A stretch of DNA of 64,000 bases from a virus (Duplodnaviria > Caudoviricetes): positions 1 to 64,000 of the IMG/VR virus record IMGVR_UViG_3300035520_001075, one strand, 5' to 3'. Every line of letters starts with the position of its first letter. Within the stretch, counting starts at the first letter, position 1. A program made the position numbers and the translations under genes. Shown here in pieces: positions 1 through 64,000 of this stretch. The notes beneath the pieces are model-generated. The model saw only the letters and a program-made list of their open reading frames with translations, ran no database searches and had not been told where the DNA came from.

Positions 1-127
1 CGCACAACACCAAAATTTTTAGTATTTGCAAATCCAAAAATTATACTGCTTATCGCACAACACCAAAATTTTTAGTATTTGCAAATCCAAAAATTATACT
101 GCTTATCGCACAACACCAAAATTTTTA
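1..127. repeat. 53-bp tandem direct repeat (about 2.4 copies visible, may continue beyond the window edge)
   Basis: Unit CGCACAACACCAAAATTTTTAGTATTTGCAAATCCAAAAATTATACTGCTTAT at 1-53 and 54-106, partial copy at 107-127; no unique spacers. Confidence 0.9.
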
Positions 128-466
128 ATTACAGAATTTTTTCAGCGATTTTATTAATTTTTTTTCTTGCCGTTAATATTTTATTCATTAACCTTTTACC
201 CTACCTACTGAAAAATTTTATGCTCACACCGCCTCGCTTTTACAAAAATTTGACACCACCCACCCCTTCATTTTACTTGCAGGACACAGGTTATTAATAT
301 TTAAATTGTGTGCCTTAGTGGGGGGTTAATAATTTATTAAAAAAGTTCACAGAATGTTAACATATGGCGCCTGGTACAAAATTTTCAAAAGAAAAAAAAT
401 AAAAGGACGAAAAATTAATTGTGTTTGATACAAAAATTTTAAGAAGACTTTTTAAAAGTAAACTCC

Positions 467-495
467 TTTACTTTCTCTGTAATTCATGGTATAAT
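467..495 (+). promoter_or_regulatory. sigmaA/sigma70-type promoter
   Basis: TTTACT (467-472), 17-nt spacer ending TGG (extended -10), TATAAT (490-495). Confidence 0.6.
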
Positions 496-747
496 TATTA
501 TAGTGTTCGGGAAGAACATTAATATTATTTTAATATTATTATAATATTATTATTTTTAATATTATTATTATAACAATATTATTATAATAATATTTTATTA
601 TTATTTTAGTACTATCATTTTAATTATAATTAATAGGACAATATTAATTATAATTCTACTATAATTAATAGGACAATATTACTTATAGTAAATAATATTA
701 CTTATAGTAATCTTAATATAATAAAATAATAACTAAAAACTAAATCT

Positions 748-929
748 AAAACCTAAAAATGAAGGAAGTTAATAGCTTAACTTGTTAAGCTATTAACTTC
801 CCTCCTCAACTTCACACTTTTTCACGATTCGTTGAGTTCAGCACTTGACTTTTTTTTCGTTCTGTTTTTCGAGCGGCCGCCCACAAGGCAGAGCGAAGAA
901 AAGCGGAAGAAATTAAGTTTTTAGGTTTT
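748..929 (+). other. structured non-coding element (nested inverted repeats; candidate ncRNA or origin/packaging element)
   Basis: Perfect 18-bp hairpin GGAAGTTAATAGCTTAAC-TT-GTTAAGCTATTAACTTCC (764-801) and a G.U-containing stem TTCGTTCTGT/GCAGAGCGAA, enclosed by AAAACCTAAAAA (748-759) / TTTTTAGGTTTT (918-929). Confidence 0.5.
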
Positions 930-1105
930 GGTTTTTCGATTGGGAATTTAAAATTTAAAATTTAAAAAAAAAGAATTTAAAATTTAAAAAAAAGAATTTA
1001 AATTAGATTAAAAATTTTTTAGTAATCTAAAAAAAATAATTAAAACTATTTTACTTTAAAATTGGGTAATAAAAAAAATAAATTAAAAAGGAGCTGAATT
1101 AAATC

Positions 1106-2293
1106 TTGCAAAAATTTTAGTTAGACTATGATATCTATAGTTCAGAAGGCCGCCTCGCCGCAATTCAAGATATTCCCCTTAAGGATTTAAATAAGTCTGA
1201 GTTGGAGACAGTTTCTAATTATATTCTTTATGGGAAGGATAGTAATGGGACTTCTGTTGTTGATAGGGGTGAAGTTTAGATTAAGACAAAGTATTCGTCT
1301 TATAATAAAGAAAGAGTTATTAGTTTAGATGAATTAATGGAATCGCCAACCTTTGATGAGTCGATTTTTAAGAAAGAAAGAAATATTTATAAAAAAGTTA
1401 AACCTACTATTGATAAGGAAAAAGTTAAGGATATTCCTGGAATGAAGGAGCTGTGGAAATCAATTGAGCAATTTTAGGATTTACTTGACCAGAATTTAGG
1501 GAAGAAGCCTTTTAAAGAAGGGACAAAAAAATTAAGTCAACGACAATTATATCAATTGAAACATCAGCTAATTCAATTAAAGACACAGCAATACTATTTA
1601 GCAGATAGTGTTAGTTAGACGCTATTTACAAAAAAGAACCAAGGAAGTTTCTTTAGAGACTCAATTGAAAGTTAGACTAATTATTTAGTACTGCCAAGAG
1701 GTTATATGAACGGAAGCAACGATATTGAATTTAAAGAACCGAGAAAATCAACCTTACCAGCGGCCGCCCTCATTTCGGACGAAGACTTAGAGGTAATTAT
1801 TAAAGAAAAAAAGCCTTACCTTGACTTTAGAAATAAGAATCATTTATATCATTTGATTCAGAATTACTGGGATATTGCTGAAAGTGTTAGAGAAATACCT
1901 GATTCTCCATTATGGGGTATCTTGGAGACATTGGATTTTTATATTGAAAAGGCTAACTTAAGTAAACAACAATTACTTATTATTAGAGATAAGAAGTTAA
2001 GAATTCCTAATAAGGATATTGCAAAACATTTGATGGATGAACTTGGAATTTACCATCAGGAAAACTATGTGAGTACTATTTGGAATAAGAGCTTAAAGTT
2101 GATAGCGGCCGCCGCAGAATTGAATTATGATGAATTTTTGAGTAAGGATTATGATAAAGCTTGGAAAAATTGTATTAGATGCGGCAAGGAATTTTTAAGA
2201 GATGAACGAAACTTCATTAGAAAATCAAAAGCTTCTGATGGACTTTCTAATATTTGTAAGTGCTGTGAGAAAAAAAGTAGAAATAGGAGTTGA
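1106..2293 (+). CDS. putative transcription regulator (sigma region-4-like HTH plus C-terminal CxxC...CxxC Zn finger), ~395 aa with TAG read-through
   Basis: RBS AAGGAG then TTG at 1106; frame open except TAG at 1118, 1277, 1475, 1616 and 1673; joins track ORF 1706-2293; motifs LSKQQLLII...NKDIAKHL and CIRC...CKCC. Confidence 0.7.
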
Positions 2294-2297
2294 GATA

Positions 2298-2552
2298 ATG
2301 GATAGATAGATTAATAAACTTTTGAAATATTTTAAAGAATTTAATTTAGTTGATATTCTCGCTTTTGGAAATATCCTTGGAGTTGAAGAACAAGAAAAGT
2401 TTGAGGATTATATTACTGAAATTCTTGATGCGTTTCAGAAAGAAGACAAATTAAAACGTAGAGCTTTTCTTAAAACTGCAAAAGATGTGGCGGCCGCCAA
2501 CAAAGATATTTTAAAAGGATTGGCCAAGGAGGAGGGGGCTACCAAAAAATAA
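2298..2552 (+). CDS. hypothetical protein (TAG at codon 4)
   Basis: RBS AGGAG 2285-2289, ATG 2298, in-frame TAG 2307, continuous with track ORF 2322-2552. Confidence 0.7.
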
Positions 2553-2625
2553 TGGTAGCCTTAAGGTACTCTATTTTTTAACTTATTTTTCGACTTGCGG
2601 CCGAGTGAAAAAGAGGTGATATAAA

Positions 2626-3567
2626 ATGGCAAAGAAAATTTGTTAGCGTTGTGGACAGGAAAAAACTTTAGCTAATTATATAGCAAGTAATTCAATTATT
2701 CACGGTGGTTCATTACCAATTTGCCGCCAGTGTTTAGCTGAGCAAATTGGGAAGGCGGCGGAAGAAAAAAATTGGAATATTGTTGACAAGATTTGTCAAT
2801 GGGCTGATATTCCTTTTGTTCCAGAAGAATGGCAGAAAATGTATGATGCTCACGGAAAAGATGCTTTTGGAATGTATGCGGCCATATTTAGAGAACGACC
2901 TTATAATACGTTAGATTGGGGAATGTATAATGAAGTTTACTTACAAATAAGAGATGAAGAAAGGGTTGAAGATGCTTTACCTACTATAACAGAACATAGG
3001 AAAAAGTAGCTACGACAAAAGTGGGGAATGAATTATGACGATCAGGATTTAGAGTACTTAGAAAATTTGCACCAAGGATTGATTAGTTCTCAAAATATTG
3101 TTGGTGCTTTAAATGAAGACCAAGCTTTAAAGCTATGTAAAATTTCTTTAATTATTGAAGAAAAAATACGCAGCGGCCTTGATTTTTCTAAGGATTTAAA
3201 GGCTTATGATGATCTTTCTAAGCTTGCCAATTTGACTCCAAAGGTGGTTAAAGAAGCTAATGACTTTAATTCTGTTGGAGAAATATTTGCTTATTTAGAA
3301 AAGAAAGGCTGGGTTAATGAATACTATGATGATGTTATTAGAGATGAAGTGGATTTAACACTAAAAGATATTAAGTATTGGCTTCAATATCTTTATGTTA
3401 ATGAAACAGGTATTGCTGAAGAGATTGAAGAGAGAATTAAAAATCTGAAATTAAGTGCTGAACTTTCTGGAGAAAAATTCGATGAGACCGATTTTAGAGA
3501 CTACATGAAACAGCAAGAGTCAGTAAACCACGCTCTTGAAGCGGAAGAATTTAAAGCGGAGTTGTAA
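2626..3567 (+). CDS. Zn-finger protein upstream of TerL, candidate terminase small subunit, ~313 aa
   Basis: RBS GAGGTG, ATG 2626; MAKKIC(TAG)RCG gives a CxxC motif, second CRQC; another TAG at 3007; joins track ORF 3028-3567. Function inferred from position only. Confidence 0.6.
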
Positions 3568-3571
3568 TAAT

Positions 3572-5362
3572 ATGAGTATTATAATGCCAGAAACAATACT
3601 TAATACCATTCATTTTGTTGTTCAGAAAACATCTGCAGAATTTTATCGAGATGGAATTCAACTTGAAAAAAATGCAATTATTTCAACAAAAAGAATTAAC
3701 AAGAATAGAAGTTTATATGAGAAAATTTGTCATATGTGGAGTATTTATCCAGATCTCTATATAAAAATAATTACTCCTATAGACTCAAAATTTAAATTAA
3801 ATTTTTTCTAGGTCATATTTTTAAGAGTTTGTATGAGGCATGGACGAATTTTGACAATCGCCCCACGTGCGTCGGGCAAGAGCTTTATTTGTATATTGGC
3901 CTTATATTTAATTTGTATTTTTAGACCTGGTAGCCATGTCTTTATTTGTTCGCCTGGTAAACAGCAATCAGCAAAAATTGCTTAGCAGAAATTTAAATAG
4001 CTATTTGAATTACTACCTTTATTAAAAGCAGAGCTGGTGGGAGAAGGCAATTGGGGTAGTGATTATATTAAATTAACTTTTAGAAATAAGTCGTTATTAG
4101 ATGTAATGACACCTTTAAATTCTACTCGTGGTAATAGAGCTACAGCAGGAATTATAGACGAGTTTAGAGATCATAATGCAAGTGATATTAGTGAAATTAT
4201 ATTGCCATTATTAAATGTAGATAGACCGATGGTAAATCAAGACAAGAATCCATATGAACCTCAACAAGTTCAAATGTGGATTTCATCTGCTTCAGAAAAA
4301 AATACTTTTGCTTATGATAAAACAATTGAAATGTTAGAATTATCAATTATTAATCCTTCTAATTGTTTTATTTGGGGCTTTGATTATAAAATTCCAGTAA
4401 AAACAGGATTGTTATCTAAGGACTTTTTAAATGAAATGAAAATGTCTTCAACTTTTTCAGAAGCAGGCTTTGCAAAAGAATATATGAGCCGTTTTGTTGG
4501 AAGTTCTGATGAATCTTGGTTTGATTATGAAAAATTTTTAAGTTGTAGAAAAATTGTAAATCCAGAAATGAAGGAAACTATTAGAGAAGGAATAGAGTCT
4601 TATTACATTATTTCAGTGGATGTTGGACATGAAAATTGTCAAAGTATAGCAGCTGTTTTGAAGGTTTTTCCTAATAATGACAAATACTATTGCAATTTAG
4701 TTAATCTTTATAGTTTGGGAAAAACAAGTGCTGAAAAAGTTTTTACAAATCAAGCAAAAGAATTAAAGAGATTAATTCAAGCTTTTAATCCAAAAGAAGC
4801 CGTGATAGATATCAATGGATTAGGTATCGGATTAGCAGACGACATGATAAAAGAAACATGGGATGCAGAAAACAATATAATGTTGCCTGCATATGGCTTC
4901 TTTAATCGTGATGAATATGAAGAAAGACAGCCGAAAGGTTGTCAAAAAATTCTTTTTGGAATGAAAGCCTCTGGTAATTTAAACAGTGAAATCCATTCTG
5001 CTTTATATTCTAAAATTTATTCAGGTTGCGTTAGATTCCTTATTTCTGAATCTGATGCAAGTAATAAATTAATGAGCACTAAGGTCGGACAAAGAATGAG
5101 TCCAGAAAAGAAAATCGCCAGATTAATGCCGCATGAGATGACATCCATGCTTATTAATGAAATTATGAATTTAAGAGTTAAGCCCGCAGGCGAAAATAAT
5201 GCCATTAAAGTAGAGAGAATTAATTCTCGTATTCAAAAAGATAAATTTTCTGCTTTAGAATATGGCGTTTGGAGAATGGTTCAGTTAGAAAATGAACACA
5301 TGGCCAGTCGCCGCAATCGAGGTTTAGGTCGTAAATTAACTTTCTATAGAAAAGGGAGGTGA
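3572..5362 (+). CDS. terL: terminase large subunit, ~596 aa with 3 internal TAG
   Basis: Read-through gives LNFF(Q)VIFLR, Walker A APRASGKS, Walker B IIDEFR, nuclease motifs ISVDVG and KDKFSAL; TAG at 3809, 3983 and 3998. Confidence 0.93.
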
Positions 5363-5371
5363 AGTTCATAA

Positions 5372-6949
5372 ATGATAGAGCAAATTAACTTATCGGATTC
5401 AGAGCAAAAGAAATTAAAAGAATTAAAAGAGGAACGAATTACAGAATTTAAAAAAGCTTTTAAAGATATGATAGCAACCTCACAGGCGGCCTATCAAAAA
5501 ACAGATGCAAAATTCATTAGAGAAAGACATTTAAATTATTCTAAGGAAGAAATTAATAGAATTGTTCAAAATGGCGACCCAATTAGCAGGGCGGCCTTAT
5601 CAGAATTTTTCTTTGCTACTAATGGACTCTATAAACGTATCATTTTACATTATGCTACTTTCTTAACTTATTCTTGGATTTTAGTTCCATATGTTAAAAA
5701 TAGACGATATAAGATTACTGAAAAGAAAATTGCTGACGCTTATTATGACGCTTCGGAATTTTGTACTAATTTTCAAATTGATAGAAAATGTGCGTTATTT
5801 GCAAGAGACATTCTTGTTAAAGGAGCTTATTATGGATTACTTCATGATAATGGCAACAATATTGTAATTCAAGATTTACCTTTTGACTATTGCCGCAGTC
5901 GCTTTAAGAACGAGCAAGATATTGATATTGTTGAATTTAATATGGCTTTCTTTGATACAATTAGAGATGAGCAATTAAGAAAAGAAATTCTTGCTACTTA
6001 TCCAAAAGTTGTACAAAAAGGCTATTATAAATTTAAATATCATGACGGCCCAAAATGGTTATTTCTCCCTGCTGAAATGGGAATTTATTTCTGCTATTTT
6101 GATGAGAGACCATTTTTCTTAGATTTACTGCCGCTACTTGATGACCTTGATGATTACAAAGAAATTGATAAGGAAAGAAATCTCCAAGCTTTAAAAAGAA
6201 TCTTAGTTCAACAAGTGCCGCATGATGGCATGAAACTTGTATTTGAGCCTGACGAAGCAGAAGAAATGCACGAAGGTGCACTTAACATGATGGCTGGAAA
6301 TTCTGATATTGATGTACTTACTACTTATACAAACGTTAGTTTACTTGATATGAGCAGTGATGACGATGAAAAGACAGAAGTTGAAGATGTACAAGATTTA
6401 ATTTACCAATCTGCTGGTGTTTCTAAGGAATTATTCTCTGCAACAACAGATGCTGGTATTCAGTATTCTCTTAATAATGACTTAGCAATGATGATGATAT
6501 TAGGACAACGTTTTGCTCATTTTTTTACTGCACTTCTAAATTATAAATTTGAAAATAAAAAGGTTAAGTTTAAATTGTTAATTTTGCCTATTAGTTATTA
6601 TAATAGTGCTGATTATACTTCAAGAGCAAGAGAGCTTGCATCATTTGGCTATTGCTTCTTAACTCCAGTCTTATCAACTGGTATTGACCAGACTAACTTG
6701 GCCGCACTCAAAACTCTTGAAAATGACTTACTTAATCTTGACGAAATTCTTAAACCTCTTCAATCTTCTTACACGCAGTCTGGAAAATCTCAGGGACAGC
6801 CAATTAGTGATTCAGACACTAAGGCCGCAGAATCCCCAGATTCTAATTCCAGTGATGAAACTGTTGAAGAAGATAATTCAGATTCTACTTCTGAAAAAGA
6901 GGATAAAGATAAAAATAATGATGAGGTGAAGGAAGATGGACAAAGTTGA
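5372..6949 (+). CDS. portal protein
   Basis: 525-aa ORF immediately after TerL with an acidic C-terminal tail; canonical gene order. Confidence 0.8.
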   Translation: MIEQINLSDSEQKKLKELKEERITEFKKAFKDMIATSQAAYQKTDAKFIRERHLNYSKEEINRIVQNGDPISRAALSEFFFATNGLYKRIILHYATFLTYSWILVPYVKNRRYKITEKKIADAYYDASEFCTNFQIDRKCALFARDILVKGAYYGLLHDNGNNIVIQDLPFDYCRSRFKNEQDIDIVEFNMAFFDTIRDEQLRKEILATYPKVVQKGYYKFKYHDGPKWLFLPAEMGIYFCYFDERPFFLDLLPLLDDLDDYKEIDKERNLQALKRILVQQVPHDGMKLVFEPDEAEEMHEGALNMMAGNSDIDVLTTYTNVSLLDMSSDDDEKTEVEDVQDLIYQSAGVSKELFSATTDAGIQYSLNNDLAMMMILGQRFAHFFTALLNYKFENKKVKFKLLILPISYYNSADYTSRARELASFGYCFLTPVLSTGIDQTNLAALKTLENDLLNLDEILKPLQSSYTQSGKSQGQPISDSDTKAAESPDSNSSDETVEEDNSDSTSEKEDKDKNNDEVKEDGQS

Positions 6950-8543
6950 TTTTTCCAAGATTCCTACCACTCTTGATGTGTCTTTATTTGGAGAAACAGA
7001 AAAAATAACTGATACTTTGTCTAAATGTAGGGTACGAATTTTTTATAAGGGAATGAATAGAAATCGTACCTATATATCAGAGGACTTTGCAAATCAGCTT
7101 ATTGCCTCATTACCTTATACTCCAATCAAGGGTATTTTTGATAAAGATACCCTTGACTATGAAGGACATGGGGAAGACAACACGGACGGAAGAATTTATG
7201 GAGTTGTTATGGCAGACCCAAACTTTGCTTGGGAAGATTATGAAGATATAGATGGTATTACAAGAAGCTACGCTTGTGCTGATGTACTATTGTTTACTGG
7301 TCTTTATCCTGAAGCACAACTCATTAAAGGAAAATCCCAGTCTATGGAAATCTTTAGAAAGACGCTTGTTGGTGAGTGGAGGATTTGCGAAACTGATAAT
7401 CAACCATACTATCATTTTATAAGTGGAAGCTTAGTTGGTTTACAAGCTTTGGGAGATGATACTGAACCTTGTTTTGAAGGTTCGGCATTCTTTAGTTTAT
7501 ATAAAGATGTAAAAGAAATGGTAGATTATATAAAAAATTTTAGTATAAAAAAGGAGGAGAAGGTAATAATGGATAAGAGTTTATTTAGACTTTCAGACCA
7601 TGAGAAGGCAAATATTCTGTTTGACTTACTTAATCCTAATTTTACTGCAGAAGGAAATTGGGAATGTTCTCTTGAAATTCTTGACGTTTATGATGAGTAT
7701 TGTGTTTGCTTTGACGTTGCGGCACGCAAGTATGTAAGAGTATATTACACAAAAGACGATGCTACAGATTCAGTAGTAATCGGAGATATCGTTGATGTTA
7801 AGATTGTTGATGTTAGTGAAACAGAATATAATGCTCTTGAAGCAATGAAAGCTGTTGGCGGTTCTTTTGAAGCAACACAGTCCGCTTATGAGGAACTTAA
7901 AGTAGAAAAAGAAGCTTTTAGTACTAAGATTGATGAACTTAAAGCTAAAGTTTCTGCGGCCGCAGCAAAAACAGAAGAGGCAGTTGAGACTGTAGAGGTT
8001 TCGGAAACTGTTGAAAATGTTGAGCCAGTGGTTGAAGCTTCACTTACAGAATCAGGAGAATCAGCAGAAACAGGAGAATCAGCAGAGATAGCAGGAATTT
8101 TATTAACTGTAGAATCTACAGTAGACTATGAAGCTCTGGTTTCTGAAAAGGATACTATAATTTCTGAACTTGAGGAAAAAGTTTCTGATTTTGAATCTGA
8201 AAAAGTTAGACTTGAATCTGAAGTAAATGACTTAACAAATGAGGTAGAAAAGTTATCAGCCTTTAAAAAGGATGTTGAAACAGAGCAGAAGAAAGAAATT
8301 CTTTCAAAGTATGAATCTCATTTAACAGAATCTGCTATTTCTAATTTTACTGACAATATGGACAAATTCACTGTTGAAGACTTCAAAAAAGAAGTTTGCA
8401 CAGCTGCTGTAGAATCTGACCCATCTATTTTCAGTAAGGAAGAGCCGCAGGTTTTCTATAAAGGCGGAAACATTGAAGCTAATAAAGGAGAAAACAGCCT
8501 TATTAGATTATTAAATAGTTATAAAAATGGAGGTAATAAGTAA
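6936..8543 (+). CDS. prohead protease/scaffold fusion
   Basis: N-terminal domain with NRNRTYIS, GH and SQSMEI...ALG...EPCFEGS motifs typical of phage maturation proteases, then a long acidic coiled coil; lies between portal and capsid genes. Confidence 0.75.
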   Translation: MDKVDFSKIPTTLDVSLFGETEKITDTLSKCRVRIFYKGMNRNRTYISEDFANQLIASLPYTPIKGIFDKDTLDYEGHGEDNTDGRIYGVVMADPNFAWEDYEDIDGITRSYACADVLLFTGLYPEAQLIKGKSQSMEIFRKTLVGEWRICETDNQPYYHFISGSLVGLQALGDDTEPCFEGSAFFSLYKDVKEMVDYIKNFSIKKEEKVIMDKSLFRLSDHEKANILFDLLNPNFTAEGNWECSLEILDVYDEYCVCFDVAARKYVRVYYTKDDATDSVVIGDIVDVKIVDVSETEYNALEAMKAVGGSFEATQSAYEELKVEKEAFSTKIDELKAKVSAAAAKTEEAVETVEVSETVENVEPVVEASLTESGESAETGESAEIAGILLTVESTVDYEALVSEKDTIISELEEKVSDFESEKVRLESEVNDLTNEVEKLSAFKKDVETEQKKEILSKYESHLTESAISNFTDNMDKFTVEDFKKEVCTAAVESDPSIFSKEEPQVFYKGGNIEANKGENSLIRLLNSYKNGGNK

Positions 8544-9199
8544 TGGCAATAAAATTTTTTGATTGTAAAGGCTATGGTCAGATTGAACCAAGTCAGGTAT
8601 GGTTTACTCGTGCTGGTATGTCTGAATCACAGTGTGCACTTGACCCAGATAAGTTTGCCGCTCATTTTCCAATGACAGCAACAGAATCAACAGATGAAAA
8701 AATCTATGCTGAAAATGGTGCATTTTTAATGATTGATAAGCAGAATAAGATTGCTACAATCCCTAATGAAGACATGAGCAAACTTGGTTATAAGATGGGT
8801 ATTAATTACTCAACAGAAAAAATTTACAACCAGTTTACACCTGGCCGCAGAAATTTCTGCATGATTGCCGGTGAATTCCTTCCAAGAATTGGTTTTGTTG
8901 AACCAGGCATGAGAATTTGCACAAATGCAGTAGCTTGGGATTCAGAAGCAGATATTTTCACAACTGCTAATCCTACAGATGATTCTGATATTATGTATAA
9001 CGATGTTAAGACAGCACTTGCTACAAAGACAGATACACCAATCTATGCTGTAGTGACTAAAGATTCTAAGGGTAAACTCGTTATCGGCGGCAAGCCAGCA
9101 GATGCTCTTGGTAATGTATATGCTATCGTAACAGAAGCTTATTTCAATGCAGACAATACAAAATCATTTAAGATTATGTTTGTAAATAAACCAGAATAA
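8543..9199 (+). CDS. virion structural protein (candidate capsid decoration)
   Basis: 218 aa between scaffold and capsid genes; strong RBS, no TAG. Confidence 0.55.
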   Translation: MAIKFFDCKGYGQIEPSQVWFTRAGMSESQCALDPDKFAAHFPMTATESTDEKIYAENGAFLMIDKQNKIATIPNEDMSKLGYKMGINYSTEKIYNQFTPGRRNFCMIAGEFLPRIGFVEPGMRICTNAVAWDSEADIFTTANPTDDSDIMYNDVKTALATKTDTPIYAVVTKDSKGKLVIGGKPADALGNVYAIVTEAYFNADNTKSFKIMFVNKPE

Positions 9200-9222
9200 G
9201 GATTAAGGGAGGTTGAAAAATA

Positions 9223-10326
9223 ATGACAGATAAGAAAGCAATAAAGGATTTAGTTGTTTGCTCTTTCTATGGCACAAACCCTGATCCTTCTAAATTCTCA
9301 AATGCAGATATAAAAAATACTCTTAGAGAAGAGATTCATAAGATTGCCCACGATTACGATTCATATCGTAGAAATAAGTATGACCTTTTTGAAATCATGC
9401 AGGAAGCTTATACAGAAATCGTTCCACGTCAGATTGAAGACTTTATGGGTAGTTTTGCTGAAATTAAAACAGTTCCAAACGGACAGAAAGCTCAGTTCGT
9501 TGTAAACACTGGCCGCAGACGTGCAAAGCAGTTTATTACAGAAGTAGGACTCTCAGGCGTTTATGAGAGCTTCCGTCTCGATAAGAGAACTTTTGAAGTT
9601 GGTGCTAAGGCAATTGGCGGTACAGCATATATTGATTTTGAAAGATATATTTCAGGAGATGAAGATATCACAGAATCAACTGATATTCTTATTGAAGGTT
9701 ATCAGGAAGCTATTTTTGGTGAAGTTCAGAAAGCACTTCTCGCTTCTGTAAATGATGCTGAAAGACCAACAAAGAATAAGCACATTGGTGCAGGCTTTGA
9801 TGCTGATGCTATGGCACAGCTTTGTGCAGTAGCAGGTTCTTATGGAAATGGCGGCGTGACAATCTTCGCTACACCAGAATTCGTTGCAGCAATGGGCCCA
9901 GATGCAATTGGTCTTCCAATTTATGCTCCATCAGCAACAACTGCTGGTAAGGGCTATGGCTATGCTACTCCAGTATATTCACCAAGAGATATTGAAGATA
10001 TTGCTAATACAGGTTATATCAAGACATTCCGTGGTAATCCAATTGTTCAGATTCCACAGTCATTTACAGATGAAACAAATGAAACAACTGTAATGAACCC
10101 AGCAGTAGCTTATATTTTCCCTAACGGTCAGGCTAAGCCAGTTAAGATTGTTTTTGAAGGAGATATGAGACTTGACGATTGGCAGCACAGAGATAGAAGC
10201 TTTGAAATCGAAGTTTATGGTAAAGTTGGCGTAGCTATTCTCACAACTTACAACTGGTGTCTCTATGTTAATACAGAACTTGATTATGACACAAATACAA
10301 AATATGCCCTTGAACTCAATGGCTAA
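9223..10326 (+). CDS. major capsid protein
   Basis: 367 aa, canonical position, RBS GGAGG, biased codon usage, followed by a terminator. Confidence 0.8.
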   Translation: MTDKKAIKDLVVCSFYGTNPDPSKFSNADIKNTLREEIHKIAHDYDSYRRNKYDLFEIMQEAYTEIVPRQIEDFMGSFAEIKTVPNGQKAQFVVNTGRRRAKQFITEVGLSGVYESFRLDKRTFEVGAKAIGGTAYIDFERYISGDEDITESTDILIEGYQEAIFGEVQKALLASVNDAERPTKNKHIGAGFDADAMAQLCAVAGSYGNGGVTIFATPEFVAAMGPDAIGLPIYAPSATTAGKGYGYATPVYSPRDIEDIANTGYIKTFRGNPIVQIPQSFTDETNETTVMNPAVAYIFPNGQAKPVKIVFEGDMRLDDWQHRDRSFEIEVYGKVGVAILTTYNWCLYVNTELDYDTNTKYALELNG

Positions 10327-10365
10327 TAGATAAACAATTAAATAAAATTTTATATAAATGAAATT

Positions 10366-10398
10366 TGGTGAGTGAGGCTATCTCACCCACCATTTTTT
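10366..10398 (+). terminator. intrinsic terminator after capsid gene
   Basis: TGGTGAGTGAG/CTCACCCACCA stem followed by T6. Confidence 0.75.
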
Positions 10399-10420
10399 GA
10401 GTTAAAAGGAGGAAATTAAT

Positions 10421-10951
10421 ATGGCAGAAACAAGAATGGTATTGATTAAGAGTATGGTTAATGCTACTGTAAGTGTAAGAAAATCAGAATATGGCGTTAA
10501 TAGAAGATGGGAAAAGCGTGGACAGACACAGGCTATTCCTTATGATGTTGTTGAACAGTTGCTCTGGACAACAGGCTTTAGAAATATGATTGATAATGGA
10601 ATTCTTTACATAGATGATTTACAGACTAAGAAAGATTTAGGGCTTGAACCAGAAGATGCAACCGAACCAACTAATATTATTGCTCTTACAGAATTACAGA
10701 TGGAGAATTTACTTAAAAATACTCCGCTTACAGTATTTAAAAAAGAAATCTCACAGTTAAAAGACACTCAGATTGATAATCTTATTGACTATGCGATTGA
10801 GAAGAAAATTGTTGATACTGATAAGTGTAGTTTACTTAAACAGATAACTAAAAGAGATATACTTCTTGCAATATCAAGAAAAGAAGATATGGAAGCACTT
10901 GAAAGAGCAGAAAAAGCACAACGCTCCGCTCCTGTAGAGGGCCGCAGATAA
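10421..10951 (+). CDS. hypothetical head-region protein
   Basis: 176-aa ORF with RBS AGGAGG. Confidence 0.75.
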   Translation: MAETRMVLIKSMVNATVSVRKSEYGVNRRWEKRGQTQAIPYDVVEQLLWTTGFRNMIDNGILYIDDLQTKKDLGLEPEDATEPTNIIALTELQMENLLKNTPLTVFKKEISQLKDTQIDNLIDYAIEKKIVDTDKCSLLKQITKRDILLAISRKEDMEALERAEKAQRSAPVEGRR

Positions 10952-10963
10952 AAGGTGATATAA

Positions 10964-11437
10964 ATGGTATCTTTAATGACAGTGTATGAAGCTTTTCTTA
11001 GTAAAGTTAATGAGGATGATTGGTCTCACTGCTATTCAAAAGAGGACTTAGAATGGTTTATTAAAGATTGGCGAGCATTCTTAGATTCTGCGTTGCCATA
11101 CTTTAAATTTCCTCGTTGTAGTCTGGAGATAGACGAAACAACTCAAACTTTTACTGATGAAAATATGGATTCTGAAGAAGTTCAGGTTCTTGCCGTTTTT
11201 ATGAAATAGGAATGGCTTAAAAGAACTATTGACTCTTGGGAAAATATAAAAACTCAATATGATGAAAAAGATTTTTCTCAGGCGAATTTGCTTAAAACTT
11301 TTATTTCTCTCAAAGACCAAGTAATTGAAGAAGCTGAAAATATGGAAAGAAAATATTATCGTTCAGTTAATAAAAAGCCATTTCATTATGGCAGATTGGC
11401 TGGCGGCAAGAGGAAAGGCTATGGTAAACAGTTCTGA
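10964..11437 (+). CDS. putative head-tail adaptor, ~157 aa
   Basis: Track ORF 10964-11209 continues through TAG (MK-Q-EWLKR...DFSQANLL) to TGA at 11435-11437; neck-region position. Confidence 0.65.
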
Positions 11438-11699
11438 AATATATCAAGAAGCTTATCGAGATAAGATGAAAAAAAAGCTCTATGGACTTTTGAGAGAAAG
11501 AGAAAAAGATGGAGAATGGGAGAAATATTTAGATACAATTTTAATTGAGTTAGGTGGTTATTCTGAGAATAATAAGACTATTGAATATTATACTCTTTAT
11601 CATAAGCTGGCCGCTTGTAGATATTTATCTTTTAAATACTATCGAAAAACGATTTTTGAATGCATGAATCTTTTTGATTATATAAGAGTTGATTGCTAA
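11421..11699 (+). CDS. hypothetical protein
   Basis: ATG 11421 after AGGAAAGG; C-terminal part of track ORF 11325-11699. Confidence 0.65.
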   Translation: MVNSSEIYQEAYRDKMKKKLYGLLREREKDGEWEKYLDTILIELGGYSENNKTIEYYTLYHKLAACRYLSFKYYRKTIFECMNLFDYIRVDC

Positions 11700-12430
11700 T
11701 GGGTTATTTTGAAGATGTATATTTAAAAAGAATGAATATAGACGGGCATACTCAGCAAGATAGAGTTAAAACAAGAAAGGAAAAAGAATTCGATAGACTT
11801 TTTTTAAAGAAAACAGAATATCAATGTCATCTTTGCTCTGTTAATGGGGAGGATAGAAACGATATTTGTTCTCTTCAACCCAACAGTTGGAATGAATCAA
11901 AGTTAGTAAGTAATCTCTTAATGTCAACTAAAGCCGCACCTCTAAAGACAGGAGATATTTTATAGATAAAACAACGAATTAAGGATAAAGAACAAGATAA
12001 AATTTGGCTTGTATTTTTCGTTGAAGATAATCTTACTAAAGGCTATCAACTTTTTAAGATAATTTGCTTAGATAGTGAGATTAATTTAACTAATGAATAT
12101 GGAGATACAGATATTGTAATTCCAGTTAAATTTGTTAGTGCAACCAGTAGCTTTATTACAGACCAATTTTCAATATCTTAGAGCAATTTGGGTTATAGAG
12201 AGCCTAATGCTAATAGGTCTTTTATTACTGCTGATTTTGATGCTTTGCAAAAAGGAAGATATTTAGAATATCAAGAAAGAGGATGGGAAATTATGGGAAA
12301 AGATACCATTAGTATTCCTAATGTTAGTTATACTTTTATTAGTGAAAAGTTGCTTGTGCCGCCAGAACTAAAAAGTTCAGAGGACATATTGGTTGGCCGC
12401 GATACTAATTTCTTTTTAAACGGTAGGTGA
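11699..12430 (+). CDS. putative head closure/neck protein, ~243 aa
   Basis: TAATG coupling to the previous gene; track ORFs 11693-11965 and 12188-12430 share a frame, separated only by TAG codons. Confidence 0.65.
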
Positions 12431-12434
12431 TATT

Positions 12435-12935
12435 ATGGAATCTAAGGTACGCTATGGTCAAGAGCATGGACCGAATCTCATTAAAATTGCTCATAAACTA
12501 ATTGATAATCAAAATCTTTTGAAATTATTAATAAATACAGATTTAGACCCTTTAAATAAAGAAAAACATCCAGACGTAGTAGACGGTTTGTCATTATTAG
12601 GAAAGAACATTCGTGTTATTCCATTAATTACCGCAGATGAAGAAAATATTACATCAAAAATAGTTTTACTTTATACTAACGGCTCTATAAACAGTAGTAA
12701 TATGGATAATGAAAATATGTCTTTAATGATAAATGTATATTGTCCTTTTAAAGAATGGTAGATTACAGGAAATAATTTAAGACCATTTGCAATAATGTCT
12801 GAAATTAGAAAATCTTTACAAGATAAAAGAATAAATGGCTTGGGAGAAATAAAATATTTAGGTTTTAGTGTTTCAACTTTAACAGAAGAGTTAGGTTGTT
12901 ATTCAATGGAGTTTACAATCAATGCTTTCAGCTAA
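12435..12935 (+). CDS. putative tail completion/neck protein, ~166 aa
   Basis: Read-through of TAG 12759 gives ...CPFKEW(Q)ITGNNLRPFAIMSEI...GLGEI..., ending TAA 12933-12935. Confidence 0.65.
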
Positions 12936-13671
12936 TCAAGTTGAAGAAATAAAACAATAGGCTTATATGGGAGTGCCAAGCTCATTTAGCAATATTTGTA
13001 AAGTATACCCATTAAAATTAAAAGAAATAATTTCAATGGGGACATCCGTCTACCAAGGATATTTAGGTTTATTACTTCTAACAGAAGTTGATATATAGAA
13101 AATTATTAAAGAGAAAATAGGTGAAGAAGTTTCAATTGAAAATATCTATCCATTAGAATATTTAATTCAAAGTGCGGCAATGGATGATAATTTTTTGTTG
13201 GAGCTAAAAAAAGTATTTTCTACTTTTTTAAAAGAGGAAGTACTAATACTTCCAAAAATGAATGCAATAGTAGTTGGAGACTTCAAGAAAAAAAGATTAA
13301 TAACATCTGAAAATTTTGGCGACCTTTAGGACATTCTTCGTATTCAGAATAGAAGAGAAGTAGTAGAAGCTCCGCCAGCAGATGAAACGCCAACGCAACG
13401 AAAAATGAGATTACTCAGAGAAAAGGTTGCCGCCGTCAAGAAAAAATAGGCTGAAAAGAATGGCGAAACTCAAAATTTATCAGATTTACTTGAAATAGCA
13501 GATGTTTTTGGTATTGATAGTGCCAACTGTACTTTGTACTCATTTTACGGTTTGATTCGTAGACATTAGCTCAAAGAAAAATGGGAGCAAGATTTATCTA
13601 TGATTTGTGCTGGTGCAGATGCGAAGAAAATAAAAACTAAATACTGGGGCGAAAGCCTTGATAAAGAATAA
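12922..13671 (+). CDS. hypothetical tail-region protein, ~249 aa, absent from the ORF track
   Basis: ATG 12922 to TAA 13669-13671 with five in-frame TAG and no TAA/TGA; fills the 750-bp gap before the first tail-tube paralog. Confidence 0.75.
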
Positions 13672-13687
13672 GGAGGTTAGTTAAAAT

Positions 13688-16600
13688 ATGGCAACACAGA
13701 ACCTTTTTGATAAATATGGTATTAAGGAAGTCGCTGACGTTACTTTTTATCGTATAGAGAAGAAAGAAGAAACATATGAATCTCAGAGAACCATTACTAT
13801 ATCTTCTATTTTAAAAGGTGCTATGGAACTTCAGACAGTTTATCCTTTAGAAAAAGGAAAAGGTTCAGAAGATGGTTTTGAGGCGTATGTGTTTACAGAT
13901 GCAGAACTCGTAACTGGAACTAACTATGACTGTGATGATGTTCTTGACATTAAAGAAGTTATAACAGGTACTTTTAAGTCTACAGAAAGAATTACAGATA
14001 AGTATATTACTAGCGAAAAGACTCTTAGCGAAATTACAGCAGATGAAGCTTTTGAGTTAGATGAACCAACATATTATGATGCAAAATCTGGTGCAGAAAT
14101 TTCTGACTTAGTTCTTTCAACATATTATGAAGAAATTAAATCAGATAATGCAGTAATTAAGATTAAATATTCTGATGAAGAGATTATTAGCACAACAACA
14201 GACTCAACATCTTCATCTGACTCGGATTTAGATACAGCAGATTTAAGTGATGAGGACGCTACAACAACAAATGAATATTCTTACACTATTACTATTTATG
14301 TTAGTGGTCTCACAGCAGATAGTAAGACTGATAAGACAACAGGTGTTTATGAAGATTCTAATGATTCTAAAGTTCCTGATGCAACAAGAGAAGTTGGTAC
14401 TCATGAATATACTTACGAAGAGCAGGTATTAATGCTTTTTGCTAAGAAACAGAATATTATTAGTAAGACTGGTGTTCGTTATCAGTTTGCTAATGCAGAT
14501 TCTATTTTTGGTGAAATTTCCTTTAATGACAGCTTTGCGGCCGCTCCAAATTCAACAGAAAAAATTGTTGTAATTGGCTTAGATGGCAAATTTACAGAAA
14601 GCACTTATGATGTTTCGGAAGTTATTGAAACAATTAAGAGCCTTACAGAAACATTTGAAGCAAAGGCTTATGACGTAGTTTATAACGACTATGCAGAGCT
14701 TGTTGTTGAAGATGAAATGGGATATTTCAATCCATATTTCCTTGGTAAGGATTATAATAAGAGCACTAAGACAATCAGCCCATTTGTTGCTACTGCAAAG
14801 ATTGGTACAGAAACTGTTAAAGAAAAGTATATGGCTTGGGCAGTTAAAAATGCTGGTGTCGATAGAGCAATTGCTACTGCAGAAATGTGGGGTAATGATG
14901 AACATTATAGCATAAATGATGCTATAGATGCTCTTAAACAGAAGAAAAAGATTATAGATGTTGGCGAAGCAGACGGTGCAGCAGGCATTGAATCAATCTT
15001 CGGCGGCTATAAAGTTGTAGATAGCAATAATGAAAATGGTGCTATTCCTGCAATAGGCAAAGAAGATACAGATTATGCTGCAAAATATATCTATTCTGCA
15101 GAAGGGGTAGACGCTCCATTTGACGTGACAAGCCCTTCTGACAAATATCCACTTGACAACGTTATTGATGCAATTTCTGAAATTGCTTATGACGAAAATG
15201 CAATTGGAAAGGATATTAGAGTTGACGCTGTAAATAGTAAGAATATTACTACAGAAATCCAGTCTAATAGAGCAATCTATGTTAAAGTTGATGGTTCTGT
15301 TGATACAGCCGCTGGTGCTTATATCTATCTTCTTCATAATAAGAATTATAAGAAACTCACTTCTGATTCAGAAGGCGTATTCTCATTTGAAGATAAGAAA
15401 GGCAACACACTTTATTATCAGGACAAAATCTTCAAGGGCATTGAATATCTTGCACTCGTTATAATTGGCAACAAGGGTCTTATCTTTGTTGTAAATAGAC
15501 ATGGCAAGAGTGATACAAAGAAGATTGCTTGGATGATTAATGAAAATGGCTATGTTTCAGACACAAGAACAGCAACACTTGTAAAGAAAGGTCTTATCCA
15601 TACAACAGATATAACTGCAAATGACGAAACATTTGAAGCTACTTGTACAGTTAAGAGCCTCGGTGTTCATAGGGTCACTAAGAAAACAAACCACTATATT
15701 CCAGTTCTCTTCCTTGACACATTAAAGATTTCTACAATTGAACAGACTGCTGAAGAAGTTTATGCTACAGGCGGCCGCGGCAATGCAAATCTTATTGGTT
15801 GGGATTATGGTAAGGAAATCACAGTAAGTCTTGAAGATGCTCTCTTTACTCCTGCTTCAATGAGTGCTATGTTTGGTAGCTACGAAGGTAATGACTTCCG
15901 TAAGGGCGTAAAGGAAACAAAGTCTATTGATAGAATGGAAAAAGTGACTGCCAAGAGAAGCTTCATTGTTCCTGCTGGTAATAGTAATGGAACTCCAACA
16001 GAAGCAGATAAAACAGCACAGGCTGTATTCTATGACCCTAATACAATGGAACCATATGCAGATGGTACTCCGATTGCAGAAGGAGAAATTTTCTACAAGT
16101 TTACTCGTTCTATTGCTTATGACGGACAGTCAATTGGTCATACAATTGAAATCTCAGCAGATAAGTTCCCAGGTACTTATAAGATAGTAGGTGATACTTT
16201 CGTTCGTTCTAAGGAAACTGGTGAAGATGAGAGATTCCAGTTTGTTATCCCTCAGTTTAAGGTTGGTTCAGAAAATACAATTACACTTGAAGCAGATGGA
16301 GACCCAGCGGTAAACAGTCTCAGAGCAAATGCCGCTGTAAAAATTGCTTAATTGCTGGAAACCCCTTAGAGCCAATTAAACTACAACGTAATTTATAATA
16401 AGCGTGAATGTTAAAAAATTAATTGGATTGGGCAATCAGCAGCCAGAATTTAAAATAAATTGGGTTCTGGTTCAACGACTATCGGTGATGAATGTAGCCG
16501 AGTAGATTTAAAAAAAATAAATCGAAATAGCAATCATAGAAATATGAAGATATAGTCTCAACTTTAATGAAAGTTAAAGAGTGATTTAATAAATCACGTA

Positions 16601-16820
16601 AGAAATTTGGTTTGACCTCAACGGAACTGTTCTCCGTCCAGATGATGGCATAATGGTTAAATTTATCCAGTACAATGTTGTTGAAAACGAAGAAGAAAAT
16701 GACGGTTCAACAATGGTTAAGGGTACAGAAAACCTCAACCTTCTTGACGATGCAGAATTATTCAAGGTTAGTGCAGAAGGCACAGACGATGACGTATACA
16801 TCGGAGCAACTGAATATTAA
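13688..16820 (+). CDS. tail-tube-like structural protein paralog 1, spliced (exons 13688-16311 and 16610-16820, ~944 aa)
   Basis: Shares YGIKEVAD, LDTLK, WDYGKEI..LEDAL, FPGTYKIVGDT and LEADGDP motifs with downstream paralogs; splicing gives DPAV|FDLNGTVLRPDDGIM, matching DPTVFSMDVEVARPVSGIM in paralog 2. Confidence 0.8.
16312..16609 (+). mobile_element. group I intron without ORF (298 nt) in tail-tube paralog 1
   Basis: Exon end CAGCGGU pairs with IGS GCCGCUG (16331-16337) with U.G at the splice site; core motifs AATTGCTGGAAA, AATCAGCAGCC, TTCAACGACTA, AAGATATAGTC; terminal G at 16609. Confidence 0.92.
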
Positions 16821-16834
16821 TATAAGCTAAATTG

Positions 16835-16875
16835 AATTGGCTATTGAATTAAATAGTTCAATAGCCAATTTTTTT
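16835..16875 (+). terminator. intrinsic terminator
   Basis: AATTGGCTATTGAA/TTCAATAGCCAATT inverted repeat plus T-run; track ORF 16837 wrongly starts inside it. Confidence 0.75.
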
Positions 16876-16908
16876 AATATAAAAATTTTAAGTGAGGTGA
16901 ACGTATTA

Positions 16909-18873
16909 ATGGGCTTGTTTGAACAGTATGGTATAAAAGAAGTTGCAGACGTGACGATTTATAGTATCCATAAAAAAACAGATGGCTCTGGAGAACTCTA
17001 CTATGTTCCTGCTCTTTACTTAGATACTTTAAAAGTTTCTACTGTAGAGAAAACAGCTGAGAATGTCTGGGCACAAGGCGGCCTTGGCAATTCTAAGCTA
17101 ATTTGTTGGGATTATGGTAAAGAAATTAATCTGACTCTTGAAGATGCACTTTGCACTCCTGCTTCACTTAGTCTTTGTTGGGGCGGCGTACTTAGTTCAG
17201 ATTGGAAAAATGCTGAATTAAGCTATGACAATGGAATTTGCTTTAATAGAAGTCCTGTACAGAAACTATCAAGAATGACAAAATCTTTTTATCCAAGACA
17301 TGACGGAACAAAGGCGACAATTAGCAATTTACTTCCTAAATTAAAAACTGATGCTATTGACAATGCACTTAATGTTCTGAAAATTTCTTCTGTAGTAGAT
17401 GGTACTCGAATTTCTGGAATGGGCATTTGCAATAATCATAACTACCAGTGGAAAATGGCAATTGAATCTGCTGTTCAGTCGATAGCTGTAGTTCCTGATA
17501 GATTTTTTGATATAAAAGGACGTTCTTATCCAATTGATACTGAACGTAAGGTATCAGCTTTAGACTTACCAACATATGATAATTATAAAGATGCAGTTAT
17601 TTATAAGATTAATGATAAAAAAAGATGCTTGCCGCCGCCTATTCCAAAAATTATTTTTGATGAGAATATGGCCGCACAAGGCGAAATAAAAGAAATAGAA
17701 CTTAAATCAATTACTCTTGATGAATCATTAATTACTTTAGGTAAATTTTTATCTGAAAGTGGTTTTAAAATTTATACTGATTTCCATCTTGAGAAGGACG
17801 GCAAAAAGTATTTTGCATTAAGAGGACTTGATACTAAAATATTGGGAGAATATAATGAAGATAAGACTTCTTATGTATTTTCTCTTTCTAATAATTCTGA
17901 ATATCTTTTTGAGGTTGCCGCAGACAGCGACCTTGATAATTCAACAAAATCAACTATAGAATTAAATCTTGAAGTTTTAACAGGAAACTTAATAACATAT
18001 TATGAAAATCATGCAGCAACAGATTTAAAAGAACAGATTGGATTTGATACTATTGGTAGCGTTGATAACGTTAATACTGAATTAGCAATTTCAAAAGCAG
18101 ATTATTTAGCAATTATCGTAGACAATAATAATGAGTATAAGGCATTAGTAGGACAATATGCCAGTGATTCAGAAGATGAACCTTCTGAAACTGTAGTCTG
18201 GTTTAAACCAGCAACAGCAGTAAATGTAAGCCAGTTCAAAGGAATTGATATGTGGCTTAGATTTAAGAGTATGAATGAAATGATTTATTTCTTACTAACA
18301 AAATATGAAGATGATATTCAAGAAATTAATCCTTTAACAATTAAGCCTTTTATCGCCTCTGGTAAAGTCGATAAAGATACTACTATTGAAGAAATAAATG
18401 AAGATAGTGATTCAAAAGCAAAAGAAGGAAAATTATGGGCATATGTTAATCCAAAAACAATGTTGCCTTATGATGATGATTATTGGTTCCATCAAGGAGA
18501 ACCTTACTATATTAAATCATTAACTTTTGCTCCTCATAATCAGAAAATTAAAGGAAAAAGAATTGAAGTTAAGGCTGACCAGTGGCCAGGTATGTACATG
18601 ATTGTAGGCGAAACTTCAATAAGAGAAAGGGAAACAGGCGAAGATGAAAGAGTTCAGCTTAAATTCCCACTTTGTAAAATTAAATCAGACCAATCATTAA
18701 CGCTTGAAGCAGATGGAGACCCAACAGTTTTTTCTATGGATGTTGAAGTTGCAAGACCTGTTAGTGGAATAATGATGGAGATAACTTCTTATGAAGTTGC
18801 TTCTAAAATGATAGATGACGGAGAAGGACACCTTATAATGGTAGACGGCTCTACAGAAGTATTGAGCGAGTAA
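16909..18873 (+). CDS. tail-tube-like structural protein paralog 2
   Basis: RBS GAGGTG, start MGLFEQYGIKEVAD; same N- and C-terminal motifs as paralog 1. Confidence 0.8.
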   Translation: MGLFEQYGIKEVADVTIYSIHKKTDGSGELYYVPALYLDTLKVSTVEKTAENVWAQGGLGNSKLICWDYGKEINLTLEDALCTPASLSLCWGGVLSSDWKNAELSYDNGICFNRSPVQKLSRMTKSFYPRHDGTKATISNLLPKLKTDAIDNALNVLKISSVVDGTRISGMGICNNHNYQWKMAIESAVQSIAVVPDRFFDIKGRSYPIDTERKVSALDLPTYDNYKDAVIYKINDKKRCLPPPIPKIIFDENMAAQGEIKEIELKSITLDESLITLGKFLSESGFKIYTDFHLEKDGKKYFALRGLDTKILGEYNEDKTSYVFSLSNNSEYLFEVAADSDLDNSTKSTIELNLEVLTGNLITYYENHAATDLKEQIGFDTIGSVDNVNTELAISKADYLAIIVDNNNEYKALVGQYASDSEDEPSETVVWFKPATAVNVSQFKGIDMWLRFKSMNEMIYFLLTKYEDDIQEINPLTIKPFIASGKVDKDTTIEEINEDSDSKAKEGKLWAYVNPKTMLPYDDDYWFHQGEPYYIKSLTFAPHNQKIKGKRIEVKADQWPGMYMIVGETSIRERETGEDERVQLKFPLCKIKSDQSLTLEADGDPTVFSMDVEVARPVSGIMMEITSYEVASKMIDDGEGHLIMVDGSTEVLSE

Positions 18874-18892
18874 AAAGGAGGTGCATTAAAGA

Positions 18893-21238
18893 ATGAATAT
18901 TTTTGAGCAATATGGTATTAAGGAAGTTGCTGATTGCACACTTTATGCTATAGAACTTGATAAGAATGATGATGAACTTTATATTCCTGTATTATATTTT
19001 GATACTTTAAAGGTTTCCTCAATTGAGCAGACAGCAGAACAAACTTCTGCAAAGGGCGGCCTTGGTAATCCAGAATTAATTACTTGGGATTATGGTAAAG
19101 AAATTTCAGTATCTTTAGAAGATGCTTTATATAACCCTGCAAGTCAGAGTTTAATGTGGGGTGGCAAATTTGGTACTAAGAATTCTAAAATTCATGGTAT
19201 CTGGAATCCATTCGTTTATAGCACAGATGAAAATGGAAGAACCGAATATTTGAAGAAAGAAGATGTTGTTTACTTAAATTCAACAGAGGCAGGAAAGCTT
19301 GGCTTTCAGACTGGTGGCTATTATGCAATCACCACAAAAAATAAAGTTGATTCTTATGAATTAATGATGCCAGTTAAGGATAACGGCAACTATAGTTCTT
19401 TTAAGGTTTATGTTAAACAAAAAGGAAGTACTGATGATAGTGCTATGACTGATGATAATTCATGGGGCTACACTTTAACTAATGTAAACCTTATTCAAGA
19501 CCCTGATTTAGATTATTATGTTTGGGCAGATGATATGCTTATTAGTCAGATAGAAGACTTGAAAGCTCTGTTTAATACTGCAGATGATTATAGAGCAGAT
19601 TCGACAGAAATTAAATATTGGGATAACTTATTAGAACTTTTAAATAAATACAAAGGATATTGGTTTAAAGCTTCAAATAGTTCATATCGTAGAATTCAAG
19701 GATTCGTAAATACTGGTAATGGAATGAAACTTTATACTTCTTATATTTGCCCATGTACTGGTAAAAAGAAAATTGCCAGATATGTACAGAATGATGGTCA
19801 ATATAAATATCTTAGAGTAAGAACTGCAGATGTTTTACCTAAGAATTCTGATACTGACCAATTAGATGGCGAAATTGCACAGTGCCCTCTTGGTAAAGAT
19901 ATTTATCAAGATTCAGACCCAATTTACGAATACACAGAAGCGGAATTAAAGAAATTAAGATGGAGCTATTATAATGATGACGAAGGCTATCGTCCAGAAC
20001 AAGCTCAGCTTATAATTGATGCTTATGGCGATTTTGAATATAAGACCTATAATTTTGTAGCTAATTCATCTGATTCAACAAAGTGCTTCTACTCAGACAC
20101 CACAGATTCAAGTAATATTTATTGTGATACAAATGCTGATGCCATTTATGGCTATATTTGGAATAACACTGACTTAAAAATGATTTCTTTAGAGGGCGAC
20201 CAAGATATGTACTATCTTAATGATGCCAGCATAAGAATGAGAATTCCAGCAAATGGTAATTCAAGAGAAGTTATGGTTGCAAGAAGAGGACTTTATGAAA
20301 CAGAATATAAATCAGCAACTGATACTTGGGAAAAGTCAGGTGCAGAGGAAATTTTTAATAGAGATTCTTTAACAAGACAGAACACTGCAAATCAGAGCTA
20401 TGGTTGGTTCTTAGAATCTTATGGCTCAAAAATTGATTTTTATATTAATGTAAAGTGGGTAGCCCCAGGTGTTGAAGAAAATGAAGATACAGTTCATATC
20501 GTAAGAGTTAAGGTCGGTACATTCTATATTATTAAAGAATGGAACTTAACTAATGAATCACCGCAGGATTTAATCCATCCAATTAATAGCGGACTTGAAA
20601 ATGTTCATACATTAGAAAGAATGGAAAAATGTAAGGCAAGTCAGACATTCTGTATTAATGCTGATAATAATCTTCGTATGGCAAATTATCGCTATATGGA
20701 AAAATATGCACAGGCAGAAATGACAGTATTCATTGACCCAAGAACAATGAAACCTTATGAGCCAAATGCAACAGAATATTATAGAAAGAATGGACAGGTT
20801 GTTTCTGGTAATTTAAGAGTTATCAAACAGCATGAAGTTTATTATAAATGGACAAGAACAATTGCTCCAGACTACACAACATTAGGATATCAGATTGTTG
20901 TAGATGCAGTTCATTTCCCAGGTACTTATAGACTTGTGGGAGAAACATATTCAAGAAGTAGAAAAGATGGAAAAGACCAACGTTTCCAATTTGAAATTCC
21001 ATTATGTAAAATGAGCAGCGAAACAAGCCTAACACTGGAGGCCGCAGGCGACCCTACTACTTACACTATGAATCTTAAAGTTCTTCGTAGAGACGATGGC
21101 GTAATGATGAAATTAACTCAGTATGACGTTGATACAAAGAAATATGATAGCTATGCAAGTGGAAGCACACAAGTAGTTGCCAGTGATGAGGTGGTTCCTG
21201 AAGACCCAAGTTATTCTAAATTAGTTGGGTCTGACTAA
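18893..21238 (+). CDS. tail-tube-like structural protein paralog 3
   Basis: MNIFEQYGIKEVAD...FDTLK...WDYGKEI...FPGTYRLVGET...LEAAGDP. Confidence 0.8.
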   Translation: MNIFEQYGIKEVADCTLYAIELDKNDDELYIPVLYFDTLKVSSIEQTAEQTSAKGGLGNPELITWDYGKEISVSLEDALYNPASQSLMWGGKFGTKNSKIHGIWNPFVYSTDENGRTEYLKKEDVVYLNSTEAGKLGFQTGGYYAITTKNKVDSYELMMPVKDNGNYSSFKVYVKQKGSTDDSAMTDDNSWGYTLTNVNLIQDPDLDYYVWADDMLISQIEDLKALFNTADDYRADSTEIKYWDNLLELLNKYKGYWFKASNSSYRRIQGFVNTGNGMKLYTSYICPCTGKKKIARYVQNDGQYKYLRVRTADVLPKNSDTDQLDGEIAQCPLGKDIYQDSDPIYEYTEAELKKLRWSYYNDDEGYRPEQAQLIIDAYGDFEYKTYNFVANSSDSTKCFYSDTTDSSNIYCDTNADAIYGYIWNNTDLKMISLEGDQDMYYLNDASIRMRIPANGNSREVMVARRGLYETEYKSATDTWEKSGAEEIFNRDSLTRQNTANQSYGWFLESYGSKIDFYINVKWVAPGVEENEDTVHIVRVKVGTFYIIKEWNLTNESPQDLIHPINSGLENVHTLERMEKCKASQTFCINADNNLRMANYRYMEKYAQAEMTVFIDPRTMKPYEPNATEYYRKNGQVVSGNLRVIKQHEVYYKWTRTIAPDYTTLGYQIVVDAVHFPGTYRLVGETYSRSRKDGKDQRFQFEIPLCKMSSETSLTLEAAGDPTTYTMNLKVLRRDDGVMMKLTQYDVDTKKYDSYASGSTQVVASDEVVPEDPSYSKLVGSD

Positions 21239-21271
21239 GATAAAGATGAAGATATAATTACTTATCAATGG

Positions 21272-21622
21272 GTGAATAGCGGTACAGCAGAAAAAGTCTA
21301 TACTGGAATTAAAATATTAAGTCCAAATAGTTCAGAAACTTATTACTTAGATGAGGAAGGTATAGACCCAACCTATGGCACTGCTCCAATAATTACGCTA
21401 ACAAAAAGTACAGTAGTTCGTAAACAAAACTTATCTATTCAAGTATCTTACACTACTAACCAAAAACAAATTCAATACAAATATATTAATGGAGTTCAAG
21501 ACTCCACTACTGGAAACACTCGAATCGTTAGTCAAGGAACATCAACGGAAATGGTTGACACAAGTAAAATCGCTTTGTCGGCCGCCGATGATAAAATCAT
21601 TTTACAAATTACGGAAGATTAA
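21272..21622 (+). CDS. beta-rich ORF in frame with paralog 3 (separate gene or C-terminal extension)
   Basis: Same frame as 18893-21238 and open directly after its TAA; no clear RBS before GTG 21272. Confidence 0.5.
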   Translation: MNSGTAEKVYTGIKILSPNSSETYYLDEEGIDPTYGTAPIITLTKSTVVRKQNLSIQVSYTTNQKQIQYKYINGVQDSTTGNTRIVSQGTSTEMVDTSKIALSAADDKIILQITED

Positions 21623-21635
21623 AGAGGTGAATTAA

Positions 21636-23045
21636 ATGAATCTATTCCAAAAATATGGTATTAAGGAAGTTGCAGATGTAGTATTCTATACTATAACTAC
21701 TGTTGGAGATGAAGAAATCTACACTCCAGTTTTACTCCTTGATACTTTAAAGGTTTCTACTATAGAAAAGTCAGCAGAGAATGTAAGTGCTGAAGGTGGT
21801 AAAGGTAATAAAAAGTTAATTACTTGGAATTTCGGAAAAGAAATCACTTTAAATCTTGAAGACGCTTTATTCTCTCCTGCATCAATGAGCATGATTTGGG
21901 GCGGCGAACTCCAAGCTAAACTTGCTCCTTATACATCAGCAATTGTTAAAATTAATATAGCAAACAAATATGGACAGCTTCATTATTCTACAAAGGCCTA
22001 TCCTTCTCCTGCTTTAACAGATGAGGAATGGGAAATTGTGTTTAAAGCGGCGACTGAATCAAAGGTTTGGATTGGAGATAATAGCGTTTTAAATACTTCC
22101 AAATATTCTGGTTTAATTTACTGGAAAGAAAATTATGATTCAGATGAGGAATCTATTGAAGAGAATAGAACTAATTTGAGAAAAGGCTATTATAAGAGAT
22201 TATGGCAATCAAGTTCTGATTATACATATAGTGCGTCTTCAACTGATTATGCTATGCCTACTAAAGTTGTTGAGAAGATTATGACTTATATTACTAACAT
22301 AAAGAAAATAGGTTCAATTGAAACAGAAATGTATGATGTTGAAGTTATTGACAGAATGGAAAAATGTATTGTTAGAAATAAGGACGGCTTAACAATCAGC
22401 ACTCAGGAACAAAAGAAAAATTTATTTAAATATTATCAAGATGACCAGACTTCATCTTATACTATTTACTATGATGCAAAGACAATGTTGCCATTATTCA
22501 ACTTAACAGATGATGGCTACATTCAAGGCTGGGAGGCAAACTATCAGAATGATGACCACTATGACCAAGATTTTGATTTAAAAACTGACTCAGACCGTTT
22601 TAAACTTAAACTTGGTACTGTTTACTACAAATGGACAAGAACGGTAAAATATAAGCAGGGCGATGATGATGGAATTCTTGGAAGAACTCTTGTAATTGAT
22701 GCAGAAACTTTTCCAGGTGTTTACAAAATAGTTGGCGAAACTTACATTAGAAATCAGAAGACTGGCAAAGACCAGCGTTATCAGTTCATAATCCATAGAG
22801 CACAAGTTAATTCTGACACAAGCATTACTTTGGAAGCAGAAGGAGACCCAACAACATTCACAATGTCAATTGATGTCTTAACTCCTCCAAATGATATTAT
22901 GATGGAACTTAAACAGTTTGATGTAGATGAAGATACAATTCATGGCGGAACAAGAATAGTTCCTCAGAAGGCTATCTATACTCATACTGCAACACAAACT
23001 GAACTTTTAGATACAGTCGGATTCGACAATCCAGAGATTTATTAA
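21636..23045 (+). CDS. tail-tube-like structural protein paralog 4
   Basis: MNLFQKYGIKEVAD...LDTLK...WNFGKEI...FPGVYKIVGET...LEAEGDP. Confidence 0.8.
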   Translation: MNLFQKYGIKEVADVVFYTITTVGDEEIYTPVLLLDTLKVSTIEKSAENVSAEGGKGNKKLITWNFGKEITLNLEDALFSPASMSMIWGGELQAKLAPYTSAIVKINIANKYGQLHYSTKAYPSPALTDEEWEIVFKAATESKVWIGDNSVLNTSKYSGLIYWKENYDSDEESIEENRTNLRKGYYKRLWQSSSDYTYSASSTDYAMPTKVVEKIMTYITNIKKIGSIETEMYDVEVIDRMEKCIVRNKDGLTISTQEQKKNLFKYYQDDQTSSYTIYYDAKTMLPLFNLTDDGYIQGWEANYQNDDHYDQDFDLKTDSDRFKLKLGTVYYKWTRTVKYKQGDDDGILGRTLVIDAETFPGVYKIVGETYIRNQKTGKDQRYQFIIHRAQVNSDTSITLEAEGDPTTFTMSIDVLTPPNDIMMELKQFDVDEDTIHGGTRIVPQKAIYTHTATQTELLDTVGFDNPEIY

Positions 23046-23052
23046 TCTCGCT

Positions 23053-23089
23053 AAAAATAGGGCGGCCGCTTAGGTCGTCTTATTTTTTT
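23053..23089 (+). terminator. intrinsic terminator
   Basis: AAAAATAGGGCGGCC/GGTCGTCTTATTTTT stem with G.U pairs plus T-run. Confidence 0.7.
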
Positions 23090-23147
23090 AGAATTTAATT
23101 AATAGAATCTTACTTTTTATAGGAATAAGAATAAAGGAGGTGAAGTT

Positions 23148-24044
23148 ATGGAAAGTTCTGGCGGAATGAAAGAAATGTATGATATTACCTTACGTCTTAA
23201 TAGTCCTATTGAGATTGGGAAAAAGAAATATGATATTAATGAAGCTGTACTGTCTTTTGCTTCTGCTTAGATTGCTCAGTTTCAAGAATCAAAATCATCT
23301 GTTCAGGCAAGAGGAGGTTATCATAATCCTGCTTTAGTTAATTGGGAAATTGATAAAGAAGCGAGTTTTGCTTTAACTAATGGCGTTTTATCTCCTACAA
23401 GTTGGGCATTATTAAGTAATTCTAAATTAAATGAGCCTAATATTAAATCTGTTCAATTTTATGAAACATTACATACAATTGAAGATGAGAAATGTTGCTT
23501 TGTTGATTTAAAATATCGACCTAATAACTGCAATATTGAACTTGGTGCTGCACCAAAAATCGAAGGATTTAAGAAAGGGCCGCACGAGGAAATAAAATTA
23601 AAGCCTTTGCCACCGTCAAAGACAAAATGGGTTTTTTGTTATGATGCTGACACAGGATAGAAAATTAGAGATTTTGAAATTTATCAGAATAGAATTTATT
23701 TCTATGAGGGCTATCGAAATGTAATGGTAGATTATACATTTACATATGAAGATAAAATTAAGGTGATAGAAGTCGGTAATCGACTTTTTAATGGATTTCT
23801 CAGGTTAAATGGGAAAATGAGTGTAAAGGATGAAAATAGTGGAGAAGTGTCCACTGCGATATTGGAAATGCCGAAAATTAGATTATCTTCAAATTTATCG
23901 TTAAGACTTGGAAAAAGTTATGATGCTTCTACTGTCAGCGACTTTTACTTTACTGGTTATGTCGATGAGAGTAGGAGAAGAGAGGAGCAGAGCGTTGCTT
24001 ATATAACTTTTTTAGATAAGGAATTAACAGGGGATTATATTTAA
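23148..24044 (+). CDS. diverged tail-tube-like paralog 5, ~298 aa with 2 internal TAG
   Basis: RBS AAGGAGGTG; GMKEMYD and ARGGYHNPALVNWEIDKE align by eye with GIKEVAD and AKGGLGNPELITWDYGKE; joins track ORF 23724-24044. Confidence 0.65.
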
Positions 24045-24046
24045 TG

Positions 24047-24073
24047 GGGAACGGCAAAGACCGTTCTTTTTTT
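24047..24073 (+). terminator. intrinsic terminator
   Basis: GGGAACGG/CCGTTCTT hairpin plus T-run. Confidence 0.7.
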
Positions 24074-24092
24074 GTTTTATGGAGGTGAGAAA

Positions 24093-26588
24093 ATGCCAGT
24101 TTCTAATAATTTAGTTCAAGAAGCGAAAGAAGATAAATTAATAGCTTATTTTATAGGCCTTGCGAAGAAAAGTTTTGAGCAGGAAAAAAAATTCTATTCA
24201 ATAGTGGGGATTGAAAAGAGTGAGAATATGCCTCAATCTTTAGTAGATGAGTATGAAAAATTAACAAATAAAGATTCTTTTAAAAAATATCAGGATAATC
24301 TTGCAGATACTGTGTATGGAAAAGACACTCATTTTATAAAATATTTTTATGATGAAAAATTTATAAGTGCTCTAAGTGGAAAAGCAGCATCGGTCGATTC
24401 TGTTTTAAATAATCTTGAAAAAGATTTGGCAGCATATGCAATAGCTATGTCAGGAGAATAGACTGATATAACAGTAGTTGGAGAAAAAACCTCTTTAGAA
24501 AAAAGTATAACTATTTATTATTTATTTGGGACAGATAAAGATGAAAAAAGCATTGAAATTTCAGGAAAAACTTTAGAAGATAAATTTGAATAGAAAAAAA
24601 AGGCTATTAAGCCATAGGAATTAAAGACTTTTATTGCTGAATAGATAATGGAAAAAGAAGGAAATGTAAAATCAAGAGTTAACCTTAATCCTAGCAACAA
24701 AGAAATTATTCCAAATTTACTAAACGCTATTAATAATTTTATATTAGGATTAAAAGAAACTTCGGGAGAAGTCACGCAGAAAGGAAGAGGATATTATATT
24801 ACAAGAAATATTGAATTTGGCAATAAAATTGGAATTTCTTTAGGTGAAGCCTTATTTGGAAGCTATGGAGAACCCTTACCAGAAACTATAGATGAAGCTT
24901 TTAAAATTAAAGGAGGTCGAAACTTACTTAAAAACAAAGACATGCCAACATATTCTCAAATTTTAAATGATCCTAAAAAAAGTGTCGCTAATGATATAGT
25001 AAGGGCTTTAAATGATACTCTATTGCGTGAAAATGTTATTTAGAGTTTGAGTGAGACTGAAATTAATACAAAAATGGCACTCCTTATTCGATATTTAATA
25101 GAAGGGATGTTTACGAATGGAAAAGCAAATATTTCTATTGAGGGTGCTGTAAGTAGTAATAATAAAAATTACAGAAAAAAAAATGAGATTAAAATGTTTG
25201 AACTTAATTTTGGCTCTCCTAATTTAGAAGAAATTCTTAAGGAAGGAGAATATACAATTAAACTTCGCGGTGGAGAAGAAATGTTTAAAACATTGTTTTC
25301 TGGAAGTTTTAAAACCGAACTTGCACGGCAATTAAAAACTGAACAAGTTAGCGGAGAGAAAAATCAATTAATTTGTGGTGTAAAAATTATTGCAGAAGAT
25401 AAAAATTTATTTTTTAATAAAATTGATAATTCTATTAATATAGACAACTATAAAAAAGAGGTAATAACTAATAAAAAAAAGAAAGGAATAGATGATTCTG
25501 CTAAATTAGAAAAAGATGCTGAAGAAGTTTCAGCAGCTTTTTCTATGGTTATTAGTTCCGTTATTGGTGAGATAGGTAGTGCAGAAGATTCTGAATTATT
25601 TCAGAAGTGGTGGGGGACAGAAGGCAAAAATGATATGTCCTCAGCACTTAAACAATTAATTATTAATAATCCAACTTAGATTTATGAAATATTAAGTAAA
25701 AAAGATAAGAAACAAGTGGCAGGTATGATAGGAGAAACAGTTTTTGGAGCTATAGTGATGAGAAAAATGAAAAATAGTGGCGACCCAATTGTTTAGATGC
25801 TTGGACAGACAAGCCATGGAAACGGGGAAGCTGCTGTAGATTTAAATATAGTAGATGTAAAAGCATTAGAAAATAGTGGTCAGCTGTTCACATCAGACAA
25901 ATTGGATTCAGAAGTTTTAAAAAAGAAAAGATTAACTTCTGTTGGTTTTCAAATTAAAAACTATACTTCTGCAGGAGAGAATAGTGAAATTTTATATAGA
26001 ACAACAAACAAATTATTGAGTGATACCTCAACTATGAAAAGATATTTATAGGATACTTTTTTAGGATATATTCAAGAATAGCTTACTTAGGATAATGAAG
26101 TATTTTTTTAGGGTGGAACGAAGGATGAATAGGACAAGGAATTAAAAAAAATTGGAAATATTTTAGCTTATCATATTCCATATTTCATGAGATACGATGA
26201 GGCTCAAATGGAGCAAAATACTTTTGGAATAGAACAAAATAATTTCTATATAGTTAATTTTAAGTTTGTTCCCTCTTCAATGCTATTTTTTTTGATGGCT
26301 AAAAGTATCGCAATAGAAAAAGATAAAGTTCCTTTAGGAGAACAATATTTTTATTTTTCAGCTTATGAAAACAAGTCCGAAAGAAACGCAAGGCATGAAT
26401 AGGGAATAGACAAAAACAATAATAGAAATTTTTTACCTTCTTACTATAATTTTAGAGATTCCTTTAAAACCCCCCAGAGTGACAATTTAGTTAGTTGGCA
26501 TCATGATAGACTTGCTATTAATTTTACTGGAGTAAAAGTTAATTTTGGCAAGGAATTTGATAAAATTGTGAATAAAACAACGAGGTGA
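24093..26588 (+). CDS. hypothetical protein, ~831 aa with 13 internal TAG
   Basis: RBS GGAGGTG, ATG 24093; five track ORFs (24072, 24648, 25047, 25797, 26187) share one frame, separated only by TAG; ends TGA 26586-26588. Confidence 0.8.
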
Positions 26589-26913
26589 ATTAATTGGTAG
26601 ATAAAATTTTTCTATAAAAAAATAATTTTGATGTGAGTAATGTATTTAATTCTTTAAAAAGGTTCTTTAAGTTATGTTATAGGCTGGCAACAAATAGCAT
26701 ATTTACCCAAATAAATAAAAATATTATTTCAGCAGATAAAAAGGTGCAAGAATTTCTTACTCATATGTAAAAAAATTTTTCAAAGTAAGTTTCACAATGT
26801 TCTAATAAATGATTTAAGAATTTTAATATAAGGATTATTACAATCAAAATTAATTTAGCCAATTAAATTAATGTTTTAATATAAAAAATTAATTATAGAG
26901 GTGAATGGAATAA

Positions 26914-29900
26914 ATGGCAAGTAATAAAAAAACCTTCTATATCGAAGGTAAAGCAGATTTTAGCGACATCATCAACAAATTTAAGCAAGTTCGCCAACAA
27001 CTGCAACAAAAAGGAGCATCAACATCTGACCTCCTTAACATTGATAAGCAAATCCAAAAAATTGAACAGCTTCAAACTGCATTAAAAGCAGCCGTTCAAA
27101 AAGGATTTACTTCCACTTCTGATGTAAATAGTTTCCAAAAAAGTCTTGAAAAAATGAAGCAATTAGCTTCTGAATTGGGAATTAATCTTGGTGATATTGA
27201 CACAAAAACAATTACACAAGGGATAGAATCTGCAGAGAAAGCTATTACAAAAGCAGAAAAAGAATTTAAAGCTTTAAAAAACGAGCAATCAGAAGTTATA
27301 AAAAGTTCTTTAAATCTTTCCTCTAACAGCAAAAAATATGTTCAAACTTTAACTAATGCTGCAAATGAGGGTAAAGATGTTAAAAAGGTTCAAGAACAAA
27401 TTACTGATGAAATTCAAAGTCAAATTGACAAGCAGAAAGAATTAAAAAATCAAGCGGAAAGTGAAAAATCTCAAAAAGAATCAGAAAGAAGTAATCTTGG
27501 CTCGATGAAAGGGTTAAGCAAGAGAAGCTTTAAAACAACAACTGCTTCTGGAAAAGAAAAAAATATATCTGATGACCAAATGTCTCTTGTCGCAGCAGAA
27601 TACAAAAGAATTGCAAATAATTCAAAAGATGCTGGTACGGCAATGGTTAAATTCAAAAAATACCTGTCTGAAAATAATATCACAATGGCTAATGCTAACA
27701 CTATAGAAAAGCATATGGGTCAAAGTATTGATGAAGTTCAGACCAAATATAAAACTTTAACATCTGATATTAAAAATGCAGAAGCTGAAATTAAAAGTTA
27801 TGATAAGCGAATTGAAGATTTAACAGAAGACCAAAAAACTTTAGGTTCTTCTGCAACTAATGCCATAGTAAGTGGTGCTGCAGCAAAAATAGCAGAAGGA
27901 GAAACAAATAGAAATAATAAAGTTTCTGCAGCTGCTCAGCAAGGAACTCAATTGCAAATGCCATCAACAATTCCTGTTGATGTGGACGAAGCAGTACAAA
28001 ATGTTCAGGCTTTAACTGGTGCATTACAAGAAGAAGGCATTCAAACTAACGAAAACATTGATAAGCAAGAGAAGTTTAATCAAAAGCTAGAAGACATAAA
28101 GAGTCGTATTCAGTATTTCTTCTCTCTTGGAAATGCAATGTAGACTATCAGAACACAACTGCAGAAAACATATGAAGAAACGAAGCAATTGGATAGTGCT
28201 TTTGCTTCAATTGCAATGGTAACTGATTATGATGTTAATGATATGTGGAGCAGTTATGGAACTTATGCTGATATGGCTCAGGAGCTTGGACAGAAAACAA
28301 AAGACGTTGTTGAAGCGTCTGCTTTGTTCTATCAGCAGGGTTTGGAAACCAATGAAGTATTGTCATTAACAGAAGACACTATGAAACTTGCTACTTTAGC
28401 AGGTCTTGATTTTAGTACTGCAACTTCTGAAATGACGGCGGCTTAATAAAGCGTAAGGTCGCTTAAAAATATTTTAATTGCTGGAAACTCTTAAAATTCA
28501 AATGCTTTTTATTTTTCCTCAAAATAAAAAGAACGAAAGTAGAAATAAGTTTTGAAGTGGTACATGGTATTTTACCTAAATACTAAAAATAGACAATCAG
28601 CAGCCAAGGAGGAAATATAATATGGAAAATTTTAACATGAAAATGGAAGAATATGAAGAAAGAATAAGAGAAATCTTTCCGCATTGGGAATATAAAACTT
28701 TTAAAATTCTAATTATATTGAACTCAAGGTTCAACGACTATCTCAATAGAGAGTAAATTTAAATAAATTGAAACGGATATGAAAAAGATATAGTCTAAAC
28801 TTTATAGAAATGTAAAGATGAAATAACTCATTAGGAAGTAATGAACCTAATGGAATGAAATGCTACGCGGCTTTAAAATGGAAATGGAAGAAGGCTCTCA
28901 CGTAACTGACGTTTATTCTGAACTTGCTGCTAATGCGGCGGCTTCTGTTGAGGATATAGCGTATGCTATGAGTAAGACAGCATCAATCGGTGCTTAAAAT
29001 ATTGAATTGCTGGAACGTTCTAATGACTATTACACCTTAATGGTTATGAAAGTAGAAAAAAGTAATAGTATGGTATATGGAGTTGCTAACCTAAGTACTA
29101 AATAATGAATAATCAGCAGCTAAGAGTTTAAGATAAAGGAGAAATAATTATGTATGATTTTATAGAAACTTTAAAAAGAGTATTTAATAAAAATAATATA
29201 GAGATTTTAGAATTTAATGGAGAAAAATCTTCTATAAAATATAAATGTACTAAGTGCGGCGAAAACTACAATTATAAAAATGCAAGAAATTTATTTACTA
29301 AAATAACATTATGCCCTAAGTGTTATAAACCATATTCAAGATGGAACAAAGACAGACTACAAGAGCGATTAGAACTATTATTTCCAAACTCAGATTTTAC
29401 TCTATTAAATTATCAAGGCCAAAGAAAACCTTGTAAAATTAAATGTAATAAGTGCGGCAAGATTGAAGTAATTAATAATATCGAAGCTGTAATGATAGGA
29501 AGGAAAGAATTCTTTTGCGGCAATTGTGAAAAAGATAAAAATAAAATCTATGCTCATGTACAAGAAGAATTAAAAAAAGGTTATCTTGAATTGTTAGAAT
29601 GGAAAGGAGTTAATAACTATTCTAAATTCAAATGTAAAAGATGCGGCAACATTTTTGAGAAGAAAGTTCGAGGAAACTTTGATGGGAAAATATGTCCTAA
29701 TTGTTTTAAAATTCATAATAAATTTGATTTTGCAGAAGGTCAAGAACTTTTGAATCAAGTTGGAAATTGTGAATATGAATTACTATAGTTTACTGGAACA
29801 AAGAATAAATCTTTAATAAAGCACAAATGTGGATTTATTTTTTCTAAAAGAATTTTTGAGCTTGGAAGAGGTTGTCCAAAATGCCGCAGAAAAGTAAATA

Positions 29901-32900
29901 AAAAAGTATTGTCTAGCTAACAATATAATCTAAATTAAAACCTTATAAAATTAAAAACCTAAACTATCTTAAACTAAAGCTCAACGACTATCTCAATAGA
30001 GAGTAAATATTAAAAAGTAATATTGAAGTGATATTTGAAAAAGATATAGTCTAAAATGTCTAAAAATAGACATTTTTAATGCGATTGCAAACTCGGCTGG
30101 TATGAGCTTTGAAACAACATCGGCGTTCTTGACACAAATGATAGAAACGACGCAAGAGGCCCCTTGAAACCTTTCATGAGTCAGTCTCATGAATAAACTC
30201 AAATGCTTGACTTTTAGCCTCCTTTATGATATAATTATATTAATAGAAGAAATTCTATTAATATTTTATTAGAAAAAAGGAGTGTTGCGAAATGGATTTT
30301 GGATATATTTATTATTCAAAGAATGAAATTAATGGCAAAATGTACATAGGTAAGATTACCACAAGAAGCTTGCACTGGGAAAATGATTATAAAGGTAGTG
30401 GAACAGATTTACAAAAAGCACTAAAAGAATACGGTACAAAGAATTTTTCTATTCATTTTCTGGCGGCCGCACAAAGTAGTGAAGAATTAACCAGATTAGA
30501 AAAATACTATTTAACGTATTATAAGATTCCAAATGAGAAATTTTATAATAAAAACCTTGCAACTTCAAATAGCGGCCAGTCAAATTATTATAATAAAAAT
30601 AATCAAAAAGGAATAAATCTAAGAGATGTTGTTTGTTATAATTTGAAAGACGACTCTTTAACAATCTTTAACAATTTTACTGCTTTTTGTAAGGAACATA
30701 ATATGATAAGAGGAAACATTTTTAATGTTATCTCTGGACAGAGAATTACACATAAAGATTGTATATTTTGGTATAAAGATTATCCCCTTTCAGAAGATGG
30801 AATTAATTGGATTGTTAACTATAAAAATAAGACTAATTATAAAACAAAGTATATAAAAATTGATGAAGTCAAAGAAGAATTAAAAAGTAATTATAATTTA
30901 GCCAACAATAAAGATATAGATTTTAAATTTAATGGTTATTATATAGAAGACAATAAAGAACTGACGCTAAATTGGGAAGAAATAAATAGTGAGGAAATAG
31001 AAAGATTAATTGACAAAGAAGGAACTGCACCAAAAGAAGAAGAGACGATAGGAAAATTAGAGTTAAATAAAGAAATAGATAATAAATTTGAATTGCCAAG
31101 AGACAGCGAATTCGTAATTGTTGGCAATGGAAAAACTTTATACTTTAATTATGATGAAATAAATATTTTAACAAAACTATACACAGACATAAATCCAAGA
31201 ATTTTAAGACAAGCATTAAATCGAAAACAGAGAACAGTAATGAATAAACAATATTCAATCGTTTACTCATAAAATTTCAGGGTCTATAATAAGCAATTAT
31301 TATAGTAGAATATAATGAATTGACGAGAAAATCCTTAGAGCTCTTACTACTAAACCGTCTTAGTGATAGGGCGGCGGCAAGTCTAATCAGCTTGGTAAAG
31401 TAAAAAAGTAAGAGATTGGATAACTCGCAGCGAAGTTGCTTAGAATTCTAAGTAAAACGTCCAACGACTATCAGGATTGGCTCTGATAGGTATCAAGTGA
31501 TACCGAAGTATTATACTTCCTTTTTAGAGAAAAGGAAGAAGATATAGTCTATTCTATAGGGAAAGCCTATAGCAGTTTAATAAACGGGATGGAATAACGA
31601 ACCATCTGAATGGAAAGGAAAACATTGGTTTGCAAAAGGGCTAATGTAAAATCTATTTAATTGACGGGAACATCCTTAGAACTTTTAATACTTATAAGTA
31701 ATAAATTAAAAGATTGGACAATCCGCAGCCAAATTATTGGGATAATAAAAGGTTCAACGACTATCCTTAATAGGAGTAGAGTTAAATGGCTCGAAAAAAT
31801 AGACATTGTTTAATGACAATGAAGATATAGTCTTATCTTTATAGAAATGTAAAGAAGTAATAAAATTACTTAACAAAAAATAATGATTTTTGTTGAAAAT
31901 CAATGACTGCAATGAAGACCATTCAAGGTAGTGGTCTATAAATCTTCTTAATTGCTGGGAAGTCCTTAGTTTTTATTAAATTTTATAAAACATATAAAAA
32001 TAATAAAGCGGATAATCAGCAGCTAAATTCTTAGGTTTTGAAATAATTTTTCTAAAATTTTAAAGAAGAAGTTCAACGACTATTGGTGATGAATGTAGCC
32101 AAGTAAGATTACTTTAATCTGAAATAGAAGACAGCTTTATGCTGAAGATATAGTCTACTCCCCTTAGTAAATATCGGGAAACCGAGGGTAGAAAGGAATA
32201 GCCCGTTTTACAGAATTGTCTGAAAACGTCTCAGCAGAAGATTCTGAATTTGATGACTTAGACTACAATGATGTAGATACGGCATTAAAATCTGTAGGTA
32301 TCTCATTAAAAGATGCCACAGGACAATTTAGGGATTTGGACGATGTATTTTTAGAGTTAAGCTCTAAATGGAGTACATTGGACCGTAATACCCAGCGTTA
32401 TCGGATACCATTCCATTTTTTAAATGTGTTTGTATCACAAGAAAAACATTTTTAAAATATTGACTTTAATAATATTTTGTGATATAATATTATTAGTAAA
32501 GGAAAATCTTTACTAAATATTATAGTTAGGAGTGATATGAAAATGGTTGAAGGAAAACCAGTTATAATTAATGGAAAGGAAACACAGTATTTTTTATTTA
32601 AGAATGGAGATTTATATAATGAAAATACGCATAGAATTGCACAAGGTGCAATAAATCAAGGGTATATAAGATTTACTCTTGAAATTGATGGAGAAACTAT
32701 AGGCATTTATAAACATCAATTAATGGCTCAATTATTTATTCCAAACCCTGAAAACAAACCTATTGTTCATCATAAAGATGGGTGTCCAAGAAATAATACC
32801 TTAGATAATTTAGAATGGGTAAGCCAAGAAGAAAATCTTAATAAAATTATTAATCCAGTTGAACATAAAATAACTGAAAAATTAACATTAGAAGAATTAG

Positions 32901-35900
32901 AAGAAGAAGAATGGAGACCTTTACAAAATAGTAAATACGAAGTATCAAATATGGGTAGAATTAAAAATTTACAAACTGGAAAAATAACTTTTGGTAGTAG
33001 GAATAAAAATAGTGGCTATATTAGGTGGACATATAATGATTTAAATGGAAATCGACAAGAAATTCAAGCTCATAGAGCTGTTTATATGGTTTTCCACCCA
33101 GATGAAAAAATCAATGTTATTAATCATATTGATTCTAATAGAGGTAATAATAGATTAAGTAATTTAGAGAATGTTTCTCAAAGAGAGAATGTTATAAAAA
33201 GTTATTATCAAACAAAAACAAAACAGACAAAACTAACTGGACAATATGATTTAGAGATGAATTTAATTCAAGTTTTTCCTAGTACCTCAGAAGCTGCAAA
33301 AAATATTGGATTAAACAATTGTTCAAATCTCTCTCGTGCGATGAAAACTGGCGGCATTAGCCATGGTTATTATTGGAGGGAAATTTCAAAAGCAGAATAT
33401 GATGAATTCTTAAATAAAAAATAATAAAGCTAGGTAACGTAACCCATTGAATTGCGGGAATCTCCTTTAAAATAACACAACCAAACAATTCTAAGAATTG
33501 CGGCGAAGGTAATGACTAAGGTATGGTAATATCGTGTTATTTTGGACAATCCGCAGCGAACTTATTTACTTTTTAGTGAATAAAGCGTTCAACGACTATC
33601 GAAATTATAAGTAGAGTAGATTTTTGGAAATCGAAGTAGTGGGGAGTTAGTTATTAACTCATGATATAGTCTAGCTATTATTGAAAGATAATAGAAAAAC
33701 TGATAGCAACTACTGCGGCTTGACTTTAAACGGGTCGCATAAAATCTTTTGAATTGCGGGGACATAATTAAATTTTGAAATACTAAGCAGAAGCGGCGAT
33801 GGGTAATTCCAAAGGTATAGTAAAAAGTTTCAAAATATTATAATCCGCAGCGAATTTTTCTAATAGAAAAAACGTTCAACGACTATCGAAAGCAAATTGT
33901 AAGTAGAGTAGATTTTATAGAGTCGAAGTGGAAGACACTCTAAAAGAGTGAAGATATAGTCTAATATTTATTAATATAATAAATATAGGGTTCTCGTTAA
34001 AATGCTGGCGAAGTGTACAGCCTAAAAAAACACAATTCTTTCAAATGCTGGGACATCTTAAAGCCCATTATACCACAGCACAAAGAGAAATCTTAAATGC
34101 GAAGGTTCTAAAAAATAATGGGATTTATAGGATACTATAAAATAGACAATCAGCATCCAAGCACCGCCAAGGTGAAGGTTCACAGACTTAAAAGAGAATT
34201 ACTAATAGTAAATTATATAGTCGAGCTTTATTGAAAAATAAAAGGAAGTGATTTAATATGTATAAAACAATTATGATTAATGAGTAGATAACAGAATATT
34301 TAATTTTTGATGATGGGCGTTTATTTAATAAAAAGACAAATCATTATTTAAAAGGAAGCATTAGTTCAACTGGTTATAGAACTTATTAGCTAACAGTTAA
34401 GGGCAAATACTATAATATGCTTGCTCATAGATTAGTAGCGGAATATTTTTTAGACAATAAAAATAATTTGCCTTATGTTTATCATAAGGACGGTAATCGT
34501 CTTAATAATTATAAAAATAATTTAGAATGGGTTAGCTTTTCTGAAAATTCAATAGAAGCCTATGCGGCTGGCCGCAGAACGTCTCATGCTACTAAACAAT
34601 ATATTACAGAAGAAGAATTAGCTAATAAAGAATGGAGACAAATTGAACAAACTCAATATTATGTTTCTGAGTATGGAGATGTTTATAATTCTAATACGAA
34701 AGCAAAATTAAGACCAAAGAAAGATGGCTATTTACGCTATTCAATTTTTATTGATAATGAAATTAAAATAATTCCTGCTCATATTTTAGTTTATAAAGCT
34801 TTTGTTAATAAGGAAATTCATAATGAAATAGACCATATAGATGGTAATAAACTAAATAATCACTATACCAATTTAAGAGATATATCTCATTCTGAAAATA
34901 TGATTAATGCAATGAATAATGGTCATAGAAATAAAATAGCGGTAGAGCAAATTGATGAGAATGGAAATATTGTTAAAATTTTCCCATCTATAGCTGCCGC
35001 CGCAAAAGAAATGAAATGCCAACCTGCTCTAATAAGAAGGGCAATAAAAAACAAAAACAAAACTCATAATTACTATTGGAAAAAACATATTAAATAATCT
35101 ACTTGCAGCAGAGTAGATTCTTAGCTTAAAATTTAAGGCTACAATATTTGAATTGCTGGAAACTCCTTAGAGCCTAATAAACTACAACATAAAAAGAAAT
35201 TTTAAGTGTGATAGTTTAAAAATTATTAGGATTGGACAATCAGCAGCCAAGCATCGTTAAGATGAAGGTTCAACGGTCATTACGTAGGAATAAGCATTCC
35301 GAAGCGGAGAATTTCTGGAAAGATAAGATATGACCTTTTCTTATAGGAAACTATAAGCCATATTGGAAAGTTATTTAGCGAATAGCTTTAAAAATAAAAG
35401 TTAATGGAAGATTACGATAGAACAGTGGAACTTGTTGAAACAGCACAAGATTCTACTGGTAAATCCTCTGAACAATTTGCAAAATATCAAGATACACTCG
35501 AAAATAAAGTTAATAAATTAAACGTTGCCTGGGAAAAATTAAGGTAGAAATTTGTTAGCTCAGATATATTTAAGGGAGCTATTGAAAGTATTACAAAACT
35601 TGTTGATAAATTAAATAGCTTTAGTATTGCGGATTTTGCAGCATTGGGAACTGTATTTGTTACACTTGGCAATACTGCTGCAGAATCTTTTTTAAATGGA
35701 TTTCGTTCTACTCTAAAAGGAGTCGGACAAATAACAACCATGATGTCAGAAAAGTTTACTTTACAAGCCTTTCCTGAATTTAGTAAAAATTCAAAAGAAA
35801 AATTACAAAAAGAACTTGAAAAAAGTAATAATTGGGTAGAAAGAGCAACATCTAATTTGGAAGCTAATAAAACAGCAAGGTCCGAAAATTATAGTCTTTT

Positions 35901-38900
35901 AAATTCTCTGAAACAAAAGTAGGTAAAAAATCTTGAAGAAGTTAAAAATTTGAAAAATTCTCAACTAATAAGTCTCATGCGTGGAGACAGTGATGAGGTA
36001 CTACAAAGAATTGAGAATAGTTTACAAGAAAAACAAAAAATAGGAGAACAAATAGGAGAAGATCTTCAAGCAACAGAACAAGAACAAGAGAAAATAAATT
36101 AGGCTATTGTAAAAGGAAAAAAGGATTTAGCTGAAGCAAAAGCAGACCAAAGTTTTAAGACTCAAAAACTACAAGATTCTGTAGTTGTAGATTCTACAGA
36201 ATTAGCTGAAACTGCAAAAAATTCTTTCGTTACTGCATTTACCACTGGTATTACAGTAGCTTTTGCAACTGAAAATCCTATTAAAGCAGGGCTTTCTGCG
36301 GCAGTGGCAGGGGCAGTAGCTTTCTTGCCTATTATTTTTAAAACAATAAAAACGTTAATGACAAAACAATCTTTGAGTTTGGGTCAAGCAGCTGCAAAAG
36401 CCTTTAATTCAGGATTGGGCCCTTATGCAATTATTGTCGTGGCTGTTGCTGCTGCTATAGCTGCAGTTGTAGCTGGAATAAAAAAATTACAATCAACCAT
36501 GGAAGCCAATTCTATTGGTGGCCGCATTAGTGCTCTTGAAGAAGATATTGATAATGCCACAGAATCTGCGACGAAGTTAAAAGAGGCTTTATCAAAAACA
36601 ACAGAAGAGAAAAAATCATTAGAAGAAATTAAAGAAACTTATAATGAGCTAAAAAATAAGCTAATTTTAACAGAAGAAGAGCAAGAAGAATATAATTCAA
36701 TGGTAGAGACTTTAAAAGAGAGTTATCCAGAATTAATTACTTACTATGATGAACAAAATAATAAAATTACAATTTCCAACTCTTTATTAGACGAACAAAT
36801 AGAAAAGGTTTCGGCATTACAAAAATTAGAATCTCAGCAAGTGTTAGCAGCGGATTATAAAACAGAAGGATTGCAAAATCAATATGATACGTTAAATGAA
36901 ATACTAAGCGGTTATTCTAAGTTTGGCTTTGATGCGACGTGGGCGACAGAAGATGACAATATATTTAAAGAATCTTCTTTTAATACTAACACTATAAGTA
37001 TGATTGATGAAGAAGGCTTATTAGATATTTATAATAAATATCTCAATAAAAGCACACCTGTTGTTTCAATGTCAGCGGAAGATAGGAACGCTGTTATAAA
37101 TGCAATACAATATGCCTTCTCAGGTGATTATGCTTATCTTTCAGGTATTTCAGACAATTATAAAGAAGGAGCACAAGCATTAGCTAATGCAGCAGAATCA
37201 GAAAGAGAAATCATAGATGGATTAAAGAATGACTTTGCGGAACTCTATAGCTATGCTACCGATTATTATAGTACAAACTATTCTGATATGACAGAATCTG
37301 AGCAGGATATACGAGGGGCAATTGCCGCGGCATATATTGACAAGTTAAATGATATTGTTATTTCTGATAGTACCGATATGTAGGACGTATTGACATAGGT
37401 ATCGGAAATTCTTGGAGATTCAGGGATTGTAAATTTAGATTAGTTTGAAAACCAATTTACATCAGCATATGCCAGTCTTAAAAGTGGGTGGAAAGGAGCG
37501 AATACTTTAGCTTAGAACGATGCTTCTGCTAGGTCATTATTAGCTCTTTTGGGTATTACCACAGAACAAGAATATGCTGACCTTGGTATAAAAGATTGGG
37601 GTAATGATGATATTTTAGCTTATATGAATAGTAATTTTATTCCTTTATTATCAGAACAAATAACAGAAGCTTTAGGAGAAGTAGAAATAGATAGTAATGC
37701 ATTATCTGTAGCAAATGAACTTTTTACTGACGTAAACGAGATGTCAGCAGAAGAATATGCAAATGCTAAAAACACTTTATCTGAGGCATTAACCCAATAT
37801 GATGATATTGATATAGATACTGTTTTGGGAGCTCTTTTTGATTAGACTACAATTGATAATGCCGTAGAAAGTTTACAGGCCTATAATAACACGTAGGATT
37901 TTACCATTAGTAATTACACTACAATGGCATCTGCTTTAGCTAACTTACAAGACCGTTTCGGTTCTTTAGATGCATATGCACAAGACTCTTTCCAAGATTA
38001 TATTAATTTTATTCAAGGACAAAATTTATCAAGTGATGTCGCAAATGCATTATTTAATATTGATGTTTCTTCTTTTGATGGACAAACAAGAGAAGAAATA
38101 AAAGAGGCAATAATTGAACTAGTATCAAATGAAGACCTCGAAGGGGCATTGGGAGAGAAAGAAGCAAAAGCTTTTGCAGAGGGCTATATTAATGAATTAG
38201 AAACAGGAGCTTTGGCGGATTTTAGCATTACTTCTGTTGTTGGTTTTGAATCTGAAATTGATGATATAAAAGAATAGGCTAAAACTATTACAGATTCAAT
38301 GTCTTCTATTACTGATGCAATTACCAATTAGGCGGAAAAAGGATACATTACCGTTAGCAATTATGCTACTTTAGCAGAACAATTAAGCAGTTTAGACTTA
38401 GATGTAGATGATTATGTTTCTGTTAATGATAATGGAGATTATAGTTTAAATGCAGAGGCTTTAAGAGATGCTTATGCAGAACAACTTAATGATAAAGAAA
38501 ACTTAGTTGAATTGGCAAAAGAAGATTTACAAAACGGTATTGATGAATTAGATATTCAAATTCAAATCCTTGAAAGTATGCTCAACGGAGTTAATGCAGA
38601 AGATGCAAAGGGAGAAGCCATTGCTCGAAACAATAGACTTTATGCGGAACAATTAGCATTATAGGCTGGTCAAGACGTTGATACTTATTTAACAAATCAT
38701 AATATAAGTTTATCTGATGCACAAAGTTCGTTAACGACTGAACAAAAGAAAATAATACAAGATCAAATTGATTCCCTGTAGGCTCAAAAAACAGATATGG
38801 AAAATAAAAAGAATAACTTAACTGAGGATGAAGCAGAAAAGATAATATCTCCTTATTTAAATGACCTTTTACGTACATATACTGAGGCTTGGGATGATGG

Positions 38901-41265
38901 AGTAGAAAAAGCAGAAGACGCAGAAGATATTGAAGACGCTTTAGAAGCTATTGAAGAAGCAGAGCAAGATGTAATTGATAAAACAAAAGAACTTCAAGAA
39001 GCATATCAGGGCTCAGCTTGGTATGAGAGTGCAGTGGATTAGCTGTATAATTATACTACTGCTTTGGATTATGTTGCTGATAAAATTAGTGATTTTAAAG
39101 ATACTCTTGATGATTTAAGTGCTGATGATAATATTACTGAAAATTTAAATGGATATTTAGAGAATATTAAGAAATATAATACAATTTCAGAAGCAGAGAA
39201 AAAAGTTCTTGAACAAGCTAATCAGTCAATTATTGATGGACTTGACAATACTTTAACTAAAGAATTACAGGCTCTTAGCGAAAAATATAGTGATTATAAG
39301 ATTGATACAAATGTTTCTGATTATTATACTTATGATGAATATAGCGGAACTTATATGGTTAATAGTAATGCACTGGCCGCCGCCAAGATGTCAGATACCA
39401 TTAAGAAAGAAATCGAAACACAAGTTCAGCAGTTAAATAGTAATTTAAGTTCAATAAACGATATAAATGAAAATGTAAAGAAATATGAGTAGGAATTAGA
39501 AGATTTACAAGAAACAGCATTAAACAATCAAGTTGCTCTTGAAGATGAAGTAATTTCAACCTTAAAGCAAAAGTATCAAGAAGAAATTGATAATGCTAAA
39601 GATAAATATCAAGCATTAGAAGATGCTAATGATGAATATCTTGAAGCTTTACAAGATGCAATTCAGAAAGAAAGAGATTTAAGAAGTGAACAGGATAGTT
39701 GGGACGACTTAGCTAAGAAAGAAAAGAAACTGTCTTTAATTTCAAGAGATACTTCTGGGGCAAATCAATCTGATATTCAAAGTTTACAAGATGAAATTGA
39801 TAATGATAGACAAACATTATTAGATGATACTGTCGATAATATTCTTGAAACAATGAAAGAACAATATGAAACACAGAAAGAACAAAATGATACTCAAATA
39901 GAAATTCTTGAAAATCTTCATAGCGACGAAGCAATCACAAAAGAAGCTGTAAGTCTTATCGCAAGTTGGCAAACAACAGATGATATGATATTATGGATGA
40001 CTCAAAATTCAACAGAGTATGAAACTTGGTCTGATTCTAAATATCAGCAAATGGTTGAATCTTGGGAAAAAGAATTCCTAGCAAAACAAGCAGCAGATGA
40101 AATATTATAGACAGATTTATTATCTCAGACTAAGACAGACGCGGAAGAAATTGAACAAACATATGAAGCTTATGACCAAACAGCAACAACTCAGATAACA
40201 ACTGCTATTGGAGACGATATAGATACTGTTTCTACAGAAATTAGTGATGCTAAAAAGGCTTTAGAAGAGGCACAAAAAACATTAATAGAAAAGCAAGAAG
40301 CTTATAATGAATTAATAACTAATATTGATGAAAATGTTGCAGATATAGCAAACGGAAAAACAGCGGATAATGATAATAACGATAATAAAGATAATGATAC
40401 CGTTGCAGACGAAACAGCAGCATATTATAAGGAACAATATGATAAAAATGCTAATAATCCAGCTGCTCAAAGTGCTATAATTTCAACAGCTAAAAATAAT
40501 GGATATAATTTTTCTAATGGATTTTTTTATAAATCGTCTAGTATTTAGAATAATGACGATGATACTTCTAAACTAACAGAAGCCAAGGCATTATATACAC
40601 AATATTTAGCTAATGAAGGTAATGCTAATGCACAAACACAAATTGGTAATTTAATATCTAAAACTGGTTATACTGTTGAACAAATCAAAGAAACATATAA
40701 CAATTCAGGATTATCGTTGATAAATAAAGCAACAGTTTCAAGTGAAGATGCCGTAAAAGAAGGTCAGTGGTATTCTGTAAACACAGGAACAACTAATGAA
40801 TGGACTGAATACGGACAAGTTCTATGTGCAGACACCCAAACAGAGTTAGAACAAATTATACAACTCGGCAGAAAATAGGGCTATCTTGCTAATATAGAAT
40901 TTGCTATGACCCATAAAGGAACCGATGAACCTACATACTTTTTTAAATCAGGCGGCCTTGTTGACTACACTGGTCCAGCATGGGTAGATGGTACAAAAAC
41001 CAAGCCAGAAGCTTTCCTCTCAGCATCAGACACTCAACGTATAGGAGAAGCCGCAGAACTTCTTGCTAATATTCCAATACTCAACTCAACATCAACTTCA
41101 GCAACCAATCTTGCCACAAATGTTGGAGATACAACAATTGAAGTTCACATTAATATAGAAGAAATCTCATCAGATTACGATGTAGATTCAATGATTGATA
41201 GAGTTAAACAAGACATTGTAGATGTTTCTAATCCAATAGGAACACAAGTAATGTTGTCGAAATAA
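26914..41265 (+). CDS. tail tape measure protein, 10 exons, ~2626 aa after splicing and TAG read-through
   Basis: Exons 26914-28443, 28863-28983, 30082-30164, 31618-31629, 31906-31922, 32197-32401, 33703-33720, 33989-33997, 35106-35126, 35401-41265 (7881 nt, in frame). Joined core: EMTAA|LRGF...SKTAS|IANSAG...TQEAP|ENIG|TAMKTI|IARF...TQRY|IATTAA|GSR|QQSRFLA|LMEDYDRT, a TP901/PhageMin_Tail-type motif; C-terminal FKSGGLVDYTGPAWVDG. Confidence 0.92.
28444..28862 (+). mobile_element. group I intron TMP-1 (419 nt) with a degenerate ORF remnant
   Basis: P1 GCGGCU/GGUCGC (28457-28462); P10 GCGUA/UACGC; core AATTGCTGGAAA, AATCAGCAGCC, CAACGACTATC, AAGATATAGTC; terminal G 28862. Confidence 0.9.
28984..30081 (+). 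mobile_element. group I intron TMP-2 (1098 nt) with an ORF in the P6 region
   Basis: P1 AGCAU/GUGCU (28990-28994); perfect P10 CAAUCG/CGAUUG; core motifs flank the ORF; terminal G 30081. Confidence 0.92.
29150..29920 (+). CDS. intron-encoded Zn-ribbon repeat protein, ~256 aa (homing-endonuclease-derived, no catalytic motif recognised)
   Basis: RBS AAGGAG; repeated CxxC pairs (CTKC/CPKC, CNKC/CGNC, CKRC/CPNC, HKC/CPKC); TAG 29786 read through to TAA 29918-29920. Confidence 0.7.
30207..30235 (+). promoter_or_regulatory. intron-internal sigmaA-type promoter for the GIY-YIG ORF
   Basis: TTGACT-N17-TATAAT with extended -10 TG. Confidence 0.8.
30292..31272 (+). CDS. GIY-YIG homing endonuclease
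   Basis: N-terminal GYIY...KMYIG...YKGSG...LEKYY...FYN motif; lies inside intron TMP-3. Confidence 0.85.
   Translation: MDFGYIYYSKNEINGKMYIGKITTRSLHWENDYKGSGTDLQKALKEYGTKNFSIHFLAAAQSSEELTRLEKYYLTYYKIPNEKFYNKNLATSNSGQSNYYNKNNQKGINLRDVVCYNLKDDSLTIFNNFTAFCKEHNMIRGNIFNVISGQRITHKDCIFWYKDYPLSEDGINWIVNYKNKTNYKTKYIKIDEVKEELKSNYNLANNKDIDFKFNGYYIEDNKELTLNWEEINSEEIERLIDKEGTAPKEEETIGKLELNKEIDNKFELPRDSEFVIVGNGKTLYFNYDEINILTKLYTDINPRILRQALNRKQRTVMNKQYSIVYS
31630..31905 (+). mobile_element. group I intron TMP-4 (276 nt)
   Basis: P1 CAUUGGU/GCUAAUG (31640-31646); P10 UUGCA/UGCAA; core motifs present; terminal G 31905. Confidence 0.92.
31923..32196 (+). mobile_element. group I intron TMP-5 (274 nt)
   Basis: P1 AGACCAU/GUGGUCU (31931-31937); core motifs present; terminal G 32196; splits an Ile codon AT|A. 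Confidence 0.92.
32460..32488 (+). promoter_or_regulatory. intron-internal sigmaA-type promoter for the HNH ORF
   Basis: TTGACT-N17-TATAAT with extended -10 TG. Confidence 0.8.
32537..33424 (+). CDS. HNH homing endonuclease with two tandem HNH domains and a NUMOD-like C-terminus
   Basis: VHHKDGCPRNNTLDNLEW and INHIDSNRGNNRLSNLE; EEWR...YEVSNMGR (NUMOD4-like); FPSTSEAAK (NUMOD1-like). Confidence 0.88.
   Translation: MKMVEGKPVIINGKETQYFLFKNGDLYNENTHRIAQGAINQGYIRFTLEIDGETIGIYKHQLMAQLFIPNPENKPIVHHKDGCPRNNTLDNLEWVSQEENLNKIINPVEHKITEKLTLEELEEEEWRPLQNSKYEVSNMGRIKNLQTGKITFGSRNKNSGYIRWTYNDLNGNRQEIQAHRAVYMVFHPDEKINVINHIDSNRGNNRLSNLENVSQRENVIKSYYQTKTKQTKLTGQYDLEMNLIQVFPSTSEAAKNIGLNNCSNLSRAMKTGGISHGYYWREISKAEYDEFLNKK
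33721..33988 (+). mobile_element. group I intron TMP-7 (268 nt)
   Basis: P1 UGCGGCU/GGUCGCA (33733-33739); core motifs present; terminal G 33988. Confidence 0.9.
33998..35105 (+). mobile_element. group I intron TMP-8 (1108 nt) with an HNH ORF in the P9 region
   Basis: P1 UCGU/GCGA (34008-34011); P10 UGCUG/CAGCA; core AAATGCTGGGA, AATCAGCATCC, CACAGACT, TATAGTC lies before the ORF; terminal G 35105. Confidence 0.88.
34258..35097 (+). CDS. HNH homing endonuclease with tandem HNH domains, ~279 aa and 2 internal TAG
   Basis: RBS AAGGAAGTG, ATG 34258 in frame with track ORF 34417; AHRLVA...HKDGNRLNN and IDHIDGNKLNNHYTNL motifs. Confidence 0.85.
35127..35400 (+). mobile_element. group I intron TMP-9 (274 nt)
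   Basis: P1 UAGCU/GGCUA (35137-35141); P7 shows compensatory changes (GGTCA/TGACC instead of GACTA/TAGTC); terminal G 35400. Confidence 0.9.
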
Positions 41266-41320
41266 AGAGAAGATTGAGAGTTCTCTATGAGGACTCTCAT
41301 CTTCCTATAGATGAGGTGAA

Positions 41321-44104
41321 ATGATGAGACAGATAAAGGATTTTGTTGGCTTTAGATTTGGTAATGTCCATTCAAGTGAACTTAATTTATTAGTAGTATC
41401 TTCCAGTGATAGATATGAAAAGAATTTACTTCCAGACCCAACAGATTATACAACTGAAATCCCAGGTTCAGATGGAACTTATTACTTTGGACAAACCTAC
41501 AAAGACAGAACTTTTACTGTTAATGTTGCTTTTGATAGAGTAAGTGAACCAATCTTTAGAAAAATTTCTTAGTTATTTGCTAATGATAAACTTCAAGATT
41601 TAGTCTTCGATGAAATGCCTTTTAAAACTTACAAAGCAAAAATTAAATCTAATCCAGACTTTAAATTCATTTGTTTTACAGATAGAGATACTGGAGAACG
41701 AGTTTATAAAGGAGAAGGAACTTTAGTATTTATTTGCTATTTTCCTTATGCTTTTGGTTTTAATAAGTACGTTGTAAGAGCGGCAGACTTCTATAAGTGT
41801 GCTCAGCCGAAAGACATTATTATTAACAAACTTGAAGATAATCCATATAGAAAAAAGAAAAAGCCAAAGTTTTGGCCTGCTATTATAAAAGACCATTATA
41901 ATGTTGAATATAATATGAGAACTCCTTGGAAGGGCGGCTACCCTACAATAGAACAAGTTCAATGGGGAGAACTTTATTTTAAAGGCCCAGAAGATTCTGA
42001 GAAAAAAATGATTATTGATGTGCGTAATTATTGGAAGAATATCCCAGAATGGCAGGGAACAGCAAAGTTATTAACAACTCCTACTCTTGATTATGACCAA
42101 GAATTGATTTTTGCACCGCAGTTTTCAAAGTGCAAGTTTATTAATATGGACACTGGTTATTATACTGAAAATGATATGATGGGTAGTAGAATTTTAGTTT
42201 ATAATCCAGGTGATTTACCAATTGAATTTGAATTAAAAATGGAAGAGAATAAAAGAACTTTCTGGTCTTCAAGAATGGGCAATGGTTTTAGAATTAGTCG
42301 CTTTAATGTTGAAAGATTATCTATTGAACAAGCAGTAGATTGGACTGGATTAACAACATTAGAACAAGTAGATGATAAACCTTATAAATATGGTAATAGA
42401 TATTTTAAGTTAGACGATAGCGAACCAGATGATACAGAGCTTTTAAAAAATATTGATGAGTATACTAATAAGAATTGGTTGGAAGAAGACATTCTTATGG
42501 AAGAAGGAGATACTCATAATTATGGCTATTATGATAGAGAAGGTAATGAAGTTATTACAGACGTGATAGTAGATGGAAAAGAGGGTAATACTGCTTACAC
42601 AACTCCTAATGGGGCGGCCGCTAAAGAAATTGCATATAATTTACATTTAAAAGAATATCAAGATTCATTATATAATTTTATTGACGAAAAAACCGAATAT
42701 CGTTTATTAAAAGCAGCCCACCCTCATCACACTTATATTGCTGAGCCAATTCCTCGCCAAAAGCTTGGACACTATATCAAATTATTCTATTGGCAGTCAG
42801 AACAGCAGTTTAAAGATAACTCAAAAAAATTAGCAAACCTTTATCCACAGTTAAAGTTTGAAGATGGAATTAAGATTGCAAATAGATATGATGAGTTAAG
42901 AAGTCTTTGTATAAATGAAGATGAAGAATATGAGTTATATTGGGAAACTTTGAAAATGGCCATTCTTGATAAATACAAGGATTGTAATGTTTTTTCTGAG
43001 AAAACTTCTACATATTATGATTCAACTTATACTTATGAAGATTTTGTAGAGAGCTTCTTATATCACCCAATGGAATTTATTACAGTCGATACAGATAAGG
43101 AACTTGATTATGGTCAAGATACTTTAAATATCTATAATTATCCTCAATGGATTACAGAAGATTACTTAGAAATCGACCCATCAGCACTTGCTTATGATGA
43201 GGATTATAGAACTTATAATAAAACCGAAAATATGCCAGATGCACTTTTCCTTGACACAGAAGAAAGAATTCTTTTTGAGAATCAAAATCCAGATGACTTT
43301 TATAAATATAAACCTACTAAAATACTTTACAATGATTCTATTAAAAAAGGAAAATGGTTTAAGTTGCCGCCAGGTTGGAGCTTAATAGCAATTGAACCTA
43401 TTTCTGATGAGGAATATTGGGGTGGAAAACGTTGGTTAGATGCAAGACCTTTTGATTGGGGCTATGGCGGTGATGAGAATCGGAATCCACGAGAAGTTCA
43501 ACAGTTATTTGATGGCGTATATGATTATTGTGTTAATAAATTTCTCAAAAACTCAGAAGATGAGGGAACTTATTATAAAGAAGAAGCTTTTAGTCGAGAT
43601 AACGTAAATACATGGTTGGCAAAAGGCTATAATAATGGACTTTTTGATTTAAACGGTGGAAAGAATTCTCCAGCAGAAAAATCGTATATTAATAATGATA
43701 ATCAGCCAGTGTTAGACATAAATACACTTGATGATGAAGATAGAATGAAGATTAGGAATTGGTTCTTCTATTATAAGGAACAAGCGAAGTCAAAAAATGA
43801 TACGTTTGCTTATCAGCTCTATTGTAAAAGAGAAACACAAGCAGAATACTCTTTCTTAAAATTATTATATCGAGTTTGGAATAAAATTTCCCCTTACTAT
43901 TCTTGGACTGCAGGAAAAGGCGTTTTTGAAGATGGAGAAGATTTGGACGATAGCGGCCGCCCTAAGAGATGTATCAATGCTCATATCTCAGATTGGTGGT
44001 ATTATGCTTGCAACTATATGTGGGCAAATTTCCCTCCTTTGTATTGGGGACTTGCAGATTTATTAAACGGATTACAAATTAAATATGTTCCACTATTTTA
44101 TTAA
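41321..44104 (+). CDS. distal tail (Dit)-like baseplate protein with large insertions, ~927 aa
   Basis: Follows the tape measure gene; GFRFGNVHSSELNL...EIPGSDG..YFG N-terminus; single TAG at 41570 joins track ORFs 41321 and 41615. Confidence 0.72.
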
Positions 44105-44115
44105 GAGGTGAGAAA

Positions 44116-47100
44116 ATGAGTGTAGTAAAAAAGGAATATGAGTTAAGCGTTTGGAGCGAAACACTTAATGAAAATGGTATTAAAGAAGAACGCCGCGGCC
44201 CAATTATTGGAGCACACGACATGACTTTTTTAGGAAAGGCAACTTCCGTTAAATTAAAAAGAGAGATTAAAGGAACAAACACTCTTACTTTTCAAATGCC
44301 TTCAAAATATTTTGATTCTAAAATTGGAGAATATGTGCACAATGAATTTTGTGATATAATTTTTAATGAGACTAAGATTAAGTTGTATTATATGGACACT
44401 TGGTTTGAATTTTTTGTAAAGAAAATAACTGAAACTAAGCAATTCAAAGCAATTATGTACGAATATTCTTGTGAAGATAGCTTTATTGATGAATTATCGA
44501 GAACAGGCTATGAAATAGAATTTTCTCAGGATTTAAATAACAGCGTTGAAGAAGCAGGCACTTTTACAGAAGATATTTTAGAAGATAGTATTTGGGATTA
44601 TACACCACAATATAATAGTGGAGATTTTACAGAATATACAGAATAGAGATTTTATAAAATACCATTGTCGTAGTTTGGCGGCAGTATTATTGGTTATCCA
44701 ATTAATTTAGAAATTACTACAGATATGTTGTTAGACTCAAAAGGAAAGCCAAAAACTTATTTGACCAATTACTTAAAAGAAAAAGGCTTAGTTTGGGACA
44801 ATATGTCAGATGCAGAAAAAGAAACTGTATTAAATGATTTATTAACAATTCATAATATTTTTACTAATGAAGATAGATTGCTCCAGTTAGGAGATGACTT
44901 AGCAAGAGAAAGAGAAATTTTCTGGGACGCTTATTATGCTGATAACGGAGTTAGTCTTATAGATGAAAGTAGAAAGGTTGCTCTTAGCGGCGATTATATA
45001 TATGTTCCTTTGGCTGACCTTTCTACTATATCTGGTAGTATTTATGAAGATGCTTATAGTGCAGTAGAAGAACTTGCAAAATATGGAAAATATGGAGATA
45101 CAGATAGAGGCTATGCTTTACAGCCTTCCTCTGACAATCCAAAAGATTTTGTTTAGTTTATTTTTCTCCAAGATGGAGACGAGTATCATATTGATGAGGC
45201 TAATGTTTTAGCAGACAATGATTATCACTATGTAATCCCGATTGAAGATTGGAACGATTTATTAAAGGCTCAACTTCCATCAAAAGGCGGCCTTATTTAC
45301 TGGACACAATCAAAGCCAACGACTTCTTCTGGTGAAGAGGCGGTCAAATTAACTACAAAATATACGGTTGAAGAAGTTGAAGGAGAGAATATTGGTTATA
45401 CTACAGATGCAAGACCAGAATCTTCAACGATTGATGACTTTATTTGGTATCCAGTTTATTATGAGGGCTTCTTAGAATCTATTAATGATACTGAGGTCTC
45501 AGAGGCAAGAAAAATATCAATTACTGATAGAACGGAATATAATAAAGAGGCAGACAGTTATATTACTGTTTATAATAATAAATCAAGTGATTATAGGAAA
45601 TTATATACAGAAGAAGAATTAACAGAACAAATTTCTGATAATACGAATGAGTTTAGGGTTTGCTCAAAGTTAGATACAAGACAAATTCTTCCAACTTTAG
45701 CAAGAAACATTGTTGATAATGGAACAAGCATTACTGAAACTACTGGTTGGGAGGCAAAAACACAGAATAGAAATAGCGATACTACAACTGGAACAGGCTC
45801 TTACTATTCATTACTTGAAGTTAATTTAAAGAGTACCTTGCAAACTAATGCAAGTGAAAGTAGTACAACAGTTGAGGATTTAGATGAATTAGAAGGCACT
45901 ATAAATGATGAAAGTGTTAGTGATTATTATCTTGAAATTCTTAGCCCTTGTATTAATAAATGCGAAGATTTTTCTTTAGAAGGACAAGTTGAAAAAGATT
46001 ATGTTTTGAATTTCGGTTTCGTAAGCCAAGAGACTTCCATTGAAAAAGGCAAAGTCTATGCTATGAGAATGAGAACTGGAAGCACTGAAACAACTGGAGT
46101 AAAGATTACTTCAAGAGCAGGAAATGGTTCATCAAGTTATTCAACAAATCTTGATACTATTATTAATGATTATGAAACTGCCTATGACGATTATTATACA
46201 ATAATAACTGCTTTTTCAAAGTCAACGGCGGCCGAAGCAAAAACATATATGGGTAGTGTTTATAAGGATGATATGGAGGATTCTATTAATGCCTTTTATG
46301 ATTTAATTACAAAATGGCCGAAGGATAGCGATACTCAAAAGACAAATAAGATAAATTTAGTAGATTCTATTTTAAAAGCTATCTTATTTGGCGGCACAGC
46401 AAAGATGTGGGTAAATAGCACTTCTACAAGCAGTGGGAGCACTCTTGCTACAACTTCAATAAGCCTAAAGGGCTTAATTCCAGCATATGATTCAAGCAAA
46501 ACGAACGTTTATCAAAAATTATCAAACATTGCTGTTAAACCAACGACATCTTCTGACGGAACAATATCTTATACAAAATCAGATACTAACTATCTAAAAT
46601 ATTATTTATATACCCATCTATCTTCAGCGGCATCAGCTTCTGTTAGTGCTTATTCTCTTTCATCAGTATCTCAATTAACTAAAACTATAGTAAAGCAATG
46701 GAAAACAACTTATATTGCTTATAATAAAGAATTAGTTAAGCGTTTGAATGAGGACTTAGATAAGCTTGTTATTGGAGAAGGTTCAATTGATTTACAAGGA
46801 AATTATAGCGTAGATGGTACTGAAAGCAGTGGTAGTGATACTATAAACAAAGGGAGTGGACAGTATATTTCATTTAAGGACATTTTTAATGAAGCTTATT
46901 ACTATGTTCCTTCAAAAGATTCTGATACTTCAAAATCCTTTATTGAGCCTATGTATCATAATAAATCAAATGGTAAATGGACTTGGAGTACAAAAGCAGG
47001 AGCAACTTCTGTAGAAGATGAAGCATTTTTCTTATTTAAAGCAAATCAAAACATTGCTAATCCATATATCGGAATTAAAGTTGAGTCTGGCCCGCTTAAA

Positions 47101-47508
47101 ATAGTTTTTGACTCAATTACTCAGAATACCTATTCATCTACAATTACAGATGGTATTCAAATTAATACTGCAACAAGTATAACAACAACAGCAGTAGAAC
47201 CTAAATATTGCGACGGAGATTCGATTAAATTAGTTCCTATTACGTCATATACTACTTCAGAAACTTTTAGAAATGCAATTCACTATGATTACACTACAGA
47301 AACTTTCACAAGTATTCCAACAAGTTTTTCATGGAATGATGATTATCTTTTAAGCTCTTCTGGAGCGTGGACAGGGACGACTTCTACAACTTCTCCATTG
47401 GTTGATGGAACTTTTCTTAAGAATACAACTAATTCTGGTAGCATTGCCTATTTAGTTTTTGTAAATGGAGAATGTCAAGGAATTATTTACTTAGAAGGAA
47501 CAGAATAA
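44116..47508 (+). CDS. tail spike/Tal-like baseplate protein, N-terminal part, ~1130 aa
   Basis: LKREIKGTNTLTFQMP N-terminus typical of Tal-like proteins; track ORFs 44116, 44725 and 45838 share a frame with only TAG between them. Confidence 0.68.
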
Positions 47509-47522
47509 GGAGGTGAGATTAA

Positions 47523-50500
47523 ATGAGTATTATTCTTGTTGAATAGTCAAATATTGGTAGTTATACTACTACCACGACAACTCCACCAATTAGAATAAAT
47601 AAGAACAATGGTAAAATAACAAGTGTCCAATATTTATCATATAATCGTAATGTTGCAGGAGACGTAAAAACATTAACAGTTAGTAGTGATAGTTCTTGGT
47701 GTGCCTTTTTTATACAAAGTGGAGCTAAATATACTTCTGGTAATGTTCCAACAGTTTTTAATCAAAGTAATTTATGGCCGTTAGTACAAGCATCAGCTAA
47801 TTCTAATTTAGTATATTTAAATTCACATGAAAATAATAAAGCTTTGGCAATAACTCCATCTCCTACTGCGGCCGAGGCATTATCAAAATTTGTTTGGACT
47901 TTTAGAAGCTGCATTACTCCTTTTATAAATAACCGATTCTTTTTAAACAGACCATCTCAATATACGATATGGGGCGTTGTTTGTCTTTTTGGAGTTCCTT
48001 TTCTTTTTGCAGCCGATAGTTTTAGTGATTTAATTAGAGAAGATAAATTTACAATAAATAATACTACTGTTGATACTACTTCCTCATCTTATAGTAATTT
48101 ATGGAACTTAGAATTGTCAACAGGTTTCTATACAGGTTCAGGTTATCAAGTATATAATTCTTCTACTAAAACAAGAAGTTTTACAAATAAAACGACCTAT
48201 TATATAGGAACAAAAGAATCTTCTGATTCTACTGGCACTTATTTATCTTGCAGTGCAATAACTCAAACGATATCTACAATTTCAAGCGGCGGCTGGACTA
48301 AATTTTATTTATTAAAGCGAGCAACAGGAAAAACCAGCGGTGCATATTATCAAGAAGTTGATAAATTTGGTAGTTTAAAAAATAGTTCAACAAACACAGA
48401 AACAGGGGCAACAACATCTACGCCAACAACCACTCAAAATACAGTTGTGCTATCTGACCCTTATAGTAAGGCGGCAAATGTTTCCAGTAGTTATATATCT
48501 AATTTTTCTAATTATAAAATCCATTTTATTCCTTGCAATAATAAAAGTGCAAAAGTTAGTGGTTTAAGAATTGATTTTCTTAATGTTTCTGGAACAACCA
48601 GCGAAATTTTATACCCTTATGTAAAGACAGAAACGACTATTGTTGATGAAGAGGAAATGTTTGGTCAAATAGATAAAGCAATTTCAAGTTCAATATCAAA
48701 TTTAAAAAATCAAAAAGATAGTAGAACATACTTAAATTATATTCTAAAAATTGAATCAAAAAGCGGCAATAAATCATTAACGCTTTCAGATTATTTTAAA
48801 GATGATTCTAATGTGGGAAAATATAATTTTAATTACTATGGAATTAATGGAACAACATATTCTACTTTAAAATCTGGAATTACTTTTTCTCAATTCCTTT
48901 CTGATAATCAAATTAAAATTAGAAATTTAACATAGAGAGATTATAGTGCATCTTTATCATTGGAGCAAGAAAGAAAATCTTTAAATCTCTATAGCTTGGA
49001 AATTTTTGAAGCTTATACAAGAGGACATGATTTTATTCAGGAAAATTATACCACTGTTCGTGCAGAAGAAATGAATCCGAATGATTCATCAGAAACTTCA
49101 AAAATAATGAGTTTTGATGATAACTACTTTACTTATAAATATACTGGAAGAGATATTGATATTTTCTGCGGCAATGGTAATGTTCAGAACTTTAAAAAGC
49201 AATTACCAAATGGTACATCAATAACTGACCCAGTTTATTGTGCACTGATTCATAGCTCTGATTTATTATTAGAATCAGACGTGACCCTAGGAGAAAGCTA
49301 TGGAATTAGAAACTATTTTATTGAGGCTTTAAAATACCCTAAATGGGAAGACGATACCGCAGATATTAAAACGATTAAATTGGATTCAAATAGCAAGCCA
49401 CAATATCTATATAAAGATAGCTTTAAAATAACAGATTATATTTCTGATGAAGGTCTTGACGGCACTTTGTACACTGACGATGATATAACCGTTTTAACTT
49501 CTAAGATTGATTTAACACAATGTGAATATTATCAGCCTGAAAAAGCAAACTATAGTAATAGATGGTGTGATTGCTCTTATAAGACTGGCGGCGAAGAAGT
49601 TTCCACAGAATGTATTTATTAGAAGAGCGGCTATTGTCCTTATCGTTTTGAAACTGAAAAGCATCCAAGACGAATTAGAACATTAGCACAATCAAAATCT
49701 AATCGCTTTAATTTAATTCAAGAGCTTTGTAAAGTTTTTGAATTCTATCCTTATTTCTATATTGAACACGAAAAGAATGGTAAAATTAAGTTAGATGAAA
49801 ACGGCAATATGAAAAAGCACGTTTTCTATATGACTGAGAAAGGTAGTGAGAAATATTCTGGTTTTAGATATGAGAAAAATTTATCAAGTATTACAAGGAC
49901 AACAGACTCATCTTCAATAACAACAAAATTATATGTTGAAAGTAATGATTCTTCTACTTCTTCAACAGGCTTGTGTTCAATACAAACTGCAGAAGATAAT
50001 CTTGGAAAGACATCTTACATATTAGACTTCTCTTATTATACTGAAAAAGGAATGTTGAATGCAGAACAAACTCAAAGAGATATCTATGGAATTGAATCTG
50101 GCGACTTTGCTTTCTTACCAAGAATCGGGGCATATAATGATTAGTATGATGATTATTCTAATTTAATTATTACTATGACTGGCGAAGAGCTAACTGATAT
50201 GGAAGCACAAATTGAAGTTTCTGTAGCTGGAATTACAAGTGCTTTGGAAGAACGACAGAAAGTTGCTCAGACAATGTATCAGTATAAAGTTCAAGCACAG
50301 CAGACGGCCGCCGCAAGTTCATTAACAGATTTATCTTCTTATACAACCTCAGATACTTATAAAAATTATGTAATAAAATATCGAGAACAAGCAACAATAC
50401 TTTGGGGATTAATTGAGACCTTATTTTTCTCTAATAACTACTTTTCATATCCTGTTAAGTTCTATGATAACAAAGGTAAAACAAGTTATAAGTTCTATAC

Positions 50501-53153
50501 TTTTGATTATGATTCTTGCCAAATGATTTCTACTAATGTTGGAAGTAGTAATAGATTAACATGGGTTGCTCATGAACTTAAAACTTATAAGAGTAAGTAT
50601 TGTAAGGGAGAAATGTTCTGGAGATTAGTTTTAGAAGGGTTTGATGATGGAACTGATAAAGAAGATAGCGATACAGATTTACAATTTGCAAATTGGCAAG
50701 ACTTTAAAGAAAAAATAGTTGATACTAAACTTTATGAAGTAAATGGAACAATGGGTAAATATAAAAGTCTTTATAATGAAGTTCAATATTGGAAAAGAGA
50801 ACGAGCAAAAATATTGAATAAAATTAATGACTTAAGCGAGCAATTCTATAAAAAGTACGAGCCTTATATTAAAGAAGGAACATTTAGTGATAGCAACTAT
50901 TTAACTGATAATGAATACTATTGGGCAGGAGTACAAGTTCTCGATGATTCTTGTAAACCGCAAGTTAGCTATAATATTTCTGTAATTGATATAAGTCCTT
51001 TAGAAGAGTATGCCGACGATTATACTTTTGAATTAGCAGATACGACTTATATAGAAGATATAGACTTCTTTGGAATTAATTCTAAAACAGGATTACCAAA
51101 TAGAGAAAAAGTTTTAATTAGTGCTATTGATTACGATTTAGACCAACCAAAAAATAATTCAATTACTGTACAAAATTATACCTCTCAATTTGAAGATTTA
51201 TTCTCATCAATCACAGCATCAGTACAATCTTTAAGTTTCAACGAGAATATTTATAAGAGGGCTTCTAATTTTACAGCGAAACAATATATTGAAACAGATA
51301 GTCTACAAGATACTTTAGATATAGGAGATTTAACTCTTTTAGATACAGCTAAAGATAATATTGTGCTTGATGAAAACGGTGCGGAAGGTAATAACATTAA
51401 TAATTCTTCAAGTCAGTATAAATTATCTGGAGAAGGACTTTACTTCTCAACGGACGGCGGCACAACATGGGATTACGGTGTTGGGCCAGGTGGCATTAAT
51501 TTAGATTATGCTAAATTTGGTTCTTTAGATTCTTCTAAAATTCAAATTATGGATAGTGATTATATCTATTTTCTTTGGGATAAAGATGGAATTAATGCTT
51601 ATCGAGACCCGTCAACAAGTACAGAAGGATTAGTTGATTTTGCAAGATTTAATCGCTATGGATTAAGCTTAATTGAGAATAATAATATTCGCTTAAGAGC
51701 AGGTTATGAATATAGGTCTAATGCTACAGGAAATAATATTACTGGGGCTTATGATAAAGAATTAGATTTATCAGACCAAAATATTGGTTTTTATCTTTAT
51801 AACGATAGCGGCCAGCCTATTTTTAAAACAGAAACACGCTCTTCATATGCAGATAGTGAAGATACAGATTATACTGCAAGATTATCTTTAACTGGAGAAA
51901 TTTTCGTGACGAATAAAGTTTTAGATAGTGCAGATTTAAGTTCTTCAAGTGGTTCAACTGTTGCACAGTTAAGTTGCCAATATATACTGAATTATGAAAG
52001 TACTTATACATACTCAGAAGTGGACGAAACAAAAGCAATGAAATATATGTTGCAAAATGACTCTGATTATGTTTTAGTTGATGGAGGAGGAAATCTATAT
52101 TCACAAATAACAGTAAATAGTAGTTCTACAACAACTTATACTCTTTACTATAAATATAAATTTAATACTGTTGCTGAGGGAGAAGTAGATTATATATTCC
52201 TTTATAATTACAATGGCGTATTAATTACTGCTACTGATGAGACTAAAATTAGTGCTGAAAAAGTTTATGGTATTATTAATGGTACAGCCAGTGATGATTC
52301 AATTAATGTTTCGTATAGTTCTTCAAGTAGTAAGAAAAGAAACTATTGCGTTCAGAGCGGCGATAATTTAGGTAAAATGGCAGTGTCTACTACTGGAGAA
52401 AATTTAATTCTTAGTGGTATCTATGAATCGGCAACATTAGATATTACTAATAGCAATTTAACTCCAAAAACCATTACCTATTTAGCAAACGGAGTTTCTA
52501 CTTCAACAGAGTTATATGTCTACACAAGCGGCAATCAAACAACATACTGGAAAAATTTAACTTCTGACTATGGTCTTACATCTACTACTTCAAATAGCGA
52601 TTACTATGCCTCTGAAATTGGCATTTATATTAATAATAAAAAAGCCCTCCACGCAGGAGAAAGCGGCTATGAAGATAGAACAGATACAGGTGATTAGAAC
52701 ATTGCGTCAGACGCAGATGCTACAGAAAAAATGAATACGATTCTCGCTGGTGCAGAAAGAAGTTTCATGATTTCAACTGGCGGTGTTGTGGATAATGCTT
52801 TACAATGCAATAACGTATTATCAGTATTAAAGAACGGAGTACTGTATATGGGCGGAACAATTACAGATTACTATGGAAAGCCGCTGAACATTTCAAGTTT
52901 ATCCTATATGCCAGATGAAGTAAGAATTGCTAATCCTTCAATTGTAATGTCCAATACTGGACAAATGTGGTGTGATTGGAGTAGATTCTATAATACTTAT
53001 GTTGATGATGATGGAGTAAGACAATATACACTTTATTCACTAACAGACTTAGTTAATGAAATTAATAGCAATCTTAGTAATCTTAGTAGTGGAACTACTT
53101 CTGATTCAAGTAGTACTGTTGCAGGCTGGTATATTCCTGACCCAGCAGGCTAA
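47523..53153 (+). CDS. large tail protein containing Tal-like C-terminal motifs, ~1876 aa
   Basis: RBS GGAGGTG, ATG 47523; five track ORFs in one frame joined through TAG; motifs SNRFNLIQELCKVFE, YEKNLSSITRT..ITTKLYV, KPQVSYNISV. Confidence 0.7.
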
Positions 53154-53164
53154 TAAATTAAAAA

Positions 53165-53195
53165 ATAAAATGGGTACATATTGTGCCCATTTTTT
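53165..53195 (+). terminator. intrinsic terminator
   Basis: AAAATGGGTACA/TGTGCCCATTTT hairpin plus T-run. Confidence 0.7.
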
Positions 53196-53210
53196 ATAGA
53201 GGTGAATTTT

Positions 53211-54317
53211 ATGGCTTATTTTTATTATCCATTGGAGAATTATGTTCAAGGAAAATCTGGTGCTTATTATAATGGAGCAAAGACCTATGATGGGCACGGC
53301 ATTGGAAAATTAGATTTTCTCGCAAGTCGAGGAGACCCAGTATATAGCATGACAGATGGAACCGTGACGCACGCAGGAAAAGCGAATTCTGGCTATTAGG
53401 CAATTGTTATTGAAGCAACTGGCTATGCTGTATCTCCAATATATATTCATTACTGGCACACAGAGAATTATCAATTTGAAGTAGGATAGACAGTTAAACA
53501 GGGTGATTTAATAGCTTATGTTGGAGACGATGATGTCTCTGGACAACATTTGCACGTTGACTTTAGAAATGCAAGTATGCAGAAAGAGGAAAAAAACTTT
53601 ATAGGACCACAATTAAGTAGTTATACAGCTGAACAAAGCGAGGCTATTGAATTTTGGAAAGGGCAAGCAACATCTGCAAATGATTATCTTGGTTATTGCT
53701 GGGAAGTCTTTGCAACACCAGCACAAAAAATGTCTGGTGGCAATGGAGTTTTAAATATTAATAAAGATATTGATACTTATACTTATCTCCAACGAGCAGC
53801 AGATATATTGGGTAATGAATTTACAGATGCTAATATTATCGCTGGAATTTTAGGAAATTTTTGGCAAGAAAGCAAAGGAAATCCTTTTGCTTTGAGCCAG
53901 TCAGGCTATTATGGATTATATCAAACTAATGATAGTAATTTTATTCAAATAATGAGCAATAATGGCTTATTAAAATATTTTAATGGAACAGATACTCCTA
54001 AAGATGAACATAAGAAAAAATGCGTTGACTTAACAATGAATTATTTAATGAGCAATTGGAATGGCAGTTCTAACTATCCGAGTCAAGCAAAAAATGGTAA
54101 ATTGGTTTCTACAGAAAATATGACAGAGGCGGCCGCACAAGCAGAGCTTTTTGCAGTAATGATAGAGAGATGTGTCGGTGGCTCAGATAGCGTTCTATGT
54201 GCAAAGGTATAGGATTATATGAAGAAGTATTACAATGGAAAAATATATAGCTATCAAAATTTGAAGGAAAGAAGAGATGCTGCGGATTGCTTCATAAATG
54301 GAACAGCTCCAGCATAA
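53211..54317 (+). CDS. cell-wall hydrolase: M23 peptidase plus phage-tail-lysozyme-like domain, ~368 aa with 3 internal TAG
   Basis: GDPVYSMTDGTV, YWH, VG(TAG)TVKQGDLI and HLH (M23 signature); IAGILGNFWQES and GYYGLYQ (lysozyme-like). Confidence 0.82.
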
Positions 54318-54335
54318 TAAGGAGGTTGAATTTAA

Positions 54336-54713
54336 ATGCTATTAAAAAGAGATAAGGCTTTAGAGGTTCAAAAATTTTTTAACTTAATAAAAAATAAAAA
54401 ATTCAGCATTCATACTCAATATAAATTAATTAAAATAAAAAAAGCTTTAGAAGAAGAACAAAATATCTATCAAGAACAAATAAAACTTAACTGTTCTCAA
54501 TATTTTGAAACAGATGAGCAAGGTTCTCCAATAATCAATGAGCAAGGCGGCTATAAGATAAAAAGTAATAAAATGAATGAGTGCTATCTTGTTTTAGATG
54601 AAATAAATAAATGTGAAGTTCAACTTCCAGACATTTATTTCTCCTTAGAAGAATTAGAAGAATTAGACCTAACTTTCGAGGAACTTGAAGTTCTCAACCC
54701 ATTCATAAAATAA
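54336..54713 (+). CDS. hypothetical protein
   Basis: 125-aa ORF with RBS AAGGAGG. Confidence 0.75.
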   Translation: MLLKRDKALEVQKFFNLIKNKKFSIHTQYKLIKIKKALEEEQNIYQEQIKLNCSQYFETDEQGSPIINEQGGYKIKSNKMNECYLVLDEINKCEVQLPDIYFSLEELEELDLTFEELEVLNPFIK

Positions 54714-54739
54714 TTTGTTAATTCTAAATAAAATAAAAG

Positions 54740-54797
54740 AAATGACGTATCGAAGTCTTTGTTTAAAACAGAGAATTTTTTCGATACGTCATTTTTT
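54740..54797 (+). terminator. long hairpin or terminator ahead of the accessory operon
   Basis: AAATGACGTATCGAA/TTCGATACGTCATTT 15-bp stem with an inner TCTTTGTTT/AAACAGAGA stem, followed by Ts. Confidence 0.6.
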
Positions 54798-54860
54798 ATT
54801 TACTAAGTTTTCGCTTAATTTCCACTTTAAAAATGTAAGATGAAACGAGGTGATGAGAAA

Positions 54861-55292
54861 ATGGCTTATGCATATAATTCTAATAGCCAATTGCTGCAAA
54901 ATCAGAACAATCCTCAGCAAAATTATAATAATGCTCAAATGTTCCAACAGCAGCAAAATATTCAACCATTATTTCCTCAGCCGCAAGGTAATGTTTACAA
55001 TATTAATTCAACTCTTGAAGTTGCAAATGTTCCTGTTGGTGCTGGCATTTCAGTAGCTTTATGTTTAAATGAGGGAGTAATGTATATCAAATCAATGCAA
55101 AACGGCAATCCTCTATTTTGGGTTTATAAGATAGAGCCTTATAATGATTCTCCAAAAAATGAGGCGGCCGCACAAGAAGAAGCAACATCTCAATATCCTA
55201 ATTACGATGAACGCTTCTTGAAAATTGAAAAACAAATTGATGAAATTCAAACCAATCTTAAAAATCAAAAAGGAGGGGAATTTCAATTATGA
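54861..55292 (+). CDS. Gln/Asn-rich hypothetical protein
   Basis: RBS GAGGTG, ATG 54861. Confidence 0.75.
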   Translation: MAYAYNSNSQLLQNQNNPQQNYNNAQMFQQQQNIQPLFPQPQGNVYNINSTLEVANVPVGAGISVALCLNEGVMYIKSMQNGNPLFWVYKIEPYNDSPKNEAAAQEEATSQYPNYDERFLKIEKQIDEIQTNLKNQKGGEFQL

Positions 55293-55528
55293 TGAATATG
55301 AATCCAATGCAGTTAATTAGTTTGGTTAAAAACAGGAATCCAGAATAGTTTGTCAGGGAAATGGTTAAAAATAGTAATATCAACAATCCCATGATTAATG
55401 AGCTAATCGGATATGCAGAAAAAGGAGATTTAAATAATATTAATAAAATAGCTGAAAACTATTTCGGACAGCAAGGGTTAAATTTTGGTCAGGAATTTAA
55501 CTCTTTTATGTCTATGATAAATAAATGA
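55289..55528 (+). CDS. small hypothetical protein (MMNMNPMQ...), absent from the ORF track
   Basis: RBS AGGAGG, ATGA overlap with the previous stop, one in-frame TAG, ends TGA. Confidence 0.7.
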
Positions 55529-55557
55529 ATTAAAAAACATATTAGGAGGTTTTTTAT

Positions 55558-56457
55558 ATGGGAGAAAATGGTTTAACAGTAGCAGATGCTTTGGCTCTGC
55601 AGAACAAAGATAGTAATTCAAATGATGGTAATGCCTTTGGTGCAAATGGTGCTTGGTGGGTAATTATCTTAATTCTTTTCTTCGCTTTTGCTGGATGGGG
55701 AAGCAATAGAGGAGGAAATGGAAACGAAGGAACAAATACTGTAGTAATTCCTGCAAATATAGGTGGTAATAATGGTTATAATGCTTGTTGCACACCAGCA
55801 ACTCAGCAGGGAGTTGTAGATGAATTTAATTTCAATAATTTAAATAATGGAATTCGTGGAGTTCAGAATGGATTGTGTCAGGGCTTCTATACAACAAGCG
55901 GTGAAATTGCTGGACTTGGAACTCAGTTGCAGGCAGCCAGCTATGAAACACAGGGAGCTATAAATCAGAATGCCAATGGAATTAATCAGAATTTAAATTG
56001 TGGATTTAATGGACTCCAGTCAGCAATTGCACAGACAAATTATAATATGAAAGATTGCTGCTGTGAAACAAGAGAATCTATAATGCAGGCCAACTTTAAC
56101 AATCAGGCTAATGCCAATAATATCCAGAACTCAATGCAGCAGGGCTTCTGTGGAGTTCAGAATGGACAGGAAGGATTAAAATATGCTCTTGCTCAATCAA
56201 CTTGTGATATTATAACAAACGCAGATAAGAATACTGATAGAATTATTAATCACTTAGTTCAGTCAGAAATTGATACTCTGAGAACACAATTACAGTCTGC
56301 TAATTTCCAGTTATCACAGCTTTCACAGACAAGCAACATTGTAAACGCATTACAGCCTGTACCTCAGCCAGCATATATAGTACAGAGTCCATATACCTCT
56401 GTACCACTTGGAGGGGCTTTTCCAATAAATGGTAATAATTGCGGCGGATGCTGCTAA
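55558..56457 (+). CDS. membrane-anchored Gly/Asn/Cys-rich coiled-coil protein
   Basis: Hydrophobic WWVIILILFFAFAGWG segment; CC, CCCET and C-terminal CGGCC motifs. Confidence 0.8.
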   Translation: MGENGLTVADALALQNKDSNSNDGNAFGANGAWWVIILILFFAFAGWGSNRGGNGNEGTNTVVIPANIGGNNGYNACCTPATQQGVVDEFNFNNLNNGIRGVQNGLCQGFYTTSGEIAGLGTQLQAASYETQGAINQNANGINQNLNCGFNGLQSAIAQTNYNMKDCCCETRESIMQANFNNQANANNIQNSMQQGFCGVQNGQEGLKYALAQSTCDIITNADKNTDRIINHLVQSEIDTLRTQLQSANFQLSQLSQTSNIVNALQPVPQPAYIVQSPYTSVPLGGAFPINGNNCGGCC

Positions 56458-56477
56458 CTAAAAAGAGATGAGAAATT

Positions 56478-56906
56478 ATGAGTTGTTCAGCATCAAATAA
56501 ATTATGTGAGCATTTAGTAATCTCTCAATCTGTTGCCTTTACTAATAATCAGTTAGTAATCAATATTCCTGCAGGAAGTTATGAAGATGACGAAAAATAT
56601 TGTATTATAGTAGGTCAATCAATTCCTGCTACTACAACAATTGCCGCTAATGTAGTAATTACAATAGGAAGTGGAACAACTACTTATCCATTAGTTAATA
56701 ATGATTGTACAAATGTTAGTGCGTGCCAGATTAGCAGTCGTACAAGATACTCAGTAAGAGTCCACACAAATATCCAATCAGGAGTATTCAAATTAATAGG
56801 AAGAGCTAATTGTACCCAGTGTGGTTCTACAATTGCGGCACTTCCTATTACAAAGGCGGCTACGGCTATAACAGATTCAGAGCAAGGAGATGAAGAAGAT
56901 GCATAA
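56478..56906 (+). CDS. Cys-containing beta-rich hypothetical protein
   Basis: 142-aa ORF in the same operon. Confidence 0.75.
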   Translation: MSCSASNKLCEHLVISQSVAFTNNQLVINIPAGSYEDDEKYCIIVGQSIPATTTIAANVVITIGSGTTTYPLVNNDCTNVSACQISSRTRYSVRVHTNIQSGVFKLIGRANCTQCGSTIAALPITKAATAITDSEQGDEEDA

Positions 56907-57231
56907 GTTAGAAGAACGAGTTTCTAAAGAACTTGAAAACATTGCAGAAAGAGGTTTAACTTCTACAAATCTTGATACCACTTTTAAGCTAATTGATATT
57001 TATAAAGATATTAAAGAGGCCTGTTATTATGAGTTAAAGGCGAAGAAAATGGAGAATTGGGTAGAAAGTGAGGAAAAAGAGGAGCATTTCTTAACAGAAA
57101 CTCATGATGAATATATTAATAAAATAATGGATTATATTGATAAGTTAATTTATGAGCTTTATAATTATACTGGAACTAAGGAGGAGAAAAATATAATTAA
57201 AAGACACATCGAGAAACTTAAATCAATGTAA
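56899..57231 (+). CDS. hypothetical protein
   Basis: C-terminal part of track ORF 56890-57231; start uncertain (56890 or 56899). Confidence 0.7.
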   Translation: MHKLEERVSKELENIAERGLTSTNLDTTFKLIDIYKDIKEACYYELKAKKMENWVESEEKEEHFLTETHDEYINKIMDYIDKLIYELYNYTGTKEEKNIIKRHIEKLKSM

Positions 57232-57235
57232 AAGA

Positions 57236-57269
57236 AAAGAGAGTAGAAAATTAATTCTACTCTCTTTTT
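57236..57269. terminator. bidirectional terminator between convergent modules
   Basis: AAAAGAGAGTAGAA/TTCTACTCTCTTTT inverted repeat with A- and T-runs at the strand switch. Confidence 0.8.
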
Positions 57270-57994
57270 TAGAACTCAATTATTTGTTGTGAAGAATTCT
57301 CATAAACTGCCCATCTTCCTATTAGTATTGCATCTGCAGTATCATTATCAACGCTAATATCATAATACTTTTTAACTTTAAGTTGTGCATTTACTTTCTT
57401 ATCGTTTCTTGTTTTACCTTTAATTTCATTATAAGCCCTCCAAGTCGCTGAAGAAACTACTTTATAAGGCATTCCAATTTCATAAAGATAATTTTTAAGA
57501 ACTCCTTGTAAATGAGCAAGTTTTTTAAAAGTAATAACTCCTTCTGAATTCTCTCCAAATTTTTGAAGTTGAATATCTTCAAGTATAACTAAATCAGGGC
57601 CATATTTTTCTATTTGAGAAATAAACCAGTATTTAGTCTAAGCAATTCTTTCTGTACTGCGGCTTCCGTTAGAACTCCATTTACCATGCCCAATTAAATT
57701 TCCGTCTTCAAACAAAGACCAGCCGCTTGTAATAGAAGCTTGGTCAAAAGCAAGAATTCTAAAGCCATTTTTCTTAGAGGGAGTATGAACTCCTTGAAAG
57801 TATGGATTGGTTTTACAAGTTGGACACTGATAATTTTTTCTACGAAATTTTTCTAAAGAACAGAAACAAATATGACCTTCTGGGCATTTTATTTCCAAAT
57901 CTGATTTTAAGTTAGAATATTCGGTTGACAGTAATTGCCAACCGTTTTTTTCTACCTCTTCTCTTATCTCTTTTATATCAATTTTCTTTCCCAA
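57269..57994 (-). CDS. RuvC-like Holliday junction resolvase with N-terminal Zn ribbon, ~241 aa
   Basis: ILAFDQAS..SGW, VILEDIQ and DTADAILIG catalytic motifs become one ORF when TAG 57638-57640 is read through; N-terminal CPEGH...CPTC. Confidence 0.85.
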
Positions 57995-57996
57995 GA

Positions 57997-58788
57997 TTAT
58001 TCTCCGCTACTTCCAAAGCCGCCTTCTCCTCTATCAGTATCATCAAGTTCTTCAACTTCTTCCCAAGTAATCATTGGAGATTTAGCGAGAATTAACTGGG
58101 CAATTCTGTCTCCTTTATTAATTATCTGAGAAAGATTTCCAGTATTTTCCATTATAATTCCAACCTCTCCACGGTATGCACTATCAATTGTTCCCGTAGA
58201 ATTGGCAATTCTAAGAGAAGTTTTAAGTGAAAGTCCTGAACGAGGACGTACCTGAATTTCATAGCCTACTGGAATGGCAATCTTAATTCCTGTTTTAATA
58301 ACCTGCGTTGTATGAGGTTTAAGAGTTGTTGTTTCCAAAGCAAATACGTCAGCACCAGCATCACTGTCATGAGCGTACTTAGGAATTATAGCATCTTCAC
58401 TAAGCTTCTGAATTTTTATTTTAACTTTTTCTCTTGGATTTTTATAAAGGTCATAGATTGAAAGAACTGTATTTTCAATTATAAGGCTGAGAAATTCTTT
58501 TTTATTATCAGAAATACTATCATCTTTTTTAATTTCTTCCAAGAAGTCCTTAATTCCTTTTGACTCTTCTTCAAAATTCTTAATTGGATTTGTTTCAAGA
58601 GTTTTAAGTATTTCGTCCTGAAAAGCTTTTGAGCTAAACACATCAAGTATCTTTTCTTTAAAAGAAGGATACATTGCATCAAACTGTTCATCAGGTAGTT
58701 CCAGAATCTGAGTAAACTGTTCCGCTGTATCTGCATTACTATTCTTTTCTAAAATTTCACTAATCTGTTCTTTAATTTCTTTATTCAT
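57997..58788 (-). CDS. dut: trimeric-type dUTPase with ~120-aa N-terminal extension
   Basis: Motifs AGADV, RPRSGL, GTIDSAYRGE, GDRIAQL and RGEGGFGSSG. Confidence 0.92.
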   Translation of the reverse strand: MNKEIKEQISEILEKNSNADTAEQFTQILELPDEQFDAMYPSFKEKILDVFSSKAFQDEILKTLETNPIKNFEEESKGIKDFLEEIKKDDSISDNKKEFLSLIIENTVLSIYDLYKNPREKVKIKIQKLSEDAIIPKYAHDSDAGADVFALETTTLKPHTTQVIKTGIKIAIPVGYEIQVRPRSGLSLKTSLRIANSTGTIDSAYRGEVGIIMENTGNLSQIINKGDRIAQLILAKSPMITWEEVEELDDTDRGEGGFGSSGE

Positions 58789-59560
58789 TATTATCTTCAC
58801 TCCTATTTTCTTCAATTATTATTTCTTCATTTTCTTCTTCAAACAAATCATCAATTGTATTAATAACTTTATCAATGACTCCAAAATTTAAAGCTTCTGT
58901 GCAATTAAGACACCAGTCGTCTTTAAAATGCTTATCATATTCTTCTGCACTAATCTTTGTATGATTTATCGTCACGCTTTTTAAACTATCAAGTTGTGCT
59001 CTATAAAAATCAACTCTTTGGAGAAATTTATGAGCATCACCCATATCTCCTGAAGAACCCTCATGGAAGAGGAAAGTACTATAAGGAAAAGCAAATCTCT
59101 TAGTTCCGCAAATTCCAATAAAGAAGCCGCCACTATAACTTGTTCCAGTTGTTATTGTATAAATTGGCGTTGTCGACGTTTCCATTGCTCCTATTATACT
59201 GAATACTGCTTCAAGTTCTCCGCCTGGCGAGTTAATAAACATTTTAATTGGCACTCTTGCTTCTTTTGGAATATTGTTAATATTATCAATTCTATTCCAA
59301 AAATAAATTAATTCTGTTATCTGATTTGCCATTAGAGAAGTAATTTCTTCTGATACATAAAGATGTCTTTCATAGAAATCAAATGTTCCTATCGTAGCTT
59401 CTACATCTACTTGTTTATCAGGATTTGTTAGTTCATCAAGAATATCTTCGCCGCAACTCATACAAGCTTTATCATAGAAATTCTCAACTGTTTGTAGAAA
59501 TTCTTCTTTTGTTTTCATCGTTCCATCATCATTATAAATTGTAATTAGTTCTTCATTCAT
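58781..59560 (-). CDS. ClpP-like protease subunit
   Basis: PIKMFINSPGG, SYSGG (Ser), FLFHEG (His), DDW and EALNFGVIDKV motifs. Confidence 0.85.
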   Translation of the reverse strand: MNEELITIYNDDGTMKTKEEFLQTVENFYDKACMSCGEDILDELTNPDKQVDVEATIGTFDFYERHLYVSEEITSLMANQITELIYFWNRIDNINNIPKEARVPIKMFINSPGGELEAVFSIIGAMETSTTPIYTITTGTSYSGGFFIGICGTKRFAFPYSTFLFHEGSSGDMGDAHKFLQRVDFYRAQLDSLKSVTINHTKISAEEYDKHFKDDWCLNCTEALNFGVIDKVINTIDDLFEEENEEIIIEENRSEDNNE

Positions 59561-59738
59561 TCATTAAATCCTCCAAATGTGATTTTTCTTTTTCTAAGAA
59601 TACTATTTCGTCAATGAGTTCGCTTAATCTTGGATTTAAAACAAAAATATCAAGCTTAATTTTTTCAAGTTCATTTTTTCTTTCTTTAAGGTCAAAGCAA
59701 GTTTTATCATAAACTGATTTAATATCTTCACTACCCAT
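59553..59738 (-). CDS. small hypothetical protein
   Basis: RBS AGGAGG, start MGSEDIK. Confidence 0.65.
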   Translation of the reverse strand: MGSEDIKSVYDKTCFDLKERKNELEKIKLDIFVLNPRLSELIDEIVFLEKEKSHLEDLMNE

Positions 59739-59773
59739 TTTATTTCCCTCCTTTTTTCTCATTTACTATAATA

Positions 59774-59802
59774 ATTATAACACAATTTGTATTAAAAGTC
59801 AA
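59774..59802 (-). promoter_or_regulatory. sigmaA-type promoter for the ClpP-like/dut/RuvC cluster
   Basis: Minus-strand TTGACT-N17-TATAAT with extended -10 TG. Confidence 0.75.
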
Positions 59803-60730
59803 TACTTTTACTTTCAAAAGTTAATGGATTTTGCTTTAATAATAGTCTAATTTCACTATCGCTTTTATTCATTAGAGAAATAGCCTTGCTATCTTCTTTA
59901 TAGAAATTATAGTAAGATAACTGCGAATCTGAGTAATACCATTTAAAAATTTTATTAGATAGTTCATCTTGGACTTTGTAATCTTTAGATAATTTAAGTT
60001 GTTGGCGGCCGCCTATTTTTTTGAGATAAATTATTGTTTTTAAATCTTTTATAGGATGGCCGCCTTTGTAGAGAATTTTAATCGGTTTATCAATATTATT
60101 GATAATGAATGAACTATCATAATCAAAATCAGCTATTAATTCTCTATTCTTAAATGATTTAGAATAATAAGCAAAATCCTCGCATAGTTGTTGGTCTGAG
60201 AAAATTAAAGGATACAAGAAAATGAATTTGTGATTTTCATGATAATCTCTTAAAAAGTCTAATGCATTTGATTGTTCTATAAAATTATAGTCTGCAATAT
60301 AAATATCTTTTCTCTCTGGTTTAAAACCGCTAAAATCATTTGTTCCAACTCTTATATAAGAATTTTTCTGCATTTTATCTAAAAGTTTTTTATCTGCTAA
60401 TCTTTCCGTAAATGCTACATAAGGGAGATATGAAGGAGGGATTGCCGCAATTTCAGGAATTAAATTTGGATTTTTATGATAGAAGTTATACCCTAAGCAA
60501 TCGACTTTTTTATCACCTAAATCAATTTTAATTTTCTTATTAATTAAAGTATTTGGTTTCTCTTTGAAGACAAATACTTTATTAAAACGTTCAATACTAT
60601 CTTGCGGCCGAAGCATAGCCACGACATGATTATTCTAATAACAATAATTATAAATCTTCATTAATTCTAAATTGGGGTAGTTCTTTCCGCCACCCCATAG
60701 GTCTAAATCTAAAAAACCGTATGAACTCAT
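59792..60730 (-). CDS. hypothetical protein, ~312 aa with one internal TAG
   Basis: RBS AGGAGG, start MSSYGFLDLD...NYPNLELMKIYNYCY(TAG)NNHVVAML, continuing into track ORF 59792-60622. Confidence 0.72.
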
Positions 60731-60744
60731 TTACTCCCTCCTTT

Positions 60745-63700
60745 TTATTCATCAATTTCTATTCTTTCTATTGCACTTGACTTAATATAGCCATTTTCGT
60801 CAATCTCTTCTATTTTTTCAAAGAGCGGCCATTCTGTATTTTTATATTTCTTTGGAACAAAAGTGTCTCCACGTCTTATTCCTGTTATAATTAATTTTGT
60901 ACCTTTTGTAAACCAAGACTTTTCAATAACGTGTTTTACTCCGTTATTATCTCTTTGAGAAATTTGTTTATCCCAAACAGCGTATTGATTCTTCCAAATT
61001 TTTACTGTGATAACTGAACCGTCTACTGTAAGAAGAATAATTTGACTTTTATTTTTATCTTTGTCAATTACCGTTCCTGCTATTCTATTTAATTGGAAAA
61101 TATTAATTTCAGTTCCTTCTTTTGTTTCAAATGAACGTTCAATTTCTGGCTCTGGATTTAAACAGCTAAAATTTGAGATTCCATAGGCATTATATTTAAT
61201 TTTTGCTAATTCATGTGGGTGATAGTAAAAGCTAAGGCTTTCCATTTCCCACTGGGATATTGAGCCGCCTGCATACTTTTGATAGGTTTCGTCCAATAAT
61301 GAAGAATTGAGTTTGTTGAGAATTTCTTCTTGATTATCCTTAAACCATTCTCTTATTTTATCCATTCCTTTTTTATAGATATTATCCCAAATATTTTGCT
61401 TAATTGATGCACTTTGATTATTGCCAACATTAACATCTTCTAATAAACTATCATCATAATTTTCATTAAAGAAATTTAAAGCAATCTCATCTAGAATATA
61501 ATATTGACCTTTCTTAAAAGATTTTAAGTACTTATTAAAATTAAATAATCTTTTTTCATAATCAAACTCTTGCGGTAAAAGATTTTTATCAATTAACATC
61601 TGCATATTTTGTAAGGTAATTCTTTTCTTTTTATCACTAACAGTATCTAAATATTTCTCCATTATTTTAACTCTATTGCCATTATAGAGATTATCAAAAG
61701 CTCCCGACTTAATTAAACTAATCATTTGGATTTTATTAATTTTTACTTTGGATAGAAAGTCTTCTAAAGAAGTGTAAGGTCTGTTATCAAAAATTTCATA
61801 AACTAATTGAGTCCCAATTCTTGTGATACCTTTCATTCCATAAATTATCGCATTATCTTTTATTGAAGGAATGAATATTAAATCTGATTTATTTATATCT
61901 GGTGGGAGAACTTTAATTCCTTTTGAGATTGATTCACCTATTGCTGCGGCGATTTTGCCATAATTAACAGTTTTATTCCTTTTCTTTTCATCATTATCTT
62001 CATCATTAAAATCAGATTCTAATAAATCTGAACCACCTGCGTTGACTATTAAACAAGCACAATTCCAATAAATTTCAGGAAAATTTGTTGCTAAGTATAA
62101 GGTTTGAATGCCTACAAACGAATAAGCCAAACCATGCGTATGAAATATAAAATTTCATTACTGACTATTTTTTAAACGTTTTACAATGATGACTAATTCA
62201 TTAACGTTTACACTATTTCCAGTTATGTATCAATAATAACTGTACTTCTCATCTCACTGAGAATAGTCGATACAATATTTTTAAGACAGAGTACCTAAGA
62301 TTTTTTGATTTTTTTCTTTATTTTTGTTTAGAGGATAATATAAATTTTTATCAACCCTACTTTTACCACTATTAATTTTTTTTATAGTTGAATAACAAAT
62401 ATTATATTTTTTAGAAATCTCTAATAAAGTCATATTTGAAAAAATAATATCATATTTACATTTTTTTGACCAACTATCTTTACTCCTATCATATAAGGGA
62501 TAATTATTATTTGGGTTAAACCATTTATCTCCTTTATTAATCTGAGATAAATAACTTCGTGAGATATGATATTCTTTTGCTATTTCAGTTAAAGAACGAG
62601 AAGTCTTTAGTTCTTCAATTATTTTTTCTTTTAATTCTTTACTATATTTTCTACTTTTTGAACCTTTTAATAAAGGATAATTTAAGTCTTCTCTTTTAAA
62701 ATTCCAACCAGTATTGATATTTTGAAGAAAACTATCTTTTAAAAAGGGATATTTTTTCTGAATTTCAAAATATTGATATTTTTCACATAACATTCTCTGA
62801 ATGTCTCTAACTTGTTCTTCATTTAAAATTTTTGACGCTTTACAACATTCTTCAAAAGTTTTCTTTGGCTTCGCGCAACCATCACCACCAACTGTAAGAT
62901 TATATCCATTTTGTGTGGTTAATGTCTTAAAATAATCTATAAAGAATATTTCTCTTTCATTTAAATAATCTCTACCCATTTCATCAGGAATTTCTTCTAT
63001 AATTTCAAATTTAAAATTTTCCCATCCATATTTTCTAATTGCATTATGAAAAGGGAGTTTATAACTATGACTTTTAGTATTATAACTATCTGATTTATGG
63101 CCTCTTTTTCTTTTTTCAATATTGTTAGTTTGGCCTATATATGATTTGGAATTTATTTTATTAGTAAATTTATATATATAAAGCATAATTTCACCTCCTT
63201 TTCTTAGTTAAATTTAGTCTGTCTTAAATTTATCACGAGATTTTACCCTCGTTAGCCATATAATTTATCTTTAGTCCTCAGATAAAATATTTTATATAAC
63301 CTCATTGATAAAATGATTAAGTGTATTAACCCCATTACAAGGTTTTGCAAACGCGTATGACATTTGAGGCATCATAACTGTTTCCCAAACATATTCTCCC
63401 ATCGCTACAGTCGGGCATTGAGAAATAAATTTTTTTCTTAATTCTGGAACTTTTTTTACTTGTTTTTTGGAGACAATTTTTCTGGCTACATTTGATTCGG
63501 CTAAAGTAAAATGTGCTACATTTTTATCCATACAAATTAACATCAAATCCTCTTGGCTAGCTGGTACACCAAAATTAGGAAGATAATATGGTTCTAATAT
63601 CTTTATTTCTTCTTCTGTTAATCCAGCATCTCTTACTTCTTGATACCATAAATCCATATTGTTTTTTAATCTACAATATCTGTCGAGAGGACGTTCTTTT

Positions 63701-64000
63701 CCTTTTTCACCCATTAATCTCATCAAGCAATTTGCAGAAGTTAATTGAGTTGGATTAATTGGTTTAATTTTTTTTGCAGTATCTAAGCCAACTCCTGTTG
63801 AAAATTGAAATACATCTAAAACAGAGCCTGCGGCCAAAGCGTTCCAAAGTTTTTCGTCTTTTGTGTTTAAAACTGCTGGGTGAAGATATTTATTGTAAAT
63901 TTGTCTTAATGTTAACTCTTTTTCAAAATAATTATCTTTTTGTAAAAGCTCAATACAAGTTGTAATTTTATTACAAACTTCCGTCACCAAAAAGTCAAAC
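60745..64000 (-). CDS. dnaE: DNA polymerase III alpha subunit, 5'-truncated by the window edge, spliced (exons >64000-63340 and 62136-60745)
   Basis: DVFQFS, QEDLM, VLPPDINKS and LIKSGAFD motifs; splicing gives SYAFAKP|HGLAYS, matching the DnaE YxFxKxH..AY motif. Confidence 0.92.
62137..63339 (-). mobile_element. group I intron in dnaE (1203 nt)
   Basis: Minus strand: exon end AACCU pairs with GGGUU just inside the intron; TATCGACTATT / AATAGTC P7 strands lie after the ORF; terminal G precedes the His codon. Confidence 0.88.
62281..63186 (-). CDS. GIY-YIG homing endonuclease
   Basis: YIYKFTNKINSKSYIGQT...R...H...AIRKYG...NERE...GYN motif plus HTH-like repeats; RBS AGGAGG; lies inside the dnaE intron. 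Confidence 0.92.
   Translation of the reverse strand: MLYIYKFTNKINSKSYIGQTNNIEKRKRGHKSDSYNTKSHSYKLPFHNAIRKYGWENFKFEIIEEIPDEMGRDYLNEREIFFIDYFKTLTTQNGYNLTVGGDGCAKPKKTFEECCKASKILNEEQVRDIQRMLCEKYQYFEIQKKYPFLKDSFLQNINTGWNFKREDLNYPLLKGSKSRKYSKELKEKIIEELKTSRSLTEIAKEYHISRSYLSQINKGDKWFNPNNNYPLYDRSKDSWSKKCKYDIIFSNMTLLEISKKYNICYSTIKKINSGKSRVDKNLYYPLNKNKEKNQKILGTLS

Follow-up and report, generated by a model that had tools for sequence, protein, structure and literature searches.

GCSGC, a five-base word iterated throughout the genomes of a clade of TAG-recoding phages

We found that the genome of a phage from IMG/VR (a complete record of 157,483 bp, G000) carries 370 copies of the 5-mer GCSGC (GCGGC or GCCGC) versus 27 to 35 expected, at a density of about 2.35 per kb (2,350 copies per Mb). 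The phage belongs to a clade of TAG-recoding (code 15) gut and rumen siphoviruses related to phAss-1. The window, that is, the stretch of DNA originally inspected, comprises the first 64 kb of this record (1..64000), has a G+C content of 0.28 to 0.35, and contains 150 GCSGC words throughout its length, versus 12.3 expected from base composition. The original prediction had singled out the octamer GCGGCCGC, the NotI site, as a HIP-like iterated palindrome; an iterated word of HIP-like character at the DNA level it is, but Markov models place the unit at the 5-mer GCSGC, not at the 8-mer.

A pattern search recovered 14 exact copies of the NotI site in the window, precisely those that had been listed as a minimum, and 26 in the genome (0.055 expected), where it is the most over-represented 8-mer. 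Dinucleotide-preserving shuffles of the window gave a mean of 0.02 copies, with none of 100 shuffles reaching 14, in agreement with the expectation of less than one copy at such a G+C content, and the predicted dozens of partial matches (GCGGCC/GGCCGC) amount to 103 in the genome. The variety of reading frames and intergenic positions was also borne out. Taking ORFs of at least 100 aa, 16 of the 26 genomic copies read GCG GCC GCN (Ala-Ala-Ala), six read xGC GGC CGC (Gly/Ser/Arg-Gly-Arg), none uses the third frame and four lie outside these ORFs. No conserved flanking sequence was found around the copies.

Within the window, the Ala-Ala-Ala frame is used at 1760..1767 and 2105..2112 (both in ORF 1106-2293, plus strand), 7956..7963 (ORF 6936-8543, plus), 14537..14544 (virion protein ORF 13688-16351, plus), 30463..30470 (ORF 30292-31272, plus, in the intron-rich tape-measure region), 42614..42621 (ORF 41321-44104, plus), 54129..54136 (ORF 53181-54317, plus), and 55164..55171 (ORF 54840-55292, plus). 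The Gly-Gly-Arg frame is found at 15771..15778 (GGC GGC CGC, in the same virion protein ORF) and, on the minus strand, at 60005..60012 (ORF 59792-60730, minus), while the site at 43953..43960, again in ORF 41321-44104, reads Ser-Gly-Arg (AGC GGC CGC). The sites at 873..880 and 2490..2497 are outside ORFs of at least 100 aa, and the one at 23062..23069 occupies the intergenic gap 3' of ORF 21636-23045 and is followed by a T run. One copy had been assigned to an intron endonuclease gene; the region is indeed intron-rich and HNH endonuclease ORFs adjoin, but ORF 30292-31272, which holds the site at 30463, has no Pfam match itself.

The NotI sites are in excess because two GCSGC words overlap by two bases, as in GCGGC plus GCCGC at 873..880. 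The genome has 54 overlapping GCSGC pairs, of which 26 are NotI sites, 24 are GCGGCGGC/GCCGCCGC, and 4 are GCCGCGGC; after the NotI site at 2105..2112 there is even a third overlapping GCCGC (GCGGCCGCCGC). Under Markov models, the NotI excess reduces to 5- and 6-mer frequencies, with GCSGC itself at 370 versus about 30. An order-5 model (6-mer frequencies) predicts 27.3 NotI sites in the genome versus 26 seen, although 5-mer frequencies predict only 14.1 (P = 0.003); in the window, an order-4 model predicts 9.7 versus 14 (P = 0.12), and two relatives have 8 versus 9.1 and 2 versus 2.4 expected from their 5-mers. The octamer thus carries no signal beyond its sub-words in the order-5 model or in these relatives.

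The word is sharply delimited. GCWGC occurs 113 times versus 116 expected (0.97-fold), other G+C-only words do not exceed 1.2-fold once GCSGC is masked (with the exception of CCGCC, at 2.1-fold), and the position matrix has zero flank information, giving a word of 5 bp. Spacing is random (CV 1.07 versus 1.00±0.06) and strands are balanced, with 195 GCGGC and 175 GCCGC on the plus strand and 148 and 145, respectively, on coding strands. The exception is a 4.9-kb stretch (23578..28437) in which GCSGC occurs only once (0.21 per kb versus 2.35 genome-wide); the tape-measure gene starts in it, and it also contains an 838-aa ORF in which TAG occurs in frame 13 times. A binding or packaging role had been suggested for the palindrome. 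Binding or recognition is possible, but a packaging signal is unlikely because the 370 sites are scattered evenly.

The GCSGC excess is a DNA-level pressure and not a coding effect. The original prediction would have fallen if the enrichment had vanished under a null model preserving amino acids and codon usage, but it persists: synonymous-codon shuffling within genes leaves 74±7 GCSGC words versus 293 seen (z = 32), and 0.96±0.93 NotI sites versus 22. DNA outside all ORFs of at least 40 aa has 2.37 words per kb versus 2.41 per kb inside ORFs, and introns and GIY-YIG (homing-endonuclease) genes have 2 to 3 per kb. The word is present in five of the six frames, in excess in every usable one (GCCGC 29 versus 2.7 expected in frame 1 and 41 versus 4.0 in frame 2; GCGGC 99 versus 22.8 in frame 1). 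Codon choice depends on context, with odds ratios of 13.5 for Ala, 6.0 for Gly, and 60 for Pro CCG, the latter being used in 78% of cases in a G_C context versus 6% elsewhere. Where a synonymous change can create GCSGC, the word is made at 60 to 78% of positions.

The excess is inherited clade-wide and does not come from the candidate hosts or from general composition. Among 47 close loci (portal protein at least 53% identical), GCSGC ranks first among 5-mers in 33 and within the top three in all 47, with a median density of 1.9 per kb that hardly follows G+C content (r = 0.17 over 30 to 40% G+C). Five large relatives were also compared. GCSGC is the top 5-mer in G001 (315 versus 25 expected) and G003 (299 versus 37), as it is in G000, and phAss-1 has 2.3 per kb. 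Values in unrelated Firmicute phages are 1.8-fold (EF1), 0.7-fold (LIBA2945), and zero in Bacillus phage Kirov, with no GCNGC in 40 kb. The bacterial contigs of five MAGs, candidate hosts assigned by metagenomic binning and k-mer similarity only, show observed/expected ratios of 0.3, 0.3, 1.2, 2.4, and 2.0, versus 3.7 to 5.7 for the related phage contigs in the same MAGs; two of these phage-host pairings find support in palindrome-avoidance profiles that match (r of 0.88 and 0.91).

Individual sites are gained and lost freely while the density holds near 2 per kb, which answers the question, raised by the original prediction, of how sites behave in relatives. Between G000 and G001, 31% of GCSGC sites are identical versus 30% of all 5-mers, and between G000 and G003 12% versus 20%. 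Among strain variants sharing 98.8% identity, SNPs are no scarcer inside GCSGC sites than elsewhere. Two NotI sites of the window are broken in such strains: the one at 7956..7963 loses its second GCSGC in L002 and L003 (GCCGA instead), and the one at 14537..14544 is GCGGCTGC in L002. The third GCCGC after 2105..2112 is GCTGC in L003 and L005. Since site columns have no SNP protection between strains, only very weak selection per site, or neutral drive, fits.

Our best guess, which we hold tentatively, is that weak selection acts on the total density of GCSGC, with interchangeable sites read by a two-fold-symmetric protein of the restriction-modification type (a methyltransferase, nickase, or binding protein) that marks phage DNA. 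The pressure would act on double-stranded DNA itself, would be specific to this phage lineage, and would favor the complete word by roughly 2 to 4 natural-log units per site. The putative reader would discriminate G/C from A/T at the center of the word and provide phage DNA with a mark seldom present in that of the host, and the C5 methyltransferase of the phage may use these sites. A scan of about 100 larger ORFs yielded no candidate reader common to the clade. Selection for even coverage is disfavored, the spacing being no more regular than random and one stretch of 4.9 kb almost siteless. A bolder form, which we regard as doubtful, is that the clade writes a host-rare 5-bp self-mark at near-saturation, by which a putative lineage-encoded reader of the restriction-modification type separates phage from host DNA. 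If so, the reader might shield phage DNA from nuclease attack, or it might guide repair, replication, or modification.

A possible but unlikely alternative is a methylation-linked drive of the HIP type, in which a GCSGC cytosine methyltransferase of phage or host, coupled to biased mismatch repair (Vsr-like, or the methyl-directed ratchet put forward for HIPs of cyanobacteria), would turn near-miss sequences into GCSGC with no gain to the phage. A neutral drive would fit the uniform density in all classes of sequence, the random spacing, and the ready turnover of sites, and GCsGC is the one alternative HIP documented, in Cyanothece PCC 7822, which has predicted GCsGC methyltransferases (PMC4390886). 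The methylation and repair bias initially suspected also finds an enzyme here, a single C5 methyltransferase (PF00145) of a family common on 120- to 180-kb metagenomic contigs. GGCC survives mainly within GCGGCC in G000 (77 of 113) and G001 (53 of 77), which bear a methyltransferase, but not in G003, which has no C5 methyltransferase (32 of 98), a pattern that fits protective methylation at GCSGC. However, the cause as originally put forward lacks support: no Vsr gene (PF03852) was matched in the phage genome, and the enzyme resembles M.HhaI, target-recognition loops included, and is only 34% identical to that of G001. The C5 methyltransferase of the phage is not the clade-wide cause, because three of the five large relatives (G003, G004, and G005) have the same excess (ratios of 8, 5.8, and 10.3) and no PF00145 match; across the clade, the excess is independent of this gene. 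Moreover, one-off variants, C-to-T changes among them, are at 0.9- to 1.9-fold and not depleted (GTCGC/GCGAC 1.75-fold, GCCGT/ACGGC 1.9-fold, GCWGC 0.97-fold), and the candidate hosts are not enriched, although a host enzyme would act there too. At a mutational equilibrium the density should follow G+C content, which it does not, though a saturating mutational drive, bounded by the number of accessible contexts, could keep it constant.

Quite improbable, in our view, is a Chi-like or priming signal, read single-stranded by a helicase-nuclease that protects phage DNA or by the DnaG-type primase of the phage, the density being kept without orientation since a fork or nuclease could arrive from either direction. 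Position-free, turning-over sites at about 2 per kb resemble short Chi words (the Chi of Bacillus subtilis, AGCGG, has 5 nt), the quasi-palindrome would function in both orientations, the strands are balanced, and the phage encodes a primase, DnaB-like helicase, DnaE, RecJ, and UvrD-like helicase of its own. Nevertheless, the Chi and primase sites known so far lack symmetry and are read on one strand, and Chi is over-represented in the host, while GCSGC has neither asymmetry nor orientation bias and stays at 0.3- to 2.4-fold in the candidate hosts. Characterized DnaG-type primases use trinucleotide sites that need no enrichment, and G000 yielded no gene resembling AddAB or RecBCD.

It is very improbable that GCSGC is a roleless by-product of restriction avoidance, in which shunning GCWGC and G+C-rich palindromes would force Ala-Ala (GCN GCN) and similar pairs into GCSGC. 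This does occur in Enterocloster phage PMBT24 (GCWGC 0 versus 62 expected, GCSGC 93 versus 26), where 70 of the 93 words are in the Ala-Ala frame and non-coding DNA has only 0.32 per kb; our phage also strongly avoids GATC, CTAG, CCGG, GCGC, and CGCG, and in its Ala-Ala frame the excess of S (150 versus 53) is as large as the deficit of W (65 versus 162). For this clade, however, the explanation is largely refuted by the full density of GCSGC in non-coding DNA, by frame counts, and by the masked-word counts, in which other permitted G+C-only words lack enrichment. Frames 1 and 2 of G000, G001, and G003 show no depletion of GCWGC (9 versus 10.4, 8 versus 6.8, 7 versus 7.2, and 5 versus 1.8) but a 4- to 10-fold enrichment of GCSGC, and total GCNGC rises to 414 versus 271. 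Finally, we give almost no credence to the octamer being functional itself, as the target of a NotI-type restriction-modification enzyme or as a site for binding or packaging, for its rank among 8-mers and its genomic excess over 5-mer frequencies are offset by the order-5 expectation, by the non-significant window count, by the sites broken between strains, by relatives with the same 5-mer excess whose 8, 2, or 0 copies match the prediction from their 5-mers, and by GGCC-avoiding lineages that have none.

The weak selection on GCSGC density that we favor can be set against several known systems. In very-short-patch repair by Dcm/Vsr in Escherichia coli, biased T:G repair over-represents the methyltransferase site (CCWGG), an effect much weaker than the GCSGC excess; the phage differs in its lack of a Vsr match and of any deficit of T variants. 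GCSGC is a TauI-type and GCNGC a Fnu4HI-type restriction-modification specificity, and the target of M.HhaI is GCGC. A word with central discrimination of G/C from A/T is the kind of target such enzymes have, M.BatI being a phage/prophage C5 methyltransferase that acts on GCNGC (PMC8936443), and our phage also carries a C5 methyltransferase, although its recognition loops resemble those of M.HhaI. Furthermore, phages normally avoid restriction-modification targets, as Kirov does, or carry them at neutral frequency, whereas GCSGC is enriched about 10-fold. Chi sites and DNA uptake sequences share the many interchangeable copies, uniform coverage, and individual turnover, but they are asymmetric, strand-biased, and cellular, while GCSGC is symmetric, unbiased, and phage-specific.

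GCSGC resembles the cyanobacterial HIPs, namely HIP1 (GCGATCGC) and the alternative HIP GCsGC of Cyanothece PCC 7822 (Elhai 2015, PMC4390886), both short G+C-rich palindromic words, the second identical to ours. As with HIPs, the excess is many-fold (roughly 1,000 to 2,000 or more copies per Mb), the word lies between genes and within them in several frames, and its form is that of a methyltransferase site. HIPs are found in cells, while the phage word belongs to a virus clade, is absent as an excess from candidate hosts, and has no cognate methyltransferase common to the clade. HIP1 sites are described as conserved and quasi-periodic (PMC5861425, PMC13756078), whereas the phage sites are not conserved in position beyond the background. 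GCSGC resembles, then, a HIP-like iterated word, but in a virus, and if the phage does mark its DNA in this way, the word would be a viral counterpart to Chi or HIP words, with a reader of its own.

All 14 copies of GCGGCCGC, the NotI octamer, that the original prediction placed in the window were recovered at exactly those positions, and they far exceed chance in this DNA (28-35% G+C), as it had claimed: dinucleotide-preserving shuffles averaged 0.02 copies and none of 100 reached 14. In the whole of G000, the complete 157,483-bp IMG/VR record with terminal repeats of which the window is the first 64 kb, the octamer is the most over-represented 8-mer (26 copies versus 0.055 expected). It is read in several frames, again as proposed, with 16 of the 26 copies encoding Ala-Ala-Ala and six (Gly/Ser/Arg)-Gly-Arg, and four lie outside ORFs of at least 100 aa.

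The real iterated unit is a 5-mer, GCSGC (GCGGC or GCCGC), two overlapping copies of which build the octamer. GCGGC and GCCGC together occur 370 times in G000 (27-35 expected), versus 113 (116 expected) for GCWGC, the counterpart with A or T at the center. Between 65 and 69% of all CCGC and GCCG 4-mers lie within the 5-mer, and once it is masked the remaining G+C-only words are enriched at most 1.2-fold, with the exception of CCGCC (2.1-fold). Markov models of order 0 to 6 predict 0.06, 0.06, 0.15, 2.5, 14.1, 27.3, and 26.4 NotI octamers in G000, a jump that is due to GCSGC. For the 14 copies seen in the window, 5-mer frequencies predict 9.7 (P = 0.12); for the 26 in G000 they predict 14.1 (P = 0.003) and 6-mers 27.3, and in two large relatives the numbers equal expectation (8 versus 9.1 in G001, 2 versus 2.4 in G003). 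The small surplus in G000 accompanies a tolerance of GGCC almost only within GCGGCC (77 of 113 copies, the other 36 comparing with ~141 expected), and the octamer is lost in lineages that avoid GGCC, such as clade loci L006-L010. GCSGC pairs 3 bp apart (n = 54) comprise 26 NotI octamers, 24 copies of GCGGCGGC/GCCGCCGC, and four of GCCGCGGC, the last being few because CGCG is avoided.

GCSGC is distributed evenly along the genome, and its spacing is random (CV of 1.07 versus 1.00±0.06), which excludes a regular arrangement. One GCSGC-poor stretch of 4.9 kb with a single site lies at window positions 23578-28437; it contains, directly upstream of the tape-measure gene, an 838-aa ORF (24072-26588) that matches no family and includes 13 in-frame TAG codons.

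The excess survived the shuffling of synonymous codons inside each gene, the null model against which the original prediction had set itself: coding sequences hold 293 GCSGC versus 74±7 (z = 32), 22 NotI octamers versus 0.96±0.93, and 85 GCWGC versus 172. With TAG taken as sense, the counts per frame against the same shuffles were 84 versus 32 for GCC GCN, 66 versus 21 for GCG GCN, 99 versus 23 for xGC GGC, 29 versus 2.7 for xGC CGC, and 41 versus 4.0 for xxG CCG C. Frame xxG CGG C is empty (1 versus 0.5) in G000 only, with 17 copies in G001 and 13 in G003; the CGG codon is almost unused by G000. The GCWGC deficit is confined to the Ala-Ala frame, with none in frames 1 or 2, and therefore reflects a shift toward S rather than avoidance of GCWGC. 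Codon choice depends on context as well: Ala is GCS in 70% of cases before a GCN codon and 15% elsewhere (odds ratio of 13.5), Gly is GGC in 61% following a codon ending in GC and 21% elsewhere (6.0), and Pro is CCG in 78% when flanked by G and C and 6% elsewhere (60). Density is similar in non-coding DNA (39 sites versus 1.8 expected in the 16.4 kb outside ORFs of at least 40 aa, or 2.37 per kb) and within ORFs (2.41 per kb), and reaches 2-3 per kb in introns and GIY-YIG homing-endonuclease genes. Codon shuffling, the per-frame excess, the non-coding density, and the context-dependent codon choice together rule out a codon or amino acid artifact.

An intergenic repeat of ~60 nt, with ~11 same-strand copies at G000:147500-157000 (7500-17000 of stretch L139) outside the window, supplies ~10 of the 39 non-coding sites. 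Its consensus, AAATATTACGAATTTGTGAACT-N3-4-GGCGGCGACTTAATACCTACT-N2-TTTAATAGGAATT, resembles a family of promoters (TTGTGA, 17 nt, TAATAC) whose spacer contains an invariant GCGGC, and a small inverted repeat comes after the promoter-like part. There are very few tRNA genes in the phage; an ARAGORN-called tRNA with an irregular two-base anticodon is located at G000:123400-123473 (L137:13400-13473), beside tRNA-Gln(TTG).

The trait extends to the whole clade, with a GCSGC observed/expected ratio of 2-15 in 80 IMG/VR loci around portal homologues. Among the 47 close loci (at least 10 kb, portal at least 53% identical), the 5-mer ranking first is GCSGC in 33, and it is within the top three in all, at a median density of 1.9 per kb (range, 1.0-3.2) that does not depend on G+C between 30 and 40% (r = 0.17), a range over which composition alone would be expected to change it ~4-fold. 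The excess is weaker in distant loci (portal identity of 27-33%; median, 1.1 per kb), and whole relatives carry 315 sites versus 25 expected (G001) and 299 versus 37 (G003). Restriction-avoidance patterns vary among the lineages. Of the GCSGC sites, 31% are identical between G000 and G001 (75% nucleotide identity), compared with 30% of all 5-mers, and for G000 and G003 the values are 12% and 20%; GCSGC is nonetheless better kept than other G+C-rich 5-mers (3-28% conserved). Three strain contigs (98.7-98.9% identical) differ at four distinct sites, and their SNP density is 1.5-2.1% in site columns versus 1.1-1.3% elsewhere. From this turnover and SNP density it follows that single sites are at most weakly constrained.

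The excess is ~10-fold, clade-wide, and independent of the host, and since it shifts the choice among synonymous codons with odds ratios of 6-60, a strong DNA-level force is at work in these genomes. GCSGC is a symmetric 5-bp word of restriction-modification-type specificity, near saturation under a DNA-level pressure that is peculiar to this lineage of phages and amounts to ~2-4 natural-log units per site. We favor weak selection on total GCSGC density, with interchangeable sites that would be recognized by a putative reader of restriction-modification type, because density is independent of G+C and the trait needs no phage methyltransferase. The main rival is a methylation-linked neutral drive, as proposed for the highly iterated palindromes (HIPs) of cyanobacteria (PMC4390886); a drive is at least as compatible with the randomly spaced sites, the nearly empty 4.9-kb stretch, and the absence of protection from SNPs.

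We reject the C5 methyltransferase of the phage itself as the cause. G000 codes for one C5 methyltransferase (genome positions 117320-118267, outside the window), which aligns full-length to M.HhaI, target-recognition loops included (E = 5e-37), and belongs to a family frequent on 120-180-kb metagenomic contigs; none of the names of its 964 homologues was informative. No PF00145 match was found in G003, G004, or G005 (each at least 96% complete), yet all three show the same excess, so that the enzyme is missing from three of the five large relatives, and those of G000 and G001 are 34% identical. GCGC is avoided in G000 despite this M.HhaI-like enzyme. The Vsr-like repair enzyme suggested by the original prediction was not borne out, no Vsr gene being found, nor was any N4/N6 methyltransferase of family PF01555; one-off variants of GCSGC stand at 0.9-1.9-fold and the C-to-T forms are not deficient. 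A possible restriction-modification pair adjoins dnaE on the minus strand (G000:65925-67494; L134:9925-11491): a 195-aa ORF with a weak match (E = 1e-4) to a Type II restriction-enzyme model of PADLOC and, overlapping it, a 338-aa ORF that contains FxGxG and NPPY motifs and has matches to PHROG "DNA methyltransferase" families. We take NPPY to be typical of adenine methyltransferases, so the 338-aa ORF could not act on a word lacking A; like its neighbor, it is also absent from G001 and G003, and we reject it as the cause.

Phages normally show the opposite of over-represented short palindromes, and the abundance of GCSGC contrasts with the purge in G000 of GATC (12 seen versus 472 expected), CTAG (22 versus 469), CCGG (3 versus 75), GCGC (9 versus 104), and CGCG (13 versus 55). 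Given this strong avoidance, the phage is not generally immune to restriction. It also carries a gene strongly matching the BREX Lon-like protein BrxL (G000:136914-138383; L138:8914-10380; BrxL_ATPase, E = 1e-93, plus BrxL_N), which could serve as a decoy or in counter-defense.

G000 is a large siphovirus-type phage with terminase, portal, capsid, and tape-measure genes, its capsid being closest to that of phAss-1, a member of the NCBI group "Caudoviricetes code 15 clade" for which its authors proposed Clostridia as hosts (PMC10607447); a megablast search with 20 kb of sequence gave no match among the phages of GenBank. TAG is taken as sense, GyrA, NrdD, ThyX, and a DnaB-like helicase being found only with TAG readthrough. 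Other genes for replication and nucleotide metabolism code for DnaE, RecJ, gyrase, NrdDG, ligase, a DnaG-like primase, a UvrD-like helicase, and dUTPase, and there are several GIY-YIG and HNH endonucleases and many group I introns (six Rfam matches in the window). A dUTPase with a dCTP-deaminase-like region (window 57997-58812, minus strand), a deoxypyrimidine 5'-nucleotidase (NT5C; G000:93954-94508, minus strand), and ThyX (G000:114998-115828, plus strand) form a set that resembles those of phages altering their pyrimidine pools; a base-modification enzyme was not among the genes identified.

Host composition is not the source. Five MAGs (Clostridia, "Ca. Fimenecus," Eubacterium, Gastranaerophilales, and Ruminococcus) include binned contigs of related phages; their bacterial contigs have GCSGC ratios of 0.3, 0.3, 1.2, 2.4, and 2.0, compared with 3.7-5.7 in the phage contigs. 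In two candidate host MAGs, G010 and G007, the bacterial contigs (L112-L119) are ~3-fold depleted in GCSGC (3 versus 10 and 7 versus 23) and not in GCWGC, opposite to their binned phage contigs. Palindrome-avoidance profiles match within the Fimenecus and Ruminococcus pairings (r = 0.88 and 0.91), which supports both, and the profile of G000 is nearest to these two (r = 0.68 and 0.54). A type I dockerin-domain protein (G000:131060-131818; L138:3060-3815) hints at a cellulosome- or amylosome-building, Ruminococcus-like Oscillospirales host, in agreement with that match. A general property of A+T-rich Firmicute phages is contradicted by Enterococcus phage EF1 (1.8-fold), Clostridioides phage LIBA2945 (0.7-fold), and Bacillus phage Kirov (zero). 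The Kirov stretch (L142; NC_071041, 10001-50000) has no GCNGC at all in 40 kb, where ~52 are expected (11 GCSGC and 41 GCWGC).

Structured RNA (merely four of 39 non-coding sites inside Rfam-called group I introns), hairpins or terminators (just nine GCSGC pairs 4-20 bp apart, about the chance level), and a longer repeat or mobile element (NotI flanks with nothing in common and a position matrix without information beyond five bases) are dismissed.

Our literature search found no description of such an excess in phages or in a phage clade. GCSGC density provides a simple metagenomic marker for clade members, and the excess skews host prediction from codon usage or k-mers for them. To our knowledge, the iterated palindromes of cyanobacteria have resisted explanation for ~30 years. 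In one cyanobacterium the iterated palindrome is GCsGC (PMC4390886), the same word now found in viruses that have small genomes and many sequenced relatives. Enterocloster phage PMBT24 (OQ326496, 1-80000), a cultured phage distantly related by the similarity of its replication genes, is a starting point toward a culturable clade member, which may ease testing of the problem. It has a 7-fold GCSGC excess and no GCWGC (62 expected after codon shuffling), with 70 of its 93 GCSGC in the Ala-Ala frame and a non-coding density of just 0.32 per kb. Here restriction avoidance produces the excess purely by displacement, which suggests that Enterocloster bolteae has a restriction system specific for GCWGC. 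Displacement holds for PMBT24, with its mostly Ala-Ala-frame excess, but fails for the clade of G000, in which the excess spans all frames and all contexts.

Follow-up and report, generated by a model that had tools for sequence, protein, structure and literature searches.

Nine predicted group I introns separated by micro-exons in the tape measure gene of an uncultured phage

Stacks of group I introns are familiar from organelle genomes, where fungal mitochondrial cox1 carries many of them, separated by mini-exons and often accompanied by protein maturases, with no coupling to translation. In phage T4, the nucleotide-metabolism genes td, nrdB, and nrdD are each interrupted by a single intron of IA type, with the endonuclease ORF looped out of the ribozyme core or placed 3′ of it (nrdD/sunY). 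Orf142 of Staphylococcus phage Twort reportedly contains three introns, the splicing of which is said to have been demonstrated experimentally by Landthaler and Shub in 1999 (PNAS 96:7005), in a work whose title names exon skipping. Tape measure genes of prophages from the Bacillus cereus group host the introns TMP-IVS1, IVS2, and IVS3a/b, distributed over three sites with a maximum of two per gene (Tourasse and Kolsto, 2008; PMC2504315), and three introns are described in a crAss zeta capsid gene (PMC10136315). Three per gene was the maximum found for phages in the searched literature, which held no phage gene with as many as nine (the first-pass annotation likewise knew of none) and no report of a denser case in any virus gene. 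Here, we describe a phage tape measure gene for which nine such elements are predicted. The mechanism, namely mobile self-splicing introns, is familiar, and tape measure genes with introns have been published before; it is the number of introns that is extreme. The gene belongs to the 157-kb genome of an uncultured phage, represented by a complete contig with terminal repeats, and the window analyzed is a stretch of 64,000 nt from this record.

Exon–intron map and the predicted spliced product

The gene harbors nine distinct group I introns, I1–I9 (Table 1), which sum to 6471 nt, and its internal exons 2–9 together comprise 486 nt, so that introns occur at a density of about one per 60 nt of mature coding sequence. 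Rebuilding of the exon map reproduced exactly the junctions and lengths proposed in the first-pass annotation, and its two main assignments, nine distinct group I introns and a tape measure function of the host gene, both hold. Joined exons form one frame of 7881 nt, encoding 2626 aa if TAG is read as sense (19 in-frame TAG codons in the mature frame), a requirement for reading the gene that the first-pass annotation does not mention. The alignment whose failure the first-pass annotation had named as a refutation, that of the joined peptide with intron-less tape measure proteins, is continuous: no gap appears at any of the nine junctions against four intron-less homologues, nor against P0005, P0001, and P0002, and identity to the intron-less homologues reaches approximately 80% across the PhageMin_Tail stretch. 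Peptides encoded by the five micro-exons (ENIG, TAMKTI, IATTAA, GSR, and QQSRFLA) follow in order and in frame between ribozyme cores, which rules out chance as the source of this arrangement. The observation of nine introns is thereby confirmed at the level of sequence.

Profile search of PF10145 (PhageMin_Tail; 201 positions, cut-off of 33.2 bits), performed with single exons, gave consecutive matches at profile positions 2–64, 64–108, and 151–191, each below the cut-off, and two intron-less homologues (L005 and L007) produce one continuous match of 109.9 bits over positions 2–195. No second PhageMin_Tail locus was found in the 157-kb genome, leaving this gene as its only tape measure gene.

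Table 1. Features of the interrupted tape measure gene and its surroundings. Scores for RF00028 are from the Rfam covariance model; the curated cut-off of HNH_3 (PF13392) is 24.8 bits.
Feature	Position	Strand	Length	Evidence and remarks
Tape measure gene	26914-41265	+		
Exon 1	26914-28443	+	510 codons	frame open with TAG=Q, a single TAG in frame; residues 453-509 with weak, sub-threshold match to PhageMin_Tail positions 2-63; N-terminus resembles that of P0005
I1	28444-28862	+	419 nt	no intact ORF; starts TAA TAA; P1 28437-28444 with 28456-28463
I1 insert	28609-28715		107 nt	where I2 has its ORF
Exon 2	28863-28983	+	121 nt	PF10145 positions 64-108 match at 28860-28994
I2	28984-30081	+	1098 nt	P1 28979-28984 with 28989-28994
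I2 endonuclease ORF	29150-29920			one TAG; phrog_559 and phrog_681 (endonuclease), zinc-ribbon and DUF723 Pfam families
Exon 3	30082-30164	+	83 nt	exon map and homologue alignment
I3	30165-31617	+	1453 nt	core 31275-31617; RF00028 62.3 bits; P1 30162-30169 with 31275-31282
I3 promoter-like site	30207-30235			11/12 positions match
I3 ORF	30292-31272			GIY-YIG-like, in P1 loop; phrog_314 'homing endonuclease', E 1.6e-14; GYIY...YIGK at N-terminus read by eye; no Pfam match at E 0.01
Micro-exon 4	31618-31629	+	12 nt	ENIG; exon map and homologue alignment
I4	31630-31905	+	276 nt	ORF-less; RF00028 69.0 bits; P1 10 bp
Micro-exon 5	31906-31922	+	17 nt	TAMKT, then 2 nt of the following Ile codon
I5	31923-32196	+	274 nt	ORF-less; RF00028 57.1 bits; P1 8 bp
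Exon 6	32197-32401	+	205 nt	PhageMin_Tail positions 151-191; 88-90% identical to homologues
I6	32402-33702	+	1301 nt	core 33430-33702; RF00028 54 bits; P1 32395-32402 with 33433-33440
I6 promoter-like site	32460-32488			
I6 HNH endonuclease ORF	32537-33424			in P1 loop; HNH_3 64.9 bits; NUMOD4 above its cut-off, NUMOD1 just under its own
Micro-exon 7	33703-33720	+	18 nt	IATTAA; exon map and homologue alignments
I7	33721-33988	+	268 nt	ORF-less; RF00028 69.8 bits; P1 9 bp
Micro-exon 8	33989-33997	+	9 nt	GSR; exon map and homologue alignment; shortest exon
I8	33998-35105	+	1108 nt	core 33998-34250; RF00028 46.7 bits, E 1.8e-9, below gathering; P1 paired by hand, 33994-33999 with 34006-34011
I8 HNH endonuclease ORF	34258-35097			between P9 and 3′ splice site; TAG twice in frame; HNH_3 49.8 bits; phrog_59 E 6e-61
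Micro-exon 9	35106-35126	+	21 nt	QQSRFLA; exon map and homologue alignment
I9	35127-35400	+	274 nt	ORF-less; RF00028 32.5 bits, E 3e-5, below gathering
Exon 10	35401-41265	+	1954 codons	18 in-frame TAG, TAA end; phrog_4211 tape measure protein
Dit gene	41321-44104			downstream of the tape measure gene

Ribozyme cores, splice signals, and endonuclease genes

The 5′ exon of each intron ends in T (U in the transcript), each intron ends in G, and a P1 helix of 6–10 bp with a U.G pair at the splice site can be drawn for all nine. With the group I model of Rfam (RF00028, gathering threshold of 50 bits), five cores score above the threshold (I3–I7, 54–69.8 bits), I8 and I9 are significant by E-value but remain below it, and I1 and I2 yield 3′ partial matches only (21.7 and 20.4 bits). 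The nine covariance matches anticipated by the first-pass annotation were obtained for seven cores and only in part for the remaining two. An HMM trained on the seven clear cores gives 109 bits for the core of I8 and 151 bits for I9, whose P7 carries compensatory changes (GGUCA/UGACC), and detects both halves of I1 and I2 flanking an insert. In I2, these halves occupy intron positions 10–142 and 993–1070, the endonuclease ORF being placed between the core elements Q (P4/P6) and R (P7); I1 is 82% and 77% identical to the two halves. Covariation over helices P3–P8 was assessed for seven introns of the window together with five orthologues: the 41 pairs examined in the core, those of the P7 pseudoknot among them, form in 96.3% of cases versus 72.6% in shuffled and 40–46% in slid controls, and 33 of them display compensatory changes, the level reached in none of 500 shuffles. 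The introns are of IA type, with extra hairpins between P7 and P3′.

The P8 hairpin, present in the other seven introns, is missing in I1 and I2, where P1, P3–P7, and P9 are retained (P3–P7 partly judged by eye); its position is taken by only about 6 nt (GAAAAA) both in these two and in their counterparts at the same sites in L001, L002, and L011. Against the full RF00028 model, the ORF-less site-1 orthologue from L011 reaches 48.3 bits, with P3 and P8 flagged as non-canonical in the covariance alignment. Every intron presents an in-frame TAA or TGA, never TAG, 0–51 nt inside its 5′ border. I1 and I7 are both preceded by GCGGCU, and such related pairs of internal guide sequence and exon could permit exon skipping.

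Homing-endonuclease genes reside in four introns (I2, I3, I6, and I8), the other five being ORF-less; both HNH_3 matches, those of I6 and I8, exceed the curated cut-off. The genes of I3 and I6 possess the two best promoter-like sites in the region and are devoid of TAG, and those of I2 and I8 contain TAG and so would be made only once the suppressor tRNA is active.

Probable mobility of the introns and competing explanations

Related phages differ considerably in intron content, with eight introns in L011, six in L002, at least six in L001, one in L003, and none in L004–L009. Altogether, the clade uses 13 insertion sites within approximately 600 nt of this stretch, and presence or absence varies site by site with no set conserved across relatives; the initial description of the region as an intron hotspot holds. 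The near-identical alleles P0005 and P0010 differ solely in the site-6 intron, P0005 being continuous and P0010 stopped at this site. For each intron, the closest relative is the same-site intron of another phage (98, 95, 93, 91, 74, and 70% identity; I8 is 93% identical to the same-site intron of L002), and the nine introns of the window are only 46–65% alike among themselves. Identity to L001 is about 98% from the end of exon 1 to exon 4 versus 70% in the 5′ part of the gene, and that to L002 is 94% over exon 6, I6, and exon 7 versus 80% in exon 1, so that intron-plus-exon blocks are far more alike between phages than the remainder of the gene. The intron-less relatives, the P0005/P0010 alleles, the four endonucleases, and these highly similar blocks form the pattern of selfish mobility and not that of an adaptive regulator.

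We favor, with a probability of about 0.85, a reading in which the best-conserved part of the gene, its PhageMin_Tail core, has gained nine selfish, mobile, self-removing group I introns in succession. The primary transcript would be a precursor some 14.3 kb long with nine independent IA-type introns, each predicted to remove itself by the two-step, guanosine-initiated reaction; since each P1 helix lies wholly within the directly upstream exon, no intron would need to wait for its neighbor. Ribosomes entering unspliced RNA would be stopped before the ribozyme core by the early TAA or TGA, and the joined frame could be translated only with TAG as sense, by means of the phage's own CUA-anticodon tRNA. 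The four endonucleases (zinc-ribbon/HNH-like in I2, GIY-YIG-like in I3, and HNH in I6 and I8) presumably cut intron-less alleles of co-infecting relatives, into which the intron and adjoining exon sequence would then be copied. The five introns lacking an ORF may be kept through vertical descent or, where a neighboring endonuclease cuts, through co-conversion. Among the points against this scheme, nine serial splicing events would sharply lower the yield of mature mRNA unless each of them is very efficient; the partial Rfam matches and absent P8 of I1 and I2, the sub-threshold scores of I8 and I9, and the exon skipping that related guide–exon pairs such as those of I1 and I7 could allow belong here too.

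That the stack is instead kept for some benefit, either as a timing or GTP/Mg-sensing gate or as a shield and weapon in phage competition, with occupied sites uncuttable by rival endonucleases and the phage's own enzymes cutting rivals, seems rather improbable. The 13 insertion sites used across the clade, the uneven distribution of promoter-like sites and TAG codons among the endonuclease genes, and a published case of an intron endonuclease acting in phage competition (PMC11620839) speak in its favor; nevertheless, intron-less relatives make the same protein, no sequence feature points to sensing, and site-by-site variation leaves no conserved set to be maintained. The possibility raised in the first-pass annotation, that tail assembly is gated kinetically or by GTP/Mg, is not supported in view of the intron-less relatives, the P0005/P0010 pair, the endonucleases, and the highly similar blocks. 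It is also unlikely that some introns are non-autonomous, in the sense that I1 and I2, perhaps with I8 and I9, require a protein cofactor or splice poorly and thus limit tape measure output. Partial covariance matches, the lack of P8 in seven introns at sites 1 and 2 of four phages, and the non-canonical P3 and P8 of the ORF-less orthologue agree with such a defect, but four diverged phages have kept the P8-less lineage, in which P7.1 and P7.2 show compensatory changes, helices P1, P4, P5, P6, and P7 are intact, and the gene is otherwise perfectly preserved while being the sole tape measure gene of the genome. Still harder to credit is an assembly chimera of variants with fewer introns each, or a dead pseudogene, even though the sequence was assembled from a metagenome and relatives vary in the introns they carry: exons of 9–21 nt are shorter than a read and therefore physically link adjacent introns, the order I1-E2-I2-E3-I3 recurs in L001 (about 98% identical) and I8-E9-I9 in L002, both of them assembled independently from different samples, the contig has terminal repeats and is complete, and every exon is intact and in frame.

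Going beyond selfish accumulation as such, one may tentatively, and with more doubt than conviction, picture the PhageMin_Tail core of the clade as a battleground between homing endonucleases, where distinct intron lineages occupy at least 13 sites over some 600 nt and move in blocks with flanking exon. The full stack would then be kept because occupied sites resist rival endonucleases while the phage's own four attack intron-less competitors, and natural IA-type ribozymes working without P8 (I1 and I2) would be a by-product.

Significance and comparison with known systems

Nine introns within 486 nt are three times the highest published per-gene count found for phages. Standard gene callers break the single protein into many fragments, and stop-codon recoding worsens this fragmentation, so that such genes would be systematically mis-annotated in viral metagenomes. 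The locus renders testable the correct folding and splicing of nine tandem related ribozymes on one transcript with ribosomes trailing the polymerase, as well as the avoidance of exon skipping, the spread of ORF-less introns via neighboring endonucleases, and the function of a group I core without P8.

The tape measure introns of the Bacillus cereus group share with those described here the type of host gene, the IA class, in-frame insertion, a stop codon that falls at the intron start or just beyond it, endonucleases of GIY-YIG or HNH type in certain members with ORF loss in others, and same-site sharing between phages; the present gene differs in having nine introns, with 13 sites in its clade and exons as short as 9 nt, and in residing in a TAG-recoded 157-kb phage. 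Twort orf142 is likewise a late phage gene with several closely spaced group I introns, although three rather than nine, and splicing there was reportedly shown by experiment whereas here it is predicted from sequence. Features in common with T4 are the IA type, endonuclease ORFs looped out of the core or lying 3′ of it, and a probable spread by homing in which flanking exon is co-converted, while two of the ORFs considered here are positioned in the P1 loop, separating the P1 strands by about 1 kb. As in fungal mitochondrial cox1, independent group I introns with homing endonucleases are stacked in a single conserved gene and separated by very short exons, the difference being that here the gene belongs to a lytic-type phage and is expressed in a bacterium, with translation close behind transcription.

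Exon map and restored reading frame

Guided by uninterrupted homologues from six related viral contigs (L004, L005, L006, L007, L008 and L009), the tape measure gene was resolved into ten exons and nine introns (I1-I9, numbered 5′ to 3′) of 419, 1098, 1453, 276, 274, 1301, 268, 1108 and 274 nt, 6471 nt in sum, separated by internal exons of 121, 83, 12, 17, 205, 18, 9 and 21 nt, which reproduces exactly the lengths proposed by the first-pass annotation. The joined exons restore a 7881-nt frame of 2626 codons with a terminal TAA and 19 in-frame TAGs, and its alignment with four intron-less homologues is free of gaps at all junctions, as had been anticipated for the spliced peptide. Three homologous database proteins (P0005, P0001 and P0002) are uninterrupted over all nine sites and have the IATTAA motif, which in the window is exon 7, in common. 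P0010 is almost identical to P0005 at the N-terminus but terminates just past site 6 in read-through residues (ELTFSI), and a different homologue, P0028, also ends there with read-through residues resembling the start of I6. When exon 6 was searched against 5.8 billion proteins, the best matches, 88-90% identical, were intron-less alleles; none of these proteins was continuous and 100% identical, the kind of match expected of a spliced transcript or of a twin lacking the introns.

The PhageMin_Tail profile gives a single unbroken match in L005 and L007 (109.9 bits), and in the 157,483-bp genome it matches three window exon pieces in order and no other locus. The tape measure gene is preceded by terminase, portal and structural genes and followed by Dit, an order consistent with a tail module of siphovirus type. 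The virus record, of which the window covers the first 64 kb, is complete and bears terminal repeats. The frames flanking the intron stretch are interrupted by TAG only; late genes use TAG as a sense codon, including 13 times in 24072-26588, and outside the window (genome 121319-121589) ARAGORN in intron mode found, immediately behind tRNA-Gln(UUG), a tRNA with the anticodon CUA and an insert of 46 nt. A tblastn search of 50,697 phage records with the 699 aa encoded at the start of exon 10 gave no match, so that no cultured relative appears to be known.

Group I cores and the introns lacking P8

Nine Rfam group I matches had been expected within 28.4-35.4 kb; five lie above the RF00028 gathering score used as cut-off and two more score lower under looser filters, while I1 and I2 are matched only partially (see the table). 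U closes the 5′ exon and G the intron in all nine cases, and a P1 helix of 6-10 bp that places U.G at the splice site is present for each intron, that of I8 being paired by hand. All P1 helices are confined to the immediately upstream exon, so the introns can act independently. From seven window introns and five orthologues RNAalifold recovered P3, P4, P5, P5a, P6 and P8, and P7, added as a pseudoknot, brought pairing to 96.3% over 41 pairs, compared with 72.6% for shuffled and 40-46% for slid controls. Structural covariation is pronounced, with compensatory changes at 33 of the 41 core pairs, a level reached by 0 of 500 shuffles; P7 is GGUCA/UGACC in I9 and GACUA/UAGUC in the other introns. 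Since two hairpins stand between P7 and P3′, the introns are of IA type. Brief inspection by eye for P10 pairing gave nothing consistent. Each intron contains an in-frame TAA or TGA, never TAG, 0-51 nt from its start, as the first codon in five of the nine, a feature at the intron start also noted by Tourasse and Kolsto (PMC2504315). All nine introns would be expected to splice in vivo.

Four of the nine introns (I2, I3, I6 and I8) carry predicted endonuclease genes, housed in the P1 loop in I3 and I6, and their products are probably active. The genes of I3 and I6 lie downstream of the region's two best promoter-like sites, the total number of such sites being not above chance; the genes of I2 and I8 are without near-consensus sites.

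The least clear-cut of the nine are I1 and I2. As the Rfam match of I1 alone is only a 3′ partial, reliance was placed on our own HMM, a profile built from the seven clear cores I3-I9, and on helix-by-helix inspection. The HMM finds both core halves in I1 and I2 with an insert between them (107 nt in I1, where I2 has its ORF), and P1, P3, P4, P5, P6, P7, P7.1, P7.2 and P9 are kept. Both lack the P8 hairpin, as do their same-site counterparts in L001, L002 and L011; P7.2 and P3′ are followed instead by about six bases (GAAAAA) and then by the conserved AUAUAGUC, and covariation of P7.1 and P7.2 is seen across the seven site-1/site-2 copies. We take I1 and I2 to be functional but atypical, and the site-1/site-2 introns may represent a natural P8-less group I variant; a literature search for group I introns without P8 gave unrelated papers only.

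Features of the tape measure region, of the window and of related viral contigs (L-numbers; window coordinates unless a contig is named)
Feature	Coordinates	Strand	Details
Open frame, TAG as sense	26914-28446		
Open frame, TAG as sense	35404-41265		18 TAGs
RF00028 match above gathering	31261-31572	+	
RF00028 match above gathering	31598-31854	+	
RF00028 match above gathering	31904-32178	+	
RF00028 match above gathering	33399-33693	+	
RF00028 match above gathering	33710-33982	+	
RF00028 extra match, looser filters	33985-34243		46.7 bits
RF00028 extra match, looser filters	35090-35357		32.5 bits
RF00028 3′ fragment, looser filters	30040-30071		
Further group I intron	16249-16579		RF00028, 58.8 bits; between frames 13688-16351 and 16837-18873
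Promoter-like TTGACT-17-TATAAT, extended -10 TG	30207-30235		57 nt upstream of I3 endonuclease gene
Promoter-like TTGACT-17-TATAAT, extended -10 TG	32460-32488		49 nt upstream of I6 endonuclease gene
Predicted endonuclease gene, I2			zinc-ribbon/HNH-like; one TAG
Predicted endonuclease gene, I3			GIY-YIG-like; TAG-free
Predicted endonuclease gene, I6			HNH_3 + NUMOD4, NUMOD1 just below cut-off; TAG-free
Predicted endonuclease gene, I8			HNH_3; two TAGs
Site-1/site-2 introns without P8	28444-28862, 28984-30081		window
Site-1/site-2 introns without P8	L001:6836-6983, 8300-8428		
Site-1/site-2 intron without P8	L002:11670-11817		
Site-1/site-2 introns without P8	L011:11085-11240, 12320-12474		
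Introns in L002			6; sites 2, 3, 4', 6, 8, 9
Introns in L011			8; sites A, 1, 2, 3, X, 5, 7, 9'
Introns in L001 (truncated contig)			at least 6; sites 1, 2, 3, X, 4', 6; 8- and 9-nt exons
Introns in L003			1; site 3
Introns in L004-L009			0

Polymorphism, mosaicism and probable mobility

Intron content is polymorphic among relatives, the diverged ends in L001, L003, L005 and L011 having been settled by direct reading of frames. Thirteen insertion sites are in use over about 600 nt of coding sequence in the window and its relatives, which bears out the view of the gene as an intron hotspot, and over half of the at least 16 group I introns detected genome-wide (Rfam and our own HMM) lie within it. 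Similarity among the window's nine introns is only 46-65%, and the closest relative is the same-site intron in another phage (I3 98%, I6 95%, I8 93%, I9 91%, I7 74%, I1 70%); recent duplication is thereby ruled out and separate lineages are indicated. Nucleotide identity is mosaic as well: against L001 it is about 98% in the stretch that begins at the end of exon 1 and runs into exon 4, 70% in the 5′ part of the gene and 79.5% in exon 6, and against L002 94% over exon 6, I6 and exon 7 and 80% in exon 1. Homing with co-conversion would be expected to produce such a pattern, and introns devoid of an ORF would spread or persist through neighbouring ones. The 98% block (28120-31625 versus L001:6241-9969) has flanks of 70-80% and its downstream break falls inside the 12-nt exon 4; its recombination boundaries coincide with intron sites.

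Several further observations touch the same loci. Intervening sequences at the ENI/G site (L011:13993-14247; L001:9969-10869, the latter with a LAGLIDADG-type ORF) are matched by neither RF00028 nor our HMM and may belong to a different intron class. At site A of L011 (9585-10842) the 5′ exon ends in A, as does the site-2 intron (11362-12474), both apparently against the usual rule, and these ends could stem from an error in the sequence, from a displaced junction or from decay of the intron. I1 and I7 are preceded by near-identical exon sequence GCGGCU (28437-28443, 33714-33720) and have similar guide sequences, so that sites 1 and 7 might cross-pair and the exons between them be skipped. Both frames bordering the further intron elsewhere in the window match phrog_2729, a virion structural protein, as do frames 18893-21238 and 21636-23045, forming a run of paralogues.

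Scale and known multi-intron genes

A virion requires few copies of the tape measure protein, and this may be why the gene tolerates its intron load. The suggested kinetic or GTP/Mg regulatory gate found nothing in its support, and the intron-less relatives argue against the need for one. Neither the mechanism nor the class of element is new; the interest rests on the scale, on the P8-less introns and on the questions raised by the gene. Twort orf142 reportedly has three introns. A literature search for four to nine group I introns returned organelle and rDNA cases and, for phages, one paper with a per-genome count; like the first-pass annotation, it turned up no phage gene with nine. The crAss zeta capsid gene with three introns is called a "stark example" in a review (PMC10136315), and tape measure genes of Bacillus cereus-group prophages carry group I introns at three sites with at most two per gene (PMC2504315), whereas the window gene carries nine; the observation is real, and the gene is the most extreme case that we were able to document.

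Follow-up and report, generated by a model that had tools for sequence, protein, structure and literature searches.

This locus raises the question of whether group I introns that enclose exons of only a few nucleotides compete for the same bases, and whether such competition would impose a splicing order or yield alternative forms of the protein. The window, which is the whole stretch of 64,000 nucleotides that was analysed, contains a tape-measure-like gene at 26914-41265, and nine group I introns interrupt its coding sequence once TAG is read as a sense codon (Q). It is predicted to be the tail tape-measure gene of a gut-type phage, and the sequence record represents a complete genome that has terminal repeats. 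Our analysis established the exon map, its boundaries and, with covariation, the P1 and P10 pairings. Taking the whole account together, we consider it probable that the very short exons are genuine coding remnants between mobile group I introns.

All exons and introns lie on the + strand, and the nine introns are packed inside 486 nt of coding sequence. Exon 1 (26914..28443) has 510 codons with one in-frame TAG, and its end was set by spliced alignment, as were exon 2 (28863..28983, 121 nt), exon 3 (30082..30164, 83 nt), the micro-exon 4 (31618..31629, 12 nt, ENIG) and exon 6 (32197..32401, 205 nt). The other micro-exons are exon 5 (31906..31922, 17 nt, TAMKT and two nucleotides of the codon for I), exon 7 (33703..33720, 18 nt, IATTAA), exon 8 (33989..33997, 9 nt, GSR) and exon 9 (35106..35126, 21 nt, QQSRFLA). 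Exon 10 (35401..41265) provides 1954 codons and the stop, with 18 in-frame TAG codons. Intron 1 (28444..28862, 419 nt) follows a U, ends in G and keeps only an ORF remnant, and introns 4 (31630..31905, 276 nt), 5 (31923..32196, 274 nt), 7 (33721..33988, 268 nt) and 9 (35127..35400, 274 nt) have no ORF. An endonuclease ORF with one TAG (29150-29920) is found in intron 2 (28984..30081, 1098 nt). Inside the P1 loop there is a homing-endonuclease ORF (30292-31272) in intron 3 (30165..31617, 1453 nt) and an HNH endonuclease ORF (32537-33424) in intron 6 (32402..33702, 1301 nt). The HNH endonuclease ORF of intron 8 (33998..35105, 1108 nt) comes after the core and has two TAG codons (34258-35097). 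The spliced product has 2626 codons with the frame kept over ten exons, and its homologs have 2600-2664.

Spliced alignment confirmed five micro-exons of 12, 17, 18, 9 and 21 nt at the coordinates implied by the first-pass annotation, whose span ran from the first base of the 12-nt exon (31618) to the last base of the 21-nt exon (35126). The sequence that it gave for the 9-nt exon, GGTTCTCGT, was correct, and so was the codon alignment of four of the exons: those of 12, 18, 9 and 21 nt each begin and end in phase 0, and the 17-nt exon ends in phase 2. All nine intron boundaries and exactly ten exons were reproduced by spliced alignment to an independent intronless homolog (P0020). Each micro-exon is preceded by an intron-final G and closed by an exon-final T, and its translation is exactly what intronless homologs predict (ENIG, TAMKTI, IATTAA, GSR and QQSRFLA), an agreement beyond chance. 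The homologous proteins run TTQEAPENIGTAMKTIIARF...QRYIATIAAGSRQQSRFIAMM without gaps, and their TAMKTIIARF is the intronless junction across the end of exon 5. A 17-nt version of exon 4 (QEARKENIG) was ruled out, as the homologs read QEAPENIG with no additional residue.

Relatives supported the same map. The related contig L002 is without introns 1, 4, 5 and 7, and the corresponding exons are joined; exons 7 and 8 are also contiguous in L008, which has no intron 7 either. Introns were found in the same domain in 14 of the 50 related contigs, at 18 called sites, and internal exons of 34 nt or less in 11 of the 50. Intron 4 occurs in the window only among these 50 contigs, and the 21-nt exon lies between introns at the same two sites in L002, L008, L021, L027 and L029. 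At one and the same site both ORF-containing and ORF-less intron forms were found. End artefacts, namely junctions placed before reference codon 10 or after codon 270, were dropped. On inspection, 3-nt and 4-nt "exons" in L019/L056, L072 and L090 proved to be artefacts of a strict rule of exon-final T and intron-final G, which split one intron in two. An intron at site 166 in L001, L002 and L008 has provisional boundaries. A metagenome scan with exon 6 as query found no near-identical spliced contig, the best match having 84% identity. Spliced alignment of 47 metagenome loci gave no further accepted exon below 12 nt except in L059, whose intron pattern is the same as that of L023.

The nine introns are, by predicted class, self-splicing group I introns. 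Rfam RF00028 aligned over the full length of seven of them (E 2e-16 to 3e-5), and five of these scored above the 50-bit gathering cut-off: intron 3 (62.3 bits, 31261-31572), intron 4 (69.0 bits), intron 5 (57.1 bits), intron 6 (54.0 bits, 33399-33693) and intron 7 (69.8 bits). Introns 8 (46.7 bits) and 9 (32.5 bits) were under it. For introns 1 and 2 the model matched 3' fragments only (E 0.14-0.54), and the intron 1 ortholog in L019 gave a full-length match of 48.3 bits. All nine introns follow an exon-final U and end in G (omega G), and their cores have near-identical P4, P6 and P7 strands in common, with P1, P10 and P3 distinct in each. Each of the four intron ORFs has matches among homing or HNH endonuclease families. 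HNH_3 (Pfam) was matched by those of intron 6 (5e-18, together with NUMOD4 and NUMOD1) and intron 8 (3e-13), and PHROG families by those of intron 2 (HNH/endonuclease) and intron 3 (homing endonuclease; no match in Pfam).

Contiguous P1 pairing of 4-8 bp was found for all nine introns, and in eight it begins with a G.U pair at the splice site. The exception is intron 3 (guide sequence 31279-31285, P10 strand UUUC at 31275-31278), whose splice-site U faces A in the window, L001 and L008, and G in L002; an alternative 3-bp register of P1 would restore G.U. P10 averaged 3.9 bp in cognate pairs versus 1.25 bp in non-cognate pairs, and the observed sum was not equalled in any of 20000 permutations. 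It is 5 bp in intron 1 (P1 GGCGGCU/GGUCGCU, 7 bp) and 6 bp in intron 2 (CGAUUG/CAAUCG; P1 5 bp), and in introns 4 and 5 it is 2 bp, which is the chance level. The guide sequence of intron 4 is GCUAAUGU (31640-31647), and the P1 hairpin that it forms with exon 4 is the minimum-energy fold (z -4.65). In intron 8 P1 has only 4 bp (UCGU/GCGA), and its hairpin showed no advantage over shuffled sequences (z -0.2). Alignment with intron 9 was preferred to a P2 hairpin at 34004-34021, in which the intron 8 guide sequence would be buried.

Compensatory changes in relatives were detected in P1 of introns 2, 5, 6, 7, 8 and 9 and in P10 of introns 1, 7 and 8. For intron 2 the P1 change is in L002. P1 of intron 5, AGACCAU/GUGGUCU in the window, is AGACUAU/GUAGUCU in the L019 ortholog, and that of intron 6 (guide sequence GUAACGU at 33434) is AGAUAU/GUAUCU in L008. 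In intron 7, P1 is UGCGGCU/GGUCGCA (7 bp), with a U-A pair replaced by A-U in L023, and P10 is GUU/AAC in the window versus GUAGU/AUUAC in L019. Both helices of intron 8 changed in L021, L027 and L029, P1 from UCUCGU/GCGAAG to UCCCGU/GCGGAG and P10 from CAGCA/UGCUG to UAGCA/UGCUA. The consensus fold of five intron 9 orthologs contains eight pairs with compensatory changes, one of them in P1, and the U.G pair is kept in all five.

The positions of these helices show how the micro-exons are divided. In the 12-nt exon the division is exact, with P10 of intron 3 on nucleotides 1-4 and P1 of intron 4 on nucleotides 5-12. The 9-nt exon has P10 of intron 7 on nucleotides 2-4 and P1 of intron 8 on 6-9, leaving nucleotides 1 and 5 free. 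The 8-nt exons of relatives are also tiled (4+4 in L001, 3+5 in L023). Chance could account for the exact fit in the 12-nt exon and the two 8-nt exons, given that P10 and P1 together typically span 7-12 nt. The downstream P1 occupies nucleotides 11-17 of the 17-nt exon, where the upstream P10 of 2 bp is not above chance. P10 and P1 lie on nucleotides 2-5 and 12-18 of the 18-nt exon and on nucleotides 1-5 and 17-21 of the 21-nt exon, and the gap between the two helices is 6-11 nt in these three longer exons. Adjoining introns therefore do draw their exon-recognition helices from one common micro-exon, as had been proposed. The further description of these bases as abutting or overlapping holds for the 12-nt exon and nearly for the 9-nt exon; the helices are separated in the 17- and 18-nt exons and overlap in none. 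The idea that the ribozymes compete for the same few nucleotides is not supported, because the helices tile or stand apart and zero bases are used by both.

These results are consistent with the following account. Mobile group I introns probably entered the best conserved codons of a candidate PF10145 domain independently of one another and left the micro-exons as by-products. An intact homolog in L003 matches this Pfam profile of phage tape-measure or minor tail proteins at residues 426-639 (E 3.9e-29); in the window's exon 1 alone, the last 57 residues match positions 2-63 with 21.9 bits, under the 33.2 cut-off. The guide sequence of each intron pairs with the last 4-8 nt of the preceding exon (P1), and in most introns it also pairs with the opening 3-6 nt of the exon that follows (P10). 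In the shortest exons the two helices, one from each flanking intron, tile the exon end to end with no base in common, and neither reaches past an adjacent intron. Judged by pairing, an intron could therefore splice whether or not its neighbour has already gone. Two folded cores could probably not dock at once on a tether of 9-12 nt, and neighbours would act in turn, in either order. ORF-less introns may be co-converted along with a neighbouring endonuclease-encoding intron as it homes. P10 plus P1 would set the minimum viable exon size, of which 8 nt is the smallest example seen, and exon skipping would be an occasional side reaction rather than a source of useful isoforms.

Among the alternatives, the one that survives best is that skipping or mis-splicing is substantial and non-adaptive, the array cutting the yield of correct mRNA and being tolerated as few copies are needed per virion. 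Tape-measure protein has a low copy number per virion. The near-identical P4, P6 and P7 strands of the nine cores, the non-canonical splice-site pair of intron 3 and the weak P1 of intron 8 would favour such errors, and skipped products are described in all three natural tandem group I systems named in PMC10136302 and PMC11878797. Against this, cognate P10 helices should steer the choice of the correct 3' site. As in Twort orf142, two group I introns flank a short exon here, in five cases of 9-21 nt, but the pair in Twort is called "highly similar" in PMC10136302, and the flanking introns in the window are not near-identical. Adjacent introns are 62-73% identical versus shuffled means of 61-67%, the best pair being introns 6 and 7 (73% versus 61%). 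A single RNA run (7% of sampled words) gave ten contigs that cover intron cores only (for example 31221-31408, 31436-31586 and 33455-33593) with no joints, and it is uninformative on splicing, order or skipping. On balance, this alternative is a real possibility that falls somewhat short of an even chance.

A more speculative extension, which we put forward tentatively and think rather unlikely, is that P10 plus P1 is a hard lower limit on exon length, since exact tiling is seen at 8, 8 and 12 nt, with no exon below 8 nt. The ribozymes would hand over the micro-exon from one to the other, and the array would serve as a kinetic throttle or quality gate for production of the tail-length ruler. 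It might also shield the best conserved DNA of the gene against homing endonucleases that rival phages encode.

An obligatory splicing order, in which the ribozymes compete for micro-exon bases and one intron can be removed only before or only after its neighbour, had also been suggested. The upstream P10 and downstream P1 leave just 0-2 free bases in the 12-nt and 9-nt exons, and PMC12308204 puts forward a ratchet with this effect for a pair of group II introns that flank a 1-nt exon. However, every P1 and P10 is complete and confined to its own micro-exon, and neither is extended by removal of the neighbour. As no base is common to both helices, pairing imposes no splicing order, and every pairing site is already whole before the adjacent intron has been excised. 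Natural arrangements also argue against a fixed order: intron 8 occurs without intron 7 in L002, L008, L021, L027 and L029, intron 7 without intron 8 in L019 and L023, and intron 9 without intron 8 in L023. Such an order is therefore unlikely, and a little more so than the hard limit. An order that arises because two folded cores exclude each other sterically on a tether of 9-12 nt is plausible.

The first-pass annotation had further suggested alternatively spliced tape-measure isoforms, and what remains of this is that four micro-exons are phase-0 multiples of three. The corresponding explanation, that the phage uses variants from in-frame skipping of the 9-, 12-, 18- or 21-nt exon, can also draw on known cases of skipping, namely Twort orf142, Coxiella 23S rRNA and one gene of phage SIOphi (as described in PMC10136302 and PMC11878797). 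Homolog sequences argue against it. From 63 long homologs, 16 had no anchor match and were unscored; in all 47 scorable homologs the segment after QRY has constant length, and A, T, A, A, G, S, R, Q, Q, S, R and F are invariant. In the ENIG segment, G is present in 43 of 43 homologs and E in 41 of 43. No homolog without the micro-exon segments was found among those scored. P10 complementarity of the guide sequences to the next-but-one exon is only 0-2 bp, and the flanking introns are dissimilar. Functional isoforms are thus very unlikely. Less likely still is gene decay, with some introns no longer splicing and the micro-exons as pseudogene relics, because the two introns under the Rfam cut-off, the two more matched as fragments only and the missing G.U pair of intron 3 are outweighed by a frame kept over ten exons at a length typical of homologs, the U and G boundaries in nine of nine introns, helices kept by compensatory changes in relatives and a complete genome with terminal repeats.

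Micro-exons as coding remnants between mobile introns thus remain our preferred reading, and they supply two-ribozyme substrates in a natural series, the tethers being 9, 12, 17, 18 and 21 nt long. In relatives the series is extended by tethers of 8, 13, 22 and 34 nt and by forms with one partner missing. The series suits asking how close two group I cores can sit and yet splice, whether the choice of 3' site needs P10, and when skipping sets in. The locus is also a warning for annotation, as gene callers fragment the protein and would miss all five micro-exons.

The array is best read as a new extreme of a phenomenon already known, namely short exons between tandem introns. In the literature searched (PMC11878797 and the Twort title cited there), three is the largest number of group I introns reported for one phage gene, and here there are nine. 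The nearest likeness is Staphylococcus phage Twort orf142 (Landthaler and Shub 1999, as presented in PMC10136302 and PMC11878797), a tail gene of a phage in which tandem group I introns enclose a very short exon that is sometimes skipped, and for which ribozyme interaction was also considered. Twort has three introns and one 23-nt exon, compared with nine introns and five exons of 9-21 nt here. Tandem group I introns around a 34-nt exon of Coxiella 23S rRNA also show skipping, according to the same two sources. In PMC11878797, two or three group I introns per gene are described for Bastillevirinae phages, together with a small additional exon in rNDPL of phiNIT1 and skipping in a phage SIOphi gene seen by nanopore cDNA. 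These resemble the window in having multiple group I introns per phage gene and a short internal exon. The Bastillevirinae introns are said there to colonise only genes of nucleotide and DNA metabolism, and the examples encode polymerase, terminase and reductase and have no more than three introns, whereas here a tail gene has nine.

The engineered tandem Tetrahymena introns around a 24-nt exon, as described in PMC10136302, provide a mechanistic frame: skipping arises through a joint large ribozyme or stepwise use of the distal 5' splice site, and it is suppressed once the splice-site helices differ. That system is artificial with identical introns, unlike the distinct P1, P10 and P3 of each intron here. 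Organellar mini-exons, including mitochondrial exons under about 4 codons and exons of 1-3 nt (reported in PMC10352661, PMC12308204 and PMC5436844), are likewise left by dense intron insertion and recognised through missing conserved residues, but they belong to organellar genomes with protein-assisted splicing and not to a phage. The closest case for a forced order is the group II pair around a 1-nt exon as set out in PMC12308204; in contrast, the introns of the tape-measure gene are of group I, and their pairing sites are self-contained.

A 317-residue stretch of the independent intronless homolog P0020 (2630 aa) was aligned with positions 26001-37000 by a purpose-written spliced-alignment program, in which introns were permitted only after T and with a final G. 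Ten exons of the tape-measure-like gene were recovered on the plus strand, with the same boundaries as those found by eye. Exon 1 ends at 28443 and is followed by exon 2 (28863-28983), exon 3 (30082-30164), exon 4 (31618-31629), exon 5 (31906-31922), exon 6 (32197-32401), exon 7 (33703-33720), exon 8 (33989-33997) and exon 9 (35106-35126), and exon 10 starts at 35401. A 7-nt piece at 36707 in the output was discarded as an end artefact. Introns 1-9 are 419, 1098, 1453, 276, 274, 1301, 268, 1108 and 274 nt long, all nine with exon-final U and intron-final G, and exons 2 to 9 amount to 486 nt in total. Five group I introns between 31261 and 33982 lay above the Rfam gathering score; the permissive threshold added two full-length matches (33985-34243, 46.7 bits; 35090-35357, 32.5 bits) and two 3' fragments (28785-28815 and 30040-30071).

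Joining the exons gives a frame of 2626 codons and a stop, and long homologs have 2600-2664 residues. All nine introns fall in the stretch that corresponds to the PF10145 domain match at residues 426-639 of the intact homolog of the related contig L003. The 23 long homologs listed were gapless through ...TTQE(A/S)(P/A)ENIGTAMKTIIARFTEL... and ...QRYIATIAAGSRQQSRFIAMM(E/D)(D/N)Y..., where the junctions of the window read QEAP/ENIG/TAMKTI/IARF and QRY/IATTAA/GSR/QQSRFLA/LMEDY. L002, a relative 76% identical in exon 1, is without introns 1, 4, 5 and 7, and its DNA is continuous across the sites of the missing introns (SEMTAALRGF, GAAAACATTGGTACGGC and ATAGCAACTACGGCGGCCGGTTCTCGT). Many database homologs have 500-620 residues and stop where intron 1 or 2 would lie, or just beyond; this pattern suggests widespread mis-annotation, in which tape-measure genes of this family that are split by introns are recorded as truncated proteins.

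The guide sequence pairs with the preceding exon end (P1) and, for most introns, with the next exon start (P10). Eight introns have a guide whose first base, G, pairs with the U of the splice site, and P1 of introns 1, 2 and 4-9 has 7, 5, 8, 7, 7, 7, 4 and 5 bp. P10, formed by the bases immediately 5' of the guide G, has 5, 6, 4, 2, 2, 4, 3, 5 and 4 bp in introns 1-9; the proposed P10 strands of introns 3, 7 and 8 lie at 31275-31278, 33729-33731 and 34003-34007. Non-cognate P10 combinations (n = 72) averaged 1.25 bp, 2.8% of them reached 4 bp, and the observed cognate sum was reached in none of 20000 permutations. In relatives, the orthologous introns show compensatory substitutions in P1 of intron 5 (AGACCAU/GUGGUCU versus AGACUAU/GUAGUCU), intron 6 (CGUUAU/GUAACG versus AGAUAU/GUAUCU), intron 7 (U-A versus A-U), intron 8 (UCUCGU/GCGAAG versus UCCCGU/GCGGAG) and intron 9 (UAGCU/GGCUA versus UCGCU/GGCGA), in P10 of intron 7 (GUU/AAC versus GUAGU/AUUAC) and intron 8 (CAGCA/UGCUG versus UAGCA/UGCUA), and likewise in P1 of intron 2 and P10 of intron 1. 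The consensus fold of intron 9 from five orthologs contains 56 pairs, and compensatory changes are present in 8 of these. When each P1 hairpin was folded alone, the minimum-energy structure contained it for introns 4, 7, 8 and 9 and the centroid for intron 5; a fold clearly better than shuffles was obtained for introns 4 and 7 only.

Intron 3 may be a weak link in the array. Its guide AGGGUCU can pair as one U-A and three G-C, or in a register of 3 bp that has the G.U. A shifted register (AGGCCC/GGGUCU) is more stable but leaves the splice site unpaired. The splice-site U faces A in the window (31275-31285) and in the relatives L001 (9619-9629) and L008, and G in L002 (about 12905-12915), where the guide is GGGGUCU.

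The first-pass annotation held that the micro-exon bases used by the upstream P10 abut or overlap those of the downstream P1. Abutting was confirmed in the 12-nt exon 4, which is fully tiled by P10 of intron 3 (nts 1-4) and P1 of intron 4 (nts 5-12), while overlap was not found, as no base is claimed by two helices. P10 and P1 occupy nts 2-4 and 6-9 of exon 8 (9 nt), nts 2-5 and 12-18 of exon 7 (18 nt) and nts 1-5 and 17-21 of exon 9 (21 nt); in exon 5 (17 nt) P1 takes nts 11-17 and P10 is no better than chance. The 8-nt exons of relatives are exactly tiled too (4+4 in L001, 3+5 in L023). The idea that competition for the same nucleotides could set an order is not supported by the pairings. 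Removing the neighbour extends no P1 or P10 helix, and none crosses or reaches beyond the neighbouring intron. Since no base is claimed twice and no helix passes or is lengthened by the neighbour, pairing imposes no splicing order. We infer that two folded cores of ~270 nt would be unable to dock together on a tether of 9-12 nt.

Exon skipping, the other outcome proposed, has precedents in two reports (PMC10136302; PMC11878797), but the evidence here argues against it. The guide sequences pair only 0-2 bp with the next-but-one exon, adjacent introns are 62-73% identical versus 61-67% for shuffles, and the residues that would go are invariant among the 47 scored homologs (63 homologs exceeded 1500 aa; 47 matched the anchors and the other 16 were not scored). 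The segment after QRY has 19 residues in all 47, with A, T, A, A, G, S, R, Q, Q, S, R and F invariant.

Near-identical contigs (0-3 differences) of a single RNA run, at 31221-31586 and 33455-33593, cover only the intron 3 and intron 6 cores and no exon; candidate sources are stable RNA of excised introns, a relative and DNA carry-over. The two best plus-strand promoter-like sites, 30207-30235 in intron 3 and 32460-32488 in intron 6, stand just upstream of the endonuclease ORFs of these two introns. Each consists of TTGACT, 17 nt and TATAAT with TG (11 of 12 positions match), and the total count of such sites was not above shuffles.

The virus record (157,483 bp, direct terminal repeats, rated complete) includes the window as its first 64 kb, with G+C of about 30%. 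TAG interrupts the late genes under the standard code. With TAG as sense, the frame 26914-28446 is open, as is a second frame (35404-41265) with 18 TAGs; the tape-measure-like gene (26914-41265) has 19 in frame. No tRNA genes were found in the 64-kb window. TAG stands at the invariant glutamines of TTQEAP and NTQRY in L002 (11800-11815 and 13830-13845) and is the first Q of GSRQQSRF in the relatives L021 (about 7341-7352), L027 and L029, where the CAG to TAG change is accompanied by a compensatory change in the intron P10 strand. This pattern points to TAG being read as Gln. Outside the tape-measure-like gene, a further group I intron match lies at 16249-16579 of the window, and others on the minus strand of G000 at 69657-69960, 70398-70682, 76648-76876 and 83856-84064, giving at least five matches elsewhere in the genome and at least 14 in total in 157 kb.

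For the site-166 intron of the relatives L001 (10870-11264), L002 (13265-13631) and L008 (2965-3359), no boundary pair gave at once a U at the exon end, a G at the intron end, an intact frame and the consensus Met; the canonical boundary solution turns Met into Asn, and a guide sequence with G.U was sought in the three and not found. In the more distant relatives L072 (4229-5898) and L090 (4232-5867), the first Gln codon of QQSRF is interrupted after its first base by a single long intervening sequence, whose placement would leave C rather than U at the end of the 5' exon. A 3-4 nt 'exon' there was false, the aligner having split the single intervening sequence in two.

Introns within the PF10145 domain occurred in 14 of 50 contigs (the window and L001-L051 minus the duplicates L007 and L010; the remainder may include the same phage), and internal exons no longer than 34 nt in 11. 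Alignment called 18 sites (codon.phase): 57.0, 91.0, 131.1, 151.2, 159.0, 161.2, 162.1, 163.0, 166.0, 168.2, 170.1, 238.0, 244.0, 247.0, 249.0, 251.1, 254.0 and 254.2. A search of five of the intron-bearing loci with Rfam confirmed 17 intron matches. At E 0.01 it did not recognise introns at sites 151.2 and 170.1. The window has the most introns (nine), and L023 has seven. The site-247 intron was always found together with the site-254 intron (6/6 contigs), and the latter occurred once without it. The four intron ORFs, in introns 2, 3, 6 and 8, all have matches in homing or HNH endonuclease families, and same-site introns were found both with and without an ORF. Intron 1 has only a 44-codon ORF without family match, at 28622-28756 within its large insertion, which may be what is left of an endonuclease gene. 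Mobile introns are described as favouring conserved sites and as co-converting flanking DNA during homing (PMC2814812; PMC3984707). Because homing co-converts the flanks, ORF-less introns lying 9-21 nt from an endonuclease-bearing intron could travel along with it.
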